A stretch of DNA of 63,315 bases, filler included, from Psammoneis japonica (Eukaryota): assembly GCA_008632985.1 (NCBI GenBank). It is 3 parts of 3 records of this genome, joined end to end, with 100 filler letters (N's around TTAATTAATTAA, not from the genome) between each part and the next. Parts side by side here need not be neighbours in the genome. Positions count along the whole stretch, not along the records: positions 1 to 21,993 come from QPGO01000460.1; 2 more parts are not named here. One strand, written 5' to 3'. The notes under the pieces were generated by a model that saw only the letters and a program-made list of their open reading frames with translations, had not been told where the DNA came from and searched no databases. Of this stretch, positions 1 to 63,315 are shown in pieces. Made by a program: the position numbers and the translations under genes. Every line of letters starts with the position of its first letter. Within the stretch, counting starts at the first letter, position 1.

Positions 1-1542
1 GGGGAGCATGAAGACGCCACTGCCAAAATGTTGGCTGCCACCTGCTCTGCCATTGACGAAGACCTCATTGCCACCACTCGACTTGCAGGAGCTCAGCACA
101 CACAGGACAGGCAATGCCTGTGTGATCTCTTGAAGAAGCCAGTGACAGGGGGGGGCGGGTGGGCTTTTGTCAAACCTTCCAATCACAACCACAATGGTCG
201 CACTGCCTTCTTTGCACTCAAGAGGCAGGCGGAAGGTCGGCTGCTGCCACCACCCAAAAAAACGTGCCTGTGCACAGATTGCTGCCGCAAAGTGCACCGG
301 ATGGGGTTGTTTTACTTTCGACCAGCATGCTCAACGCCATCAGAAAGCTCACAACGACTTGCCCAAGCTTGATGAGCCGGCAGCCGAGACCAAGAAGGTC
401 TCTGACTTTCTCAAGGGTGTCTCGGACCCTGGGTTGGAGACTGGCAAGAGTGCAGTGGATGGAGACCCAACAAAGCCAGTGGATTTCGAAGCATGCCAGC
501 AGCGTGTGAAGACTCTGGCAGAAAATGCTGAGAACCGCAACGCTGATGCTTGCGGAATCACACCCGTCCAACGCCGCAACAACTGGTGCAGAAACCCTGG
601 ATGCAAGCACCAACCAAAAAAGGACAAGCCCAGGATCAGGGCAGGCCACTGTCCCATTGAAGAGTGGAGTGCTCTTGATGGTCCTGGGCAAGAGCAAGTC
701 AAGAAGCTCTGTGAGGCCAAAAAAGTCAAGAAGAAATGCAAAGCAGCAGCTGCATCTTCAGAGGCTGAGTCGGTTGATGTCGAAACTTGCGATGTTAAAA
801 AGGTGGCTGTTGCCGAGCCTGAACCCAAACCTGCTGATGAACAAAAGGACTCCAAAGAGTTGGGCAAACCTGCTGCCAACGCAGGCAAGCAGCTCAGACG
901 CAGTGCCCACAAGAAACCTCAGAAAGAGGCATGAACAGCTGCTCCAGCACCAAAAAGCACAGAGCCGACTGTTGCTGAACCTGCTGGCACTGTGCATTTG
1001 TCTGGGCAATTCTCAAAGGATGTGTGTCTCTTTGTCATCTGCTGGACATTCAGATGGTGAAGCAACCAATGACTTGGACTCGCGTGCTGATGCGTGTGCT
1101 GTTGGGTCCAATTTTGCAATGCACTCTGACATCGACAAGCACTGTCATGGTGCACCCTTGCTCCGAAGAGCGCGCGCCAATGAAAAACATTCCCATTTGC
1201 ACGGCTGCTGCTGTGTGGGTTGATCCAACTGATGGACAACCACACCTGCTGTCAGTCCATGAGGCCATGTGTTTTGGGGACAGGATGACTGACACTCTGC
1301 TGTGCCCCAACCAACTGCAAGCAAATGGACTGACTGCCCATGACACCCCTCGCCAGTTTGATTCTAACAGCACACACTCTGTTGCTTTCCCTGACTCGAA
1401 GATCAGGGTGCCATTGCACATGCGAGGTGTTGCTTCAGTTTTTGACTCACACAAGCCGACAAAGGAGGATCTGGAGAACCTTCCCCAGCTGGAACTCACA
1501 TCACCCCTGAGATGGGAGCCTTCTGCTGATGCCATGGCGCAC
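1..1542 (+). pseudogene. copia gag C-terminal part and aspartic protease (mutated)
   Basis: gag-like KKVSDFLKGVSDPGLE; protease DLDS(H>R)AD(T>A)C; TLLCPNQLQANG..HDTPRQFD..LTSPLRWEP typical of diatom copia pol. Confidence 0.85.
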
Positions 1543-4085
1543 TGAATGCAAACCAAAACGCGGCTCCCACAAAAAGAAAAAAGAAGTCATGACACGAGGA
1601 CAGCCAATTGGCTGCCTTTGCATTGTTGGCAATGATCGATTCTCGCGCAATTCCATGCATTCCTTGTGGCCACAATTCTGCCTTTGTTTCATGGCTGCAC
1701 CCTCTGCGTGTTTTTCCGCACGCGCTCCTTTGCCAACATGCCATTGTTCCATGATCAGCGACAATCTCATGCAGTGGAAAACGAATTGCGTCCATTTTCA
1801 AATGGCTGATCTCCCAATCTCTCAACTGCTCTCTGTCCACACCTGCCAAGCTCCAAAGACCCCCCCCTCTGCCTGCTGTCCTTTTAAGTTCTCTGCTTCA
1901 TGCAGCGAACACCCTTCCATCTTTGCTGCTTCCAGAAGTGTGAATTCGAGATCAACTCGGCTTGATTTGGATCTTTGCCTGTTGCCAATGCTTCCTGCCA
2001 AGTTCCTGTGCAAGACTCAGCACAAGTTCTACGTGTCATAAAGACATTTTCTGATGGCCTGTTTTCCGGTCATCCAACGGCTCTCCATCTGCACCTGCCT
2101 AGCTCCAATGACCCCCCCTTTCCTCAGTGCCTTTTCAAGTTCTTTGCTCTGTGTGGTGAACTCCTTTTTGTTGTTGCTGCCACCAGAAGTTTGACTTTGA
2201 GACCAACTCGGTGGTTGGTGATGTTTTGGTCCCTGTTTGTGAAATTTGCGGTGTTTGCTCTGTTTCAGATCCCTTCTCACTTTGGAATGTTCCAGCACGG
2301 CTTGCTTCAGTGGAATGATCAGATCCAGCCAGAAGCAAAGAGCCACTCCATTGCTGTGGTTTCAAGTGCTTTGAAGGTGCCAAATCAATTTGCTGTTGCT
2401 GTCACAATTCTGCCTTTGTTTCACGGCCATGCCCTCTGCGTGGTTTTCTGCGCAAGCTCTGGTGCAGATGTTGCCTTTTTCTGACGGTGCAATGACGGCT
2501 CTCACCTGCCTGTTCAGACGTGTTCCTTTGTCGACATGCCATTGTTCTGTGATCATTGACAATCTTGTGCAGTGGAGAACGAATTGCACCCAGCTCTCTT
2601 GGCTCAATCGCTCAACGTTTTTCTCGGTGTTTTTTGTTCTCGCGTGCAAAGTTTCCACACAGGTCTCAGTGCAAATTCTACGTGTTTTGCAAGTCATTTC
2701 AGATGGACAACTCGTCAAATTGCCGATTGCTCTCTCTCCATGCCTCTCAAGCATCAACGACCCCCCTTCTCTCTGTTGTCTGTTCAAGTTTCCTGTGTTG
2801 TGTGGCGAACATCTTCCTGTCGTTGTTCCTTTCAGAAGTTTGAAGAAGAGACCAATTCAGTGTGCATTGGCCAATCTTCCGCGTGCCGACAAGTCCACAC
2901 AAGTTTCAGTGCAAGTTCTGCGTGTCAAGGAAATGTTTTAAAACGGCCGATCTCCCAATCACTCGACTGCTCTCCATCCACAACTGCCAAGCTCCAAAGA
3001 CCCCCCCTCCACCTGCTGTCCTTTCAAGTTCTCTGCTTCATGCAGTGAACACCCTTCCATCTTTGCTGCTTCCAGAAGTGTGAATTTGAGATCAACTCGG
3101 CTTGATTTGGCTTTTTGCCTTTTTGCCGATGCTTCCTGCCAAGTTCCTACGCGAGACTCAGCACAAGTTCTGCGTGTCATGAAAACATTTTCTGACGGCC
3201 TGTTTTCCGATCATCCGACGGCTCTCCATCCATGCCTGCCAAGCTCCAGTGACTCCCCCTTTCCTCAGTGCCTTTTTGAGTTCTTTGCTCCATGTCATGA
3301 ACTCCTTTTTGTTGTTGCTGCTGCCAGAGGTTTGACTTTGAGACCAACTCGGTGGCTGGTGATGTTTTGGTCCCTGTTTGTGAAATTTACGGTGTTTGCT
3401 CTGTTTCAGATCCCTTCTCACTTTGGAGTGTTCCAACATGGCTTGCTTCAGTGGAATGATCAGATCCAGTCAGAAGCAAAGAGCCACTCCATTGCTGTGG
3501 TTTCAAGTGCTTTGAAGGTGCCAAATCAATTTGCCGTTGCTGTCTGTGACACTGCTCCCAGCTGTTCCCGGTGGGCGTCATCATTTGTTGGTGACGCCCA
3601 TCTTGGCTGGTCGCCATGCATTCCTGCCGCGCTGTTGGTGCGCTGGGGGTGTGGGTCAGCTTGTTGCCAGAGTTGCAGGAATTTTGGTTTTGTTTTTAAT
3701 TTGCTGTTGCTGTCTGTGACACCACTCCCAACTGTTCCTGGCGGGCATCATCATTTGTTGGTGACACCCATCTTGGCCAATCGCAATGCACTCCTGCCAC
3801 ACTGTTGGTGCGCTGGGGGTGTGGGTTGGCTTGTTGCCGGAGTTGCAGGGTGGAAGTGCAGCAGCACCACAAATGCAGAATTTTGGTTTTGATGCCATGG
3901 CGCAAAAGGAGGAAGCGCACGCATGTGCCAGTGAGCACAAGAACACACCCGGGCATGCTGCAAAGCACGTGCTTCAAGTGTGGAGGAGGAGATGCATTTG
4001 CAAAATTGCCTCTTTTTCTGTTGGCGATCATTCACATGTTCATTGCCCAATGATTTTGCTGCAGAGCTTGCACGCAGAATTCTGC
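1543..4085. repeat. Nested insertion of an unidentified degenerate repeat built from ~240-250-bp subunits, an ~1.14-kb duplication and a 170-bp tandem duplication
   Basis: Breaks copia between protease and integrase. 1790-2400 matches 2930-3540; subunit anchors near 2660/2900/3153; 3541-3710 matches 3711-3890. Right boundary approximate. Confidence 0.75.
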
Positions 4086-4089
4086 GGGC

Positions 4090-7000
4090 CCAATGTCACA
4101 AAAAGTCCCATCTGGGGCTGGAACCCATCTGAGGGAGACGGGCTGCATGACCGGTGCAACCCAGACATCCACCTGGATTGTGCCAAGCGGAAATGGGTGC
4201 ATGCACTGTTGACCTCAAGTCGTGCATCAACCATCACACCCGAGATGCTCTCCAAGAGGTGGAACATTGGTTTGACGGCCACCAAGAACACCCTCAGAGT
4301 GACGACCCAGGCAGGGGTCTGCAATGTCTGCGTGCCATCCGAGCAGAAAGTCTGGAAGAAAGCCCTGTGGCTTGAGTTCCCTGCTGTCAAGAGACACTTC
4401 TGCTCTGACCAGATGTTTTCGAAGGTCAGGTCAATGCATGGCAAGATGGGAGGAAGCGCATTTGCCAACAGAAGAGGGCATGACAAGCTCCATCCTTGGA
4501 AGAGAAACAGGACCACCCAAATGCCATCATGTCATTTGTGCATGGCGTTGGCATTCTGCAAGTCCTTGTGTTGGATGGCACACCGGAAATGGCAGAAGGC
4601 CAGACCAAGGAGATTTGCAAGGAATGCACCAGGAGGTGTCCACCCCGCACAGCCCCTGGCAGAACCTGGCCGAGGCATCCATCCATGAGTTGAAGAAGAG
4701 AGTCCGAGTGACTCTGCGCCGGACTGGCGCTCACAGGTGACTTTGGTCCCACAGTGCCAAATGGACATGTGATGTCCAACGCATGATTGCGACTGCCAGC
4801 ACATCGGACATGGGAGGACGAGTCCCAGAAGAAGAGGTGACAGGTTCAACACCTGACATTTCATCGCTCTCTCTCTTTGATTGGTGTCAACCTGTCTGCT
4901 GTCACATGCCTGTGGCAGAGTTCCAACACATTGAGAAGTGCATTGGCTTTTGGCTTGGAGCAGCCGACAACTGCAACTGCACTGACGACATGGCATTTGT
5001 CATCCTGCCCGAATCAGGCAGACCCATCATTCGGAAAGATGTGTGGGCCATGCCGGAGGATGACCTTAAAACTCCGGCGATCAAAACGGATCTTGCGTCA
5101 GTCAATCAGGCCTTGATCGAATGACTTGACATCCCGGAACAGGGCGCCAATGCTGACTTCCCTGAACTCCCTGATGACTTCATGGACGAATGGGGCAATG
5201 CTGTCAAACCCATGGAACCCGATGCTTCCAAACCAGAAGCTGATGAGCACACCCTGGAGGGGCCAGATGAACACCTCACAGCTCAAGTCATGTCACCACG
5301 TGGAGGCCAGCTGACTCATGCTGGGGTCATTGCATGCAAATGAGATGATGACGGGGTTCCCATTGGCACTGGGAATGACAACCCTGTCCCAGACTCGAGG
5401 ACACACGATGTGGAGTTTCCTGATGGATCCACTGATTCCTGTGCCACTGATGCAATTGCAAAGAACCTGTTCACTCAGATGGACTCTGAAGGGAATGACT
5501 GCCAGATCATGAAGGATGCAGTCGATCACCGATGTGATGCCCGTGCCGCAACGGCTGATGATGGGTGCATGACAACTGAGACTGGCAGGCACGCTCCTGG
5601 GAGGATGACCGCAGGCTGGGACCTGCAAGTCAAATGAAAGGACGGGACTGCATCCTGGGTTCCCCTCAAGGATTTGAAGGAATCTGACCCAGTCGAGGTT
5701 GCTGAGTGCGCTGCAGCAAACAAGGCAGCTGGTGAACCATCTTTTAACTGGTGGGTCCGAGACGTCTTGCATCACAGGTCAAGGATCCTGAAGAAAGTCA
5801 AGTCGCGTTGCTGGAAACGCGCGCACAAGTTCAGAGCTGAGCTCCCAAAATCTGTTGAGGAAGCTGTGGAGACAGACAACAGAGTGGGGGCTGACTTTTG
5901 GTTCAAGGCCATTGAGAAGGAAATGCGCAACGTCATGCATGTGTTCGAATTCTGTGATGATGACACTGCACCGGTCGGGCACAATCACATTGATTGTCAC
6001 ATGATCTTTGACATCAAGAGCACCCTCCAACGCAAAGCAAGGTTTGTGGCCGGAGGCCATCAAACCGATCCACCCAAGGAATTGACTTGTTCCAGTGTGG
6101 CATCACATGACAGCGCTGGGACAGCATTCACTGCAGCAGCTCTGAATGACCTGGAGGTCCTGAGTGCTGACGTTCAGAGTGCCCACTTGAACGCACACAC
6201 TGAGGAGAAGTGTTGCACTGCTGCTGGCTTGGAATTTGGGAAGCACAATGAAGGAAGGCCGGCAATTGTTGTCTGAGCCTTGTGTGGTCTCAAGTCTTCA
6301 GGTGCAAGATTCAGGGAACACATGGCAGCCACCTTGCATGACGCTGGGTTCGAGTCTTGCAAGGCTGACCCGGACATCTGGATGTGAGCTGCGGTCAAGC
6401 CAGGTGGCTTCAAGCACTGGGAACATGTGCTTGTGTGCATGGATGACTTGTTGTGCATCTCCCATGAACCTCAGAAGGTCGTGGATCATGTGAGCTCCAG
6501 GCACGGGCTCAAGGACGGAAGTGTCTGCGAGCCAGAAGAGTGCTTGGGTGCCCAGATCAGAAAGTGCCAGTTGTCTGACTTGGATGGCAAGCCGCGCTGG
6601 GCCATGTCCTCTGACCTTTGTGTCAAAAGGGCATTGGCCAATGTTGAGTTGGAGCTCAAGAAAACTGGCGGGCCTTCCAACAAAGGCGTTGATGCCCTTG
6701 AGCTCAGGGCATGGGCCTGAGCTGGATGGCTCACCTGAGTTGAGTGCCAAAATGGCCAACTGCTGCCAAGGTTTTGTTGGTGTGCTGCGATGGACAGTTG
6801 AGCTGAGGCAACTGGACATTTTTGTTGCTTCCTCACTCATGTCCTCCTGCTTGGCAGCACCACAAGTTCAACACCTGGGCAAGGTGCTCCATGTCTTTGC
6901 GTGCTTGAAGGCTCGCTCCAAGTCTGCGCCAGTGTTCGACGATGCTGAGCCGGTCTTTGACGAGAGCAGTTTTGCCAAGTGCAACTGGGGAGAACATTGT

Positions 7001-7570
7001 CCTGGTGCGGCTGAACCAATTCCGCTGAACATGCCAGAAGCACGTGGGAACAGCCTGGTGCGGCTGAACCAATTCCGCCGAACATGCCAGAAGCACGTGG
7101 GAACAGCATGACTGCTGCTTGCTTTGTTGGCGCTGATCATGCCAGATGCTGTGTGACGTGCAGGCCCCACACTGGGATCCTGACATTCAACAACGAGCTC
7201 CCATCTTGTGTTGCTCTGAGTGGCAGAATGCCATGGAATCATCCACTTTTGGGTCAGAGTTCATGGCAATGAAGACTGCAGTGGAGCAAATTGAAGCCTT
7301 GCATTGCAAGCTGCGGATGCTGGGAATCCCCATGGATGGAGCCACTGATGTCGTCTGTGACAATGAAGCTGTCTTCAAGAACTCAACTGAGCCGGAGTCT
7401 GCTTTGAAGAAGAAGCACAGTGTGATTGCCTGTCACAGGACTCATGAGGCACAAGCCGCTGGAACAGCACGCATTGCTTGGAAAGACGGGTGCACGAATT
7501 TGGCGGACATGCCAACCAAGTTTGTTGCCTGGGCTGAAGCTCCCGGAAATTGCAAGCGATGTCCTGTGGC
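4090..7570 (+). pseudogene. copia integrase, reverse transcriptase and RNase H (mutated)
   Basis: IN, RT and RH motifs in order across several frames; RT catalytic motif reads EHVLVCMDD at 6421-6447. Confidence 0.92.
7001..7106 (+). repeat. 53-bp tandem duplication inside copia RT/RH, also present in copy B (15131-15236)
   Basis: cctggtgcggctgaaccaattccgc(t/c)gaacatgccagaagcacgtgggaacag x2. Confidence 0.95.
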
Positions 7571-7714
7571 AAGCCCCAAAATGGGGCAAACAGAATGGGT
7601 TTGCTGTGCATGTGCGGCTTTTCTCATCCCCAAATGAAAATGATGCCCTGGAGCAGGGCAGCATCAGGTTGCACTTGTCTGTCAATCTGGCCCAAGTGGA
7701 GCCAGCATCAGTTC

Positions 7715-7906
7715 AAGGGGGCTGAACAAATGCTGGCACACTGTCACGAATGCTGGCAATTCACACACCATTGGCAATTGGTCCACTGTCACTCATTTGG
7801 TGGTCCCAGCAGCATGACATCTCACAACTGTGGAACCTGCTGATGCTGTCCAACACTCTGTCTTGTCTCACACCCAATTCTTGGCTGTCATGGCAGCGTT
7901 TGTTCA
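7715..7906 (+). repeat. Polypurine tract plus truncated 3' LTR (TG start at 7723)
   Basis: aagggggc|TGAACAAATGCTGGCACACTGTCAC follows RNase H; the same sequence starts at 10759 upstream of gag and at 15854. Confidence 0.8.
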
Positions 7907-9497
7907 ATCGCAAAGGCCAAAAAATCACAAAGGGCACAAAATGGCCAAGGGTGCAAAATCACAAAGGGTGCAAAATCACAAAGGGCGCAAAATGGCGGAA
8001 AAGGGCGCAAAATCACAAAGGGCGCAAAATCACAAAGGGCGCAAAATGGCCAAGGGCACAAAATCACAAAGGGTGCACAGTCACAAAGGGTGCAAAACGG
8101 CAGCAAAGGGTGCAAAATCACAAAGGGTGCAAAATGGCCGCAAAGGGTGCAAAATCACAAAGGGCGCAAAATGGCGGCAAAGGGTGCAAAATCACAAAGG
8201 GTGCAAAATGGCCAAGGGTGCAAAATCACAGAGGGTGCAAAATCACAAAGGGTGCAAAATGGTGGCAAAGGGTGCAAAATCACAAAGGGTGCAAAATCAC
8301 AAAGGGAGCAAAATGGCCAAGGGCGCAAAGTCGCAAAGGGCTCAAAATCACAAAGGGTGCAAAATGGCCAAGGGTGCAAAATCACAAAGGGTGCAAAATC
8401 ACAAAGGGTGCAAAATGGCTGCAAAGGGCACAAAATCACAAAGGGCGCAAAATGGCGGCAAAGGGCGCAAAATCACAAAGGGTGCAAAATCACAAAGGGC
8501 GCAAAATCACAAAGGGTGCAAAATCACAAAGGGTGCAAAATGGCCAAGGGTGCAAAATCACAAAGGGTGCAAAATGCCGGCAAAGGGTGCAAAATCACAA
8601 AGGGTGCACAATGGCCAAGGGTGCAAAATCACAAAGCACAGAAAATGGCGGCAAAGGGCGCAAAATCACAAAGGGTGCAAAATGGCCAAGGGTGCAAAAT
8701 CACAAAGGGTGCAAAATCACAAAGGGCAGAAAATGGCGGCAAAGGGCTCAAAATCACAAAGGGTGCAAAATGGCCGCAAAGGGTGCAAAATCACAAAGGG
8801 CGCAAAATGGCGGCAAAGGGCGCAAAATCACAAAGGGTGCAAAATGGCCAAGGGTGCAAAATCAAAAAGCGCAGAAAATGGCGGCAAAGGGCGCAAAATC
8901 ACAAAGGGCGCAAAATGGCCAAGGGTGCAAAATCACAAAGGGTGCAAAATCACAAAGGGCAGAAAATGGCGGCAAAGGGCTCAAAGTCACAAAGGGTGCA
9001 CAATGGCCAAGGGTGCAAAATCACAAAGGGTGCAAAGTCACAAAGGGTGCAAAATGGCGGCAAAGGGTGCAAAATCACAAAGGGTGCAAAATGGCCAAGG
9101 GCGCAAAATCACAAAGGGCGCAAAATCACAAAGGGTGCAAAATGGCCAAGGGTGCAAAATCACAAAGGGCACAAAATGGCGGCAAAGGGTGCAAAATCAC
9201 AAAGGGTGCAAAATCACAAAGTGTGCAAAATCACAAAGGGAGCAAAATGGCCAAGGGCGAAAATCGCAAATGGTGCAAAATCACAAAGGGCAGAAAATGG
9301 TGGCAAAGGGCGCAAAATCACAAAGGGTGCAAAATGGCCAAGGGCACAAAATCACAAAGGGTGCAAAGTGGCGGCAAAGGGCGCAAAATCACAAAGGTTG
9401 CAAAATGGCGGCAAAGGGCGCAAAATCACAAATGGTGCAAAATGGCGGCAAAGGGCGCAAAATCACAAAGGGTGCAAAATGGCCAAGGGCGCAAAGT
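7907..9497 (+). repeat. Complex satellite of CAAAATCACAAAGGGTG (17), CAAAATGGCCAAGGGTG (17) and CAAAATGGCGGCAAAGGGTG (20) units
   Basis: Directly visible tandem array of three interleaved unit types. Confidence 0.97.
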
Positions 9498-9566
9498 TGC
9501 TGGCCTTCCTTCGTTGTGCTTCCCAAATTCCAGGCCAGCAGCAGTGCAACACTTNCTCCTCAGTGG
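9498..9566 (-). other. ~68-bp inverted fragment of copia RT at the satellite inversion point
   Basis: Reverse complement matches ~6199-6266 (actgaggagaagtgttgcactgctgctggc...gaaggaaggcc); contains a single N. Confidence 0.85.
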
Positions 9567-9856
9567 CCATTTTGCGCCGTTGGCCATTTTGCTCCCTTTG
9601 TGATTTTGTGCCCTTGGCCATTTTGCTCCCTTTGTGAATTTGCGCCCTTGCCCATTTTGCACCCTTTGTGATTTTGCACCCTTTGCCGCCATTTTGCACC
9701 CTCAGGCAGAGGGGGCAAAGAGAAAGGATAAAGAAAAAATGAAAAACGCCAGCAAGCCAAAGAAGGACACGCCGACGTTGCTCCCTTTGTGAATTTGCGC
9801 CCTTGGCCATTTTGCACCCTTTGTGATTTTGCACCCTTTGCCGCCATTTTGCACCC
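9567..9856 (-). repeat. Same satellite in inverted orientation, with a 155-bp duplicated junction segment
   Basis: cacccttttgtgattttg-type units; ctcaggcagagggggcaaagagaaagg at both 9701 and 9856. Confidence 0.9.
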
Positions 9857-10551
9857 TCAGGCAGAGGGGGCAAAGAGAAAGGACAAAGAAAAAATGAAAA
9901 ACGCCAGCAAGCCAAAGAAGGACACGCCGAAGACAGGAAGAGTGGCGGCAGCACAACCGCCACCCACCCCAACAAATTTGGCAAAGAAAAAAAGATGCAC
10001 AACTGGCCGCGGAACAAAAAACAACAAAAATGAAGTTTGGGCAGTTGGGCACATGCATCGACCACAAAAATGTTTCTGTGGAGCACCGCAGTCTCGAAAT
10101 GGCTGCACTGCTGTGAACCCCACAACATTCGTTGTCCGCTTTTTGTTTTTGGGTTTGTGGTGATTTCAGCATTCAGTTGCTTGTTTTGGGTGTTGCTTCC
10201 AGTCAAGCTGTTGGTCACAACATGTGAAAACGATGCTCGACTGATTCGATTTGTGAAACGACGTGTCCTGAGCTCGACTGTGGACGCGAGTTAGATGCGG
10301 GCACGCGCCCATTTTGCATGGTCTGTCTGTTGACAGGAGCAAAATTGCATTGACAGCTTTGGCAAATGCACGCCCTGAGTTCGACTGTGAATGAGAAACA
10401 GACACGGGTGTGCATCCATTTTTGCATGGTCTGTCCTTCAACCGTGGCCACTTGGCATCGATCAGGTGGGGTCTGTCATTCAACCGGAAGCGTTTCGTGC
10501 CACCTCATGACCCAAACCCAAACCCTCCCATCCCAAATGCACCACATGTGA

Positions 10552-10758
10552 TGGTGGCAAAGGGCACAAAATCACAAAGGGCACAAAATGGCCAAGGGCG
10601 CAAAATCACAAAGGGCGCAAAATGGCAGCAAAGTGTGCAAAATCACAAAGGGTGCAAAATGACATGGCGGCAAAGGGTGCAAAATTGCAAAGGGCGCAAT
10701 GTGGCGGCAAAGGGTGCAAAATCACAAAGGGTGCAAAATCGCAGAGGGTGCAAAATCA
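10552..10758 (+). repeat. Satellite tract abutting the 5' LTR of copia copy B
   Basis: Same 17/20-bp units; ...gcaaaatca|TGAACAAA junction. Confidence 0.92.
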
Positions 10759-13700
10759 TGAACAAATGCTGGCACACTGTCACAAACATGGGCAGCTCAT
10801 GTGCTGTTGGTGATTGGCCCACTGTCGCTTGTTTGGTGGTCCCAGCAGCGCAACATCTCACAGCTCTAGAACCTGTTGATGCTGTCCAACACTCTGTCTT
10901 GTCCTGTGCCCAGTTCTTGGCTGTCATGGTGGCATTTGTTCACTTTGTCAGAGCCAATGCGCTGTGATGTTCATCGTCTGGAACGGGCATCGCAAACAGC
11001 GCAACGCATGTTGCAACACATCGATTTTTGTGGCAAGAGCCATGTTGGTCCCATGGTTGCTCGCGCAATCGCTGAGTCTTTTGCACATGCCAACATTCAT
11101 GGATGTGAACGACACGCTCTTGCAGACCAGAGCTGTGATCCGTTGGACATGACGTCAGTGGACGGAATGTTTGATCACGTGGATGGAACATGTTGGCTGA
11201 GACATGCAAACATCTGTGATGAAGACAACACAATGATTTGTGTGCTGAGGTCTGTCAATTGACTGTGCGCATTTGTTTGACCAAAGTGCACTGTCAAATG
11301 GTTTGGACACACTGCACATGTGGGTGCATGTCTGTTGGAAATTGTTGCTCAGGAGTGTCTTGTGCGTTGTGGATGCAATGTGCAGATGCGCACCTGCACA
11401 GCCGGTCAAGGTTTTGCTGCTGTTCAGGACTTGGAACAGGCCCCTTTGGCAGAGATTGCTGCTGTGACTGAGGGCATGGTGAAAAGCGTGGATGCCACCG
11501 CCAACCCTCAAGTCCACTTCCCACACCTGGTGAATCGCAAGTTCAAGGCACTGCGCACATGGATTGACTGCCACAGAGCCCGAAACCAACAGCCGACTGC
11601 TGCTCTCTTTGCTGGTGACGTCATTGGGACATGGACGGCACGTCTCACAGAACTGGAACAATTCAAGTCAGCGGACTTGGACGATGTGTCGGCTGCCAAG
11701 ACGGCCATGGAACTCAAGAATCTGCATGGCTGGCCTGCCTTCCAAGAGTTGCTGGAGAGTGAGCCACGCCATCACCATTTTGCCATTGCCGGCACACCCC
11801 TTGTCTGCCTGGCTGGGGAGCATGAAGACGCCACTGCCAAAATGTTGGCTGCCACCTGCTCTGCCATTGACGAAGACCTCATTGCCACCACTCGACTTGC
11901 AGGAGCTCAGCACACACAGGACAGGCAATGCCTGTGTGATCTCTTGAAGAAGCCAGTGACAGGGGGGGGGCGGGTGGGCTTTTGTCAAACCTTCCAATCA
12001 CTGCCACAATGGTTGCACTGCCTTCTTTGCACTCAAGAGGCAGGCGGAAGGCTCGGCTGCTGCCACCACCCAAAAAAACTGTGCCTGTGCACAGATTGCT
12101 GCCGCAAAGTGCACCGGATGGGGTTGTTTTACTTTCGACCAGCACGCTCAACGCCATCAGAAAGCTCACAAGAAGGTCTCTGACTTTCTCAAGGGTGTCT
12201 CCGACCCTGGGTTGGAGACTGGCAAGAGTGCAGTGGATGGAGACCCAACAAAGCCAGTGGATTTCGAAGCATGCCAGCAGCGTGTGGAGACTCTGGCAGA
12301 AAATGCTGAGAACTGCAACGCTGATGCTTGCGGAATCGCACCCGTCCAACGCCGCAACAACTGGTGCAGAAACCCTGGATGCAAGCACCAACCAAAAAAG
12401 GACAAGCCCAGGATCAGGGCAGGCCACTGCCCCATTGAAGAGTGGAGTGCTCTTGATGGTCCTGGGCAAGAGCAAGTCAAGAAGCTCTGTGAGGCCAAAA
12501 AAGTCAAGAAGAAATGCAAAGCAGCAGCTGCATCTTCAGATGCTGAGTCGGTTGATGTCGAAACTTGCGATGTTAAAAAGGTGGCTGTTGCCGAGCCTGA
12601 ACCCAAACCTGCTGATGAACAAAAGGACTCCAAAGAGTCGGGCAAACCTGCTGCCAATGCAGGCAAGCAGCTCAGACGCAGCGCCCACAAGAAACCTCAG
12701 AAAGAGGCATGAACAGCTGCTCCAGCACCAAAAAGCACAGAGCCGACTGTTGCTGGACCTGCTGGCACTGTGCATTTGTCTGGGCAATTCTCAAAGGATG
12801 TGTGTGTCTCTTTGTCATCTGCTGGACATTCAGATGGTGAAGCAACCAATGACTTGGACTCGCGTGCTGATGCGTGTGCTGTTGGGTCCAATTTTGCAAT
12901 GCACTCTGACATCGACCACACTGTCATGGTGCACCCTTGCTCCGAAGAGCATGCGCCAATGAAAAACATTCCCATTTGCATGGCTGCTGCTGTGTGGGTT
13001 GATCCAACTGATGGACAACCACACCTGCTGTCAGTCCATGAGGCCATGTGTTTTGGGGACAGGATGACTGACACTCTGCTGTGCCCCAACCAACTGCAAG
13101 CAAATGGACTGACTGCCCACGACACCCCTCGCCAGTTTGATTCTGACAGCGCACACTCTGTTGCTTTCCCTGACTCGAAGATCAGTGTGCCATTGCACAT
13201 GCGAGGTGTTGCTTCAGTTTTTGACTCACACAAGCCGACAAAGGAAGATCTGGAGGACCTTCCCCAGCTGGAACTCACATCACCCCTGAGATGGGAGCCT
13301 TCTGCTGATGCCATGGCACGCTGAATGCAAACCAAAGTGCGGCTCCCACAAAAAGAAAAAAGAAGTCATGACACGAGGACAGCCAATTGGCTGCCTTTGC
13401 ATTGTTGGCAATGATCGATTCTCGCGCAATTCCATGCATTCCTTGTGGCCACAATTCTGCCTTTGTTTCACGGCTGCACCCTCTGCGTGTTTTTCCGCAC
13501 GCGCTCCTTTGTCGACATGCCATTGTTCCATGATCAGCGACAATCTCATGCAGTGGAAAACGAATTGCGTCCAGCTCTCTTGGCTCAATTGCTTGACGTT
13601 CTTCTTGACATTTTTTGTTCTCACTTGCAAAGTTTCCACACAGGTTTCAGTGCAAATTCTGTGTGTTCTGCAAGTCATTTCAGATGAACGACTTGTCAAA

Positions 13701-16037
13701 CTGCCGATTGCTCTCTCTCCATGCCTCTCAAGTGTCAACGACCCCCCTTCTCTCTGTTGTCCATTCAAGTTTCCTGTGTCATGTGGCGAACATCTTCCTG
13801 TCATTGTTCCTTGCAGAAGTTTGAAGAAGAGACCAGCTCAGTGTGCGTTGGCCAACCTTCCGTGTGCCGACAAGTCCACACAAGTTTCAGCACAAGTTCT
13901 GCGCATCAAGGAAACATTTTCAAATGGCCGATCTCCCAATCTCTCAACTGCTCTCTGTCCACACCTGCCAAGCTCCAAAGACCCCCCCTCTGCCTGCTGT
14001 CCTTTTAAGTTCTCTGCTTTATGCAGCGAACACCCTTCCATCTTTGCTGCTTCCAGAAGTGTGAATTCGAGATCAACTCGGCTTGATTTGGATCTTTGCC
14101 TGTTGCCAATGCTTCCTGCCAAGTTCCTGTGCAAGACTCAGCACAAGTTCTACGTGTCATGAAGACATTTTCTGACGGCCTGTTTTCCGATCATCCGATG
14201 GCTCTCCATCTGCACCTGCCAAGCTCCAATGACCCCCCCTTTCCTCAGTGCCTTTTCAAGTTCTTTGCTCTGTGTGGTGAACTCCTTTTTGTTGTTGCTG
14301 CCACCAGAAGTTTGACTTTGAGACCAACTCGGTGGTTGGTGATGTTTTGGTCCCTGTTTGTGAAATTTACGGTGTTTGCTCTGTTTCAGATCCCTTCTCA
14401 CTTTGGAATGTTCCAGCACGGCTTGCTTCAGTGGAATGATCAGATCCAGCCAGAAGCAAAGAGCCATTCCATTGCTGTGGTTTCAAGTGCTTTGAAGGTG
14501 CCAAATCAATTTGCTGTTGCTGTCACAATTCTGCCTTTGTTTCACGGCCATGCCCTCCACGTGGTTTTCTGTGCAAGCTCTGGCGCAGATGTTGCCTTTT
14601 TCTGATGGTGCAATGACGGCTCTCACCTGCCTGTTCAGACGTGTTCCTTTGTCGACATGCCATTGTTCTGTGATCATTGACAATCTTGTGCAGTGGAGAA
14701 CGAATTGCACCCAGCTCTCTTGGCTCAATCGCTCGACGTTTTTCTTGGTGTTTTTTGTTCTCGCATGCAAAGTTTCCACACAGGTCTCAGTGCAAATTCC
14801 GCGTGTTTTGCAAGTCATTTCAACGCCTTGAGCTCAGGGCATGGGCCTGAGCTGGATGGCTCACCTGAGTTGAGTGCCAAAATGGCCAACTGCTGCCAAG
14901 GCCTTGTTGGTGTGCTGCGATGGACAGTTGAGCTGAGGCGAGTGGACATTTTTGTCGCTTCCTCACTCATGTCCTCCTGCTTGGCAGCACCACGAGTTCA
15001 ACACCTGGGTGAGGTGCTCCATGTCTTTGCATGCTTGAAGGCTCGCTCCAAGTCTGCGCCAGTGTTCGACAACGCTGAGCCGGTCTTTGACGAGAGCAGT
15101 TTTGCCAAGTGCAACTGGGGAGAACATTGTCCTGGTGCGGCTGAACCAACTCCGCCGAACATGCCAGAAGCACGTGGGAACAGCCTGGTGCGGCTGAACC
15201 AATTCCGCCGAACATGCCAGAAGCACGTGGGAACAGCATGACTGCTGCTTGCTTTGTTGGCGCTGATCATGCCAGATGCTGTGTGACGTGCAGGCCCCAC
15301 ACTGGGATCCCAACATTCAACAACGAGCTCCCATCTTGTGTTGCTCTGAGTGGCAGAATGCCATGGAATCATCCACTTTTGGGTCGGAGTTCATGGCAAT
15401 GAAGACTGCAAGTGGAGCAAATTGAAGCCTTGCATTGCAAGCTGCGGATGCTGGGAATCCCCATGGATGGAGCCACTGATGTCGTCTGCGACAATGAAGC
15501 TGTCTTCAAGAACTCAACTGAGCCGGAGTCTGCTTTGAAGAAGAAGCACAGTGCGGTTGCCTGTCACAGGACTCATGAAGCACAAGCCGCTGGAACAGTG
15601 CGCATTGCTTGGAAAGATGGGTGCACGAATTTGGCGGACATGCTGACCAAGTTTGTTGCCTGGGCTGAAGCTCCGGGAAATTGCAAGCCATGTCCTGTGG
15701 CAAGCCCCAAAAGGGGACAAACAGAATGGGTTTGCCGTGCATGTGCGGCTTTTCTCATCCCCAAATGAAAATGATGCCCTGGAGCAGGGCAGCATCAGGT
15801 TGCACTTGTCTGTCAATCTGGCCCAAGTGGAGCCAGCATCAGTTCAAGGGGGCTGAACAAATGCTGGCACACTGTCACGAATGCTGGCAATTCACACACC
15901 ATTGGCAATTGGTCCACTGTCACTCATTTGGTGGTCCCAGCAGCATGACATCTCACAACTGTGGAACCTGCTGATGCTGTCCAACACTCTGTCTTGTCTC
16001 ACACCCAATTCTTGGCTGTCATGACAGCGTTTGTTCA
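10759..16037 (+). mobile_element. copia copy B: 5' LTR, gag, protease, same nested insert (13322-14821), internal deletion of IN and most of RT, RH, PPT, truncated 3' LTR (15854-16037)
   Basis: 11815 onward is near-identical to position 1 onward; 14822-16037 is near-identical to 6693-7906; gag-like VHFPHLVNRKFKALRTWIDC after the LTR. 5' LTR end not determined. Confidence 0.92.
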
Positions 16038-16893
16038 ATCGCAAAGGCCAAAAAATCACAAAGGGCACAAAATGGCCAAGGGTGCAAAATCACAAAGGGT
16101 GCAAAATCACAAAGGGCGCAAAATGGCGGAAAAGGGTGCAAAATCACAAAGGGCGCAAAATGGCCAAGGGCACAAAATCACAAAGGGTGCACAGTCACAA
16201 AGGGTGCAAAATGGCAGCAAAGGGTGCAAAATCACAAAGGGTGCAAAATGGCAGCAAAGGGTGCAAAATCACACAGGGTGCAAAATGGCCAAGGGCGCAA
16301 AATCACAAAGGGTGCAAAATGGCCAAGGGTGCAAAATCACAGAGGGTGCAAAATCACAAAGGGTGCAAAATGGTGGCAAAGGGTGCAAAATCACAAAGGG
16401 TGCAAAATCGCAAAGGGTGCAAAATCACAAAGGGAGCAAAATGGCCAAGGGCGCACAATCACAAAGGGCGCAAAATGGCAGCAAAGGGTGCAAAATCACA
16501 AAGGGTGCAAAATGGCGGCAAAGGGTGCAAAATCACAAAGGGTGCAAAATGGCCAAGGGTGCAAAATCACAAAGGGCGGAAAATGGCAGCAAAGGGCTCA
16601 AAATCACAAAGGGTGCAAAATGGCCAAGGGTGCAAAATCACAAAGGGTGCAAAATCACAAAGGGTGCAAAATGGCGGCAAAGGGTGCAAAATCACAAAGG
16701 GTGCAAAATCGCAAAGGGTGCAAAATCACAAAGGGAGCAAAATGACCAAGGGCACAAAATCACAAAGGGAGCAAAATGGCCAAGGGCACAAAAGGGACAA
16801 GGGCACAAAATCACAAAGGGTGCAAAATTGCAATGGGTGCAAAATGGCGGCAAAGGGTGCAAAATCACAAATGGCACAAAATGACCAAGGGCT
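16038..16893 (+). repeat. Satellite array, second large block
   Basis: Same units; opens with the same aatcgcaaaggccaaaaaatcac junction as 7907. Confidence 0.97.
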
Positions 16894-19800
16894 TGGGTGA
16901 GTTGGTGCAGTGCGGGTGCTTTTGTGATGGAGAAAGTTTGTGAAATCCACAAAGCAGTTGTTGTGTGAGTTTGAGGATGAGTTTCCTGTGCGCGGGAATG
17001 GTTTGAAATGAAATGAATGACGAGTTGTGACAGGTTCACAACTGGACAAAATTGTGGAATTGCAAAAGTGATTGTTGCGCAAATGGAAAGATTTTGAAAG
17101 GCAAATGTTTGATGCATTGAACAGAGCTGCAAAACAAGATGCCTGTGCAATGCTTGCAGATGAAATGAGCGCACTTTTTTTTGGCTTTTGGATGGCAAGT
17201 GGACATGTGCAAATTGAGCGCAGTTGAAACCAAAACAAATTTTTCTGATTTTTGCAATGGGAGATTGACACAGGAACAAACAAGAATGGCTGCATGACAG
17301 ACACCCCTGGATTGCCAGTTGATGACCTGCTTGCAAAGGAGCAACGGACAAAAACCGTTCTTGTGGCCTTCTTTGACAACTGGGCTGTCCATGAAACTTT
17401 TGAAGATCTGCGTGCATTTGCTCCAAAGAGTCAGTTTGAAATGCTCTCCACCAACTCCAGCACCATTGTTGCCATGAATGTGCTCAATTACACTGTCATG
17501 GGCAACTTTGTCATCATCAGTCAAGAGAAAATGGGGAATGAATGCTGCCAGCTGCGTGTGTTTGTTGACTCGACCATGGTTAAATTGATTGAACCAAAGC
17601 TGAGGGTGAAGCTTCTTTTGTCTGTTTGGAAGCAAAGTCCACTCAAATTGTCCTGAAGAAGAAGTTCCCAGCACAAGCGTTGTTGACCATTTTGCCATTG
17701 CTTCCAACTTCGACCCAAGGTTGAGTGCCCACAATCATGGGAGCTCCCACACTTGCAAGGTGAGACCCAAAAGTCTGTTGCACAAGGGCATTGAGATGAG
17801 TGTTGGTGGAGTCAATCCAAGATTGGAGTGGCACTGAAGAAGAGGTTCCCAGCGCAAGTGTTGTTGACCATTTCACCATTGCTTCCAACTGCAACCCAAT
17901 GCTGAGTGCCCACAATCTTGGGAACTCCCACACTTGCAAGGTGAGACCCAAAAGTCTGTTGCACAAGGGCATTGAGATGAATGTTGGTGGAGTCAAAAGT
18001 GACATTGAGAGCAAGGAGGTCACTGTTGGCAACAGTTGGGCATTGCAATGGATCCAAGAGGGCTTTGATGTCCAGGAACGCAGAGATCTGGCCATCTTCT
18101 GTCCTGACATTTTCATTGCACACAGCTGCAGAGATGCCAAATGGGTTGCAAGCTGTGCTGCAAGCAAGAGAAGCAAGCAATGTGGCCTTGCAAGATGGCT
18201 CCTGACCATTTGTGTGGATGCCACATGCGACAATGCCCAACAGCCCAGGCACTTGGACAGGAGGTGGAGGAACATGGGCTGTGTGCTGCCTCTGTTCTGG
18301 ACAGAACATCAGAGAGGCAAAAAAGGGTGCATGAGCCACAGGGCATTGTTGCCTGCCTTGCAGTTCTTGGTGCACTCCTTCATTTGTTGGGAGCACACCT
18401 CTCTGACTGAAATGCAGGTTTGCTCATTGGTGCTCCACATTTGTCACTCATTTCCACCCTTGCTCAGACGTGCTCCAGGTCCAGGTGGGACCTCGCACCA
18501 CTGAACTGTGACATCGACAGTTTTTTGAATCGCGCAGCATGTCGCGCACGTGCATTTCTACGTGATTTTGGCAAAATTTTGTGTCATTTTACAGTGCAAT
18601 TGTCAGGCAATCCATTCAACAACTTTCAATGTTTTTTTTCTTCTGCGCCATTCTCGAGTGTCTCAAGAATGGCACAGGGCAGGCAAATCATCCAGAGCTT
18701 TGAGCACTGACAGAGACATGTGCACTGCAAACTTGGCCACTCATTTCGTGTCGAAGACAAGCATGTCCATTGACCAAACACAAACCACAGAGCTCGTCGC
18801 ATGCAGAATTCCATGGGGCAAATGTCACAAAAAGCCCTGCCTGGGACTGGAGCCCATCCTCACTCATTGTTGTCTTCCACATTCCCACCTGAAACAAGAC
18901 AAAATTGTGCTGGACCGGCACATGCATGTTCTGCTCTCAGCAACTCCATCAAATTTTCACACTCTTTGTCACCACTGAGTGATGTCATTGAAATTTTCCG
19001 TTGAAATTGTTGCACGCAATGCTTTCATGTTGCACGTTGTCACATCATGTGCCTGTGCAGCAAAAACAGTGATCACACCACAAACGCTCACCCTGTTCTC
19101 AGCCAGTCAACTGCGCTGCAATCAGATTTGTCCTGCCTGTGTGCTGTCTCTGTGGAATTTCTGCCCTGTGAACTGGTTGCTTGGCTGGATGAAAACAAGA
19201 AAAAGGCACACCGGCCCAACCCAAATCAAACAGGAATTGCCACAATGCACTTGTTTTTTGTTCTCCTCCCCGAGCCCTTCTGGTCATTCCTTCCTGCTAA
19301 ATTGCCCTCATTTTCCGGGAATCACCCAAAAGGGCAAGGTGGCTCCCCCTTGCCCTTGCCACTTTTGGGAATCCCCAAATGGGCAAAACCAAACTGAGCT
19401 GTTGGTGCGCCATTGACAGGACAGGACAAGTTCTCCGCCCACCTTGGGTGCTCCGTTGGTTGGTCTCTTGCTCTCGCAGACATTGACATTCGCCAAGAAA
19501 GATCACCGGACACATTCCCCGCAGGTGCAAAATCTGGATCTGACAATTCTTTGGCTGACAAAAAAGACTCCATTTGTTCTGTGGAGACGGGTGGCACAGA
19601 ATCCTCTCTGGAGGTGATGATGCCCTTCTTGGGGGATGACAAGTTTTCTGACGATCATTTTGATGACAGCGGCCACTGCGATGACACTGACAAAAGCAAT
19701 GACAATGCCAAAAGCACCTGTGTTTCCTCTGGAAAATCCACTCATGCCAAGAAATGTGATGCATCATGCCCCACTTGCCACCCACTCTTCATCTTCTGTG

Positions 19801-21950
19801 TGCCATTTTCTGATCTGCTCTTTTTGTTCAATTTTGACAGCATTGAAGACTGACAAAGATGCGATTGTCTTCACAAGTGGCAATGGGGAACACCACATTG
19901 CAAAAATTTGTTTCTGGAGGACAGCAGAAGTGCAACGCAGGAGAAAGCTCTTTCTTTCCAAGGTTGACCGGACTCCTGGCCCCAACTTCCTGGTGCTGCC
20001 TCATTTGTGGTGCAATCCTGAGAAGGGATTGTGTCACTTTTTTGAGCAATGCCTTGCCATCAACAACACCGTGGGCCTCTCTCTTGGCTGCAGCTGATTC
20101 ATCAGGGAGCACTCTGGCCCCACGCATTTGCACAAGGGTGATTTGTCCTGTTGTCATCTAGAAAAAAATTCCCAGATGATGGTTGTCCATGGGAGCATGT
20201 GTCATTGAGATCCAAGGGCGATTTGATGCAGGATGCATTGGTGTTTCCTGCGTCGGCTGTGCTGAATCTTTGGTTGTCCCTTGCAACAACCCCAACACTC
20301 AACATTTGTCATGTCTTGGATGTTCATGGGTGTGCACATCTGGCCATTGTGGCAAGCTGTCAAACTGGATTCAACCGTTTTTTCCACATGGTCACCAAGC
20401 ATTTGGATGACTTCAGGTGTGCACCAGAGTTGGCTGCTCTGACACATTTCTGTCATGCCATCAATTTGTTTGCCTCAGCAACTGGCAACATTGGAGTCAC
20501 CCCATGCATGATGAACCCAAGCAAGGGCAACTTCATCTCTGCACAATGCACCGATCATGATGCAATTGCAGGCAACGATGAGGACCTTCTTGCCAATGAT
20601 GCAATGGGTGACCGTTTTGGCAGCAAGAGGAGATGCATTGATTCAGGAAACAAGGAAGAGCACCAGTGCATTGCATCAAGTAAAAAACTTGACAACTTGG
20701 TTGTGAACACAAGAGCTTGCAAAATGGCCACTGATGTGATGTCGTTGTTGAATTGGATCAACGAAAACACAGGAGCTGCGCACTTTTAACACTCTGTCAT
20801 CAAAAAGAAGGTTCAAGAATTGTGCAATGGCTGGTTTTGTGAAACTGACATCAACAAGTTCTGGCTGATGATCACTTCACAAGTGCGTGTTGGATGTGGC
20901 GTTGTTGTTTCGGGACACAACTTGGCTTGTCCAGTGACTCCTCTTGGTGCTGCAAAGCAGCTGGCTCACCTGACAAATGATGAAAGGGCCAGTGCACCAC
21001 GGGTTTTGTGCAACTCTTTTTCTGGAAACACAAGAGACCTCTCTTGATGTGTGAGACCAGTGCGTGTTTCATGGACGGGTTGCCGTTGCTCTGAAATTCT
21101 TGTCGGCAATGTGCAAACAGCCTTGTGTCACCACATGTTGACTCACACGCACTTGCGAGCTTGCAAGCAACAGAGTGAATGATGACTTTGGCCACCCCTG
21201 CTTCATCTTTGCATGTCCTGATGATTCTCGCTGGGCATTCATTGTTGGTTTCATCATCCATGTCAAAGCCGTTGGCTGCCCAATCAAGTCAGGCTCCATC
21301 TTTGGATCTGCACTGGAGACATGCACACGTGCACTCACCATTGCTCAGCCTCACTTCATTCCACAATTCAAATGTTTGCTGGCTGGGTTCAAGCTCTTGG
21401 TTTGCTTTGAGGAATGGATGGATTGGTTTCTTGCCTGATTCCTCGTTTGCCATCTTGTTTTTTCCAAAACAATCCGCGCAACAAACTTGGTCGAAATCCC
21501 CGCATTTGAAAACAAAGTGAGGCATCTTCCTTGTTGTGGTTGTGCTGGACGTGCCTTTTGCTGCTTTTTCACCATCAACACACTGACGCATCTTTGTTGG
21601 GCATCCAGCGTGTCAATGCAATTGTCAACAAGCATGGACTCACACACCCTTTTGCAAGTTTGGCAGGTGAAGTGTTCTTCTCCATGCTTCTGGACTGTCT
21701 CTGAAATTTTCTTTGCCTTGGTCTTCAAAGGTCTCTCTCCCATTGATGCACATGCTTGCGCTGGCCCACTCATGAACATTTGATTGAAGAGTGTGTGCAG
21801 CTGTGCATGATCAACAGTGGAGTCACCCTGAAAGAGGGTTGTGTCCATGCATGACACCACACATTTGGTGTGGAAAGCAAGTGCTTGGTGGTCCTGCTGC
21901 ATTTCCTTGGGAAGCATGCGTGAATGATGACAATGTGCGTGATGGCACAG
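16894..21950. mobile_element. TpA- and CpG-depleted relics of unidentified transposons; the minus-strand 20900-21950 part weakly resembles the C-terminus of Plavaka/CACTA-like transposases
   Basis: Mutational signature shared with the copia; minus-strand fragments ..ACLQCRSKDGA..DWA.. and CPARIIRT..VIIHS recall the Y-R-A...W-x-D-W / P-A-R-I pattern; 181-bp tandem duplication at 17653/17834. Family call is weak. Confidence 0.45.
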
Positions 21951-21993
21951 GGGCGCAAAATGGCCAAGGGCGCAAAATCACAAAGGGGTCAAA
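21950..21993 (+). repeat. Satellite units running into the scaffold gap
   Basis: gggcgcaaaatggccaagggcgcaaaatcacaaagggg. Confidence 0.9.
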
Positions 21994-22093
21994 NNNNNNN
22001 NNNNNNNNNNNNNNNNNNNNNNNNNNNNNNNNNNNNNTTAATTAATTAANNNNNNNNNNNNNNNNNNNNNNNNNNNNNNNNNNNNNNNNNNNN
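21994..22093. other. Artificial 100-bp scaffold gap/linker
   Basis: N run with central TTAATTAATTAA (stops in all frames); identical linker at 42676. Confidence 0.97.
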
Positions 22094-22272
22094 ACCGGGC
22101 TCGTTTCTTCTTCCTTCTCCTCCTTTTCTTCTTTCAGAGGCTCATCATTCTTCAGAGGAGGACAATCAGTAGGTTCGGTAGGTCCTTCACGAGCCTGTTT
22201 TGTTTCTCCCTCATTCTCATCGGTTGACCCCGTAGGAGGAACAGAAGTATCGCACCACCCAAAGAAAGACAT
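22094..22272 (-). CDS. 5' part of a hypothetical protein, truncated by the gap
   Basis: ATG at 22272, MSFFGWCDTS...EEKEEETSP open up to the Ns; normal TpA content. Confidence 0.45.
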
Positions 22273-22734
22273 GGCGATTGTTGGAAGTTGTAGGTAAGTT
22301 CGTAGGCACAAAAGATCTGTCGAATCTGTTGCAGTGACACACTTGTGATTACCTGTATCAAAGTGTTTTGGCAACAGAGCGGAAAGCCCTGTCGTTGATT
22401 TTTGGCGACAAGCGAAAAAGTGGCGATGAAATAGCCATCGCCGGTCAGTCGTGTAACTTTTTCTTACTAAATAGTCATATCATAAATAATCCTATGTTGA
22501 ATATATATAAAATCCTTAAAATGTTATATGTGCATGTATTATAAAACTATTCGTATAGCTAATACGCATAAACCACGCATATTCGACTGATCCGACCAAA
22601 ACTAATCATCACGGCCAAACCGCAGGACCAGAAAAAGAGGATCCAATACACGAGGTCCAGGTTTTATTTAGACTTTCCAGAAAAACCCAGCTTCCCTCAA
22701 CTAAACCTAAAATGTATCGTTTCGTCTGTGAATT

Positions 22735-23598
22735 TTACTTTTCGTGGCCAATCTTGCCCGTCTCCGCCCAATCACTTTCGTCAAAGGCATCGCTGTAATT
22801 CTTCTGAATCACTTCTTCGTCGAGAGAAGCATGTGGTTCTTGCGTAATGGGAATAGTGTGCTTCGGGGGACTTTCAGGTTCACTCTTGGGAGCCTTAAGC
22901 ACGAGAATGCCCTTGTCAAAGTTGGCAGTGATATTTTCGGGATCAACATTGACACCAATCGAAAAGCGTTTGTCAAACCGCATCTCCGATACGACCCGTC
23001 CATCTTCTTCTTCTGTCTTTTGATTTCCAGAGATATGAAGAAGTGTTCCGTCGTTTTCAAGCTCGACCGTGAGATTTGAAGCGTCTAACCCCTCTGGGAC
23101 AGTGACGGAGATCTCGTACTTGCCATGATCTTCTTTGATCTCATAACCCGGCGAAGCTCGCAATAGCGTCATGGCGGGCTTGTCCATGAACGGAGAGTCG
23201 CGAAAGGCGGGCATGATATCCGTAAAGGGAAACTCACGATGCGAAAAGAAGGGTGCAAATGGATCTCGATCGAAGAAATCATCGAATCCACGAAACAAGG
23301 GACGAAAGATCGGACCATTGTATCGAACACTACTGGGAGCCCTCGTCCCGAGCCTATCGCGCACGTTGGAACCACCAACAGGTTCCTTCTTTCCGACTTC
23401 TATAGAATCACTCTCATCAAAAGCATCCGAGTACGCCTTTTGAAAGATGCTGTCATCCCGACGTTTTGGGTTGGTCGACAACAAGCGTTCTGGAATGTGT
23501 CCTGAAAGTACCGCTGCTGCAGGTCGTCCCAACGCTGTCGTAAACACCGTGGAGGGAGAGCGAGTTGATAGGTTGTAAAGACCCGAGCGAATCATCAT
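22735..23598 (-). CDS. HSP20: Small heat-shock protein (HSP20/alpha-crystallin domain), possible mitochondrial presequence
   Basis: YEIKEDHGKYEISVTVPEG..LHISG..FDKRFSI..ITANFDKGILVLKAPK..IPI; R/S-rich N-terminus. Confidence 0.9.
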   Translation of the reverse strand: MMIRSGLYNLSTRSPSTVFTTALGRPAAAVLSGHIPERLLSTNPKRRDDSIFQKAYSDAFDESDSIEVGKKEPVGGSNVRDRLGTRAPSSVRYNGPIFRPLFRGFDDFFDRDPFAPFFSHREFPFTDIMPAFRDSPFMDKPAMTLLRASPGYEIKEDHGKYEISVTVPEGLDASNLTVELENDGTLLHISGNQKTEEEDGRVVSEMRFDKRFSIGVNVDPENITANFDKGILVLKAPKSEPESPPKHTIPITQEPHASLDEEVIQKNYSDAFDESDWAETGKIGHEK

Positions 23599-24059
23599 GG
23601 TGGAAATGTTGATGTATGTCGAAAGCTTTCTTCTGAACTATGAGAAGGCGAGTCTGGAGAGCGAGCTTCACCGCAGTTCGCTTCGCACGTGTCACGACTG
23701 AGAATTCGAAAGAAATCGAAATCTAACAGTGATGGACGGTGGGCACTCTATTCTTTCTTTCGAGATCGGAATAGCCGCAACTCGAGAAAAGTCTCATGGC
23801 TCTTTCAAAGTAAGCTAGCACCACGTGTTGCCATGGTCACTACTTACGTCTGTGAGGCCGAAACGGAGAAGAGTCGCATGTCTCATGCTGTGTTGTTTGA
23901 CATCATGGTGGGAAAATCCAAAAATCCAGGAGAAACGATCATTCTATCTACGGATTGATGATTCCGGATTCCTGTTCCATCACCGCAGCGAACAGCGCGT
24001 GGAATTTGCTCCCAACAACCACAAACTGAATCCTCATTGACACCCTCAAGCATTCTTAC

Positions 24060-27000
24060 ACAACTGTCACCATGGGCGACAACAGTGGCTGTGTGCTCCA
24101 CAGTTGCTGTTAAGGGCTGATGTTGGCAGAGATCCAAAACAAACGACAGAGGCTGAGTGTGTGTCCTCTGGCGCACACTCGTGTTTTTTTTTTTCAACAG
24201 CACAGCAGCAAGACACACCACATGCATGTGCTGCTGCTGCCACCCAAGAACCCAGCACAGTGAGAAGCTCAGAGTGATGAATTGAAACCCAGATGGCCCA
24301 GCTGAGCCACAGAGAATCAACACAAAGCATTCTTCCTGGCCCCTGCAGCACCATCTCCTCGGCGCGGCACAAAACCCAGCAGAGCTCAGTGGCTCAGCAT
24401 GATGTGGGCTCCTGGCACAAAAATTCAACCATTGCATGTGCCACGCACCATGCCACGACACACACAGTCTGTTTCCACAAGTGCAGCTCCTTTTGCATGT
24501 GAGGATGCAACAAATTGTTTGCAAGAAATCCCCTGTTGTTGCTTTGTTGTTGTTTGCTGTGCACACTGGGCCACACACACAATGCAGCACACTCTCCTGC
24601 TTTTGCATGCACTTTGTCAGGAGGGAGATTCCATTGTCTTCCATCACACACCACTGCCATGTCAAAGGAGTGGCAATGACAACTGACAAACACAGCTCCA
24701 TGATGATTGTGCTCAGCCTCCCCATCCTCAATGTGCCTCTTGCTTGCGCCATTGGCCCTCTCCACAAAAAACCAAAAAAGTGCCGACTGAAGAGCCAGCA
24801 TGTTGCCAAATGGGTGGGGACTGCTTGTGCCCTTGAACACTGCATGGGGTTGCCCACATCATCCAAATCATTTTGAACAATCAACTCTTCCATTGGAGTT
24901 GTTGGGGTGCCGGCATCACGCATCACCCTCGCTCTTCTTGTGATTTCCTCCACTGCTGCTGCTGCTGCCTGCCACTCTTGACCCCCATCCTTTGTTGTCA
25001 GAGCTGTTTTTGTCAAAGAGCTGCCCTTGTTGCTCTTGTCTGGGCAGCATGCTCTGACACCCTGACTGAATTCCAAAATGTGCTCCTTGTGTTTCTGAGG
25101 TTGCTTGCCATCTGTCCATGGCACTCCCACTCACATCTTTGTGGGCAGACCCAACAACACCTCCTGGCACACCTCAGCTGGGCATTTTCCATGCTTCTGC
25201 ACTTGAAATGTTTGCCAACAACTTGCTGGGCTTTGTTGTCACACAGAAAAATGAGATTGACTGCACCCTGCTTTGTGCATCTTTTTTGGACCCACCTTTT
25301 TCAACCCAACAGTTTGGCTTGCAAAGTCTGGAAGCAGAAACCACTTTCAGGGAGGCACTGCCTGACGTGCACTGGAGGGCACTTGTTGAATTTGAAAAAA
25401 GCCAGGGCCTCTTGGCCACCATTGTCCCAGCACTGGCACAATTTTCTTGTGATGCTCTGCATTCTGCAGATGTCTTCTTGTTTTGCACATTTGCACATGG
25501 GCCTGGCTTGGATTGAGAAAGACACACAACAGCAAACATGAGAGTTGCCCCAATCAAATTTGCTGCCATCATTGCATTCCAAGAGAGTGAGTGTGCCAAT
25601 TTTCAAACACTTTGCCAGAGAACCAGAAATGCATGTTGCTTGCTCACAGCACCGCAAGAACAGCCTTGTGGTGTTGGCAAATGGGTGGGGCAGACACCTG
25701 ACATGGTGGTGTTCTTTGATCAAATTTTGGAACAGAGGGCAAGTCTCTGGCACTGAGTGGCAATCTGAAATCAAGGGTGGTGTGGCACAGCCTTCAATGT
25801 TGACAAAGTTCAATGAATGACAGCACAAGAATTTTGTGAGAGTGCATTCACATGAAGTGTCATGACACATTGTGCACAAAATCAGTCATTTGTGCAATGA
25901 GCATGCATGAGCAACAACCACCAGTTGTTTTTGGAAAGATCATCATGCCAGGTTGCATTTAGCCTCAGCTGTTGGGACTCAAAAAACATCTGACAGACTC
26001 ACCTTGATTGGGCACTGAAAATGCACACATTTGGAACTTTTCCTGGCAAGACACCAGTGCCTCCTCTTCCAACAAGATCAGCCAGTGCACCTCAACTGGG
26101 TGGCACCCATGCCTGCACGTTTGCTTTCGGAACCTTGGGCAACACAAAAAGCACCCACCCTTCTTCCTTCTTCCAGAACTTCTCTTCATTGAGCATCAGG
26201 AGGCACTTGCTGTTTTTCCAGTGGCAGCCCCCCTTTTTTATTTGCACTTGACCTCTCAGAGCAACAAGAGTGCACCCCTTGAAGCTGGCCCTTTTGGTTC
26301 AGGAAAAAGACAATCTGAAATTTCCAGAAGAAGCCACCTGACAGTCAACAAGCTCCAAACACAGTGTTGGACAAATCTCTCATGTTTTTCCTTGCTGAGC
26401 ACATGATCCTCATCCTTTTTAAGTGTGCACTTCTTCTTTCCTTGTTTGTTGGACATTTTTCAAGTGCTTTTGCTGCTGGGGCAAAGCAGCACATGCCAGA
26501 AAGATTGAAGACAAAGGCATGGCATCACATGGAGCAGCAGGACAAGAAGAAGCCCAGCCAAGGCAACTTCATGGGGTGCAAATCTCCTTGGTGGTTTCCA
26601 CACCTGCTCTGACTTTTGCAAGCTGTCAATGACTTGTTTCACCCTCCATTGGAAAAGCAGCAGGCACCCTTGACAATGGCTTGAGGTGTGGGAGCTGGTG
26701 TTTTGACATCTTCAGCAGGGCAAGAAGTTGCCCACTTAAGATTGCTTTAGACACAATCTCCTTGGTGGTTTCCATGCCTGCTTTGACTTTTGCAAACTGT
26801 CAGCAAGTTGCATTTTCCATTGGAGAAACAGAGCAGGTGCCCTTGCCAATGGCTTGAGGTGATGTGGGAGCTGGAGCTTTTTGCCTTTGATGTCTTCAGC
26901 AGGTGGCGGGGCATGTGGGAAGTTGTGAATTTTCTGGCAAAAGGCTTTCTCCACCTTGCCAGTGCCAGCAACCCCCTGTCTCAGATTGTGACAACAGCTT

Positions 27001-27945
27001 TGTCAGGGGCTGAATTTGGGGTTGCCAAAGGACATCAGTCTTTTCATCAGTGCGCATTTGATGCCAAAATGCTCCAACAGACATTTTGGGCTGTCACCAC
27101 ATGACCGCTGCACAAGGAGGCACAGGCACAAGAAATGACTCTTGGGTGTGGCAAGCCCCACCAGCCATCGGAGTGAGCTTTTCATCCAAACATTTTGTCT
27201 CATCACCCCACATCAGAGTGGGGAATGATTCATCCGGGGGGCAATCGAATGATTTGGTCTGCCGTTGATTTTTAATTTGGAGCTCGGCCGCATTGTGATG
27301 AATGAAGCAAGACACCCACATGCTCAATTTTTAATTTGGTTCCTTCATTGACAATGTGGGTCAATCATGGACAATTCTGCTGCTGTTTCATTTTGCGCTC
27401 ACCCTCCCCCAATGCATTGGTGTTTTCTGCTCTTCATTTTTAATGCACCCCTTTGATCGGAGGTTCCATTTGTTTTCAATTTTCTGTCACACACCCACTG
27501 GAGTTGGAGAAGTCCTTCTCTGACCTGCCCAAATGTTTTGAATGCTTTGGGAATGAGCTCACACCAGCTGGCTTCACTGGAGCAGAGGACAGAGAGACAC
27601 CACTGGACTGTTTTGGTCAGATTTGTGTGTCGGGATGATTGCAGAAAGTTCCAACTCCTTTGAAAACACTCATTTTTGCACTTTGACTTCTTTTTTTCAA
27701 AGCAACATGGCAGGAATCTGTGCAGCAGACCCCCTTGCAAAAACACGTGATTTGAGCACTTGCCATCCAGACCAACAAACGTGCCACAGCACTCTAAAGG
27801 GGGCACTCATCTCAAGATGCAACAGAAACACACCCAGGGTGATGGCAACAAGCTCCAGGCACCTGACTCATTGGTGTGACATGGAGTGAGACGCAGTGCA
27901 GGAGAGGGCATTGGTGCAGCACAGGAGCATGAGAGGGTGTTGGCG
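24060..27945. mobile_element. Intergenic ~3.9-kb repeat relic, strongly TpA- and CpG-depleted, family unidentified
   Basis: Abrupt compositional change; ORFs almost Tyr-free and Cys/His-rich; ~174-bp degenerate duplication at 26581/26755. Confidence 0.65.
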
Positions 27946-28299
27946 GTAGAGCAGTGCAGCCATCTAACAGAAAGTTCCTGTGCCTTCGAAAACCCCATTA
28001 TTGCACTTTATGATTCCTTCGTTTCGAAGCAGTGCGGCCACGCGAATCGATGCAGCAACAGGCTCCGCTGCATGCCTGCTTGGAGCAAGCGACATTAGGA
28101 CCGGCCCACGTGCCACAGTAGAGCGAATTACAATCTTCTGAAGTCACTTCGCGACATCCATGGAAGAAGCAACATGCACCCTATGGACTCGGCGCACCGG
28201 CAGGATTTGGAGAGATTGCCGTTTCATCTTGACTCGAACAGCAAGTTGTAGCCCTACCATGCAGTGAACTACAGTGAACTAGAGTATGGTTCTTTAATT

Positions 28300-29727
28300 C
28301 TACATTATCCTGCAGTTCTCGTAGTTGCTCTTCGTTGGTTCCAGTGCATCAATGCTTGCGTGGTACGAAGCAGTAAAGTGGTCAGACACCATGCGTTCGT
28401 CCATCTCGATCAGTCGCAACACGGACGACATTCCGTTCGTCATGGAGCTTCCAATGAGCAGGTTTTTCTTTCTTTCTTCCTCTGAAGCTTTGTCACCATT
28501 CTCCTTCTTGGCCTGATCCTTCCAGTTTTCATACAACACCATGACTCTGCCTGGAATACAAAGATTGTCCGAGCAATCCACCTTGACTTCCGCTTGCGCA
28601 GCTAGAATCACTTCGCGTGCTTCGTCTGCCGACATTAACATGTCGGATTGATCCGTGGTGAGCCTCTTAAAGACAGACACGAAGCTTCCAAAACTGTCCT
28701 GGCGATTGATTATTTTCTTCTCTTCCATTTTGTCATGAACCTTTCCGAGACACTCCACGAGAACTTCCAAATTACCCATGCTACAACGAGGAATCACGTC
28801 CGAGTTGTTTACAATGGTTCGTGTCCATGGAGCACACGCCAGAGCAGACTGGCTGTCCATTACGGGAGGTGATGCGAATGCAATTACATTCAAACGGCCC
28901 TGCACCTGCAGGGCTGGAACACGCGAACGAAGTATGGGCGCCACCAAACAGGCGGCTCCGGCCCCAAGGCTATGGCCACATATGAGTATTTTATACTCAA
29001 GCGGAGCAAACAAGTGTTCCATCCACGGCTGAAGAATATCTGCAAGTGCAACCGAGCTCTTGAGTATGCCTTCGTGACAATGCATCTCCGTCTTACCGTT
29101 CTCGACAAAGGGTCGGTCGAGCTTGTGAGTCACCGAGAGGGCGCATACATCCGTCATGAGATCTTCAAAATTGGAGCTACCCTTGATACCAACAAGCGCT
29201 CTCTTTTCGTCTGAATTAATGGCAATATAGTGACCTACATATCCAACCTCTTTCTTTAAATCGTGGTGCAACAACGTGTACTTCTCACTCGCTAAATGCT
29301 CCTTGAGGACTGACGTTTCGACATCATAAGCCCAGTCTGAAAAGTTTAATGCCCTTTTCAACCCCTCAGCATCTGTATTGTCGTGATGGGAATGGATAGT
29401 TAGTACGCTATGGTAGTCAATTCGGTCTCACTGTCGCTTTTATCAGCGCGTTCAGAGACCTATGCTCAACCTACCTTTTGACGTTGCCGAAGGCCCCGCG
29501 TTCATGAATGCATTGTCACGAACCTCAGCTTCCATTTCTTTGATTTGACCGATAAGCTGAATATATGCCAAGAGCGACAGATGCAACTTTTTCTTTTGTT
29601 CCTCGTCGGGCGTCCTCGATTTCATCTTGGCATCCGCAACCTCCAAAAGTTTCTTCAGCTTGTCGCCGAGAACCTTGATGTCGGAGAGAGACTCATCCTT
29701 GTCTGGCTCTTCATTGAGACCAGGCAT
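28300..29727 (-). CDS. Class-3 lipase (alpha/beta hydrolase); exons 29727-29475 and 29372-28300
   Basis: GIKGSSNFED, CHEGIL, GHSLGAG nucleophile motif, FASPP, DVIPR, SDH; GT-AG intron 29474-29373 keeps frame. Confidence 0.88.
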
Positions 29728-30136
29728 TCTTATCTCGAACTATGAATGGCTCTAAGAACGCTGTTACTTCTCGGAACTTATCCTTTGTTGGCTTTGAAAA
29801 CACAACGTTCAGTAACAAGCACAACAACAAGAAGTGCTCTTCTGCAACCAATGCCAGAAAAAAAATTGCGATCTTCGCGCGTCCTTCCGTCGCCGGTGCA
29901 CGATTCTTCTGCCGATTTTGTCTCGTCCGACTAAAAATCATCAATGACGTCAGCACGATCTTCCCTTCGATCGTCCGTCGTCCGTATGGCAGCAACTTTT
30001 TCTGTTTTCATTTTTTCGAAGACGCCATGGCTGCGGAGTGAGGAACTATCATATTCATTGATTGTCTGTTTAAGTTAGCCACCCTCTTTATGCTGATCAC
30101 AATAAGGGATAGCTAGATTGGAATCTCTTGACAGAA

Positions 30137-32899
30137 ATGCAGTCTTCAAGTTCGTTGAGCAGCGTTGATGGAGATGATATATTCCAAAACGTGCCGCCGC
30201 CACCACCTCCTCCATCTCGGGATACAGATGCTCCAAGAACGCAAATCAGTAGCTTGGACTTTGAACGGGTTGTGAATGAATACTCGATTCAAGCGACACG
30301 AGACCGTCTACTAATCTCTCCAGAAGAACAACAGGTCGACTATAAGAATGGATACGGTACTATTTCGTCAAGAGAAACAGAAGATGATCTTGTTTGGAAG
30401 AAGCGACCAAAAACAAACATTCTTGGATACACTGGGAGAACTGCAACTCGCTGGGCCTTGTCGGCCTTGGCGGGTTTAATGACTGGTTTGACTGCGATTC
30501 TCATTGTCAGCGCTTCAGAAGAATTGATTTCATTACGAATCTATCAACTCAATGTTATGGCGAAGGATCGGAATTTCTCCAACGTGAAAGAGTATGTTCT
30601 TTTTGCAGTCATTAACTTGGTACTGGCCTTGGTCTCATGCCTGCTATGTGTCGGATGGGTTCCGGAAGGAGCTGGTTCGGGTATACCTGAAGTCAAGGCT
30701 TACTTGAACGGAGTGCGAGTCAAACGCTTTTCGAGTCTCCCTCTCTTTATCGTCAAAATTGTCGGAACAGTTCTAAGTGTATCGTCTTCATTGGCGATTG
30801 GCATGGAGGGTCCTCTTGTACACATTGGAGCCATTGTCGGTGCCATGTGTACAAAGATATCTGGAATCTTGTCACGACTCCTCACAAGAGGACCACAGTG
30901 CAGAGCTACTTCCTCTTGTTGCCTTCGGGAACGTTGGCTGCACAGTTTATGGGCTTGGACAACGACGGACTTGTCTCATTTTGCCACAGATGCCGAACGA
31001 CGAGATCTCGTAAGCATTGGAGCATCTTGTGGTTTTGCCGCATCCTTTGGAGCGCCCATTGGAGGATTGTTGTTTGTTCTCGATGACATTTCAAGCTACT
31101 TTTCCAAAAACATGTTTCTCAGAACGTTGGTCGCCAATGCAATTGGCACGTTTTGTTTGGCGGTGCATCATGGTGATTTGTCGGACTACAGCGTTATCAA
31201 TTTGGGAACCTTTAGTTCACCTAACGGCAATATTTTCTTCAATCGCTTTGAAGAGGTTCCTCTCTACGTTTTGATTGGTATCATTGGAGGAGCCATGGGT
31301 GGCGTATTTTGCTATTGCTTTCGGTTCTTGAAAAAGCACATTTCGAGTCGGCAATTCCGTGGTGCCAAAGGAAAACTTGTGGAAGTGGCCATTCTAAGTC
31401 TTGTCACGTCTTCGCTCCTGTTTGGTCTGCCTTGCATGGGATGGCCGTGTAAGAACGTGGAGGGCAGCGAGATGCATATGGAGAGCGATATAACAAAACG
31501 CCAGTTCTTTTGCGAAGAGGGAGAAATCAATGAGCTGGCGTTTATCCTTTTGGGATCCCGCGATGTTGCCATTAAACGAATCTTGACCGATCCTTCTCAA
31601 TTTCAAATCAAGACGTTGATGACTGTTGGTATTCTTTTCTTCTTCTTGATGACGTTGACATTTGGAACGTGTTTGCCTTCTGGCGTCTTTATGCCCACGG
31701 TTCTAATCGGCGCATCGTTGGGTGGTGCCGCTGGGCTCTCTTTTCAAGACTTCATTGATCCCGAAATTACGCCGGCAACTTTCGCTTTACTGGGAGTGGC
31801 CGCGCTTCTCACAGGCGTGCAGCGTTCTACTGTCAGCCTTTGCGTCATACTGGTGGAAGGAACGGGTCAGATAAAAGTACTGATTCCTGTAATTATCACA
31901 GTCATTGTGGCACGATACGTCGCTCAGCTGATCCATGCGGAGGGAATCTATGAGACAGCCATGGAGCTTAAAGGATACCCATACCTAACGCACGAAGAGC
32001 AGAAACGTTATGACATTGTCCAAGTGCAGGACATAATGAGTGAGCCAGTGCGCACCATCGGCCCTACAGAGCGAGCTCAGAAGCTTGTACACTTGTTGAA
32101 CCACTCAACACACCATGGATTTCCCGTGGTTGACCCAAGTACCAACGCCTTTCTTGGTTTGATTCGTCGAGATCAAATTGCTGCCCTGCTTGAATGCGGC
32201 ATATTTGAATCACCCGACGACGACGAAACATCTAGCAGTGGTAGCATGCGTCCCAGCCCATCGTGGACTCCATCACCTGGAGTTGGCAAGAGCCCAATGA
32301 TGCATTGGGCATATCATATCAAGGACGACCGTTATGACTACGTCAGACGAGCCTCAGCCATCATGGAAGAGTCCGATGAATTTGACGACCATGCCTGGCT
32401 CCTTTCTATGCGCACCAACTTGGATTCATTGCCAGCTTTGAATGTAACCGGTATGGACGATTCTGAGTCGAAATTCTCCGTGATTGGCGACGACTCCCTC
32501 CCCCCTCTTCCAGCTGCAAATCTGCTTCAAGCAGTTCAGAGTAGGTCCACCAAAAATGTTCATGGAGGAAAAGCGTTGTCGCGCGGATCCTCTCGATCTT
32601 CTTCACACTCGGCACCCACAGGCTATGCCACTGTTGGCATCAACGACTCCGGCACTCTCGTTATCCCATGGCTTAATCCTGACTACCGCAGACATAGGGT
32701 TAACGTGTCGTCGGTAATGAATCGTGGCACGTACTGTGTAACAGAGTTTTGTCCTGTCTCCAAGGCGCATTCTCTTTTTGCTTTGCTCGGATTGCGACAT
32801 GCCGTTGTCCTTGGCCCATCAGGCACAGTTGTTGGAATACTGACGCGGGCTAACTTTCAGAGTGGTCACATTCGGAAACGCACTGGCATGGAAGTTTAA
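30137..32899 (+). CDS. CLC-family chloride channel/transporter with two CBS domains (CLC-6/7-like)
   Basis: GSGIPE, GMEGP, FGAPIGG, GVFMP, GIYE, HHGFPVV, LGLRH..VVGILTR. Confidence 0.95.
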   Translation: MQSSSSLSSVDGDDIFQNVPPPPPPPSRDTDAPRTQISSLDFERVVNEYSIQATRDRLLISPEEQQVDYKNGYGTISSRETEDDLVWKKRPKTNILGYTGRTATRWALSALAGLMTGLTAILIVSASEELISLRIYQLNVMAKDRNFSNVKEYVLFAVINLVLALVSCLLCVGWVPEGAGSGIPEVKAYLNGVRVKRFSSLPLFIVKIVGTVLSVSSSLAIGMEGPLVHIGAIVGAMCTKISGILSRLLTRGPQCRATSSCCLRERWLHSLWAWTTTDLSHFATDAERRDLVSIGASCGFAASFGAPIGGLLFVLDDISSYFSKNMFLRTLVANAIGTFCLAVHHGDLSDYSVINLGTFSSPNGNIFFNRFEEVPLYVLIGIIGGAMGGVFCYCFRFLKKHISSRQFRGAKGKLVEVAILSLVTSSLLFGLPCMGWPCKNVEGSEMHMESDITKRQFFCEEGEINELAFILLGSRDVAIKRILTDPSQFQIKTLMTVGILFFFLMTLTFGTCLPSGVFMPTVLIGASLGGAAGLSFQDFIDPEITPATFALLGVAALLTGVQRSTVSLCVILVEGTGQIKVLIPVIITVIVARYVAQLIHAEGIYETAMELKGYPYLTHEEQKRYDIVQVQDIMSEPVRTIGPTERAQKLVHLLNHSTHHGFPVVDPSTNAFLGLIRRDQIAALLECGIFESPDDDETSSSGSMRPSPSWTPSPGVGKSPMMHWAYHIKDDRYDYVRRASAIMEESDEFDDHAWLLSMRTNLDSLPALNVTGMDDSESKFSVIGDDSLPPLPAANLLQAVQSRSTKNVHGGKALSRGSSRSSSHSAPTGYATVGINDSGTLVIPWLNPDYRRHRVNVSSVMNRGTYCVTEFCPVSKAHSLFALLGLRHAVVLGPSGTVVGILTRANFQSGHIRKRTGMEV

Positions 32900-33004
32900 C
32901 TTGTCTGGCCGCGGCAGTTCAGACCGCAATTTTGAGGTGGTTATCGTCGCCTTCTTTGCACTGTATTACTGGACAGTCTGCGTCTTATTTGCCTTATTCT
33001 ACTG

Positions 33005-36000
33005 TTACTCGCATTCGACAATATGTGTACCAGCATCTAGGTGCTCGAAAACGACGAGGCTTATGGATGTGTCGAGATGATCCGGCCTTTGGGTAAGCAT
33101 GGATTCACCGATTGAGCACGACCACGCTGAGGGAACCTCTAACGTGAGACCACTGATGTCAACTGGGAGCTTGATTTGTATCATGTGTCCGCCACCCGGC
33201 TCACTCTTGACGTCAACTTCGGCAACATCTCGTGCAGCGGCAAAGTCTCCCATCTCACTCAGCGTGAGAACCGATGCGTATTCCCTGATGTTATCATTAA
33301 ACTCAATCTCCCATTCAATTTTGTGGCGACCAGTGTACGGAAGACCGTCCTTGCTTTCGACTTCATCTGTTGGATGCGTAAGGATTACAATGATGCCTCC
33401 AAACTTGGCAATGCGCGCTGCAATGTGGTGGGTGTAGATAGACATTATGTTTCCTTCCGATTCAGATGAACGAAGTGGTAAGCTCACTGTATCTTCGAAC
33501 TGGATTGGCATCTCAAAGACGTTGACGCCCGATGCTGTACCGGGATTCCTCGCAGCGTCGTCATGCCCGAACAGCATCCGGAAATAGAGGTGTGTCGACA
33601 ATTCGTTCGCCTGGTTTATCGAGCTGACCGTGAATTCTGTTGCCTCGAGAGCTTCATTAAGTGTCGAAGGATACTTCAAGTGGCCGGGCCGGAAAGAGCG
33701 AGCCTTTTTATCGGGCAGCCCGGCCTGCTCATATACGGAATCTATCAAGAATTTACTAGCACGGAGCTCACCCAACACCGTTCCACCAGAAGTCTCATAA
33801 AGGCCGCAAGTGAATTCTCGGTCTGACCCATTCATCCTCCTCCAGTAGTTGCACACAAGGTCAGAATTTTTGTATGCTGGATGGTCACAGACAGAGACAC
33901 TCTCCTCTGAAAGTGGATGCGTTACGAAGATATGGGACGCATCTGTGCAGGTGATCTTGGGTGAATAGCCACTTCCGTAAGAGTATTGCTCTGTCCCATC
34001 GCCAATCGGAAAGTTGTTAAAATCTGGATTCCACGCAAAGAAATTTGGTGAATGGCTAACGGAATGCGAGCCCAGCTCGTGTCCTTGTTTCACTAGCTCA
34101 ACGAGAGCCTCTTGGTTCTCAAGGAAGAATGGGATGTCGTAGTCATCCCTTGTCACCTTTGTGAATAGCAGAAACGTCGATTTTATCCCTGCTTCGCTTT
34201 CCTTGACTGCGAAGTCTTTCCAAATTTCGGGGGCATTCGCATCGACATCATGAGTATACATAACCGCAAGTCGTTTGCCATGTGGAATGGGGTGCAAGGT
34301 GACGAAATCTTGACCGGAAGTGTATATGTTCTTGATCATGCGAATGAGCATGTCGAGACCAGGCTCAAAGGAGCTCGAGTACGTTCTGGAAATCGCCCCA
34401 AAGTCGTAGTTCCTAGAATCGCTACACAGCTCTCCAAGGTCAACTCCGACTACGTAGCAGGCACCACCATCTTCTCCTGCATTTTTTGAGACGGCGACGT
34501 CTTCAGTATCTTCTTCCGTATACTGCACGAACTGATGTTCATCGTACATGTACTCGCCGTTCGCCGTCAACATGGGACTTCGCCGAGTGTAGGTTGCAAT
34601 AGCTTCCGCATCTTCTTTCAGAGCTATGCTTTGTGCCGGCCTTCCGCTTCCGTAGTTGTAAGGACCTACCCAATCCTCCCAAATTTTGATGTATCGCTCG
34701 CTGTCCCCGCTGCCAGACGGACAATCGTAATCAGCTAGCATGGCACCAACTTCACAACCAAATAACGCTGCAGGCGAATCCGCAACTTTTGGTTCGAACT
34801 TGATATGAGCGTAATCTCTGTTGGATTCGAGTGTTTGTTTCACGCCGCATGCATCATGTAGCGTGTCGGTGTTCAATCGAACGAAAATTACCTTGTTGCT
34901 GCGACTATGGTCTGCAAGTTTCCGCGCCGCTCTTCTGGAGAGGCGGGCGTCGTTGGCCTCGGGGTACACGACGACAGTCCTGTGCAGAATGGCATCCTCC
35001 CAACTGGTCGTGACGGTGAGGGGGATTCCCATAATCTTGATAGCATGCACTAAGGCAAGCCACTGTGAATTTTCGTCGATGACGAGCAACGCCAACCGAT
35101 TATTCGCCGGAAAGCTTGTTTTGTATGACCTCTTGTAATCTGAGAGCGGTGTTTTAAGTGGGGTTAGAATTGGTGGCGTGGTTGTTTGCTCCGGGCCGCT
35201 AAGGTATTCACAGTCGCCCTTGTTATTTTTGCGCAGCACCAACGCAGGGTTCATCACAGCTGGAATTACCGTGTATATCTTTGGCTGACTTGTGAAGTAG
35301 ATCATTGTGTACTCGAGGACAAAATCCGCCTCTGAACTTTCTGGATTAGTGAAGCTGATTAGAATCTCCGACAAGGAAGTTAGATCAACTGGATTGTCTC
35401 TCCTTGCAGGAATGGAGGAAATCTTGAAGCAGTGATTCGTCCAATGCGACTTGTCAATATAGGTTTGCTGCTTAGATTGATGAGTGCTGTTCGAAACAAG
35501 CGTGATGTCAATGAAATGCTTTTCTGGAAAACGAATCCACAGGCAAACGTGAGTTCCGAAATCCGTTGCATCCACTGGAGGTGGAGCCTGGTCAGATATC
35601 TTCTTTGATCCATAAAAGTTGCGAAAGTAAATGTAGGAAGAGCTCGGCAGTGCGAAGTGTGTCTTGACTGCAAATGCCCCTGAAAGATGCTGTCCTGTTG
35701 TTCGCCAATCAAGCGTGTCGGAAATAATCTTCCCACCAGCTTCTAAAACTGCGAGCTTGTGACGTGATTCGTTTGGAACGAGATCACTTATGCGATATAG
35801 CGCATAGGGTGTGATTTCATTCAGAAAGTCAGAGTAGTGGTTGCGACAATCGGATGGTGCAGGTACTACTTCAAGCTCGGTATCCCCAAATGGCTTAGTT
35901 GGAAAGGCTGAGATGGTATCTTGGGTATCGGAGAAGGCGAGAAGTGCAAATTCCACCGCTTGCTCCCCTGGAACAGCATCAATGATCATTATGCTAACCT

Positions 36001-36589
36001 TCCACACCATCGAACCCTTGTTTCGAACGGGGAGTTTCCAATTGAGAAAATTGGATGATTCTGGGATTTCCACCACGTCAGACTTTTCTGGTTGGTCGTT
36101 TTCATAGTGTAGCTGCACCCGAAGGCGTTGGGCCACGGATGACTTTGTCCAGATAGAGAAGTATTTCCTTGAGGTTACACTTGGTTGCATTTGGTCAAAG
36201 GTAGAACCAAGCGGTAAAAAATCAAAGTAGAGATACTGGTACGAGAGATCCTTGTTTTCCGGCATTTCATATTTTGCATTGTACGAGTAGAACTGATTGT
36301 TCCCAACTTGCTTGAATTCGGGTGGAGAAACAAGACGGGTCTGAGAGCTATCGGGGGATTCTTCCTTGTCTGAACCCCACTGGATTGAATTGTTCTCATC
36401 GAGAAACGGATTTTTGAGTCGCATAAAGCCGGTTTGGCCCACGGAACCAAATAGAAAGTGGGCGAACTCAGTGATGGTCCGCGAATCAAAGTAAGCGGCG
36501 TCCTCGCTAGCATGCACATGAGATGCGCAGCTTGCCATCGCTGTTAGCAGCAGGGTTTGAACTTTTATCAGCATTCTCTTTACTCTCAT
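33005..36589 (-). CDS. Large secreted intronless protein with a C-terminal CE4/NodB-like polysaccharide deacetylase domain
   Basis: Signal-like MRVKRMLIKVQTLLLTAMASCASHVHA; YTHDVD, HELGSHSVSHS, SFRPGHL, ILTHP motifs; ~1190-aa open frame. Confidence 0.8.
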   Translation of the reverse strand: MRVKRMLIKVQTLLLTAMASCASHVHASEDAAYFDSRTITEFAHFLFGSVGQTGFMRLKNPFLDENNSIQWGSDKEESPDSSQTRLVSPPEFKQVGNNQFYSYNAKYEMPENKDLSYQYLYFDFLPLGSTFDQMQPSVTSRKYFSIWTKSSVAQRLRVQLHYENDQPEKSDVVEIPESSNFLNWKLPVRNKGSMVWKVSIMIIDAVPGEQAVEFALLAFSDTQDTISAFPTKPFGDTELEVVPAPSDCRNHYSDFLNEITPYALYRISDLVPNESRHKLAVLEAGGKIISDTLDWRTTGQHLSGAFAVKTHFALPSSSYIYFRNFYGSKKISDQAPPPVDATDFGTHVCLWIRFPEKHFIDITLVSNSTHQSKQQTYIDKSHWTNHCFKISSIPARRDNPVDLTSLSEILISFTNPESSEADFVLEYTMIYFTSQPKIYTVIPAVMNPALVLRKNNKGDCEYLSGPEQTTTPPILTPLKTPLSDYKRSYKTSFPANNRLALLVIDENSQWLALVHAIKIMGIPLTVTTSWEDAILHRTVVVYPEANDARLSRRAARKLADHSRSNKVIFVRLNTDTLHDACGVKQTLESNRDYAHIKFEPKVADSPAALFGCEVGAMLADYDCPSGSGDSERYIKIWEDWVGPYNYGSGRPAQSIALKEDAEAIATYTRRSPMLTANGEYMYDEHQFVQYTEEDTEDVAVSKNAGEDGGACYVVGVDLGELCSDSRNYDFGAISRTYSSSFEPGLDMLIRMIKNIYTSGQDFVTLHPIPHGKRLAVMYTHDVDANAPEIWKDFAVKESEAGIKSTFLLFTKVTRDDYDIPFFLENQEALVELVKQGHELGSHSVSHSPNFFAWNPDFNNFPIGDGTEQYSYGSGYSPKITCTDASHIFVTHPLSEESVSVCDHPAYKNSDLVCNYWRRMNGSDREFTCGLYETSGGTVLGELRASKFLIDSVYEQAGLPDKKARSFRPGHLKYPSTLNEALEATEFTVSSINQANELSTHLYFRMLFGHDDAARNPGTASGVNVFEMPIQFEDTVSLPLRSSESEGNIMSIYTHHIAARIAKFGGIIVILTHPTDEVESKDGLPYTGRHKIEWEIEFNDNIREYASVLTLSEMGDFAAARDVAEVDVKSEPGGGHMIQIKLPVDISGLTLEVPSAWSCSIGESMLTQRPDHLDTSISLVVFEHLDAGTHIVECE

Positions 36590-37004
36590 GATGATGTTGT
36601 GTTTTTGTGAGTTGTTGAAAAAGCGAATGAGAATCAATTTGGCGGGACGGATTTGCTCCACGATTTAGATTGATTCCCATCGGGTAATTTCTATCTCCGA
36701 AAGTGATACTGTTCGAATAGTATCGACAAAATAGAGCACACAGTTCATATAGGTAATCATACCTGAAGGCATCTTGAATTTTTCAAAAGACACGACTCAT
36801 GCAGTCGCAATCCGCCATCACGTAGCAGCGCGATGTGATGATGATTCTTGCGCGGTTTACGATGACGTGTTCAAAAGCTTCGGATCGAGAACTATGGTGT
36901 ATCGGTAAAAGTTTTATGCGATCATTTTGTACTTCCAAAAAAGAAGAAACCCTGTCCCTGTCCAATGTTCACTTGTCGTCTATAACGGTGAAGCGATCAC
37001 GAGA

Positions 37005-38215
37005 ATGAAGTTAAATCTTTTTTCGTTAGTTTCCGCGGCGTTTCTGTTGCAAGAGGCTACTGGATTTTCGCCCGCATCAACCGCGGCGGGTTGGACCGCC
37101 TCCAGCACTAGTCAGTTGCAGGCAACATGGTCTGACAACAGAGCGACGATGGAGTATCAAGCGTTCTTACAGTCAGGAAAGCAAGAGATTGAAAAAGCAA
37201 AAGATGGACCTTGTGTCATTGTCAAGCCTTTGGAAGGACCGACAACCGTAGCAGACGCTCTTGTCCGCATGGGTCAAGGCGATGACATGGTTCTGACGCC
37301 GGATCAGGACATTCCAGCTGATGCCAGTGGATCTTTCCCAATCTACATTACAATCCCTCCCACTCAACTAAAGGAGTATCTCAAAAATCTGCCCGAGGGG
37401 TTAAAATCTCGCCGAGAAGATTTAGTATTCTTTTCTGGCGGATTGGAATGCGGAAACATTGAAGCTGTCCTAAAAGACTTTGGGTATGCTCGGGACTCCA
37501 TGACGCAAGTTCTCATACCAGGTATTAAAGTTTCTGGTACTCTGATTGAAGATACCTCTGTGAATCTTGGCACTGCTGGAGATGGGAGCGAAAAGTGGGC
37601 CGGAGAGTGTGCAGCATGCGGGAAATGGTGCGGAGCTATTGAAAATCGACTAGAATCAAACGCTATTCGATGCAAGACTGGTTTCTACAGGGAATGGAAG
37701 CGACTCATGGTGAGTATACAATAGGGTGATGCATATGCCAACGCCCAATTGTATTCTTTTCTTCAGGCCCTCACTCTTATGCCTCGAAACGATTCTTGCA
37801 GTGGGAGCAAACAGTCTTGGATGCCGTTTTTAATTTAGTAGGAGCTGTTCGATCGGAACCGACAACCGTTGCTGATGTTGCACTCTACTATGAAGAAGAA
37901 GTATCAAACATGCTGTGGGAAATCACTAATGTGCTTCGTGGCTCTAGGGCCATCACTTTGACCTTTGGGTTCGAAGAACGCATGTTTGGCGTTGCCGAAG
38001 CTCGCGGAGCAGATCAACCCTGTATTCTTATTGATGAAATGCACCCATTTCTGTACCAACCATTTGAAATGTCCAAAACTTTTCTTCAGTACTTGTGCTA
38101 TGCCCAAGATGAAATGGGATTGCTCCCGACTGTGACGTTTTCACGAAAAAGCCCTGACACAATGGAGAAACCGAAATTTATTCAGGGGAACTTAAGGGCC
38201 GACGGTGTTGTGTAA
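37005..38215 (+). CDS. Plastid-targeted protein, distantly ketopantoate-reductase-like algal family; exons 37005-37709 and 37802-38215
   Basis: Signal peptide ending ATG|FSP (diatom ASAFAP type); GTGAGT..GCAG phase-0 intron; EDLVFF and WE....AVFNLVGA motifs. Family call moderate. Confidence 0.75.
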
Positions 38216-38552
38216 TGCAGGAATAATGTATTGCAACCATAAGCCTATCTTTTTGGAAGCTAGCTTGAGCTCTAGAGCGATGGGTTTTTGTTTTGGTTGC
38301 CTACGGTAGCTTTCTTCCTTCGCCTGCGTCTTCCTACCGTAATCATAATGGCGGTAGAGCAGCGCAGGCGTGTGTGCTCTTCACTCCGGAAACCAGGTTT
38401 ATTCTTCCATATACAGTTATGAAGGAAAATATAAATTGATTTGTTGACGGCCTCACATTTTTGCATTTGACAGATCGTCTCTTTTGCAAGTGCAACGCGT
38501 TGAGTAAGACCTGTTTAGAGAAGAGAGGTGACAAGATATCACACTATTTAGA

Positions 38553-40170
38553 ATGGCGCAAGGCTACGGGAGTATCGAAGCTGCTGCGAAGAAAGTGGAA
38601 GTTGGCGAAGGGGGAGATCCGCCAGTGAGAACTGGCGAAGACGTACCGACGGGTAGATGGCATGTTGCTGCGGTGGCCGCACTCGGACTTGTCGGGGTTT
38701 GCGCTTTCTTGAGGGCAAACTCGGCTAACTTGTCGACTGTGCCAATGTTGGGTCTAAAAAAGTCTGATCCAGAACGTCAACTCTTCTATCATCACCAAAT
38801 TGTTGATCACCATGATCCGGACTCTGGCAAGTACACTCAGAGTACTACGAGTCGTTGGATTACTTCAAGGGCCCGGGAAGTCCATTTTTCTAATTCTCGG
38901 TGGAGAGGATGAACTCGAGAAGATTCTGTATCCATTTGTTTCCGAGAATCTAGCAGAGCGATTCGGTGCTTATACCATGTGCGTTGAACATCGCTTCTTC
39001 GGCACGTCGCAGCCTGTCAAACACCCCACAAACGCTGAACTTGGACGGCTCTTGACTCCAGAACAAGCCATGCTTGACGCTGTCAAAATAGTGCAGCACA
39101 AGCAAAAAAGTTTGGGTGCAGCCTCGACCGCAACAGTCACAAATACTGTCCCGTCATTTCAGTCGGAGCTAGTTATCCGGGGTTCTTATCAGCCTTGATG
39201 CGCATTGTCTACCCAGATGTCGTTGATATTGGATACGCGAGTTCCGCCCCGCTTCATCTCTATTCGCACAACGTGGATCAGGGTGCATACTACGAAAAAG
39301 TTACAGAGGTGGCTGAATCTGCTTCTCCAGGATGCAAGCAAGCTGTCAAAACAGCCTTGATGGAAGGACAAGCTAAAATGCAAACGCCGTCACAGTCTTC
39401 TGTCCGCGACTTTGCGTCTGTCATGGGCATTTGCCTCGATACGCTTCCTGATTATATCGACAGTGGCGCACTTTTATCTCAAGAAGTCGATATGGTGATT
39501 GCAAACTACTTTGCCGAAGACAATATGGATTTCTATCCTCCGTCGTCCGAACGGCTTTTGGTGAAAGGGTGTGAGGCTTTTCAAAAGAGAATCGAAACTG
39601 GCCGAAAAGATCGGCTCGTTCTTGGCCATACACGGTGAGGACGACGAAGAATGTTTTGATATTACGTCCGACCTCCCACCAGGACCACACGCCACCATTT
39701 CTGCGTCCGATTGGTCTGGAGTGGGCGACGGCAACTCTGGATACATGTGGGACTTTCTTTCCTGTATTTGGATTCCAGAATGTGGCATGTCTGCGTCAAG
39801 CATGTTTCCTCCTCGTCCATGGTCACAGTCGTGGATGACGAATTACTGCGAGCGTCGATTTGATTGGACTCCCGACACTAATGAACTTGTAGACCAGTTC
39901 GGGTTTGACGATTTGAGCCATGTGACGCGTCTCTTGTTTACCAATGGCATTAATGACGGCTGGTCTGTGGCGTCGATTATGAACAACGTGTCCGAGAGCG
40001 TGCTTGCCATCAACATGATCAATGGGGCGCACCACAGCGACTTGACGCATGAAGGTCCGTCGGAGCGTGACACGGAAGACGTGAAGGAAGCGTTCAAGCA
40101 AATCGAACCATTATTGGAGGACTGGCTTGATGATTTGGACGGCGAGCGTAGTAGCGCTGAACATGAGTGA
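38553..40170 (+). CDS. Serine peptidase family S28 (prolylcarboxypeptidase-like), with several 1-nt frameshifts
   Basis: HQIVDH, ILGGE, EHRFFG, GASYPG (~39165), YASSAP, FTNGINDGW, GAHHSDL spread over frames; breaks near 38845, 38885, 39115, 39585. Confidence 0.85.
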
Positions 40171-40446
40171 GTTAATTAAACGTTGCACCTATAAATTAGA
40201 GTTAGATAGCAAGAGAGTGCTTTGAAAGCGGGTAATGGAAGCCTCGTATGTTTCCAATCATTGCTGAAACGAAGACTATTGAACGCCACTACATGGCGCA
40301 GACAAGAAGAAAGTTTGCCGTCAATGATCCATCAATCCCGCGTTTTCGTTGTCATCAGGGATAGGAGTAGGGTCAAAATTCTTGTGACGGATCTATGATG
40401 ACTATTTTTTTTGGAACGCAAGCAAACCATCAGAATCGAAACATCA

Positions 40447-41801
40447 TCAGTCATTACCGGGGCACCTTGTTTCCTTCAGGATGCTAATCAAGCCAGAGAT
40501 GAATCGTTCAATATCCCACTTTGACGTGAAAATGCTGTGTGACACACGAATGCAGTTTTGAATCAGTGGTGAACCGCCTTGATGATCCGAAAGTTCCTTG
40601 ACCACTACTCCAAATTCCAATCTGAGACGGCGTGCGACCTCCGCATTGGACAGCCGCGATGGTAACGAAACGGTAACAATGCAAGACTCGGCACCCGAGT
40701 TTGGTGAGGGTGAAAGAATGGAAACATCGTCGGGGAGATGACGTAGTAGAGCATTTCGAGTGAGTTTTGCCATTGCAAGGCCATGAGATTCAGCGGCGTC
40801 AAGACCACCAAAAGCATCCATCAGGTCTAGAGCATACTTGAGCCCAGCAATGCTTTGCAGTGGGACAGTTCCAGCATTTTGAGAGTATCCATGGAAGCCT
40901 CTTGCTAGTTGAGCCGGACGAATCACATCTTGTGGATATCCCTTCTTGATGTATAGCAGCCCGGTGCCTTTTGGCGCAAGAAGCCACTTGTGCGCCGATA
41001 CGGTGTAAACGTCCACGCCGCATTCAGCGAGATTCACATTGACATTGCCAGGGCCTTGGGCTCCGTCTACAACGAAAAGAGCATTCATTGCATGTGCCAT
41101 TATTGCCAACTGCGACAGAGGCAGCCTGGCTCCTGTCGTTGTTAAAACATGTGATATGGCCACAACGCTGTATCGTATCCCTTTGATCTGTGCTACGTGT
41201 ATCTGTTGCTGAAACGCGTTTATAATGGAATCTGGTGTCAAGTCATCACCTACAGGCAATGAAACTCGGTCGATTCCGCTCAACCGCTTATTATTGACCC
41301 AATGTTCCCATACCGCAAGACCACCATTGTGCTCTTGATCGGTAGTGAGAACACGATCCGATGGCTTGAGGTATCCAGTAGCAACGAGCCCTTCACCGAC
41401 GAGATTCAACGAGACAGTGGTGGACGGCGTCAAGGACAACTCGTCCAAGTGACAACCAAGCATGTCTGCGGCTTGTTGACGCACGGCGTCGAGAGAGGAT
41501 GATTCATCGTTGAATCATTACACCAAGGATAGTTATTGTGAGGATCCGTTTCAAGATCTTCCCACACTTTTACAGCACATTCCAACACTGGACGTGCCAT
41601 TGGTCCCAATGTGGCAGCATTCATATATGAAATGTTGTAGAGAGACGTGTAAAACAGATCTCGATCTGCTGGCAATTTGCTTCCTCGGAGGCTTTCAATT
41701 GGTATGCAAGGTGGGAAAACGAGTGCAACGCAACATGGTCGTGCCAATAACAACAAAATCACGCGACTCCATGCTGACAAAAATAACAGAGTTGTCGTCA
41801 T
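40447..41801 (-). CDS. Class-V PLP-dependent aminotransferase / cysteine desulfurase / isopenicillin-N-epimerase-like protein with hydrophobic N-terminus; one frame break near 41495
   Basis: YMNAATLGP, SHVLTTTG, VDGAQGPG, SAHKWLLAPKGTG (PLP lysine), IRVSHSIF. Confidence 0.87.
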
Positions 41802-42162
41802 CAGTTTATGACTTGCGTTGCGGATCTGACTGACTCGAAATCCGACATTAACATCATCGCGGCGGCCTACTTGTGCCCATCGTCGCCAAACTGCAAACTG
41901 CTGCAGGATGAGATGTGAGATGTAACCCGCAAAATGATATGGATATACAGTCACGTATACGTTTAAAATTCAAGCGACATGGTGACAGACGGGTGACCGA
42001 CGACCACAGAAAAATTCGAAATCCTCAAAATCCTGCTCCTTCGCCTACCTTTGTCATCCTGCTCTAACGAAGAAGGAAGAAGGAAAGGGCGGCATGTAAT
42101 AGAGCAGTTGCTGTGATAAGAAGGCAAGAACAGATTATTATACCATCCTTTTCAGAAGCACC

Positions 42163-42603
42163 ATGACAAACGAACAAGAAACAGACGACTCTCCTATAAC
42201 GACTGTTTTGATTGTCCTGGGTGACGCCTTGCACTTTGAACCGAGCGGAGCGTCCGAAGTCTTGTCCGTCAAGATTCATTCCAAGGACGAATTAGCGTCC
42301 ACACTCTCCAATGCCAAGGAACGCGTCACGACCGCTTCACTCGATTCGGTGCACGTTATAATTACAGCCTCGTCGATACCCGTGTTGTATGACGATGAGG
42401 TTGTTACAACCTTTGGTTCGTGTCTCAAGGTGGGTGGAGAAACAACGGTTCACGTCATGAGCAGTGCTGGCCATGGAGCAGCAGACGTGCAAGCGGGTGA
42501 TGTCGATGGTATTCGAACATCACTCGTCTTGTCGGGTCTGAGACTCGAGTCGGAGGGGATGGCGGGAGACAATGGTTGGGCTCTCACTGCGAGAAAGGTA
42601 TAG
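42163..42603 (+). CDS. Hypothetical protein, possibly an anamorsin/Dre2 N-terminal methyltransferase-like domain; may splice onward into the gap
   Basis: 146-aa ORF with LKVGG..SLVLSGL..ARK pattern; AAG|GTATAG at the end could be a splice donor. Confidence 0.45.
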   Translation: MTNEQETDDSPITTVLIVLGDALHFEPSGASEVLSVKIHSKDELASTLSNAKERVTTASLDSVHVIITASSIPVLYDDEVVTTFGSCLKVGGETTVHVMSSAGHGAADVQAGDVDGIRTSLVLSGLRLESEGMAGDNGWALTARKV

Positions 42604-42675
42604 ACAACGTGTTATTTGTGGAGACATTGACCTCTTGCTAGAGGAATACTTGCTGGCTTCATACCTTGTCTAGTA

Positions 42676-42775
42676 NNNNNNNNNNNNNNNNNNNNNNNNN
42701 NNNNNNNNNNNNNNNNNNNTTAATTAATTAANNNNNNNNNNNNNNNNNNNNNNNNNNNNNNNNNNNNNNNNNNNN
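42676..42775. other. Artificial 100-bp scaffold gap/linker
   Basis: N run with central TTAATTAATTAA. Confidence 0.97.
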
Positions 42776-43630
42776 CGCGTTGTTCCCGCTGTGTCAAGCG
42801 GCAGGTAAGCCACACGCTGTTGAGATATATTATGTCGTTGTGAGAATGTCTGACTCAAGCGGTTGCTTTCCATTTTTCTGCTATCCCTTGCATTGGAAAA
42901 GTCACTGCGGGTCTATCACCCGAGGACGCTAAGTCAACGACGGACGTAAGTCGCCGCTTCTTTTGATTCGAGCGTGTTCCCGTGTGCTATCCTTTTGCCC
43001 CACTCACTCTCCTACTTTTTGCCATCTCCCACGTTGCTTTCACTCTTACATTTCCAGCCTATGACTGCTGATGAAGAAGTCATTAGTGACACAAGAGATT
43101 TGGGCATCGTGGATCGAATCCGATGTTGTTTGCGAAGCGAGGAGTGCCAGGTATGTTGCGCCCATGTGTGTAGTCAAATTCATCTCCGCATTGTAGCGGC
43201 TTGAGAATTGTTCAAATTCTTTTTTCTTCAATGCCGTCGTTCTATAGAGCGGAGGGGGAAATTCCCGAGGTCGTGCTTTCGACCCTATCGGCTGCATCCC
43301 CGCATGTGATTCTTCTACCTTCTGCTGGAATGTTGGAGGTAATGATGCTTGGTAAGGGTTTGAGAGACATTTTGTTCAATGAATCAATAATGCGTGAAAC
43401 TGGTATTCTGACCTCACATGGCTTATTTCATCGTTCGCAGCCTTGATCGGTATTCATTTAGCAATGGACAGGGATGCGCTTTTGACTACTTTTGCCAGAG
43501 CAAATACTGCGCCAGACCATCTTTCTTAGGCGCATACGAGTGCACTGCAAGAAAGGCCAGCGGCTCTGCGTGTTTACGTAGTAGAGAGTGCGATAGTTTT
43601 CGTTGCAATTGGTTGTTTACTTGCGACTAA
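42776..43630 (+). CDS. Small Cys-rich, probably secreted protein with 5 exons (..42804, 42902-42945, 43058-43150, 43248-43351, 43441-43630); start lost in gap
   Basis: Donors GTAAGC, GTAAGT, GTATGT, GTAAGG with AG acceptors give one continuous frame ending ..GSACLRSRECDSFRCNWLFTCD*. Confidence 0.75.
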
Positions 43631-44701
43631 GCGGCGAATCAATGTGTGGCGAGAAAGTCCAAATTGCATTGTACGGCAGTAGAAAAGGAAGGATGGTCCA
43701 TTGTTGGCACTGCCTGAATGCTTAAACAGTATCTCCTGTTGTTATTACTTAATAATTTTGTTATTCATTCGAGCCAGCATCCACACTTTAGCAAATATCT
43801 TTATGTACGATTTTATTCTTTTTCGTTTGTTCAACTGTTCGGCATTATAACCCGCGACTACAGTACATCGTAAGCTCTTTAGAAAAACCATAGCCCTCAA
43901 CAACAGCTCCCTCACGATTGATACACAGAGTTTGGTGCAAACAGCAGTGGTCACCCATCCTCTGCGCGTTTTATTCATCGGCATGAATCCAAACAGAATA
44001 CTCTGCTTGACAATTTTGTGCCGATATATGTCCATTTCATTCCTTTCCCACACGTACGTTACAATCAAAACTAGCGGGACATTGGATTCTCTGGCTTTCT
44101 GCAAAATAACGCGGGCTGAGAAAATTTGACCGAGAGCGATCCGAGCAACCGCGCTCTACACGTTGCATGGATTCCTTTACAATGAACCATGACAATGAAA
44201 CACGCCCCGCATTGCGGAACGACCGGCAATCGGTGGCATAAAAAAGAAAGTGCAACAATGCATTCTTGCTTGTAGATTTCCAAGTGTTGGACAGTAGTGG
44301 TGAGAACAACGCGACGATTGTCGCATCATTAGCATGGCGCACGTTGAAGCACAGAGGCAGAGGAGCGGCTCAAGCCAATTTCTTTTTCGCATCAAACTGG
44401 AACGAAACCGTACAGACTGCAACGAATCGTTCTCTGGTATCTCATCTCTTTGTACCTGTTTGGCTCTATCACCAGTCTCGTTGTCGTATCCATCACTTCC
44501 ATCATTCCCATCGTCTTCCAAATTGTCGTCAAGTGCCGCGGTTGAGCGTCGCGTTGAAGGGACGTGCAGCTTTGGTGCTCGTAATGCGCTTCTATTCCAA
44601 AATTTTCAAAAATTAAAAATTCCCTCCGACATGACGTCACTCGACATTCGTCACAAAAAAGTTGAACCACAGAATTTATTTCAAATCGGCGGTGAGCCTC
44701 A

Positions 44702-45832
44702 ATGATTGTGTATATGCATGGCAGCAGCATCACTCGAGGAGGAATTAGTGTCCACAACCGTTGCAATCTAGTTCTAATAGCAAAGGTAGCAGTAATGATT
44801 GCGAGGAAGGAAGAAACCAAGTGGATTGATGCGTGGATTCGATGGGAGCGAAACACAGACTGTGATCATGACGATGAAAATAATAATGATAATGACGACG
44901 AACAACAACAACCTCCAACGACCAATGTCTTTACCTTTTCCTACCGTGTACCAAGTAACGAAAACAACAAGAGCGACGCTGTAGTTGACATATACTTGGA
45001 CGGATATGCGCTTGATTCGGAACAAACATGGAACTCCACCGGTCTGACGCTGTGGAGATCGTCCGAGTACTTGTGCGAATACCTCGTACAAAATCACGAG
45101 AAACTTGTTGCCGACCGTAACATTCTCGAATTGGGATCTGGACTGGGGCGCTGTGGAATCTTGGCGCACAAGCTACAAGAGATTGCTGCAGCTGCGCAAA
45201 CTGATGCTGGTAGAGTTGAACAACTTGCTGCTCGAGTCGTTTTGACCGATGGCGATACCGACGTGCTAACTCAGTTGCGAGCCAACGTGAAACGCAATAC
45301 TACCAACGATTCTTTCAATCGTCATGATGTGGATAGTGTAGACGTTATGAGCAACGCAGTGATTAATGTTCAGCAACTCTTGTGGGGACAAGACAATGCT
45401 CAAGGCTTTTGTGACCAACACGGGACGTTTGATTTCATTTTCGGTTCCGACCTGGTGTATGTACCTTCCGTGATTGAACCACTGTTTGAAACAGTCCGAG
45501 TTTTACTTTCGGACGCAAATGACAATCACATAGCCGAGCATCATTATTCACCCCGCTTTGTCATGGCCCATTGCCAACGTCGGGCTGGAAATGCCGTCAG
45601 CTTGGAAATGGTATTGCAAGGCGCTTCCCAACAAGGACTGGCACTGGTGGGGGATCCACAAAAGGTTGCTTCGACGTTCGAGTATGGAAACGACAAGAAG
45701 AATTATGACCAAGACGACAATGACATTGTGCTCTTGGTCTTTGCAAGAAGGATACACGAGAATAAGCTTCATGAGGGCAATGTTGTTGACGCGGGCGTTC
45801 TGAATGGAAAAAAGAATTTCATCTGCCGGTAA
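44702..45832 (+). CDS. METTL21/Methyltransf_16-like protein lysine methyltransferase (true start may be 44795)
   Basis: STGLTLWRSSEYLCEYL, ILELGSGLG, VLTDGD, LLWG, FDFIFGSDLVY. Confidence 0.9.
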   Translation: MIVYMHGSSITRGGISVHNRCNLVLIAKVAVMIARKEETKWIDAWIRWERNTDCDHDDENNNDNDDEQQQPPTTNVFTFSYRVPSNENNKSDAVVDIYLDGYALDSEQTWNSTGLTLWRSSEYLCEYLVQNHEKLVADRNILELGSGLGRCGILAHKLQEIAAAAQTDAGRVEQLAARVVLTDGDTDVLTQLRANVKRNTTNDSFNRHDVDSVDVMSNAVINVQQLLWGQDNAQGFCDQHGTFDFIFGSDLVYVPSVIEPLFETVRVLLSDANDNHIAEHHYSPRFVMAHCQRRAGNAVSLEMVLQGASQQGLALVGDPQKVASTFEYGNDKKNYDQDDNDIVLLVFARRIHENKLHEGNVVDAGVLNGKKNFICR

Positions 45833-46038
45833 TCTTGCAGCAAAACGAGACCTATACAATACACCAGTGTTCCCACTACCAACCGTCATTTCAAAGAATG
45901 AGGATTGGACTCCGTATTATTGCGCAGCACACTATAGGCGGCTCGTCTCTCTGTGCAAAGCAGAATTTGGTCTAACGAGTTGAATCAGCCTTGGCTTCGA
46001 CGCGTTTATAAGGGGTATAGGATGAAATAACATGCAAT

Positions 46039-49000
46039 TTATATAATGCGCACGCAGAATATTTTCATACGCGGCAGGGCCCAGTCAGACTTCTGCAATA
46101 TCCAATTCAAAATCTCCAAAATTATAATCCCAGCGGCCATGAACCAATACATGGTATGCGCGTCCATCAAGAGAAGCCCAAGTGACACTGCTTCCAATTG
46201 GGGAAAACAGCCAAGGTGATTTCCAGCAATGCAGTCGAGATTGTCACAACTTTCTGAAAATACAGTCAGCTGTGTAACAAAATTAGTGACATTGTTGCAA
46301 GTGGAGGCGGAAAGAACATTCCCCGTGCCCACGACGGTAAACCAAACCCCCGGGCTGCGGCCACCCACGGTATCTCTACAGTTGCCAACATTGTAGTCGA
46401 TGGTGACATTGCTACTAGTTGAGCCTTGCGTGGAAGAAGGAATCGCCAACGGGCCAATGGCGCCAGTGCAAAAATCATTTCCAAGGGGCGGTCCCCGATC
46501 CTCCAAATCCAACACAAAGTCTCCAGTGTTAGAATGTCCATGAACCAATATACTGTACGTGACACCCTCAAGAGATGGCCAAGAGACGCGGCTTTGGCGG
46601 CTGGAGCTCTCACAGGTGTCGTCATCATCGTTTATAGCAATGCAGTTGAGGCTGTCGCAGCTTCCAGAAAATACCGACAGTTTTGTGTCGAAAGTAGTGG
46701 CATTGCTACAAGTGGAGGCGGAAAGAATATTTCCGGTGCCAATGACGGTGAGCCACACACCCGGAGCCCGATGACTTCCGCAGTCGTCAAGGTTGTACTC
46801 GATGGTGGCATTCATTGTGGAGCCTTGTGTGGAAGAGGGAATCTCCAATGGGCCAATTGCGCCTGCACAAAGATCGTTTGGCACGGGCGGTCCGCGATCC
46901 TCCAAATCTAATTGGAAGTCTCCCAATGAAGAACCGAAGCGCCCATGGAGTAACACAAAATAGAACACACCGGGAACAGAAGGCCATGTGACGCGAGAGT
47001 TACCCCCGCCACAATCAGCATTGCTGTCTCCAGCAATGCACACTAGATTGTCGCAGCTCCCAGAAAATACCGACAGCTGTATATTAAATGAAGTGGCATT
47101 GTTGCAGGTGGAGGCGGAAAGAACATTCCCCGTGCCCACGACGGTAAACCAAACCCCCGGGCTGCGGCCACCCAAGGCGCTACCACATTCACCAACATTG
47201 TCAATGCTTGCATCACTGGTTGAACTTTGTGTGAAAGAAGGAATGACCAATGGGCCAATCGCGCCAGTGCAAAGATCATTTCCTAAGGGCGGTCCACGAT
47301 CCTCCAAATCCAATACAAAGTCTCCTTTTATAATAAACCGGTATGCATGAACCAAGACGAAGTACTTGACTCCATCGAGAGTTGGCCAGGTGACGCGGCT
47401 ACTGAAGCTGTCACACGCATCGTTACTTCCACCAATGCATTCGAGATTGTCACAGCTTCCGACAAATATCGATAACTGAGTATCAAAAGTAGTAGCATTG
47501 TTGCAGGTAGAGGCAGAAACAACGTTGCCCGTGCCAACAACGGTAAACCATATTCCTGGGCCAGGGCCACCCAAGGTATCCCCACAAAAGTCGTAGACAT
47601 TATTGTCGATGGTTGCATTGCTGGTCGAGCCGTGTGTCGAAGAAGGGATCGCCAATGGGCCAATGGCTCCCGTGCACACATCATTTTCCAAGGGCGGTCC
47701 TCGATCCTCCACATCAATTGGAAATCTCCACTGTTGTCAAATCCATGAACTAATATACTGTAAGTGACAGCATCAAGAGATGGCCAAGTGACGCGGCTTT
47801 GGAAGCTGTCACAGGCATCGTCATTGTTGTTTCCAGCAATGCAGTCGAGGCTATCGCAACGTCCAGAAAATACTGAAAGTTGTGTGTCGAAACTAGTGGC
47901 GTCATTGCAAGTGGAGGCAGAGAGTACATTCCCTGTGCCAACGACGGTAAACCACACGCCCGGGGTTTCACGTTCAATAGCACTTCCACATCTACCAGAA
48001 TTGAAGTCGATGGTGGCATTGCTGGTCGAGCCGTATGTGGAAGAAGGAATGGCCAATGGTCCCATCGCTCGATGGCAGTAATCATTGTCTAGATCGACAT
48101 CCAACCGAAAGTCTCCAGTGGTATTGTCAGACCCACGGACAAGCACATAGTACTGCTCGCCAACATCTGTATCCAGTGTGACGCGGCTTTGACTACCGCA
48201 GGCATTGTCGTTGGAGTTAATACACCGCAAAGCAGTGCAACTTCCAGAGAATACAGAAATTTCTGTGTTAAATGTGGCGGTGTCGCTGTTACACGTGGAC
48301 AACAACAAAGGTTCTCCAGTGCCTAAAATGGTGTACCAAACGCCCGCGGCACTAGCACGACTTGCACTTCCGCAATTGGTAATGTTGTCGCCTGTTGCCG
48401 GCTTCGTCGAACCTTTCGTAGAGGACGGAATCGAGAGGGTAATCGCGCTCTCGCAAAAATCATTTTCTGGCTCGTCGAAACCTAACCGAAATTCACCTGT
48501 TGCACTCTTCCCATGCACGAGCACATAGTACTGCTCTCCTTCTTCAGAAATCCAATTGACGCGACTCTGTACGCTGCAACCATAGGCGTCATTATTGCCG
48601 TCGATGCATTCCAAATTACTGCAGTCGCCCGAAAACACGGAGATTTCCGTATTGGAAGTGGTGTCATTGTTGCAAGTTGAGGCAGAAATGGTGTTGCCGG
48701 TACCCTTGACAGAGTACCAAGCCCCAAACGTTGCACCCATGCTGGCACTGCCACAGGCAGGAACATTGTCGACAGAAGCACCAATGGTTGACCCCTCCAC
48801 AGAGGACGGAATTGGGAGGACTTCAAACGCACTGCTGCACATGTCGTTCTCGAGCAATTCAGGACTCGTACTAGCAGGCGGTGATCCGTCTGATTGTAAC
48901 ATGAGGGGAATGACGACACCGATTGCAATCAGAACGACTATCAATATTGCAATCAGTCCCTGGAATTTCCGTTGGCGATACCATGGTGGTGGTGGAATCA

Positions 49001-49937
49001 AGGGAGCTGCCGATACGACATCTTGCTCGTCGACAAGCTGAGCAGAGATAAGACTTGGGTCGTCATTTGAAGAAGGAGTGGGTGCGTGTTGGTCTTGTGG
49101 TTCTGGCCAAACTGTTCCTGCATCACTATAGCTACCGTGAAAGCTACCCACTCGAAAGGCTCCTGGATGTACACTGTTGTGATCGTTAGTAGGCAGTGGA
49201 TGCTCTGTGTGAACTGATGACATTGATAAAGTATCTTGATTTTGATTTGATGCATTGAAACCAGCTACCGGGAATGCACCGGGCTGCGTTGTCTGGGTTG
49301 ACATGGTAGAATTGGCTTGAGATTCCACGGTAGGTGTCAATGTACCTGACGGCCGAGGTTGCTGAACATTTTCAGATTGCGCCGCAGCCGAGTTTGCTGC
49401 TGCTGCTGCGTGGACGGCTGCTTTCTTGGCAAAGCTCTTTTCTTCAACAATGTCGCCGCCGTTATCTAAATTACTCTCATTTCCCCCCACGTTGTATTTT
49501 ACGTCATATCTTGATGAACCTTTGGTCATGTGTTTCTCTTCTTTTCCCAACGGGGTCTCGCCTTTGTCAACCGCCGCGGCTTGAAATGAAGGGCGAGGCC
49601 GGTCTTGAGTGTTGCGATAGACGTGATGCATAGCACTGGACGGAGGAGGTTTCTTCATAGCTTTCTCCTTCTCCTTAGAATCATGATCCTGTTCATTATC
49701 ATTGTTAGGTAATACCGAAGAACCCCTGCTACTAGCGAGATAACAGGCGGCTACTTCGGCGACCGCGTCGTTGTTAGATGGCTGTACAGTAGGCTCTGGG
49801 GGAGACGGCTGCTGAGCCGCACGCATCACTGGTGGCGTCAGAGAAGCAGGCGCTAATACAGCTGGGGCTACCGTGCTCTCCTCATCTTCGGTAGAGCCGC
49901 GAGTGGAGAGGTCACGGCGCACGTTGGAAGCCATCAA
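46039..49937 (-). CDS. Single-pass membrane protein: disordered N-terminus with PGAF-x-V motifs, TM helix, 7 tandem ~130-aa Cys-containing beta-rich repeats; frame breaks near 47712 and 46200
   Basis: QPGAFPV, HPGAFRV; TM LIAILIVVLIAIGVVIPLML; repeat ND-x-C..GST..GVWFTV-x-GTG..ASTC..FDTQLSVFSG-x-C..ILVHG..GDF. Confidence 0.82.
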
Positions 49938-50234
49938 TGCTTGCCGCTGTTGTGATGGGGACTCGAATACAGCTATAGAAGTGGTTGGACAAAAATGCTT
50001 TTGCAGAAACAGATCACTTGTTCAACAAAAATACACCATCGTCATAAAAGAGGGGAGCGGGGAGGGCTGAAGATGTATCACTTCCTCGCGGGAAAGTTCA
50101 TTCTTTGTCAACTATGTCTTCGACAAGAGCCTGACGAAACGCTGAGAAACGCAGAACCGAGTCCCAGTTGCCAACGAGCAGGGGAAAAAGAGAAAACAAA
50201 AACGCTGTGTACATTACATGAAAAAGAGCTAACA

Positions 50235-53200
50235 GACCATGGTTGGCATGCGCGCACGCACGCAGCTGGCGGTGCAGCATGACGCACAACGCCATGCTTC
50301 CATGTGCAAAATCACAAAACACCCATTTTTTTACCAAAAGGCATTTCCAACCGACTGATGTCATGCCAATGTGAAGTTCCCGACAACTTTTGGGGTCACA
50401 AGCAGAGAGTTGCATCAGTTGTGTGGAGCTGTCACCAAAATTCGCCCCCTCTGGTGCCCTGCCTCTGCTTTCTCCCATGCAACAAAGGTGCTGCGCAAAA
50501 AGTCAGCTCCGTTTTTAAGCGCCCAGCACCACGAACAACACACACCCACTGCGTTCTTGCAAGACATTGATTTAAAGTGCAGGAGACTGTGATGAGGATG
50601 CTTGCATCTTGGGCATTTCTGTCTCTGGCAGGGGGGCAAAATCCAGCTGAACAAGCTTGAAACAAAATTGAGTCGAGCGGGTCACACAGGATTCAAGGCT
50701 CATGACTTGGGGCACAACAAAGGGAAATGGGCCCTTTCTCAACACCAAGATGGACAACAACATCAACAAGAAACCCACTTTTGACAACATTCCATTTTGC
50801 AACTCATTGTTGACCTGGTGAAAACCACATTTTGCCTGCCTCTTTCATGCTGAAAGCAACTCGCACACAGTCCATGAGAAAGCCCGCTGCAAGCCACACT
50901 GTTGAGTTTTCAAATTTGACATTTTGCATCTCTGTGATCCAACTAGAGCAGATTCAAGAAAGAGGAAGAACTTCCATTCACTGAAATTTGTTGCTCCGTG
51001 GGACAGCAGCATCAGTGTGACTTCATCAACACGGCTCAAGAGCTCTTTCCTTGAGACGTGCACCAAGAATTTGTCAACAAAATCTTTCTCCAGCAGGGCT
51101 GTTGTCAAATTGCAAATGCCATGGTGGAACAGTCACAGCTGCTTTCTAACAGTCTCAAAAGGTTCTTTGGAGCCAAGCACTTGCTCTTTGCATGAGAGCC
51201 CTCGTTCAATGTGCTGTGCTTGGCAGCCCAGTTCAGGCTGCTCTTGAGTCTTGCTTGAGCAACCTCATTCTGAGTTGCCGCCAGACCAAGCTCCTTTGCA
51301 AAATCTTTCTTGTAATGCCACCACTTTGTCTTCACACTTTCCAGCTTTTTTGTTGCCACCAGCTTTGCTCAGTGGGTGCCAAAAATGCAGTGCATGGTCC
51401 GTGGATGTAGAATCAACTGGAGACATGGCATGGACTGAGTCGGCATCTTTTTGTCCACAACTCAACACAAAATCAAAACCATCAAGAATGCATTCAGACA
51501 CCTCTTGAACTGCCCCCAAGCAACAACATGTCTGATGCATTCTTGCAAAAGCAACGGCTTGCCAGGCACCTGTTGAAGCAACACAACTGTTGCCATCATC
51601 AGCACAAGATTTGATCAATTTCCCCATTGGTCACCATGGTGATGGGGTGCTTTTGCACAGTGCACAAAATTTCTTCAGCACACACACACTTTTTCAATGA
51701 ACCTGAGCTGGACGTGTTGTTGGCCAATTCTGTGGGATGTGCATGGTTGGTTTGGTGTGGAGGACATGGAGGGCTGGCCTGTCAATGTGCTGCGCACACA
51801 GCTCCTGTGTTGTGTCACTGACTGCCCAGCCCCAGCTTCAGAAGAGGTCCACTGTCCTTGCCACTGCACAATGGAGGAGTGCAACCAGATGGTCAGCATG
51901 TTTGCAGTTTGTGGCTGAAGCACTCCTTGCTGTTGGACCTGAAACACAGAAAGTTGCAACACAAGCAGCAAGAAATTTGTGGATGGTGCTCAAACTTGAG
52001 AAGCTGTCTGCAAGCCAAACTGTGGACAGCTGCTGATGTGTTCCAGCTGCAAGGAACAGAAAAGTGCAAAAAATGGACATTTCAGCATGCAAGCTCTGAC
52101 TTTCTGTGGCGGCCAACTTGGGGACAAACCTGCCAAGCCAGAACAATGTCTCTCTCATTTGCTCATGTTTTTGTGCACTGACAAGACCTGCTGCAGTGCA
52201 CCCAAACCATTGGTTTCTTTTGATTTTCCATTTTGAGAGTGTCAAAAGCATCGTTGCAACATTGCAGCAGCAATTTTTACAAGCAATTTTTTCTTGTGCT
52301 CATTCAGTTGTTTAATTCCAAGCAAACGGGGCCATCATTTGAGTTTTTGACAATGTTCGTTGCATTCATTCATGAATTTGACACTGTGCCATTGGGGATC
52401 ACACAAAGAGTGCTTTTGAACAACAGCAAATGACTTGCTGCACAGATGTTTGACTTCAGGCTGAGAAGATGATTTTCACTTGGTGCACCATTGGGCATTT
52501 TTTGTCAATTGCATCACCTGAGAGTCAATGCATGAGGGCACCAAAATGGATCTGCTGTGTGACACAGAAGCAACCACATGAGCTGAAGCAGACACGCGGC
52601 ACGCAGGATTCAAAGGAGTCATTTTCATCTTGAATGTTTTTAGAATGGGAGATCAAAATGGCACCTGAGGCTCGGTCTACAGGTGAACCGAGCCGGATCG
52701 GATCGCCGGATCGACTCCTTCATAACCCATTAAAATATTAGTCCATCGAGTCAAAAAGTCGATCCGTGGCCTTCGTGGGACTGATCCGCCATCTCGGATC
52801 GGATGTCGGATCAAATTTTGAAGATTCCGTGCCGTCATCACGACAATGGCGCAACATCACACGATTATGATACAGGGCGGCATAAGATTCAGCCATAAGG
52901 GCACAGAACTTACTTAGCATTACAGCTCAAGTCTTCCCATGCTGGAAATGGAGATGAAAAAGGTCGTATGGCAATAGAATAGCTTGTCAAACTGATAATG
53001 CCGTAAAGATTTGTTGGAGAAACATTGAATAAGCAAAATAACAAGTATTTATTATGTAATTCGAAATTTCAATACGAAAACATAGCGTCAGTTTCTTAAT
53101 TACAAAAGTGATAGCTTTTTCGTCCTTAGCGTTGCTGCAAACACTGAGTGACAACGATGCTCAATGATGCGGTCAAGTAAGTATGTAAAGCAGTAATAAG

Positions 53201-53880
53201 AGCATACTTCTGTCGTCATATCGTCTCGTTTTGACAAGATGTGAAGCATCATGGCCACACTTCTTGTTGTCCGCTTTTGTCAGTGCTTTGTTGTTCTTGG
53301 GAATTTGGAATCTTGAAACTTATGTTGTTTTGCGACTCATCAAAATGTCGAATCCGATCCGCGATCCGATCTGGTTCCACCTGTCGACTAACGGAATTCT
53401 GACGCGATCCGATCCGGCGATCCGATCCGGCGCGGTTCACCTGTAGACGGAGCCTGAGAAGAGGGTGCAAAAACTTTGCACTTGAAAGTTGCTGAGATCT
53501 CCATGAGTCCAGAGCCGCTGCACCAAATGAGAGAGAAATGGAACCCACGGACTGAGCGAAGTTCTGCGGCAGTTCAAACGAAGGCATTTTTGTTGCCACA
53601 CAAGGTGGAAATTGGCTCTGTTGCTTTGTGGCAGTTTGCTTCTCTTTGAGAAAACAGTTCCTTGAAGCATGCACAAAAGGAATTTGATTTTTTCCTCACT
53701 GGAGTTCAAGAAGACAGCCACACCCGAGTGGGCTGCAAACAGCGCGCAAGTCAATGAAGTTGCCATTTTGAGCATCACCTCTGGTGCTGGAACACGTCTG
53801 CCAGCAGCAATGAATGCTGGCTCTCTCAACATTTTACATTCTAACAACACACAGCAGCCACAGTGATTTCATCCAGAATC
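50235..53880. mobile_element. Intergenic TpA/CpG-depleted repeat relic (family unidentified) hosting a younger MITE
   Basis: Compositional signature on both sides of the MITE; Tyr-poor, Cys-rich ORF fragments. Confidence 0.65.
52669..53454. mobile_element. Non-autonomous PIF/Harbinger-type element (MITE), 786 bp, 45-bp TIRs, TGA target duplication
   Basis: TIR GGCTC(G/C)GTCTACAGGTGAACCG(A/C)GCCGGATCGGATCGCCGGATCG at 52669-52713 and inverted at 53410-53454 (2 mismatches); TGA at 52666-52668 and 53455-53457; subterminal GATCC/GGATC repeats. Confidence 0.9.
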
Positions 53881-54243
53881 AATCTATGGAGAAGCAAAAC
53901 ATTGGTCCTCACAAGTTCGTCAGTCCACTGGTTTCACTTCCTTCCAAACCGAAAAGTCATTTCGTGCGTTGATGTAGCTTGAGTACCGGTACAAAAAATT
54001 GTCTTTGGAACGAAGTGCGTCACAGGGGGTGTAGACAGACTTTTGGGGCTTAATAAGGCCCTGTTTTGAATTACTCGAGGGCTTAAATACAACAGTCATG
54101 GACTGTTTTTCATTCCTGCGAAACTCATGACAAAGTAATAGCACAAAGCGAACGATGTTGCAAAGGCAAAGACAAAGCTGTCAATGTATCACCAAGCGTA
54201 TAGCATGACACTGAGTTGTCATCGCTACCACGACTTGTGGTCA

Positions 54244-57200
54244 ATGAGTGTTCTCTTGGTGTTTGCTTTGATGGTTGTCTCGGCAATGGCCGTAGACAAT
54301 GACGAAGGAATGGCCATTTTTGCAAACAGCGCATCAGCGCCTGGGTACTCTCTTTGGGACGGTGGCAAATTCTCAGAACGAATTTCAATGAAATTCTCGT
54401 CTACTACGTGGCGTATGATTCAGGGCGCATATTCACCAACTCGTGACGAAGCTATTATTGTTGGATCAACCATAGATGGAAAAGTCAATGCACAAATGTA
54501 CTCGGGAGGTGCTTGGAGCACGATCCCTTTTCGCCGCTTGATAAGAAGTCGATAATAGCTTTCTCAAAGGATTTGACGTTGCATATGAGTCTCGAAGTGG
54601 AAACGCATTACTGGTGTGGAATGTCGGTTGGCAAGACAACACTATTTACTATCGAACGTTCAACGGTATTTCATGGAGCCCAAAATCAAGGATTGAATCT
54701 TTTGTACCGAGTGGCACGAGTGTTCGACTTCTCCTAGCGTCCAATCCCAAGTCAGACGAAATGATCCTTGCTGTATCTGGAAACGGATTTTCTTCATATT
54801 GTTTGGTGTGGAACGGGAGTGAGTTTGGAAATGGATTAAAGTTAAAGACCGATGGAGAAGTGGAAGAAAGTCCAATCGACATTGCTTACGAGCAACAAAG
54901 CGGAAGAGCATTAGTCGCCTATCGAGGAAGCGATTCGCCATTAGTTCCTGCAGTTAGTACATGGGACGGCAGTGGCTGGAGTGACGCATCAGATGAAGCT
55001 CGTGCACATATGGAAGGCATGACGGGCAACATTAGGCAAGTCAATTTGGGCTCGGATCCTACAAGCAACAGAATCGCTTTAGGAGTCACAGCATACAGCC
55101 CAAATGCCTTTTGGTTGGCTATATGGGATGGGGACATTGACAAATGGGATTCGATCGAGATCGCAAGCAACGAATTAGATACCCAACCTCTTAACGCCCT
55201 TTCCGTTCAATTTGAAGGTACAACTGGGAGGGCTCTTGCAACGTATACAACAGATGTACTCTTCGGTTTGTCACCTGACAGTGATGCATATTGGATGACA
55301 CTCTATGGAATACAATATTGGATGAAGTATAGAACTTGGTCTCCAGTAAGCGGCTGGTCAGAAGAGAACAACGGCCCGGTCGCTGGAGGCAAGCCAAAAA
55401 CAATAAGCTTATCTTCGTTTCAGAATGGGAATGAAATCATGCTCTCCCTTCAAGATGTTAATAAGCACGCAAATTATTGTGTTTGGAATGGGGATACTCG
55501 TTCTTGGGGTCAGGTATATCAAATGACCAGCAACACAGGGGATACTTCTGGTAGGGCTTTGAATCATTTGTTCTTGTGGAAAGAGAGACGTGATACAAAC
55601 TATCAAACGCTTTCGCCTACGATGGAGCCTACCGTTTCGGTGACAATGCATCCAACGCTAGTTCCTACTGCGGGGCCTACAATGAAACCTACCGTTCTTA
55701 CTGTGCCACCAACATCAGTACCTACAACGCGTTCGACCACGACACCAACGAGTCGCCCGACTTCTCACCCAACTCGTTATCCGACAGAACGACCAACTGA
55801 AATCTCGACAATGGCTCCAACAACTTCTCCGACAAATGGTCCCACTGCCGCTCCTACCCAGTCTCCCACACCGATACCAACTTCATTCCCAACACCATCT
55901 CCGTCACAAAGACCATCACGCCTTCCCACTGCACGCCCAAGTGTCGCACCAACCGTCGTACCCAAGATCCAGGACCCAGCGGCCGCAAGTGAAACCGACA
56001 ATGAAGCTGGAATAGATGTAGAAGCTGGTAGACCTTGTTCAGGCAACAAGCAATGTAAATCATCAACTTGTCGAAGCGGTGTTTGCATGGCATCGTCTGC
56101 GTGTTACCCAATCAAGCACAAGTTTGGTTCTCCCTTTCACAAAACAGAATCAATATTGTGTTTGTTCCTTCGGCTTTCGACTCGGTCGGTCACGAAGTTT
56201 GGCATGACCAGCTTAACAAGACATACAGTGTCATGCAGAACTACACAATGTTTGCAAAGAAGATTGATGTGCTCAATGTCTTCATGGTGGATCCGTTTGA
56301 GTTGGACTCGTCATTTTGTAATTCGCATTGCAAAGGAATCGATCGATTGCTTTGGTAAGTCTTGTTTTGTTTTGAAGACAATCGGCAGCAACATCGATTG
56401 CTTTTCTGACTAAACCTTTCGCGCTCATTCACTATAGCTGCGACATTCGACGAACCCACGCGTTGGCCAGCAAATGCTTCCCAGTTGGTCCCAATCTTCA
56501 AACGGTCGTAATTCATAACTCAGAGCATTATGCGGGTGCTGGCTACACCGCCGACAATGTTGCTACTGTGACTACGAATCCTGAAGCGCCTTTGATAGCA
56601 GTGCATGAGCTTGGACACTCACTATTTGAACTAGCCGATGAGTATCCATATGGGCGCGGTCATGCATCGTCACCAAATTGTGCTTCAAGCAGCTCGTGCG
56701 ACAAATGGGTCGACCTCCTGGGGAGAGAGAACAAACCAAGAGGATACAATAGGGTCAAATGCATCCCTGGTTGCGGAAATATGGCATATTTCGTCTCGGG
56801 AAAAACCTTCATGGACGACCTGAGTGCTCCCGTTGGAGCGGTCAATGAAAGGTTTAGTTGCTGCACGTATTTGGCATTGACAAAACAACTCCCGTCGTAC
56901 TGCAAGGTGTTTGATCCTTCCCCAAATTATTTGCTCAGCTACTGCCAGACCAATGATTACCAGAAATATGGAAGCTCAAGTTATGGAAGCGAGGAGGTTC
57001 TTGCCATTCCGGGATATGCAAACAATGACGAACACGAAGCAAAGTACATGCACGTTTCAGACCCGGTGCTGGTGACAATAATATCAAAACGACGTCGATC
57101 CGGCTCCTCAGTATATCGAGCGAAAAGTTCTCCCTTGAAAGAGTCTGGAATGTTTCTCAAGTCTCAGGTTAAGGGCGACTTTGTTAGTCCAAAGGCCGCA

Positions 57201-57428
57201 GCGAAGCATGGTGTAGATTCACTGTTAAAAGTCATGGTGATTTATCGGACTGGCAAAGAGACGATGTTTCTTTCAAAAAACAAAACTATTGAAGTGCCTC
57301 CGCCTCCTCCCAATAATACGACGTCTGAAGAAGTCCCTTCCAGTGTTTCAGACGAGTCCAATGTTTTCGAGTTGGTGTTGGACACAAGAGGACGAATCGT
57401 AAAAAAGATTCGTGTAAAGGCGGTTTAA
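54244..57428 (+). CDS. Secreted modular metalloprotease: W-(D/N)-G-x-x-W repeat domain, Pro/Thr linker, Cys knot, M64 (IgA-peptidase-like) domain; intron 56355-56437; frame breaks near 54525 and 56140
   Basis: Signal MSVLLVFALMVVSAMA; repeated WDG/WNG; PT-rich tract; YAGAG..AVHELGHSLFELADEY zincin motif. Confidence 0.82.
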
Positions 57429-57614
57429 GCCTTACACCATACAACAATAATCTGGAACATTCAGCAGCAAATGTTGCAGATTTCGTGCCGGCAACGTTGT
57501 TGTCAGTGTTCCGAATTTTCTCCTGCCAGCACAACGAAGAACTCTCATTTTCAGACAGTTAGAGAGGCGATCACACGTACCAGGTGCTACCGGTAGCTGT
57601 TAACATATCTAAAA

Positions 57615-59843
57615 ACTTCGGCATGAATTCCAGCCCCACCCAGTGCCTCTTTCTCGCACCAAACCTCCATCAACACTGTTGACTGGTCTAACGGTTTGTT
57701 TAATGCTGAGGTTGTGGGACAAACTTGTGCAAGTGTGCTAGAGGCATGGCTTTGGTCATGCGACAGGTGTTGCAGATCCATTCTGTTTCAGTTCTCCCTT
57801 CACTCCAAGAGTTTCTCTCTTTCTGTTGCTCTCACCATTCCAAATTCTTGGTTTAAATGTTCCCTGGGCCATCACATGTTGAGGGAAGGCACTTGGTCAA
57901 GGAGGGCAAGGGCAACCAATCATTGAAATGAAGGTTTGTGCAGTGCATCTCCCCTCAACGCATCACCACACATCCAGTGTGCAGTGGAGGCATCAATGTG
58001 TCACAAGCCCTTGTTCTTAACAGCAACAAACTTTGTCTGCCATCTTTTAAGTCACTCTTCTGTGGCTGTCATGATGACCTCTCCACCCTGTGCTTCTGTG
58101 ACCTCAAATCATCTTGTTCCACACAAACAGCACTGGCTCTTAAAGCAGGGGTGAAATGTCAGCATTTCACTCCTGGAACATCTTCAAGATCAAGAGAAAC
58201 TCACTTTTTGCTGACCCTGAGCAACAAGAAACCAGCAGCACCCAAACAAGATTCTCTGAAGGCCATGTGATGACCAGCCAGAGCAGCAGCTGCTGCTGCA
58301 AAATGTGACAAGCTGCAAGAATGCACAACAAGCAGGAGGGTGGACAAAATGCATGTGATGCAGCGGCACAAACTCTGACAAGAGCCAAGGAGTGTGAAAG
58401 ACAAAATGCCTTTCTGGTTGGTGCCAATGAAAACCAGTTGCACTTTTCTGTTGAGCCATCTGGGTCAAGTGCACACCACAGATCAGCTGCAGAGCTTGCC
58501 AAGCTCCTGTTGCCCCAGCAGCAAACTCTCACTCATCAGTGCACTGGCAGAACCCAGTGCACCAAAGATGTTGCAACTCAGCAGGCACACCCAGATCTCT
58601 CCTCACTCATTTGCTGGCTCACTCAACTTGATTGCGGCCAACTCTGAAGAGCCAGAGGGTGCAAAAAGCCACGCTGCTGAAGAAAGTGCACTGCCACCAT
58701 GCATCAGTTTTTGCTGAAAGTTGAAGTCAGAAATTCAAACACCTGGAACACCCCAGTTTGTTGAGCAAATTCCACTGGTCTCACCTTGTCCCAGGACAAA
58801 TGGAGCCCACAATGAAACAAAGAACAAACAATTTGTGCCTTCTCTTCTTGTCATGGTGCCAATGACACTTTGCAAATTTTTGTGGACAAACAAAGAACAA
58901 ACAATTCTGCTTTTCTTCTTGTCATGGTGCCAATGACACTTGGCAAATTTTTGTGGACAAATGTGGCAGACTGTCTCTGAAAACTTGAATTTGAAATTGT
59001 CCGTCCTTGTTCCACTTGCAGTGGGGTTGGATGCAAAAGGTGTCAAAGCAAGTTTGGTCCAATCCAAGAAGTTGCTTTTCACATCAGGATCAGGGTGGAC
59101 ATGAGCTGTCATGATGGTTGTGACAACTCTGACACCATCACACGATGGCAAACTTTGTGATTGCCCTCTGAAGGCTTGTGGATGTGAGGCATGTTTCACC
59201 CAGTTCAGATGGGGTTGAGACCTTGAGGGCAGCTCTGTTGATGATGTCTTGAACTGCCTCCTGTTCATTTGTCAGGTCTTGGGCAAAGGGTGTGATGCTC
59301 TTCTGAATGATGTGCTCTCAAAAGACATCAAGAAATCAGACTTGGGGACAGCGCAGCTTNTTCAAAGACACAGTCTGACTCAGAGCCATCCAGGTCAAAT
59401 GCACCTCACAGATCAGCTGCAGAGCTTGACATGCTCCTGTTGCCAGCAGCAAACTCTCACTCAGCACACTGGCAGAACCCAGTGCACCAAAGATGCTGCG
59501 ACTGAGCAGGCACATCCAGATCTGTCATTTGTTTGCTGGCTCACTCAACTTGGTTGCCACCAACCGAGGAGCCAGAGGGTGCAACAAGAAGCCACGCTGC
59601 TGAAGAAAGTGCACTGCCACCATGCATCAGTTTTTGCTCAAAAGTTGAAGTCAGAAATTCAAACACCTGGAACACCCCCGTTTGTCGAGCAAATTCCACT
59701 GGTCTCACCTTGTCCCAGGACAAATGGAGCCCACAATGAAACGAAGAACAAATGTTTTATGCCTTCTCTTCTTGTTGTCACCAACACTTGGCAAATGTTC
59801 GTGGACAAACGGACAGACTGTCCTGAAAACTTGAATTTGAAAC
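57615..59843. mobile_element. Intergenic TpA/CpG-depleted repeat relic with a diverged direct repeat (58453-59005 and 59383-59852)
   Basis: Compositional signature; two copies of gagccatc..cagatcagctgcagagcttg..cttgaatttgaaa. Confidence 0.65.
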
Positions 59844-59915
59844 TATCCGTTCTATTATATTCCACTCTGATCGATTCCGAATTACGATTGTATTAACCAA
59901 ACGACAGCGTTCACC

Positions 59916-61319
59916 ATGTTCTCTTTGCTTTTCGGCGCCAAGAATTCCTCCAAAGGCGTTGGATATGGCGGAAATAAGGCTCGAGATTTAGCGAAACGAA
60001 AAGAAGGACGAGAAAAAGCCGCGGCCCAACAATCGACACGCGAAGCGACCAAACTTGCCTTTCTGATTCGAACCGCCTCGCTGCTGCGTCACGGAAGCCT
60101 CGACACTGACCAAAAGAATGATCTTGTGGCTACGCTGAAGGACATTTTTCGAAACCAAGTCCCGTCGGAATGGAGTGTTCGCAAGAAGACTCTGGTGGTT
60201 GCCTTGACGTGTTTTGGATTGATGCTCAAGAATAACTGTTCGGAGCTCGTTGGTGGTCTCCAGGACAGCGAGTCTCTCGCCTTTGCCTTTGACAACCTTG
60301 CACAACACGCCCACTTTCTTAGCCAGCACAGTTGTGGGAAAGAGCATGCCCGTTTGGTCGAGCGAATTCTCGCTTTGCGGTCGACCTTGGAAGGAGGATC
60401 GTATCACGAAAGCAAGACGGCCTGCGACACTGTGGACCTCACAATGGAGGATTCTAGCCATGTTCACTATTATCGCAAGACTCTATTGCCGTTGTGTTTT
60501 GACTTTTGCTCCAATTTCACGACCACGCGTTTTCCAAACAATCCCAATCCAACCAGCTTGATACCCGAAAGCTCTTTCAAGAGCTATCAGCCTTTCGAAC
60601 GTCTCTTCCCGTCGAGAACGGCTCGAGTATTTTTGTACGCGCTCAGGAAGGTCGAATGGATCTTTTGCGTGCACTCATTGTCGGTCCAACAGACACACCC
60701 TATGCGAATGGGTGCTTTCTATTCGACATTTGGCTCGACGATTATCCCAACAAGCCCCCAAAAGTCAGGTTTCGAACGACTGGAGGTGGCAAAGTCGTCT
60801 TTAATCCCAACCTTTATGCAGACGGAAAGGTGTGTCTGAGTTTACTGGGAACGTGGCATGGACCCGGGTGGGTCAAGGGCGAAAGCACCCTATTGCAAGT
60901 GCTAGTGAGCATTCAGTCGCTCGTTTTGGTGGCGGAACCAATCTACAACGAACCAGGCGTAGAGCCTCTAATCAGAGTGCTGGGACGGGAATCCAAGAGT
61001 GCCATCACCTACAATGCCAATGTTCGACGAAAGACGCTCCTTCACGCCGTGTTGCCCTTTATCCATGGATCCGCTGCTCTCTATCCGAGTTCCTACTCGT
61101 CATGCAACAGCACTTTTGTCTCAAAAAGCAGCAGCTTCAACGACAACTAGTTCGGTGGACAAATGACGACTCTTCTCTTGCCAGCATTGCAGAGGAAGTA
61201 TCCACCAAGCTATCACGAAGATCCAAACGGACCAAGGAGTGGGAATTGACTGAAGACGACGACCATTGCGTGGACGTTTCGCGCAAGAGATTCAAATTTC
61301 TGGAGGAGCGACCAGTATG
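59916..61319 (+). CDS. BIRC6/UBE2O-like ubiquitin-conjugating (E2) domain protein; frame breaks near 60510 and 61085
   Basis: GVGYGG; RMDLLRALIVGPTDTPYANGCFLFDI; FNPNLYADGKVCLSLLGTW (catalytic Cys); STLLQVLVSIQSL. Confidence 0.88.
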
Positions 61320-61543
61320 AAGGCGATATTGCTGTGAGGCCCTGGCAGACGGGTCAGATCAACAGAATTCATTCATTCGGTGTAGTAGTCGTAACAGTAG
61401 CCATGAACATCTTTCTAACCCATACAGCTCACAGCAAGGACAAAATTGCTCACAGTCCCGCTGTTGTCGAGGCGAAGTCAAACAGTAGCTTTCTATTAAG
61501 ACAGATCCTCTGCACCGATTAATGTGTGCAGTTAAGTAATCTA

Positions 61544-63315
61544 TTACACCTGAGGTCCGTAATGAGCGTAATCGACATTTCCCTTTCCGGCATACTTTTC
61601 AAAATTTTTCACATACTTTACCGCCAATTTCTTGGCGGCCTCATCATACTCGTTGGAATCAGGCCAGGTGTTCCTGGGGTTCAGAAGGTGAGCATCGACT
61701 CCGTCCAACTCCTTGGGAATCTCAAACCCAAAGTATGGGTCCATCTCCGTTTCTGCATCATGAATCGTTCCATTCAAAATTGAATCAATACAAGCCCGAG
61801 TCGTCGTGACAGACATGCGTTCTCCCACCCCGTACGGACCACCGGACCACCCGGAATTGACCAAGTACGCGCTAGAATTGTGTTGCTCCATCTTTTCTCG
61901 GAGCAAATCGGCATAACGGGTAGGATGTAAAGTCAAGAATGCTGCACCAAAGCAAGCTGAAAAGGTGGGAATCGGTTCAGTAATGCCATGCTCTGTGCCA
62001 GCCACCTTGGCAGTGTATCCGAGATGAAGTGGTACATGGCTTGTCCCGACGACAACTTGGCCACAGGAGGCAAGACACCGAAAGCATCGCACAATAGGAA
62101 AATGATATTCTTGGGGTGACCCGCCGTTTGTGGCTTGTGCTACAGAAGGATGAGCAGGTGAGTTAAGTCTCGTGAAACGTCAGCCCCCATCAATCCTGCT
62201 TAATCGTACATGTTTGACTCACATGATTCGGAACGTGGAAAATGGGATACGACACACGTCCATTCTCCGTTTTCGATACGTCAAAGTAGTCGGGAACAAG
62301 CTTGTCTCCTCCCTCCTCCACAAGAGACACGTTTTCCAACAATGCGTCCGTCTTTATGGCACGATAGATATCTGGTTTGTTCTTTTCCATGAGATTGATA
62401 GTCTTGGCATAATTTCCGCCTTCAAAATTAAAAATCCCATCGTCATCCCATCCGATTTCGTCGTCACCAATCAAAGCACGGTTAGGATCAGCACTAAGAG
62501 TTGTTCTACCTGTTCCAGACAAGCCAAAAAAGAGTGCTGCATCCCCGTCCTTGCCGACATTGGCAGAGCAGCGCATGGGAAAGTCGCCATCCATGGGCAA
62601 CCAATAATTCATCAAGGAAAATATACCCCTTCTGGTTTCATCGCCACACCACGTTCCAAAAATGACGGCACATTTCTTTTCAATGTTAAAGACCACCGCC
62701 GTGTCGCTGTGGAGTCCGTGTCGTTCAAAGTCATTGTCAACTTGGGAACAGCAAATAATGACGGTAAAGTCAGGTTCAAAGTCTTTTAGTTCCGACGCAT
62801 CTTGTGGACGAACAAACATGTTGGTGACAAAGTGTTGTTGCCACGCCATTTCGTGAACAAACCGAATCTTTCGCTGGGACTTGGCACCGCAATACCCATC
62901 AAATACATAGGCCGAATCACGTGTATTGAAATGAGCAACAGCCTTGTCGTATAATTCACCAAACACCTCTGGGCTTGTCGGCTGATTGACTTTGCCCCAA
63001 TCCAAATTGAAATCAGACTCGGAACCCTCGTTCTTTACAATCCACTTGTCCTTGGGAGATCGTTCCGTAAATTTGCCAGTATCAATACAAAAGGTATCGC
63101 CATATTCTGCAGCAGCCACAACACCCTCTTGATTGGCCTGTTCGTGCTCAAAGAGCTCTTGAAACGTCAAGTTGCGATAAATAGTGGACGGACCCGTAAT
63201 CCCCAAGGAATCCAGACCCACCCGGAGACAGGCGTCCGTGGCTTGGATCGTTTGAGCAACCTTGTAGTCGTCACGGGGATTGTCGCTAGAAGAACCAGAC
63301 GAGACGGTGCTCTCA
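61544..63315 (-). CDS. PEPCK: ATP-dependent phosphoenolpyruvate carboxykinase homologue, 5'-partial, intron 62222-62140, frameshift near 62020, degenerate active site (possible pseudogene)
   Basis: [71 protein letters not shown]. Confidence 0.9.

Follow-up and report, generated by a model that had tools for sequence, protein, structure and literature searches.

A 63,315-nucleotide stretch of DNA from the diatom Psammoneis japonica (hereafter the window) contains four blocks, 29.8 kb in total, in which the dinucleotide TA is almost absent, with observed/expected ratios (O/E) of 0.02–0.04. The depletion is a real signature in this diatom DNA, and it probably records a DNA-level process that turns TpA into TpG or CpA inside transposon-derived, CpG-decayed domains, while the adjacent genes and spacers are spared.

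Results

TA-free blocks in DNA of ordinary composition

Block 1 (positions 1–21993) was initially annotated as having about 30 TA in 22 kb, and the exact dinucleotide count is 31 (O/E 0.023), where 740 would be expected at the O/E of 0.551 of the non-block DNA. All 22 of its one-kb segments have a TA O/E of 0.00–0.08, with a TG/CA mean of 1.57–2.01, and the other dinucleotides of the block are CG 597 (O/E 0.43), TG 2387 (1.78) and CA 2297 (1.63). Outside block 1 there are 1278 TA in 41.3 kb, or ~1.9 per 60 bases, so that the earlier figure of several TA per 60-base line was a slight overstatement.

The depletion is broader than first noted, with three further TA-free blocks at 24112–27900 (block 2; 9 TA, O/E 0.036, CG 0.14), 50574–52640 (block 3; 6 TA, O/E 0.040, CG 0.19) and 57855–59757 (block 4; 3 TA, O/E 0.023, CG 0.12). 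CpG O/E is low in all four blocks (0.12–0.43), and their joint deficit of TA (981) and CG (1129), 2111 in all, is nearly equal to the surplus of TG (1049) and CA (917), 1966 in all. Elsewhere in the window the TA O/E of long ORFs is 0.56 and that of the DNA between them 0.58; genes and spacers thus retain TA, and the process is confined, as had been proposed, to transposon-like CpG-poor blocks.

Block 1 contains two copies of a copia element, arrays of satellite repeats and 5 kb of DNA without recognisable content. Its right border coincides with an artificial contig linker (N44-TTAATTAATTAA-N44, 21994–22093; a second linker lies at 42676–42775) and thus reflects a break in the assembly rather than an edge of biological origin. 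Block 2 lies inside a contig, with an Hsp20 gene on one side and a lipase gene on the other, and at its edges the TA and CpG densities shift together, within ~100 bases on each side. The adjoining host Hsp20 gene (22735–23637, minus strand; Pfam HSP20, E 4e-16) has normal TA and CpG, in contrast to the block, and the host CLC chloride-channel gene (30113–32899, plus strand; Pfam Voltage_CLC, E 6e-65), whose top relatives are diatom proteins with identities of up to 60%, serves as a further contrast and assigns the window to a diatom. Block 4 carries a direct-repeat pair (58453–58891 and 59383–59810, 88% identical by self-BLAST). No terminal or inverted repeats were found in block 2, and no second copy of block 2 or block 3 was found within the window. 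This leaves the description of the process as repeat-restricted unsupported; the main target of the comparable hypermutation in Bigelowiella natans is single-copy (bioRxiv 10.64898/2026.01.13.699255).

A Pfam search of the block ORFs of at least 90 aa, which used 150 of 157 (of the other seven, three are satellite ORFs and four lie at the edges of blocks), gave two weak hits only, to RVT_2 (E 0.0076) and to WLS-like_TM (E 0.003), the second of which is probably due to chance. For the 415-aa ORF at 23886–25130 (minus strand) of block 2 we obtained 0 homologues among 3550 candidates, nor was there a usable hit in the Atlas. With TGA as the sole stop left, DNA of this kind is expected to contain long ORFs by chance. 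The part of block 1 between 16900 and 21993 has no recognisable protein or repeat family, with no Pfam hits at E ≤ 0.01 and no copies elsewhere in the window. The residual TA of block 1 are preceded by T (18), C (10), A (2) or G (1), and 7 of the 31 lie in TACG; since several of the sites are paralogous copies, we do not claim a sequence motif for them.

A decayed copia element, its deleted copy and satellites

A dead Ty1/copia-type element, E1, was delimited at 1014–7526 (plus strand) by tblastn with 10 intact polyproteins. Mapping to P0122 gave the domain order protease, integrase, reverse transcriptase and RNase H, which is that of Ty1/copia, with the protease at 1014–1608 (P0122 residues 5–179), the integrase at 4134–4606 (residues 295–432 matching 4200–4606) and the reverse transcriptase/RNase H at 4624–7526 (residues 441–1356 matching 4624–7409), all on the plus strand. 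The coding region contains in-frame TGA stops and frame breaks, and E1 is therefore not under selection to function. The phmmer search returned 4764 relatives (best E 1e-71). Against Pfam RVT_2 the element scores 16.3 bits, below the curated cut-off of 31.6, which reflects decay, because PF07727 is present in the relatives that the same ORF retrieved. No LTR pair for E1 was seen in self-BLAST, and its 5′ end extends beyond the window.

Self-BLAST, paralogue alignment and tblastn identified E2 (11815–16883, plus strand) as a copy of E1 with an internal deletion. Its 5′ part (11815–14822) is 98% identical to 1–2701, and its 3′ part (14826–16883) is 93% identical overall to 6696–8809, rising to 97.6% when the satellite is left out (14826–16130 vs 6696–8000). 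This satellite, with a 17-bp unit (AATCACAAAGGGCGCAA) in ~90 copies, lies 3′ of E1 at 7906–9495 (plus strand), and Tandem Repeats Finder and self-BLAST placed further arrays at 9564–9930 (inverted), 10558–10758 and 16037–16892. All satellite arrays are TA-free, and the CG/TG/CA variants among their units fit CpG decay. Within the blocks, a transposon-derived origin is supported for E1, E2 and the satellites only.

Replacement of ancestral TA by TG or CA

The direction of change was read from those columns of E1 in which at least 6 of the 10 intact relatives were aligned with at least 70% agreement. None of the 22 conserved Tyr codons was kept (A>G in 14, T>C in 7, A>T in 1), so that A>G and T>C transitions account for 21 of the 22 changes at ancestral TA. 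Other conserved residues were largely kept: W in 16/17 cases, F in 18/20, C in 5/5 and M in 5/5. All seven motifs that had been picked out hold, with TGC at 5707, TGT at 6088, CAC at 6184, TGT at 6283, CAT at 6424, TGC at 6436 and TGC at 7305 standing at positions where Tyr is found in 7–10 of the 10 intact relatives; for ACH, near 7430, the confirmation was by eye.

The polarised spectrum by context, set beforehand as a test, has a clear excess of A>G at TpA over other contexts. Second-position A became G in 14/22 cases at TA, against 4/98 after A, C or G (Fisher p 1e-9), and first-position T became C in 7/22 cases before A, against 0/31 before G or T (p 0.001). First-position A sites now preceded by T were never kept (10 G, 2 C), while 57 of those after other bases were kept and 7 became G. 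The sense-strand outcomes TG and CA stand at 14:7 (binomial p 0.19). Both DNA strands are affected in E1, which argues against sense-RNA editing, and the Tyr columns, set against the 10 intact relatives, bear out the polarised TA>TG/CA loss at the DNA level and on both strands that the initial annotation had described.

TA loss compared with CpG decay

The initial annotation had also held that neither CpG decay nor fungal RIP accounts for the TA loss, and both can be excluded as its cause. CpG decay acts on CG, not on TA, and all 22 of the Tyr codons (TAY) were lost, even though they contain no CpG. RIP (CpA>TpA) would raise TpA, whereas the TA O/E of block 1 is 0.02 and the direction, TA>TG/CA, is the opposite one.

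In E1 all 34 inferred TA were lost, whereas first-position G changed to A in only 13/25 cases after C (against 4/131 elsewhere), and R>H/Q/C/W/stop changes are found in 18 of 48 conserved Arg columns. TA loss was faster than CpG decay in these blocks. Paralogous segments differ as CA versus TG at 29 sites, where a CpG-only model presuming equal rates at every CpG expects 8.4, and this points to change in place. Among eight paralogue pairs the differences comprise 252 transitions and 42 transversions. In the comparison of the 98%-identical E1 and E2, 27 of 90 CpG sites differ and four residual TA are common to both copies, which suggests that the process is now inactive on these copies or that some contexts are skipped. 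The pair also has four TA-versus-TG/CA differences, which could be new TA arising by ordinary transitions (~2.6 estimated from 522 TG/CA sites).

Relatives and reads

Among the best 80 of 352 confirmed metagenome relatives, the related loci are TA-normal rather than equally TA-free, with a TA O/E of 0.44–0.96 and none of 1447 segments of 500 bp having one TA or fewer; the absence of TA is not intrinsic to the family. Contigs assembled from run X1 reads, which come from one study, perhaps the assembly's own source, were compared across block 2 and carry the same bases as the assembly, with no TA in place of TG or CA and zero differences over 23856–24269, 24625–25013, 25089–25693 and 25672–26277. 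Their depth across block 2 (59–113) is similar to that of the flanking genes. Run X2 seems to be RNA-derived, as a GT..AG intron is skipped (minus strand); its near-zero cover over ~24086–28388 was not taken as silencing.

Discussion

We propose that A:T>G:C transitions arise at TpA, on either strand, within discrete domains that show CpG decay and are hence presumably 5mC-marked and silenced. An enzyme would be targeted to the TA-free domains, possibly by DNA methylation or chromatin state, and it may act by deaminating the adenine of TpA (A>I, which is read as G) instead of by a thymine-directed route, although the two are inseparable by sequence, because TA is its own complement. If a mutator is responsible, the enzyme would either deaminate adenine or modify thymine; in a bolder form, TpA and CpG would both be lost through a single dual A/C deaminase. 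The outcome would be the destruction of coding capacity, as seen in the loss of all conserved Tyr codons, an effect resembling that of RIP with the opposite chemistry. More tentatively, diatoms may carry an active chromatin- or 5mC-guided mutator that erases TpA in transposons, homologous to the B. natans system and ancestral to much of SAR, which we regard as a serious possibility while leaning slightly against it.

It seems unlikely to us that there is no dedicated mutator and that TA loss is a by-product of methylated, silenced chromatin, arising for example from repair or polymerase errors with a context bias (Pol eta at WA), from mismatch repair that is biased or from GC-biased gene conversion between repeats. 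The coincidence of the TA and CpG borders within ~100 bases and the preponderance of transitions among the paralogues would suit such an origin, as would a perhaps slightly raised A>G at AA (5/38, against 6/124 after C or G), which by codon position is 2/30 at second positions and, on small numbers, 3/8 at first positions. However, the second-position rates of 14/22 at TA, 2/30 at AA and 4/98 over non-TA contexts resemble neither a WA spectrum nor AT>GC conversion, and Pol eta, one of the candidates of the initial annotation, fits them poorly. TA loss is moreover complete, compared with about half for CpG, and in B. natans the signature switches on and off between lines, at ~1000 times background, which its authors take as regulation (bioRxiv 10.64898/2026.01.13.699255). 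RNA-level A-to-I hyper-editing of an ADAR-like kind, acting on retrotransposon transcripts and fixed by reverse transcription and re-insertion, is in our judgement very unlikely. It would be in keeping with the best-characterised target, E1, being an LTR retrotransposon, with sense-strand A>G as the commoner outcome (14 vs 7), and with the preference of ADAR for U upstream of the edited A (bioRxiv 10.64898/2026.01.13.699255). Yet 7 of the 21 Tyr transitions are sense-strand T>C, which is impossible through sense-RNA editing, the excess of CA-versus-TG differences between resident paralogues (29 against 8.4) indicates change in place, and blocks 2–4 have no demonstrated retroelement identity. 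It also counts against editing that ADAR is not known outside animals.

Avoidance of UpA/TpA is common, and host DNA in the window already has an O/E of 0.55, so selection might be thought to have purged TA, for instance because a nuclease cuts at it, transposons insert into it or RNA decay is directed at UpA. This is highly improbable, given that conserved catalytic motifs and all conserved Tyr codons were destroyed, that non-coding satellite and unrecognisable DNA is just as TA-free, and that related elements are TA-normal (best 80 of 352 metagenome relatives); no intact, active copy was seen that lacks TA and yet has functional motifs. As for an artefact of sequencing, base-calling or assembly, the window consists of contigs joined by linkers and a contig break ends block 1, but blocks 2–4 sit inside contigs with normal flanks, and the run X1 contigs show no differences across block 2, with a depth like that of the flanks. 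Strand-dependent misreading also predicts mixed TG/CA calls, none of which were seen, the outcome at each site being fixed and common to the paralogues; we give this explanation almost no weight.

Targeted conversion of TpA to TpG or CpA in DNA, the reading that we prefer, had one prior record, in a chlorarachniophyte in 2026, and the end state seen in a diatom suggests that the process is widespread among marine protists. The blocks described here provide the first link of TpA hypermutation to CpG-decayed transposons, and with it a cue for targeting that can be tested, namely methylation or silent chromatin, while the hunt for the enzyme shifts to a group with transformable model species. If the mutator reading is true, this would be a RIP-like genome defence of opposite chemistry that outpaces CpG decay, and a natural enzyme for A:T>G:C changes in double-stranded DNA would interest base-editing research. 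Annotation is liable to miss such elements or to miscall long ORFs in them, because Tyr codons are absent, TGA is the only stop and the scores fall below Pfam cut-offs.

Several known systems share part of this signature. Fungal RIP is likewise a targeted, both-strand process of dinucleotide-specific transitions by which transposons are killed and blocks of sharply distinct composition are left behind, but its changes are C:G>T:A, mainly CpA>TpA, which create TA and lower GC, whereas the blocks here lose TA. Decay of 5mC at CpG affects the same blocks and yields the same TG/CA products; it differs in working on CG and in being slower here, with about half of the CpG gone compared with all of the TA. 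In one diatom, methylation of transposable elements is reported to be DNMT5a-dependent (PMC9998398). The animal ADAR and APOBEC3 enzymes are also cases of deaminase-driven hypermutation in defence against mobile elements, and ADAR prefers U before the edited A, but they act on RNA or single-stranded cDNA and on one strand, and APOBEC gives C>U, whereas here both strands were changed, seemingly in place. Dinoflagellate transposons carry 5-hydroxymethyluracil, the product of a TET/JBP enzyme that modifies thymine, preferentially at TA and TC and mostly in repeats that also carry 5mC (PMC11572971). The SAR lineage, the thymine at TA and the 5mC-bearing repeats are points of likeness with the diatom blocks; the difference is that this is a silencing base modification, for which no T>C mutational trace is reported.

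The closest precedent is B. natans, and the statement in the initial annotation that no pathway with this signature had been described is out of date. Our literature search for TpA loss in diatoms found no report. Hypermutation of A>G/T>C at TpA only was seen directly in mutation-accumulation lines of that species (Mettrop et al., bioRxiv 10.64898/2026.01.13.699255), where it targets integrated NCLDV and virophage DNA. In two viral inserts, 230 of 231 new mutations were A>G or T>C changes, every one of these at TpA; they arose in only some of the lines, at ~1e-7 to 1e-6 per site per generation, and RT and DDE domains are enriched among 324 CDS that are nearly free of TpA (bioRxiv 10.64898/2026.01.13.699255). 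Every TA-free block in our window is also CpG-poor, whereas the B. natans work did not look at CpG or methylation. The hosts also differ, a chlorarachniophyte (Rhizaria) there and a diatom (Stramenopila) here; the mutations were caught arising there, while the end state alone is seen here, and the large viral region of B. natans is mildly depleted (rho 0.45), whereas our blocks are essentially cleared. In both cases, A>G/T>C changes at TpA only yield TpG and CpA on either strand, discrete regions are hit while host DNA is spared (foreign DNA there, DNA of mobile origin here in the case of E1, E2 and the satellites), and low TpA is accompanied by high CpA and TpG, with cluster cut-offs of rho ≤0.43 and ≥1.52 there and values of 0.02–0.04 and 1.7–1.9 here. 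The TpA-free CDS of B. natans are rich in RT and DDE domains, and E1 is a retrotransposon. Judged by its signature alone, the diatom process appears to be of the same kind as the B. natans hypermutation.

Composition of the TA-free blocks and of ordinary DNA

Positions 1–21993 (block 1) contain 31 TA dinucleotides by count, close to the roughly 30 in 22 kb claimed by the initial annotation, which corresponds to an observed/expected ratio (O/E) of 0.02, with values of at most 0.08 in 22 of 22 one-kb windows. The other dinucleotides of this block are CG 597 (O/E 0.43), TG 2387 (1.78) and CA 2297 (1.63). Three further TA-free blocks, contig-internal and with normal flanks, are present at 24112–27900 (block 2; TA O/E 0.036, CG O/E 0.14), 50574–52640 (block 3; 0.040 and 0.19) and 57855–59757 (block 4; 0.023 and 0.12). 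In the ordinary DNA of the window the long ORFs have TA and CG O/E of 0.56 and 0.95, and the DNA between ORFs keeps 0.58 and 1.06, so that relaxed selection alone does not explain the TA loss. At the block edges TA and CpG density shift jointly within about 100 bases. Relative to background ratios, the four blocks have a deficit of 2111 (981 TA and 1129 CG) and a surplus of 1966 (1049 TG and 917 CA); TA and CG, both self-complementary pyrimidine–purine steps, appear to have been converted to TG/CA in the blocks. A TA-less gap of 391 bases that retains nine CpG (53444–53835) adjoins a very TA-rich spacer (52641–53444), and could be due to chance or be a small, younger target.

In the TA-free blocks TAA and TAG are lost and TGA is the sole remaining stop, which gives rise to many overlapping ORFs of 200–625 aa on both strands; ORF length is thus no evidence of a gene there. 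The linkers at 21994–22093 and 42676–42775 (N44-TTAATTAATTAA-N44), which have stops in all six frames, join three contigs artificially, so neighbourhood across them is not physical and block 1 ends on the right at a break of the assembly, within a satellite.

The host genes in the window include Hsp20, a class-3 lipase, a class-V aminotransferase, a lysine methyltransferase, an M64 peptidase and a CLC channel with a CBS domain, whose best relatives are diatom proteins (identity up to 60%; those named include Nitzschia, Cylindrotheca, Amphora, Seminavis and Thalassiosira). On this ground the source of the window is taken to be a diatom, probably pennate. Across the CLC gene (30250–31966), read-built contigs carry many linked differences at about one third of the depth, compatible with a pair of diverged haplotypes or with a close paralogue. 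A segment of 102 bases with GT..AG ends adjoining a lipase-like ORF (29373–29474, −) is skipped by the contigs of run X2; it is probably an intron, and this run, listed as "DNA?", is probably RNA-derived. Three open frames in normal-composition DNA, of 1219 aa (33005–36664, −), 897 aa (47328–50021, −) and 565 aa (46039–47736, −), matched no Pfam family, and a stretch with internal repeats (46220–48070, 71–77% identity) overlaps the latter two.

Elements and satellites in block 1

A phmmer search with the ORF at 5638–6273 (+) retrieved 4764 relatives (best E-value 1e-71, 57–62% identity), and tblastn with ten intact polyproteins of 1281–1385 aa delineated a Ty1/copia-type element on the + strand, E1, with protease (1014–1608), integrase (4134–4606) and RT/RNase H (4624–7526) regions. 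E1 presents frame breaks and in-frame TGA stops at Arg positions of its relatives, and the Pfam RVT_2 model scores 16.3 bits on the block 1 element, below its cut-off of 31.6. A second copy with an internal deletion, E2, occupies 11815–16883. Some 90 units of a 17-bp satellite stand 3′ of E1 (7906–9495), with further arrays at 9564–9930, 10558–10758 and 16037–16892; partly inverted, the satellite trails the pol region of the two copia copies, three frames are open throughout it, and its unit variants are CG/TG/CA, as CpG decay would predict. For 16900–21993 and blocks 2–4, Pfam and homologue searches found no protein match, and no copy of 16900–21993 or of blocks 2 and 3 was found elsewhere in the window.

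Direction and context of the substitutions

Only alignment columns in which at least six of the ten relatives aligned and at least 70% agreed were kept. Of the 28 columns with conserved Tyr (22 from E1 and 6 from E2) none keeps it, the replacements being Cys (16), His (8), Trp (3) and Phe (1), and other conserved residues are largely retained (Trp 16/17, Phe 18/20, Cys 5/5, Met 5/5, Gly 53/61). Base-level counts were made in E1 only, for residues with the first two codon bases fixed and excluding Leu, Arg and Ser. At the 22 ancestral TA of Tyr codons there were 14 A>G, 7 T>C, 1 A>T and none kept, which bears out the TA>TG/CA direction on both strands proposed initially. The excess of A>G at TA also holds up, since second-position A after A, C or G became G in only 4 of 98 cases (Fisher p 1e-9). 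Likewise, first-position T changed to C in 7/22 cases before A versus 0/31 before G or T (p 0.001), and ancestral first-position A with T now upstream gave 10 G, 2 C and none kept, against 57 kept and 7 G with another base upstream.

CpG decay also took place, but has gone only about halfway: G>A occurred after C in 13/25 cases versus 4/131 elsewhere, and 18 of 48 conserved Arg columns now show His, Gln, Cys, Trp or a stop. All 34 inferred TA of E1 are lost and about half of the CpG are still there, from which we infer, assuming exponential decay of both, a TA loss rate more than five times that of CpG.

Strand, timing and alternative explanations

Sense-strand outcomes at the E1 Tyr codons do not depart significantly from symmetry (TG:CA 14:7, p 0.19), and editing of sense RNA followed by reverse transcription was rejected, as the T>C class cannot arise in this way. 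Differences between paralogous segments comprise 252 transitions versus 42 transversions (eight pairs), and in the four larger pairs 29 sites are CA in one copy and TG in the other, versus 8.4 expected by a CpG-only model; these sites fit an ancestral TA mutated independently in resident copies, with the proviso that uneven CpG rates would raise the expectation. E1 and E2, 98% identical, have most TG/CA states in common, so most of the TA loss predates their duplication. They still share four TA while 27 of 90 CpG sites differ, and thus the process acting on them may have stopped or may skip certain contexts. The surviving TA of block 1 (e.g. 2030, 2679, 3148, 3388, 14151, 14368 and 18559, several common to paralogous copies) lie in TACG in 7/31 cases and have a pyrimidine upstream in 28/31, a bias that may reflect a refractory context or non-independent sites.

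The initial annotation had also called for a check against raw reads. For block 2, within one study and with a run (X1) that may be the assembly's own source, the read-built contigs agree with the assembly without a difference over 23856–24269 (spanning the left border of the block), 24625–25013, 25089–25693 and 25672–26277, and agree less completely over 26520–27351 (one difference and one gap); depth over the block is 59–113, similar to the flanks. Strand-dependent misreading of a modified base predicts mixed TG/CA calls, of which none was seen in these contigs. Nor is the copia family TA-free by nature, given that the best 80 of 352 confirmed metagenome loci are TA-normal (O/E 0.44–0.96), with none of their 1447 500-bp windows having one TA or fewer.

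Almost Tyr-free relatives were found in other data sets (4/150, then 3/115 further ones), and copia relatives with 0–1 Tyr include P0229 and P0222 (Logan), P0234 and P0267 (JGI/IMG), and P0325 and P0313 (ENA). All of these but P0267 have Cys or His in place of the same conserved Tyr. P0325 and P0313 are a closely related pair with different residues (His versus Cys) at the Tyr of NAYLNA. P0267 aligns poorly beyond about 130 residues and has His only at the AEYA position. Judged from protein sequences, the TA-loss signature is also present outside the window. In our view, the best explanation of the window is quite probably a TpA-specific transition hypermutation, acting on both strands at the DNA level and confined to transposon-like blocks. 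This is the core of the initial reading; its restriction to repeats and its candidate enzymes are proposals that go beyond that core.

Comparison with known systems

The claim that no such pathway had been described is out of date. According to a preprint on Bigelowiella natans (bioRxiv 10.64898/2026.01.13.699255), 302 new point mutations of the nuclear genome were recorded in mutation-accumulation lines and 231 of them fell in two integrated viral regions, 230 of these 231 being A>G or T>C changes, every one at TpA, at a rate of ~6e-7 per site per generation and with 11 of 15 lines affected. That genome is reported to contain 324 CDS with hardly any TpA, among which RT and DDE domains are enriched, and 124 clusters of windows poor in TpA and rich in CpA+TpG; an ADAT2-like adenine deaminase is the candidate that the authors propose. 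Diatoms are not mentioned in the text of the preprint, and our literature search found no report of a TpA-loss signature in them.

Diatom transposons carry DNMT5a-dependent 5mC, as described in PMC9998398, with which the CpG decay in the window is in agreement. In dinoflagellates, a TET/JBP enzyme produces 5-hydroxymethyluracil, which according to the Discussion of PMC11572971 lies preferentially at TA and TC, chiefly on 5mC-bearing repeats. This keeps a thymine-directed route in play beside adenine deamination, and the two are inseparable by sequence because TA is self-complementary.

We file the hypermutation of the window as the same kind of process as that described in 2026 in B. natans. 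The host here belongs to a different major lineage, and the TA loss, unlike in B. natans, has run to near completion; new here is the link between TpA hypermutation and CpG-decayed transposons.

What the first reader, a model, noticed from the sequence alone, without database searches (positions are those of the whole stretch)
1355..14810. Paralogous copies catch TA>TG/CA conversion in progress
At residual TA sites the near-identical duplicates differ in the expected way: gattcTAac (1365) vs gattcTGac (13144); gtcaTAaag (2039) vs gtcaTGaag (14160); gcttCAtgc (1899) vs gcttTAtgc (14020); aattTGcgg (2247) vs aattTAcgg (3388, 14368); tttTAagtt (1885) vs tttCAagtt (3025); ggaTAaag (9729) vs ggaCAaag (9884); and one three-state site ttcTAc/ttcTGt/ttcCGc (2679/13660/14800). 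Losses occur in either copy, so the process continued after the duplication.
Basis: seen in the sequence. Interest (0 to 1): 0.75.

Follow-up and report, generated by a model that had tools for sequence, protein, structure and literature searches.

The report
TA-erasing mutation in diatom transposon copies
Two near-identical copies of a dead jumping gene in a diatom show that the cell kept rewriting T-A steps to T-G or C-A after the copies split, a rare kind of targeted DNA mutation so far reported in only one unrelated alga and with no known enzyme.

Summary
All seven cited sites are in the sequence. The block is a duplicated, decayed Ty1/copia element in a diatom; bases 1-21993 hold 31 TA against about 1344 expected. 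The process is real and directional. Of 55 TA shared by three TA-rich copies, 53 are TG (28) or CA (25) here. In 4 of 8 erased copies the 5' LTR keeps its TA while the 3' LTR shows 42 TA>CA/TG changes and 2 transversions. Conversion continued after the duplication: ancestral TA was lost in 17 of 37 cells, other transitions in 132 of 12514. Corrections: four cited sites are post-duplication losses, one is older, 2039 is a gain or error, 9729 is unresolved. Most erasure predates the duplication, and activity today is not shown. TA loss is strand-symmetric, uncoupled from CpG loss, fastest at RTAY and slowest at TTAA, and often spares the promoter LTR. Best guess: an adenine deaminase acting on silenced DNA, enzyme unknown. 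The same signature is in a 2026 Bigelowiella preprint; I found no diatom report. This scan has noted it many times elsewhere in this genome.

The parts
1..1541 (+). Copy 1 of a decayed Ty1/copia LTR retrotransposon, 5' internal part, cut by the contig start
   Evidence: 96% to 11815-13573; 86-87% to TA-rich copies on C356 and C406. Four private indels (236, 263, 1020, 1136) disagree with all sisters and with run X1, so they are probably consensus errors
1542..3904 (.). Insertion into the element: rearranged copies of a 1.3-kb interspersed repeat, flanked by a 14-bp direct repeat (1528-1541 and 3891-3904); holds sites 1885, 1899, 2030, 2039, 2247, 2679
   Evidence: Repeat with the same ends at 7 other loci and a partial eighth; flanking repeat read
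3905..7722 (+). Copy 1, pol region (reverse transcriptase by homology), frames broken, Tyr codons turned to Cys/His
   Evidence: Weak RVT_2 match below the cut-off, E=0.0076; best homologues carry PF07727; 4 of 4 conserved Tyr columns are Cys/His; 53 of 55 shared TA converted
7723..7906 (+). 3' LTR of copy 1 (184 bp, TG...CA, after a purine tract); 0 TA against 14 in TA-rich copies
7906..9495 (.). Satellite of 17-bp units with higher-order periods, into which the element was inserted; TA-free
9623..9930 (.). 155-bp tandem duplication holding the 9729 (TA) / 9884 (CA) pair; direction unresolved
10551..10758 (.). Satellite piece in front of the 5' LTR; ends in the 4-bp target-site duplication
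10759..10942 (+). 5' LTR of copy 2; differs from its own 3' LTR by 10 TG<>CA double changes, 14 further transitions and 2 transversions
10943..15853 (+). Copy 2 of the element with part of the insertion; lacks about 4 kb (equivalent to 2701-6696, junction near 14822); holds sites 13144, 13660, 14020, 14160, 14368, 14800
15854..16037 (+). 3' LTR of copy 2; 0 TA
16037..16892 (.). Satellite array behind copy 2
1..21993 (.). Whole TA-erased block = contig C445 of the own genome (31 TA, 597 CG)

Best explanation
A host mutator rewrites TpA to TpG or CpA in chromosomal DNA of silenced, repeat-rich domains, after an element has inserted. SHOWN: direction, both strands, DNA level, independent in each inserted copy, continuing after the duplication, at least about 100 times faster than ordinary transitions, site by site, fastest at RTAY and slowest at TTAA, with weak leakage to other A followed by a pyrimidine. 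CpG>TpG/CpA is a second, separate process. INFERRED: the chemistry is deamination of the adenine to hypoxanthine, read as G at replication; because TA is its own reverse complement, a hit on either strand gives TG or CA. The enzyme is most likely of the TadA/ADAT2 class, and it is guided by chromatin state rather than by sequence pairing, since the promoter LTR is often spared while its identical twin is erased. The result is loss of Tyr codons and AT-rich signals, which kills the element.
For: Direction: 53 of 55 TA shared by three TA-rich copies are TG (28) or CA (25) in the window, with only 1.3-1.7% transversions. In 4 of 8 erased full-length copies the 5' LTR has 11-14 TA and the 3' LTR 2-3, with 23 TA>CA, 19 TA>TG, 2 changes the other way and 2 transversions in 736 bp. 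Per-copy independence: 75 of 92 ancestral TA sites show both TG and CA in at least 2 of 20 copies each; median concordance of direction is 0.60. After duplication: 17 of 37 ancestral TA cells lost against 132 of 12514 other transitions; 6 of 7 TA sites polymorphic against 99 of 2164 (p=7e-8). New TA get re-erased: 4 singleton TA plus 7 TG<>CA flips against 13.8 gains expected (Poisson p=0.002). Separate from CpG decay: Spearman 0.25, p=0.21, 26 copies. Context: TAC is edited about 2:1 over the opposite strand, TTAA kept 56%, ATAC/GTAC 0%. A TadA-derived editor prefers TAC (PMC9126838, passage). The genome has an ADAT2 with Asn at the position tied to DNA editing (PMC10354150, passages). Same signature measured directly in B. 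natans. Short-read contigs carry the converted state at 24 of 25 inner positions checked.
Against: No enzyme is shown. The deaminase searches gave only ordinary-looking single genes, with no expansion or chromatin-reader fusion seen. The Asn is, from memory, common in eukaryotic ADAT2, so it does not single this genome out. TadA-type enzymes want single strands or loops, yet no strand-coordinated runs were found (931 of 1859 neighbours in the same direction, null 0.49). Sequence alone cannot tell a lesion on A from one on the paired T. Context rates rest on 1-9 sites per tetramer and saturate. The 5' LTR is spared in only 4 of 8 copies, and chromatin state was not measured. Part of the 7 flips can pass through CG instead of TA. 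Run X1 may be the sample the assembly came from.
Confidence: 0.55

Rival explanations
1. TpA in silenced DNA carries a base modification (methylated adenine, or oxidised thymine such as 5-hydroxymethyl- or 5-formyl-uracil) that later deaminates or mispairs, as 5-methylcytosine does at CpG; mutation is then a by-product of a mark.
For: Symmetric dinucleotide target, domain-wide reach, promoter LTR spared, site-by-site independence: all what a maintained mark would give.
Against: No Tet/JBP match in the genome (0 candidates; not proof of absence). The rate is far above CpG decay in young copies (88% of TA against 15% of CG lost in L013). I recall no described TpA mark in diatoms. Adenine methyltransferases were not searched.
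Confidence: 0.2
2. An ADAR/ADAT1-like deaminase edits the DNA strand of RNA:DNA hybrids formed by sense and antisense repeat RNA.
For: The genome has a second A_deamin gene with a DCHAE motif, conserved across named diatoms. ADARs edit DNA in hybrids and favour a 5' T (PMC5389660, passages).
Against: ADAR order there is TAG 94%, AAG 81%, AAT 43%, CAC 53%; here TAC beats TAG and AAG is almost untouched (27 of 1439). The listed homologues show only PF02137, no dsRNA-binding domain. The transcribed promoter end is the part spared.
Confidence: 0.1
3. Error-prone repair synthesis (Pol eta/iota-like, WA hot spot) started at T:G mismatches from methyl-CpG decay.
For: Both processes share the same domains; A>G after T is a known Pol eta error (recalled).
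Against: AA>AG is 4% while TA is 72-92% converted; transversions 0.2%; no strand runs; TA loss uncoupled from CpG loss.
Confidence: 0.07
4. RNA editing or reverse-transcriptase error before insertion.
For: The main target is a retrotransposon.
Against: Strand symmetry 28:25; the two LTRs of one element differ in both directions; satellite and flanking DNA are erased too.
Confidence: 0.02
5. Assembly artefact: base-calling error at modified bases, or two haplotypes joined head to tail.
For: The start of copy 1 has 4 private indels, and the TA at 2939 is read as TC in run X1; X1 holds only 0.47 of the sampled words.
Against: X1 contigs show the converted state at 24 of 25 inner positions, and only 1 of 31 listed differences restores a TA. 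Differences follow CpG and TpA chemistry, and at least 7 copies of the composite exist. This may explain single sites (2039, 2100, 2939), not the pattern.
Confidence: 0.04

Closest known systems
TpA-restricted hypermutation of integrated NCLDV and virophage DNA in Bigelowiella natans (bioRxiv 10.64898/2026.01.13.699255; parts 1-3 of 5 read, methods and supplements not seen)
   Same: TpA>TpG/CpA on both strands of nuclear DNA, confined to foreign or silent regions, hundreds-fold above background, uneven between lines or copies, enzyme unknown, ADAT2 proposed.
   Different: A different supergroup branch (diatom, not chlorarachniophyte). Targets here are LTR elements, satellites and whole repeat domains, erased almost to completion (rho TA about 0.02 against 0.45 in their NCLDV region). 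Evidence here is historical, not de novo. Flanking context, promoter sparing, uncoupling from CpG decay and re-erasure of new TA are not in the parts I read.
Repeat-induced point mutation (RIP) of ascomycetes (RID/DNMT4, DIM-2)
   Same: Repeat-associated, dinucleotide-specific, both-strand transition hypermutation that kills transposons.
   Different: Opposite chemistry (RIP is C>T and makes TpA; this is A>G and removes it). No strand-coordinated runs. One LTR of a pair can be spared, which pairing-based recognition does not predict.
Methyl-CpG decay of silenced transposons (DNMT5-type CpG methylation in diatoms, PMC9998398, passages)
   Same: Explains the CG>TG/CA half of the pattern and probably marks the same domains.
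   Different: Cannot remove TA; the two losses are uncorrelated across copies.
TadA/ADAT2 deaminases and TadA-derived adenine base editors; amphioxus ADAT2/3 (PMC10354150, PMC9126838, passages)
   Same: A>G outcome; 5' T and 3' C preference.
   Different: They act on tRNA loops, hairpins or R-loops; no natural member is shown to mutate chromosomal repeats.
CoDi Ty1/copia elements of diatoms (PMC2806351, passages)
   Same: Substrate: short LTRs, 4-bp target-site duplication as for Blackbeard, RVT_2-type RT.
   Different: The CoDi subgroup was not determined; the element is the victim, not the novelty.

Membership tests
B. natans-type TpA hypermutation | Changes are T/A>C/G transitions at TpA | tested here: met
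   53 of 55; 42 in four LTR pairs. Weak leakage to non-T-A-pyrimidine sites, 35 of 3433 against 10 of 5019 for A-purine
B. natans-type TpA hypermutation | Both strands of nuclear DNA | tested here: met
   28 TG: 25 CA; 19: 23
B. natans-type TpA hypermutation | Confined to foreign or repeated DNA, host genes spared | tested here: met
   rho TA 0.01-0.05 over 1-20000 against 0.5-0.65 in gene-rich parts, with sharp borders; duplicated host-type genes can be hit
B. natans-type TpA hypermutation | Rate about 1000-fold above background per generation, measured de novo | not testable with these tools
   Historical ratios only: mean TA loss 75% against 1.0% non-CpG C>T, about 140-fold by my calculation, about 700-fold in L013
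B. natans-type TpA hypermutation | Uneven, regulated activity | tested here: inconclusive
   4 copies lost 14-29% and 22 lost 72-92% at similar background divergence; this may reflect position rather than timing
B. natans-type TpA hypermutation | Same enzyme (common origin) | not testable with these tools
   Enzyme unknown in both; ADAT2 present here
Fungal RIP | C:G>T:A transitions that enrich TpA | tested here: not met
   TpA is removed
Fungal RIP | Strand-coordinated runs of mutation | tested here: not met
   931 of 1859 same direction, null 0.49; feature recalled; repeated rounds could blur it
Fungal RIP | Triggered by pairing of duplicated sequence, both copies hit | tested here: inconclusive
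   5' LTR spared and 3' LTR erased in 4 of 8 copies; flanks erased too
Fungal RIP | Premeiotic timing, needs RID/DNMT4 | not testable with these tools
   C5-methyltransferase genes are present, not classified
Ty1/copia (CoDi) element | Two LTRs TG...CA, purine tract, target-site duplication | tested here: met
   184-bp LTRs; 4-bp duplications, exact in 5 of 8 sister copies, imperfect in the rest and in the window
Ty1/copia (CoDi) element | RVT_2-type reverse transcriptase | tested here: met
   Window piece below the cut-off; its top homologues carry PF07727 at E 1e-82 to 1e-70
Ty1/copia (CoDi) element | Integrase before RT; placement in a CoDi clade | not tested
   No domain-order scan or tree made

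The most novel reading that the evidence does not exclude
Diatoms run a chromatin-guided genome defence in which a natural DNA adenine deaminase edits TpA on both strands of silenced repeats until none is left: an A-to-G counterpart of RIP, shared with chlorarachniophytes and so perhaps old in SAR. It spares open promoter LTRs and keeps erasing newly arisen TA. Tyr-to-Cys/His copia relics in unrelated public assemblies (4 of 154 proteins) would be its trace in other species.
Probability: 0.4. Interest if true: 0.9.

Novelty: new variant of a known kind. Interest (0 to 1): 0.7.

Why it matters
Known mutational genome defences (RIP, APOBEC, methyl-CpG decay) act on cytosine. A nuclear A-to-G system has one report, a preprint, and no enzyme. 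A diatom case moves the question into a group with genetic tools, and it gives testable handles: a sequence context, LTR pairs as internal clocks, promoter sparing, and a short list of candidate deaminases. A natural enzyme that deaminates adenine in chromosomal DNA would matter for base-editing. The process also distorts LTR dating and repeat annotation in such genomes: two LTRs of a young insertion can differ by 7-19%.

Tried and rejected
Metagenome relatives: 0 of 18 loci are TA-erased (rho 0.58-0.95), but one search pattern holds Tyr and all come from a TA-rich copy, so the test leans to intact copies. Strand coordination: none at 15, 30, 60 or 5000 bases (p 0.08-0.17). Dose-response of the secondary A>G leakage with TA loss across 26 copies: not significant (Spearman 0.32, p=0.11). 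Site 9729 could not be polarised: the related loci read AA or do not align there. Tet/JBP: no match. Deaminase searches gave dCMP deaminase, RibD, a TadA-like gene, ADAT2, two A_deamin genes and three unclassified ones, none conspicuous; ADAT3, APOBEC-like and adenine methyltransferase families were not searched on their own. No RNA holder listed. Run X1 is contigs only and could not test each cited site or the tandem arrangement. The Tyr-poor public proteins carry no organism names. Look-alikes in other genomes of this scan: none. Literature searches for a diatom report returned only the B. natans preprint as relevant; term searches in a 2025 diatom transposon preprint and a 2026 phytoplankton mutation preprint found no TpA mention; PMC11884799 (passages) was not relevant. 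Subscription papers and bioRxiv supplements are outside these searches. My first idea that the 1.3-kb insert is a solo LTR was dropped: it has long flanking direct repeats instead.
Full report
Setting. The window is three contigs joined by N spacers; 1-21993 is contig C445 of a 91-Mb, 597-contig genome. A gene on the second contig (C448, shown to be the same genome) has named homologues only among diatoms (Cylindrotheca, Amphora, Helicotheca), so the organism is a diatom (inference). In 1-21993 there are 31 TA against about 1344 expected and 597 CG against about 1402; gene-rich parts have rho(TA) 0.5-0.65.

Observation. All 7 cited site groups read as stated. The duplicates differ at 82 of 3863 columns: 39 CG<>TG/CA, 4 TA<>TG/CA, 10 transversions, 29 other transitions. 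Six of 10 TA-bearing positions differ. Taken alone this proves little: a TA in one copy may be new, and about 5.8 new TA are expected from the 776 TG/CA sites at the background C>T rate of 0.37%. Outgroups were needed.

Anatomy. The block is a Ty1/copia element with 184-bp LTRs and a 4-bp target-site duplication (as for the diatom element Blackbeard; PMC2806351, passage). It was inserted into a 17-bp satellite and carries a nested 1.3-kb repeat between 14-bp direct repeats. The unit was duplicated; copy 2 lacks about 4 kb. At least 7 near-identical composites (92-98%) lie on C445 (2), C88 (2), C520, C110 and C33, with a further copy of the pol part on C285, so they are segmental duplicates and cannot all be alleles. 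Whether this one pair is tandem or allelic is open. The contig start has 4 private indels that sisters and run X1 lack.

Direction. Thirty copies of the RT region were aligned (the window and 29 others, from the 30 best of 52 matches). They range from rho(TA) 0.65 to 0.01. Of 55 TA shared by the three TA-richest copies, the window has 28 TG, 25 CA and 2 TA; 28 of 56 CG are kept; total divergence is 14-15%, of which transversions are 1.3-1.7%. LTR pairs, identical at insertion, give the direction without an outgroup. I fetched 10 of the 22 erased copies; 8 had both LTRs in reach. In 4 of the 8 the 5' LTR keeps 11-14 TA and the 3' LTR has 2-3, with 23 TA>CA, 19 TA>TG, 2 in the other direction and 2 transversions in 736 bp. 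In the other 4 the 5' LTR is erased too (2-3 TA). The window's own pair differs by 10 TG<>CA doubles, 14 other transitions and 2 transversions; 6 of the 10 doubles are TA and 1 is CG in a TA-rich LTR, 3 are neither. So conversion happens in chromosomal DNA after insertion, on either strand.

Independence. Among 20 family copies, 75 of 92 ancestral TA sites show both products in at least two copies each; median concordance of direction is 0.60 over 26 copies. In contrast the window shares 100 of 100 directions with its sister on C88: about 96% of its erasure came before the segmental duplication.

The cited sites. 1365: TA in 5 of 6 sisters, TG in copy 2, a loss (the TA itself arose on the clade's stem). 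1899: TA in copy 2 and 3 of 3 outgroups, CA in copy 1, TG in three sisters, so at least two losses on opposite strands. 2247: TA in copy 2 and 2 of 3 outgroups, TG in copy 1 and three sisters. 2679: TA in copy 1 and three outgroups, TG in most, CG in copy 2 (two steps). 1885/3025: an older loss shared by four copies. 2039: TA in 1 of 18, a gain or error. 9729: unresolved. Uncited 2100 and 2939 are new TA by transversion or error (X1 reads C at 2940). Over three aligned regions, ancestral TA was lost in 17 of 37 cells, CG in 140 of 505, and other transitions occurred in 132 of 12514. Six of 7 TA sites are polymorphic against 99 of 2164 (p=7e-8); TA against CG p=1. For the window pair alone, 2 of 6 against 18 of 2164 (p=0.001). 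Sites lost in every copy are invisible to this count. Singleton changes at TG/CA sites give 4 TA and 7 TG<>CA flips against 13.8 gains expected (p=0.002): new TA arise and are mostly erased again, though some flips may pass through CG. The process therefore continued after duplication. The copies differ by about 0.8% at neutral sites, so this is recent evolution, not proof of activity today.

Properties. TA loss is 14-29% in 4 copies and 72-92% in 22, with mean CpG loss 29%, non-CpG C>T 1.0% and transversions 0.2%; TA and CpG loss are uncorrelated (rho 0.25, p=0.21). Neighbouring conversions show no strand coordination (0.50 against 0.49). Survival depends on context: TTAA 56%, CTAA/TTAG 33%, CTAG 25%, ATAC, GTAC and GTAT 0%, and at asymmetric sites the TAC strand is hit about twice as often (1-9 sites per tetramer). 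Window survivors agree: 10 of 31 are TTAA, none RTAY. There is weak A>G leakage at other A before a pyrimidine (35 of 3433 against 10 of 5019). Erased copies mostly sit in TA-poor domains reaching kilobases past their ends, and the 4 TA-rich copies in TA-rich surroundings.

Artefact check. Contigs of short-read run X1 carry the window's non-TA state at 24 of 25 inner positions where an outgroup has TA (5 of the 8 listed pieces could be checked). Of 31 listed differences 20 touch CG, 1 makes a TA (2136, as in three sisters) and 1 removes one. X1 may be the assembly's own sample and holds 0.47 of the words.

Mechanism. Shown: what changes, where and in which context. Inferred: adenine deamination in silenced chromatin, read as G. 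TAC preference matches a TadA-derived editor (PMC9126838, passage) better than ADAR, for which TAG 94% and AAG 81% are reported (PMC5389660, passages). The genome has one ADAT2 with the motif GCRNDRFGG (the Asn aligns by eye with the residue needed for DNA editing in amphioxus, PMC10354150, passages), a TadA-like gene with an N-terminal extension, and two A_deamin genes, one with a DCHAE motif conserved in named diatoms. None is implicated. A base mark that later mutates remains a serious rival. Sparing of the promoter LTR points to chromatin state rather than pairing as the guide (inference). CpG loss fits DNMT5-type methylation of diatom transposons (PMC9998398, passages).

Spread. None of 18 metagenome relatives is erased (biased to intact copies). 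Four of 154 public RT proteins have Cys or His at 3 of 4 conserved Tyr columns, 136 have none; the four are 49-59% identical to the closest own-genome copy I hold and are unnamed. This hints at the same process in other organisms.

Prior knowledge. A 2026 preprint measured TpA>TpG/CpA hypermutation in viral inserts of Bigelowiella natans: 230 of 231 mutations were A>G or T>C, all of these at TpA, about 1000-fold over background, ADAT2 proposed (parts 1-3 of 5 read; its supplements could hold context data I did not see). Searches found no diatom report. It works like RIP in purpose but fails RIP's defining chemistry. It meets the sequence features of the B. natans process; common origin is untested. 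Earlier notes of this scan describe the same erasure elsewhere in this genome (73 notes matched); they are unchecked and not counted as support.

Verdict. Observation confirmed; interpretation partly supported; a new variant of a kind known from one preprint; interest 0.7.

Noticed in passing
window 21994-22093 and 42676-42775: N spacers with a short AT linker join three separate contigs; the window is not one locus.
   Followed up: yes
window about 24000-27950, 50250-52500, 57750-59740: Further TA- and CG-erased islands with borders sharp to 100-200 bases inside gene-rich DNA; the first has an erased relative on C39 at 84%.
   Followed up: partly
L168-L171, L174-L177 (C12, C29, C157, C65): 5' LTR and up to about 600 bases of leader keep their TA while the rest of the element, the 3' LTR and mostly the flanks are erased.
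   Followed up: yes
L163-L165 (C301, C297): Extra copies of a C5 DNA methyltransferase gene lie in TA-erased DNA, two with stops: duplicated host-type genes are hit too.
   Followed up: no
L156:1114-2827 (C79): Second A_deamin gene with a DCHAE motif and no dsRNA-binding domain in listed homologues, conserved across named centric and pennate diatoms; function unknown.
   Followed up: partly
window 1542-3904; L076-L083: A 1.3-kb interspersed repeat with fixed ends, a T-rich tail and long flanking direct repeats; class not determined.
   Followed up: partly
window 236, 263, 1020, 1136, 2940: Letters private to this contig that sister copies and run X1 do not share: probable consensus errors near the contig start.
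   Followed up: yes
P0267, P0281, P0290, P0312: Unnamed public copia RT proteins with Tyr replaced by Cys/His at most conserved positions, the protein-level mark of TA erasure, in distant families.
   Followed up: partly
L185-L186 (C203): An erased copy keeps a 250-base internal patch with 16 TA, and its 3' LTR next to a TA-rich flank keeps 7.
   Followed up: no
window 46100-48086: Repeats of about 400 bases at 70-74% inside long open frames on the minus strand (repeated Cys-rich extracellular-looking domains, by eye).
   Followed up: no

Follow-up and report, generated by a model that had tools for sequence, protein, structure and literature searches.

A sharply bounded island of TpA and CpG loss between two intact genes of the diatom Psammoneis japonica

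The DNA analyzed here is a stretch of 63,315 nucleotides (hereafter the window) from the diatom Psammoneis japonica (GCA_008632985.1), composed of contigs of a fragmentary assembly that are joined by artificial linkers. One of these contigs carries an island, nearly free of TA and poor in CG, that is enclosed by two protein-coding genes. The features that define the locus are as follows:

22735..23637, minus strand: small heat-shock protein gene with an HSP20 domain, the unmutated left neighbour
23999..28020, no strand: CpG-poor domain, offset by -113 / +73 bp from the TA-erased domain
24112..27946, no strand: TA-erased domain, defined by change-points, the dinucleotide table and the contexts of residual TA
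28300..29427, minus strand: last large exon of a class-3 lipase gene with a Lipase_3 domain, the unmutated right neighbour

Both flanking genes retain normal TA and CG, in keeping with the original prediction that they are intact. Homologues of the lipase number 84, and all the named ones come from diatoms.

Observed/expected (O/E) counts of TA and CG confirmed the predicted TA-free, CpG-poor character of the island. The region 24060-27945 contains 10 TA (O/E 0.04) and 34 CG (O/E 0.15), together with an excess of CA (457, O/E 1.86) and TG (418, O/E 1.75); the corresponding O/E values in genic DNA (28001-50000) are 0.57 for TA, 0.98 for CG, 1.20 for CA and 1.22 for TG. At genic rates, which may not equal the ancestral composition of the island, about 220 CG would be expected in this region and about 149 TA in the TA-erased domain (24112-27946), where nine TA are found. 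Eight of these nine are in the Y-TA-R context and five of the eight are TTAA. Gaps between TA sites reach 1849 bp in the island but no more than 167 bp across 21.8 kb of genic sequence. AA (1.15), AC (1.02) and AG (1.06) show no depletion, with AT (0.78) and GA (0.98) a little under genic values, and the GC content is 0.49, as in the flanks. The sum of TA, CG, TG and CA amounts to 23.7% in the island versus 24.2-25.4% in genic DNA, and it remains constant at 23-25% across islands and genes.

We located the edges as maximum-likelihood change-points with 2-log-likelihood support. On the left, the change-points are at 24112 for TA (support 24112-24188) and at 23999 for CG (23997-24033); on the right, they are at 27947 for TA (27878-27965) and at 28020 for CG (27875-28035). 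The edges are thus sharp, about 100 bp or less, and the predicted boundaries were borne out in both sharpness and position. The idea that the two losses share the same domains also holds, as the TA and CG change-points are 42-113 bp apart at all six real domain edges of the window (a seventh edge, 22039, was left out because it is an artificial contig linker). The ends of the domain lie about 400 bp upstream of where the heat-shock gene starts and, on the other side, some 350 bp downstream from the lipase stop; they probably represent limits of a chromatin or methylation domain. Contigs from a public sequencing run, X1 (31-letter words, depth 60-100), match the island exactly, and its pieces 25089-25693 and 25672-26277 show no differences to them at word depth >60; because X1, which comes from one sample, is possibly the source of the assembly, this agreement is not an independent confirmation. 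Another run, X2, leaves the island almost uncovered, and no RNA run is listed; neither bears on silence.

A relic of a mobile element elsewhere in the window served as a calibrator for the direction and the kinetics of the two losses:

1038..7598, plus strand: relic of a copia polyprotein, located on another contig of the window

The relic was compared with 62 full-length homologues over 534 conserved columns, 407 of which are retained. Not one of the 23 conserved Tyr residues is kept, 14 having become Cys (TGY) and nine His (CAY) (Fisher p=8.7e-16), whereas Arg CGN has turned into TGN or CAN at 18 of 28 conserved sites. TA loss is thus complete while CpG loss is partial, as had been proposed. 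A-to-G changes at codon position 1 follow a T in 12 of 15 cases, while none of the 79 kept A-initial codons does. Taken together with the conserved dinucleotide sum, the Tyr and Arg changes bear out the proposal that TA and CG converge on TG/CA. With all 23 Tyr accounted for and the Y-R sum conserved, the TA changes are almost exclusively A-to-G/T-to-C, as read from fixed differences rather than de novo mutations. For the island, the change appears to have run from TA to TG/CA, judging from mass balance, the copia relic of the other contig and one old duplication.

The order of the two losses can be read from the surroundings of the relic as well. Region 1-22000 has a TA O/E of 0.02 but a CG O/E of 0.43, so the contrast described earlier for the copia element, nearly TpA-free and still retaining CpG, is real. 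It includes mutated duplicates (1-1794/11815-13573 and 1793-2701/13915-14822) which share TG/CA outcomes, and the two closest pairs show 27 CG-type differences versus four TA-type. The duplication copied already TA-free DNA, and CpG loss went on afterwards. The further suggestion that the CpG/TpA ratio could serve as a relative clock fails, because CpG and the sole unsaturated TA class (TTAA/YTAR) rank the domains in opposite order. Residual TA and CpG are not correlated (Spearman -0.08, p=0.55, 56 bins), and the number of CG per 500 bp varies between 1 and 26 while TA is at its floor everywhere. Even within the island, CpG retention is a mosaic, with 12 CG in the left shoulder (24112-24930), 16 in the right shoulder (26907-27946) and only a few between them:

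24931..26906, no strand: CpG-poorest core, 4 CG in 1976 bp

To characterize the sequence preference of the TA loss, we compared surviving TA sites in 30.1 kb of domains with those in 24.7 kb of genic DNA. RTAY is absent from the domains (0 versus 295 genic), YTAY and RTAR together are rare (20 versus 488), and YTAR (33 versus 153) includes TTAA, which survives at about 41% (22 versus 44; odds ratio 14.4, p=3.8e-14). The products point the same way. Their excess is 27.8 per kb where A precedes Y (YTGY+RCAR) and 7.8 per kb in the opposite class, and the ratio of the product classes is 1.48-1.74 in four of four domains versus 1.10 in genes (252:168, p=0.004, for the 24-28 kb island). CpG-derived products are without such bias (12 versus 18). 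Among copia Tyr codons that follow Y, eight became TG and two CA. The TA process strongly prefers T-A-Y, a preference that is new here, and the order of preference would be T-A-Y > T-A-G > T-A-A. The base 5' of T was also considered as the determinant and rejected, because both the product classes and the outcomes at Tyr codons implicate the base on the 3' side of A.

The island and its margins contain several repeats and one long open frame:

23883..25130, minus strand: 415-codon open frame, a length reached in none of 500 dinucleotide shuffles
24040..24047, plus strand: left member of an inverted 8-mer, with its partner at 27933-27940
24147..24671, plus strand: left arm of a possible direct repeat, weak and not established (49% identity)
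26390..26892, plus strand: degenerate tandem repeat, about three units of ~176 bp
27004..27513, plus strand: right arm of the weak possible direct repeat (49% identity, not established)
27642..27889, plus strand: inner, mutated copy of a 248-bp unit
27968..28215, plus strand: outer, unmutated copy of the 248-bp unit, downstream of the lipase stop and with normal TA

A DNA-level alignment of two of the ~176-bp units shows 22 transitions and 12 transversions, among them three paired CA/TG sites; in purine/pyrimidine space, the repeat scores 117 versus 81 for the reversed-query control. The 248-bp copies are identical in 156 of 261 columns, and their local alignment scores 130.5 versus 31.2 +/- 3.8 (maximum 43.5) for shuffles. 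The 17 CG of the outer copy read TG (5), CA (4), CG (1) or something else (7) in the inner one, and only one of six outer-copy TA sites reads CA. This pair would most simply be the result of a local tandem duplication, and it suggests that mutation occurred in place and was limited to the domain, since the inner copy is mutated and the adjacent copy in the flank is not. The junction of the 248-bp units is no more than about 20-50 bp away from the right edge of the island, a position that also fits a block mutated before its arrival.

The remaining features are less informative. The direct repeat scores 77.5 versus 38.1 +/- 5.5 (maximum 64) for shuffles, and we rejected its reading as a long terminal repeat, as it is too weak and internal rather than terminal. 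As for the 415-codon frame, HMMER found no homologue among 1.84 billion representative proteins, and its purine periodicity, a transition-proof measure, is 0.048 (null p=0.19) versus 0.11-0.24 in seven real genes. With neither a homologue nor codon periodicity, the frame was not accepted as a gene relic. TA-erased DNA is almost without TAA and TAG stops and is therefore prone to long false open frames. CA and TG are finely intermixed in the island (runs z=-1.44), both strands being affected, and the CA/TG runs test for strand patches was not significant in any domain; thus, no statement on processivity can be made.

The homology of the island to a transposon could not be demonstrated by Pfam, protein or terminal-repeat searches. 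A Pfam search of 40 island frames gave no credible match (six matches with E 0.09-0.27, all under the cut-offs) and no reverse-transcriptase relic. Searches with tblastn, using the flanking proteins and all genic frames of at least 80 aa, produced nothing meaningful, and Rfam and tRNA scans detected no RNA or tRNA in the island. The six short arrays that a tandem-repeat finder reported have no evident significance. Inverted repeats were not found in the island, nor was a terminal inverted repeat in a transition-tolerant test (32.5 versus 29.4 +/- 3.9). The inverted 8-mer proposed to mark the element termini is indeed present, but its role as a terminus is not supported, since 6-46% of random window pairs, according to the window size used, contain such a pair by chance; its right member sits within a short local direct repeat. 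No second copy of the island exists in the window or in the indexed sequence set that we searched. Diverged X1 contigs do match portions of the core and of the right shoulder, at about 25118-25600, 26520-27724 and 27816-27922, and could be either paralogues or a divergent allele.

The closest known parallel comes from Bigelowiella natans. According to a recent preprint, mutation-accumulation lines of this alga display A-to-G hypermutation at TpA only, and integrated viral DNA is hypermutated from TpA to TpG or CpA (Mettrop et al., bioRxiv 10.64898/2026.01.13.699255). The same source describes TA-depleted, CA- and TG-enriched clusters genome-wide, an enrichment of reverse transcriptase and DDE domains among low-TpA coding sequences, and a mutation rate raised by orders of magnitude, with the process active in some lines but not in others; its authors propose an adenine deaminase, with ADAT2 candidates (bioRxiv 10.64898/2026.01.13.699255). 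The diatom island is alike in that the changes are almost only A-to-G/T-to-C and restricted to TpA, the neighbouring genes here being spared. However, B. natans is a chlorarachniophyte and thus a rhizarian, whereas the present host, a diatom, is a stramenopile. The erasure in the diatom is near total (TA O/E 0.02-0.10), compared with a rho of 0.45 reported for the B. natans viral insert, and it spans 48% of the window, including DNA without a recognisable mobile-element gene. Moreover, TA loss in the diatom is co-extensive with CpG loss and shows the preference of T-A-Y over T-A-R and the sparing of TTAA, while none of the words CpG, context, flanking, trinucleotide and TTAA appears in the text of the preprint; its supplementary mutation table may bear on the motif. 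The B. natans mutations were measured, whereas those of the diatom are seen only as fixed differences.

Repeat-induced point mutation (RIP), known from Neurospora and other ascomycetes, likewise produces dense transitions in repeated or unwanted DNA, with sharp limits and intact neighbouring genes. RIP is accompanied by cytosine methylation of the mutated DNA. Its chemistry, C-to-T at CpA yielding TpA and a lower GC content, is opposite to what we observe, since in the island TpA is destroyed and GC is unchanged. RIP is triggered by duplication and mutates both copies, which is also at odds with the 248-bp pair, of which only the inner copy is mutated, although the copies are now only 60% identical and the duplication is undated. 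As one copy is untouched, homology alone does not trigger the diatom process. Diatoms nevertheless carry DNMT4 enzymes related to fungal RID, and methylation of repeats is described in Phaeodactylum (both PMC9998398). In Cyclotella cryptica, repeats are reported as CpG-methylated blocks beside unmethylated genes (PMC5124317). The decay of CpG in methylated repeats resembles our case in the CpG deficit and TG/CA excess of blocks abutting CpG-normal genes, and the hypermethylated regions described for diatoms have a similar size, kilobases to tens of kilobases. Such decay accounts for the CpG half only and cannot remove TpA. For the TpA half, DNA editors derived from TadA are of interest, which according to the published description prefer YAC inherently and have been engineered to a YAY > YAR hierarchy (PMC12528748). 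The diatom changes, here read from sequence alone, share with enzymes of the TadA/ADAT type the A-to-G direction, the 5' pyrimidine and the preference for 3' Y over R. These enzymes, however, are engineered or act on tRNA, and in the diatom the 5' base is strictly T rather than any pyrimidine. Apart from the B. natans preprint, our literature search yielded no report of the TA-loss signature or of RIP in diatoms.

Starting from the composition and edges of the island, the direction and order of the two changes and the T-A-Y preference, all of which are observed, we consider it likely that the island represents intergenic DNA, partly repeated and silenced, without a recognisable mobile-element gene, and that it was rewritten in place by two domain-confined transition processes. 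One would convert TpA to TpG or CpA, changing A:T to G:C at the A of T-A in either of the two strands. This process would favour T-A-Y and would have reached saturation, so that mostly poor substrates are left (Y-TA-R, above all TTAA); it may be enzymatic DNA adenine deamination by a TadA/ADAT-like enzyme. The other would be ordinary decay of CpG to TpG/CpA, slower and patchy, most likely through deamination of 5-methylcytosine, by analogy with the CpG-methylated repeats of other diatoms. Mutation probably took place at the present locus and not before the arrival of the DNA.

It might be argued that the block acquired its mutations at another site and reached this intergenic space by movement or duplication, its sharp edges being rearrangement breakpoints. 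Mutated DNA does duplicate, as the copia-region pairs that differ mainly at CpG demonstrate; the right edges (27947-28020) adjoin the junction of the inner and outer units (27967/27968), and diverged relatives of parts of the island are present in the same sample. Yet the last 248-bp unit of the island is homologous to the DNA right beside it, local tandem duplication being the simplest account; paired TG/CA differences to the diverged relatives (25413/4, 25423/4 and 27418/9) imply independent changes after the copies separated; and all six real edges in the window behave alike. We therefore regard this scenario as rather unlikely. An artefact of sequencing or assembly, or foreign DNA that never had TA or CG, seems scarcely credible. 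The assembly is fragmentary, with its contigs artificially linked, and the only run containing the stretch is a single sample that may be its source; but exact 31-letter-word contigs at the depth found require accurate reads, and unmutated genes abut mutated DNA within one contig. Natively TA-free DNA is incompatible with the Tyr-to-Cys/His changes of copia and with a copy of host flank that carries the mutations.

If an ADAR-type enzyme edited repeat transcripts that were then reverse-transcribed and inserted back into the genome, A-to-G changes with a 5' U/T preference would result, but the 3' preference of ADAR is for G, whereas here it is Y > G > A. Moreover, both strands are affected and finely intermixed, no reverse-transcriptase relic was found in the island, a copy of the local flank was mutated in place, and the TA edges coincide with CpG edges. 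Thus, even with the preference of ADAR for an upstream U, noted in the B. natans preprint (bioRxiv 10.64898/2026.01.13.699255), this route is very improbable. Finally, a single mutator could have acted on both self-complementary Y-R steps, TA and CG, turning them into TG/CA without methylation-driven CpG decay as a process of its own. Common edges and common products would suit it; we find it improbable all the same, because the kinetics differ (TA is at its floor, CG is variable), CpG loss outlasted TA loss, CpG products lack the flank bias seen in TA products, and the preprint reports hypermutation only at TpA.

The usual mutation bias is from GC to AT, and a process directed at A:T runs against it. 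Such a process has been documented so far in one 2026 preprint only, on an unrelated alga. Its saturation in the diatom, with edges of about 100 bp shared with CpG decay, suggests widespread editing in marine algae linked to genome defence or heterochromatin. The T-A-Y preference and the sparing of TTAA constitute a testable enzyme fingerprint and a simple screen for other genomes, and they also allow published mutation-accumulation data to be re-read. There are consequences for annotation as well: proteins predicted from TA-erased DNA are systematically altered from Tyr to Cys/His, and standard repeat and domain searches miss such DNA. Tentatively, and with rather more against the idea than for it, we propose that diatoms may possess a chromatin-guided DNA adenine deaminase which reads T-A-Y and erases TpA on silenced, CpG-methylated domains, with TTAA escaping. 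If true, this would be a natural double-strand-wide A-to-G editor with its own motif. It would also be an old means of genome defence in the SAR lineage, given that measurements in a rhizarian alga have revealed the same TpA signature.

Scanned in 500-bp bins, the window switches back and forth between DNA of two kinds. In normal DNA the TA observed/expected ratio (O/E) is ~0.5-0.7 and that of CG ~1.0. In the other kind TA is nearly absent, CG is low and TG/CA are strongly up at the same GC content. DNA of this second kind forms four TA-poor domains, together 30,650 of the 63,315 bases.

TA-poor domains of the window
1-22000: TA O/E 0.023, CG 0.43 (the first contig, bearing a copia relic)
24101-27900: TA O/E 0.040, CG 0.14 (the island)
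50251-52650: TA O/E 0.059, CG 0.27
57751-60200: TA O/E 0.095, CG 0.34

Genes of normal composition
22735-23637, minus strand: HSP20 gene, left neighbour of the island
28300-29427, minus strand: class-3 lipase gene, right neighbour of the island

Further ordinary, unmutated genes
30113-32899: CLC chloride channel with CBS domain
56376-57428: Peptidase_M64-like
60503-61150: ubiquitin-conjugating enzyme
61544-63314: PEPCK (ATP), spanning two frames, presumably two exons

Between 24060 and 27945 the island holds 10 TA (O/E 0.04) and 34 CG (O/E 0.15), where genic rates would give 149 and 220, together with 457 CA (O/E 1.86) and 418 TG (O/E 1.75). The corresponding O/E values in genic DNA (28001-50000) are 0.57 for TA, 0.98 for CG, 1.20 for CA and 1.22 for TG. 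The longest gap without TA measures 1849 bp in the island; in genic DNA, of which 21.8 kb were covered, it is 167 bp. By likelihood change-points, TA depletion runs from 24112 (support 24112-24188) to 27947 (27878-27965) and CG depletion from 23999 (23997-24033) to 28020 (27875-28035). The O/E values and change-points bear out the original prediction of a TA-free, CG-poor, bounded island, and the normal TA and CG composition of the HSP20 and lipase genes agrees with its statement that both neighbours are intact. Also as predicted, the copia-bearing domain keeps more CpG than the island (CG O/E 0.43 vs 0.14), with TA near nil in both.

Of 84 homologues of the lipase, six are labelled with an organism, in every case a diatom, and the best reaches 47% identity, which makes the host a diatom without a close relative in that database. 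Since these homologues are 500-650 aa long, the lipase gene of the window has more exons upstream. A contig of run X2 omits 102 bases within this gene (29372-29475), with GT..AG ends on the minus strand. The gap looks like a spliced intron, and X2, labelled 'DNA?', may be RNA-derived.

TA and CG depletion occupy common domains, as had been proposed: at the six real edges, their change-points are separated by only 113, 73, 60, 46, 47 and 42 bp (6/6). An apparent edge at 22039 was left out of this count, as it falls in one of the artificial linkers (21994-22093 and 42676-42775), each made of two 44-N runs flanking a 12-base six-frame stop spacer. Because the window consists of three contigs joined by such linkers, adjacency of the copia-bearing first domain to the heat-shock gene is not established. 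Elsewhere, a 391-bp gap without TA in normal DNA (53444-53835; 500-bp bin TA O/E 0.17, CG 0.53) may be a very small mutated patch.

TA, CG, TG and CA together make up 23.7% of the island, 24.2% of 1-21990 and 24.2-25.4% of genic DNA, the constancy expected if Y-R steps interconverted solely by transitions. The direction of change can be read from the copia relic, whose frame 5638-6276 has 505 protein matches (best E 7.8e-90, 69% identity); these are RVT_2 polyproteins, some from the diatom Fragilaria crotonensis. We aligned 62 full-length copia homologues to 1038-7598 and defined as conserved the 534 codons at which at least 30 homologues were aligned and at least 80% agreed. The relic retains the conserved residue at 407 of them. 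Conserved Tyr is kept at 0 of 23 codons, being replaced by Cys (TGY) at 14 and by His (CAY) at 9 (Fisher p=8.7e-16). At codon position 1, 12 of 15 A-to-G changes are preceded by T, as are 0 of the 79 retained A-initial codons. The 44 conserved Arg codons appear as CGN (10), AGG (9), TGN/CAN (18), GGG after T (3) or other (4). In this relic, all testable TA sites have thus become TG/CA, as have 18 of 28 CG sites, which upholds the predicted convergence of both dinucleotides on TG/CA.

The order of the two losses is recorded in two pairs of duplicates within the first contig, 1-1794/11815-13573 and 1793-2701/13915-14822, whose copies are 96-98% identical. Between the copies there are 27 CG-vs-TG/CA, 4 TA-vs-TG/CA and 1 CA-vs-TG differences. 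It follows that TA loss was essentially over before the duplication and CpG loss ran on after it, TA loss being the faster of the two. In an older pair of repeat units (2518-3544 and 13499-14524), 17 sites read CA in one unit and TG in the other, a sign of independent hits at one ancestral Y-R step. At a larger scale, 1-8809 and 11815-16883 form a segmental duplication of DNA that was TA-free beforehand (92-98% identity, differences mainly CpG). The TA-free first contig also carries 17-bp minisatellite arrays at 7906-9495 (~90 units) and 16037-16892 (~49 units), whose units differ at one CG/TG/CA position; these arrays record CpG decay in many copies.

This order had led to the proposal that the CpG/TpA ratio gives the relative age of a domain. 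The order stands, but the ratio is no dating tool. Counts of residual TA and CG in 56 bins of 500 bp do not correlate (Spearman -0.08, p=0.55), as TA has already reached its floor. Ranked by CpG and by the TA class that is not saturated, the domains fall in opposite orders, a comparison in which the ancestral composition of the domains may differ.

Densities per kb: first contig, three small domains
CG: 27.1, 10.0 (p=1.4e-21)
TTAA: 0.46, 1.46 (p=0.007)
Y-TA-R: 0.73, 2.07 (p=0.003)

The island itself is a mosaic, with 12, 4 and 16 CG in 24112-24930, 24931-26906 and 26907-27946, and the surviving TA in these parts (0, 5 and 4) trend opposite to CG. As TA and CpG are not lost in proportion, no single ratio can give the age of a domain.

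The TA left in the four domains (30.1 kb; n=53) occur in non-random contexts when compared with 24.7 kb of genic DNA (936 TA).

Contexts of TA: domains, genic DNA
TTAA: 22, 44
Y-TA-R (TTAA included): 33, 153
Y-TA-Y plus R-TA-R: 20, 488
R-TA-Y: 0, 295

TTAA accounts for 42% of surviving TA vs 4.7% in genic DNA (odds ratio 14.4, p=3.8e-14); of the 12 TA in the flagged interval, 9 are Y-TA-R and 6 are TTAA. The products point the same way. YTGY+RCAR, the products formed when an A followed by a pyrimidine changes, are in excess by 27.8 per kb in the domains, compared with 7.8 for the mirror class YCAY+RTGR; the matching losses in those flanks are 19.1 TA and 20.0 CG per kb. The first class outnumbers its mirror 1.50-, 1.50-, 1.74- and 1.48-fold in the respective domains vs 1.10-fold in genes (252:168 in the island, p=0.004). 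CpG-derived products from the duplicate pairs lack that bias (12 vs 18), so the asymmetry is a property of the TA process. The conserved Tyr codons are in line with this, though few (p=0.11-0.20): they gave TG 8 and CA 2 after a pyrimidine and 6 to 7 after a purine. In its simplest form, the rule makes the A of T-A-Y a good substrate, that of T-A-G poorer and that of T-A-A poorest. TTAA, being T-A-A on both strands, fits this rule by its survival at ~41% of genic density. The base 5' of T was also considered as the determinant and rejected, as it predicts the opposite product class. Overall, a saturating A:T-to-G:C change, specific to TA and favouring T-A-Y, has acted on both strands, and only within domains that also lose CpG.

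None of the 40 frames of the island has a credible Pfam match, no second copy occurs elsewhere in the window or in the sequence index of the scan, and no inverted repeats were found in it. A transition-tolerant test for terminal inverted repeats gave background level (32.5 vs 29.4 +/- 3.9). Thus, domains, repeats and copies demonstrate no transposon homology for the island. The inverted 8-mer suggested to mark element termini exists, but at chance level: random window pairs of 60, 120 and 200 bp contain one in 5.7%, 21% and 46% of cases, and its right copy lies in a short local direct repeat.

Features inside or overlapping the island
23883-25130, minus strand: 415-codon open frame, 3' end ~160-230 bp into the unmutated flank
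24147-24671 with 27004-27513: weak internal direct repeat (score 77.5 vs 38.1 +/- 5.5, max 64)
26390-26892: degenerate tandem repeat, ~176 bp

The open frame exceeds all 500 dinucleotide shuffles (mean 204, max 369 codons). A search of 1.84 billion proteins gave no homologue of it, and the purine periodicity seen in the real genes of the window is missing from it. Long frames are expected in such DNA, as the TA process removes TAA/TAG and rarely makes stops.

Read support comes from X1, one public run of a single sample and study, possibly the assembly's own data. It contains 96% of sampled words, and its word-based contigs span the whole tested stretch. Those at 25089-25693 and 25672-26277 match the island with 0 differences at word depths of 62.9 and 66.4, which requires accurate reads; the island is therefore not an artefact. 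One diverged contig of the run maps to about 25118-25600 (depth 37.8) and another, 933 nt long, to 26520-27202 plus 27487-27724 (96 differences, 27203-27486 absent). Several of the differences are paired TG-vs-CA at one dinucleotide (25413/4, 25423/4, 27418/9), and all X1 contigs on the 7.8-kb stretch together show 139 transitions and 92 transversions. By this mapping, parts of the island have relatives in that genome, either paralogues or a divergent allele.

At the right edge lie two homologous segments, 27642-27889 within the island and 27968-28215 in unmutated flanking DNA downstream of the lipase stop (score 130.5 vs 31.2 +/- 3.8, max 43.5). The 261 columns comprise 156 identities, 45 transitions, 34 transversions and 26 gaps. 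The 17 CG of the outer copy correspond in the inner copy to TG (5), CA (4), CG (1) or otherwise (7), and its 6 TA to CA (1), TA (1) or indeterminate states (4). The mutated domain ends close to where the two units meet. A chromatin boundary next to an active gene would fit this position; the main rival explanation, a block mutated before its arrival at this site, fits it too. Since adjoining copies had different fates, homology alone does not draw mutation. The diatom process differs in this respect from RIP, which is attracted by homology.

As to mechanism, a TadA/ADAT-like enzyme that deaminates DNA adenine to hypoxanthine could account for the TA half, and the CpG half most likely reflects deamination of 5-methylcytosine. 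TadA-derived DNA editors are described as having an inherent YAC preference, with YAY > YAR in an engineered variant (PMC12528748), which parallels the diatom order T-A-Y > T-A-G > T-A-A. In other diatoms methylation is reported to be mostly CpG and to cover repeat blocks as long as 30 kb next to gene-rich regions that are unmethylated (PMC5124317), and DNMT5a loss to abolish it in Phaeodactylum (PMC9998398).

A literature search for this signature, or for RIP, in diatoms returned no account of either. Among known systems the nearest is in Bigelowiella natans, where two integrated viral regions undergo TpA-restricted hypermutation and an ADAT2 homologue has been proposed as the cause. Of 231 new single-nucleotide mutations in these regions, 230 were A-to-G or T-to-C, and every one of the 230 fell on TpA, at ~6e-7 per site per generation (Mettrop et al., bioRxiv 10.64898/2026.01.13.699255). 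The diatom belongs to another supergroup lineage. Its erasure is near total, reaches DNA without recognisable mobile-element genes and is co-extensive with CpG loss. The 3' base preference, unmentioned in the main text of that preprint, is a feature of the diatom, and the T-A-Y target motif is a new finding here.
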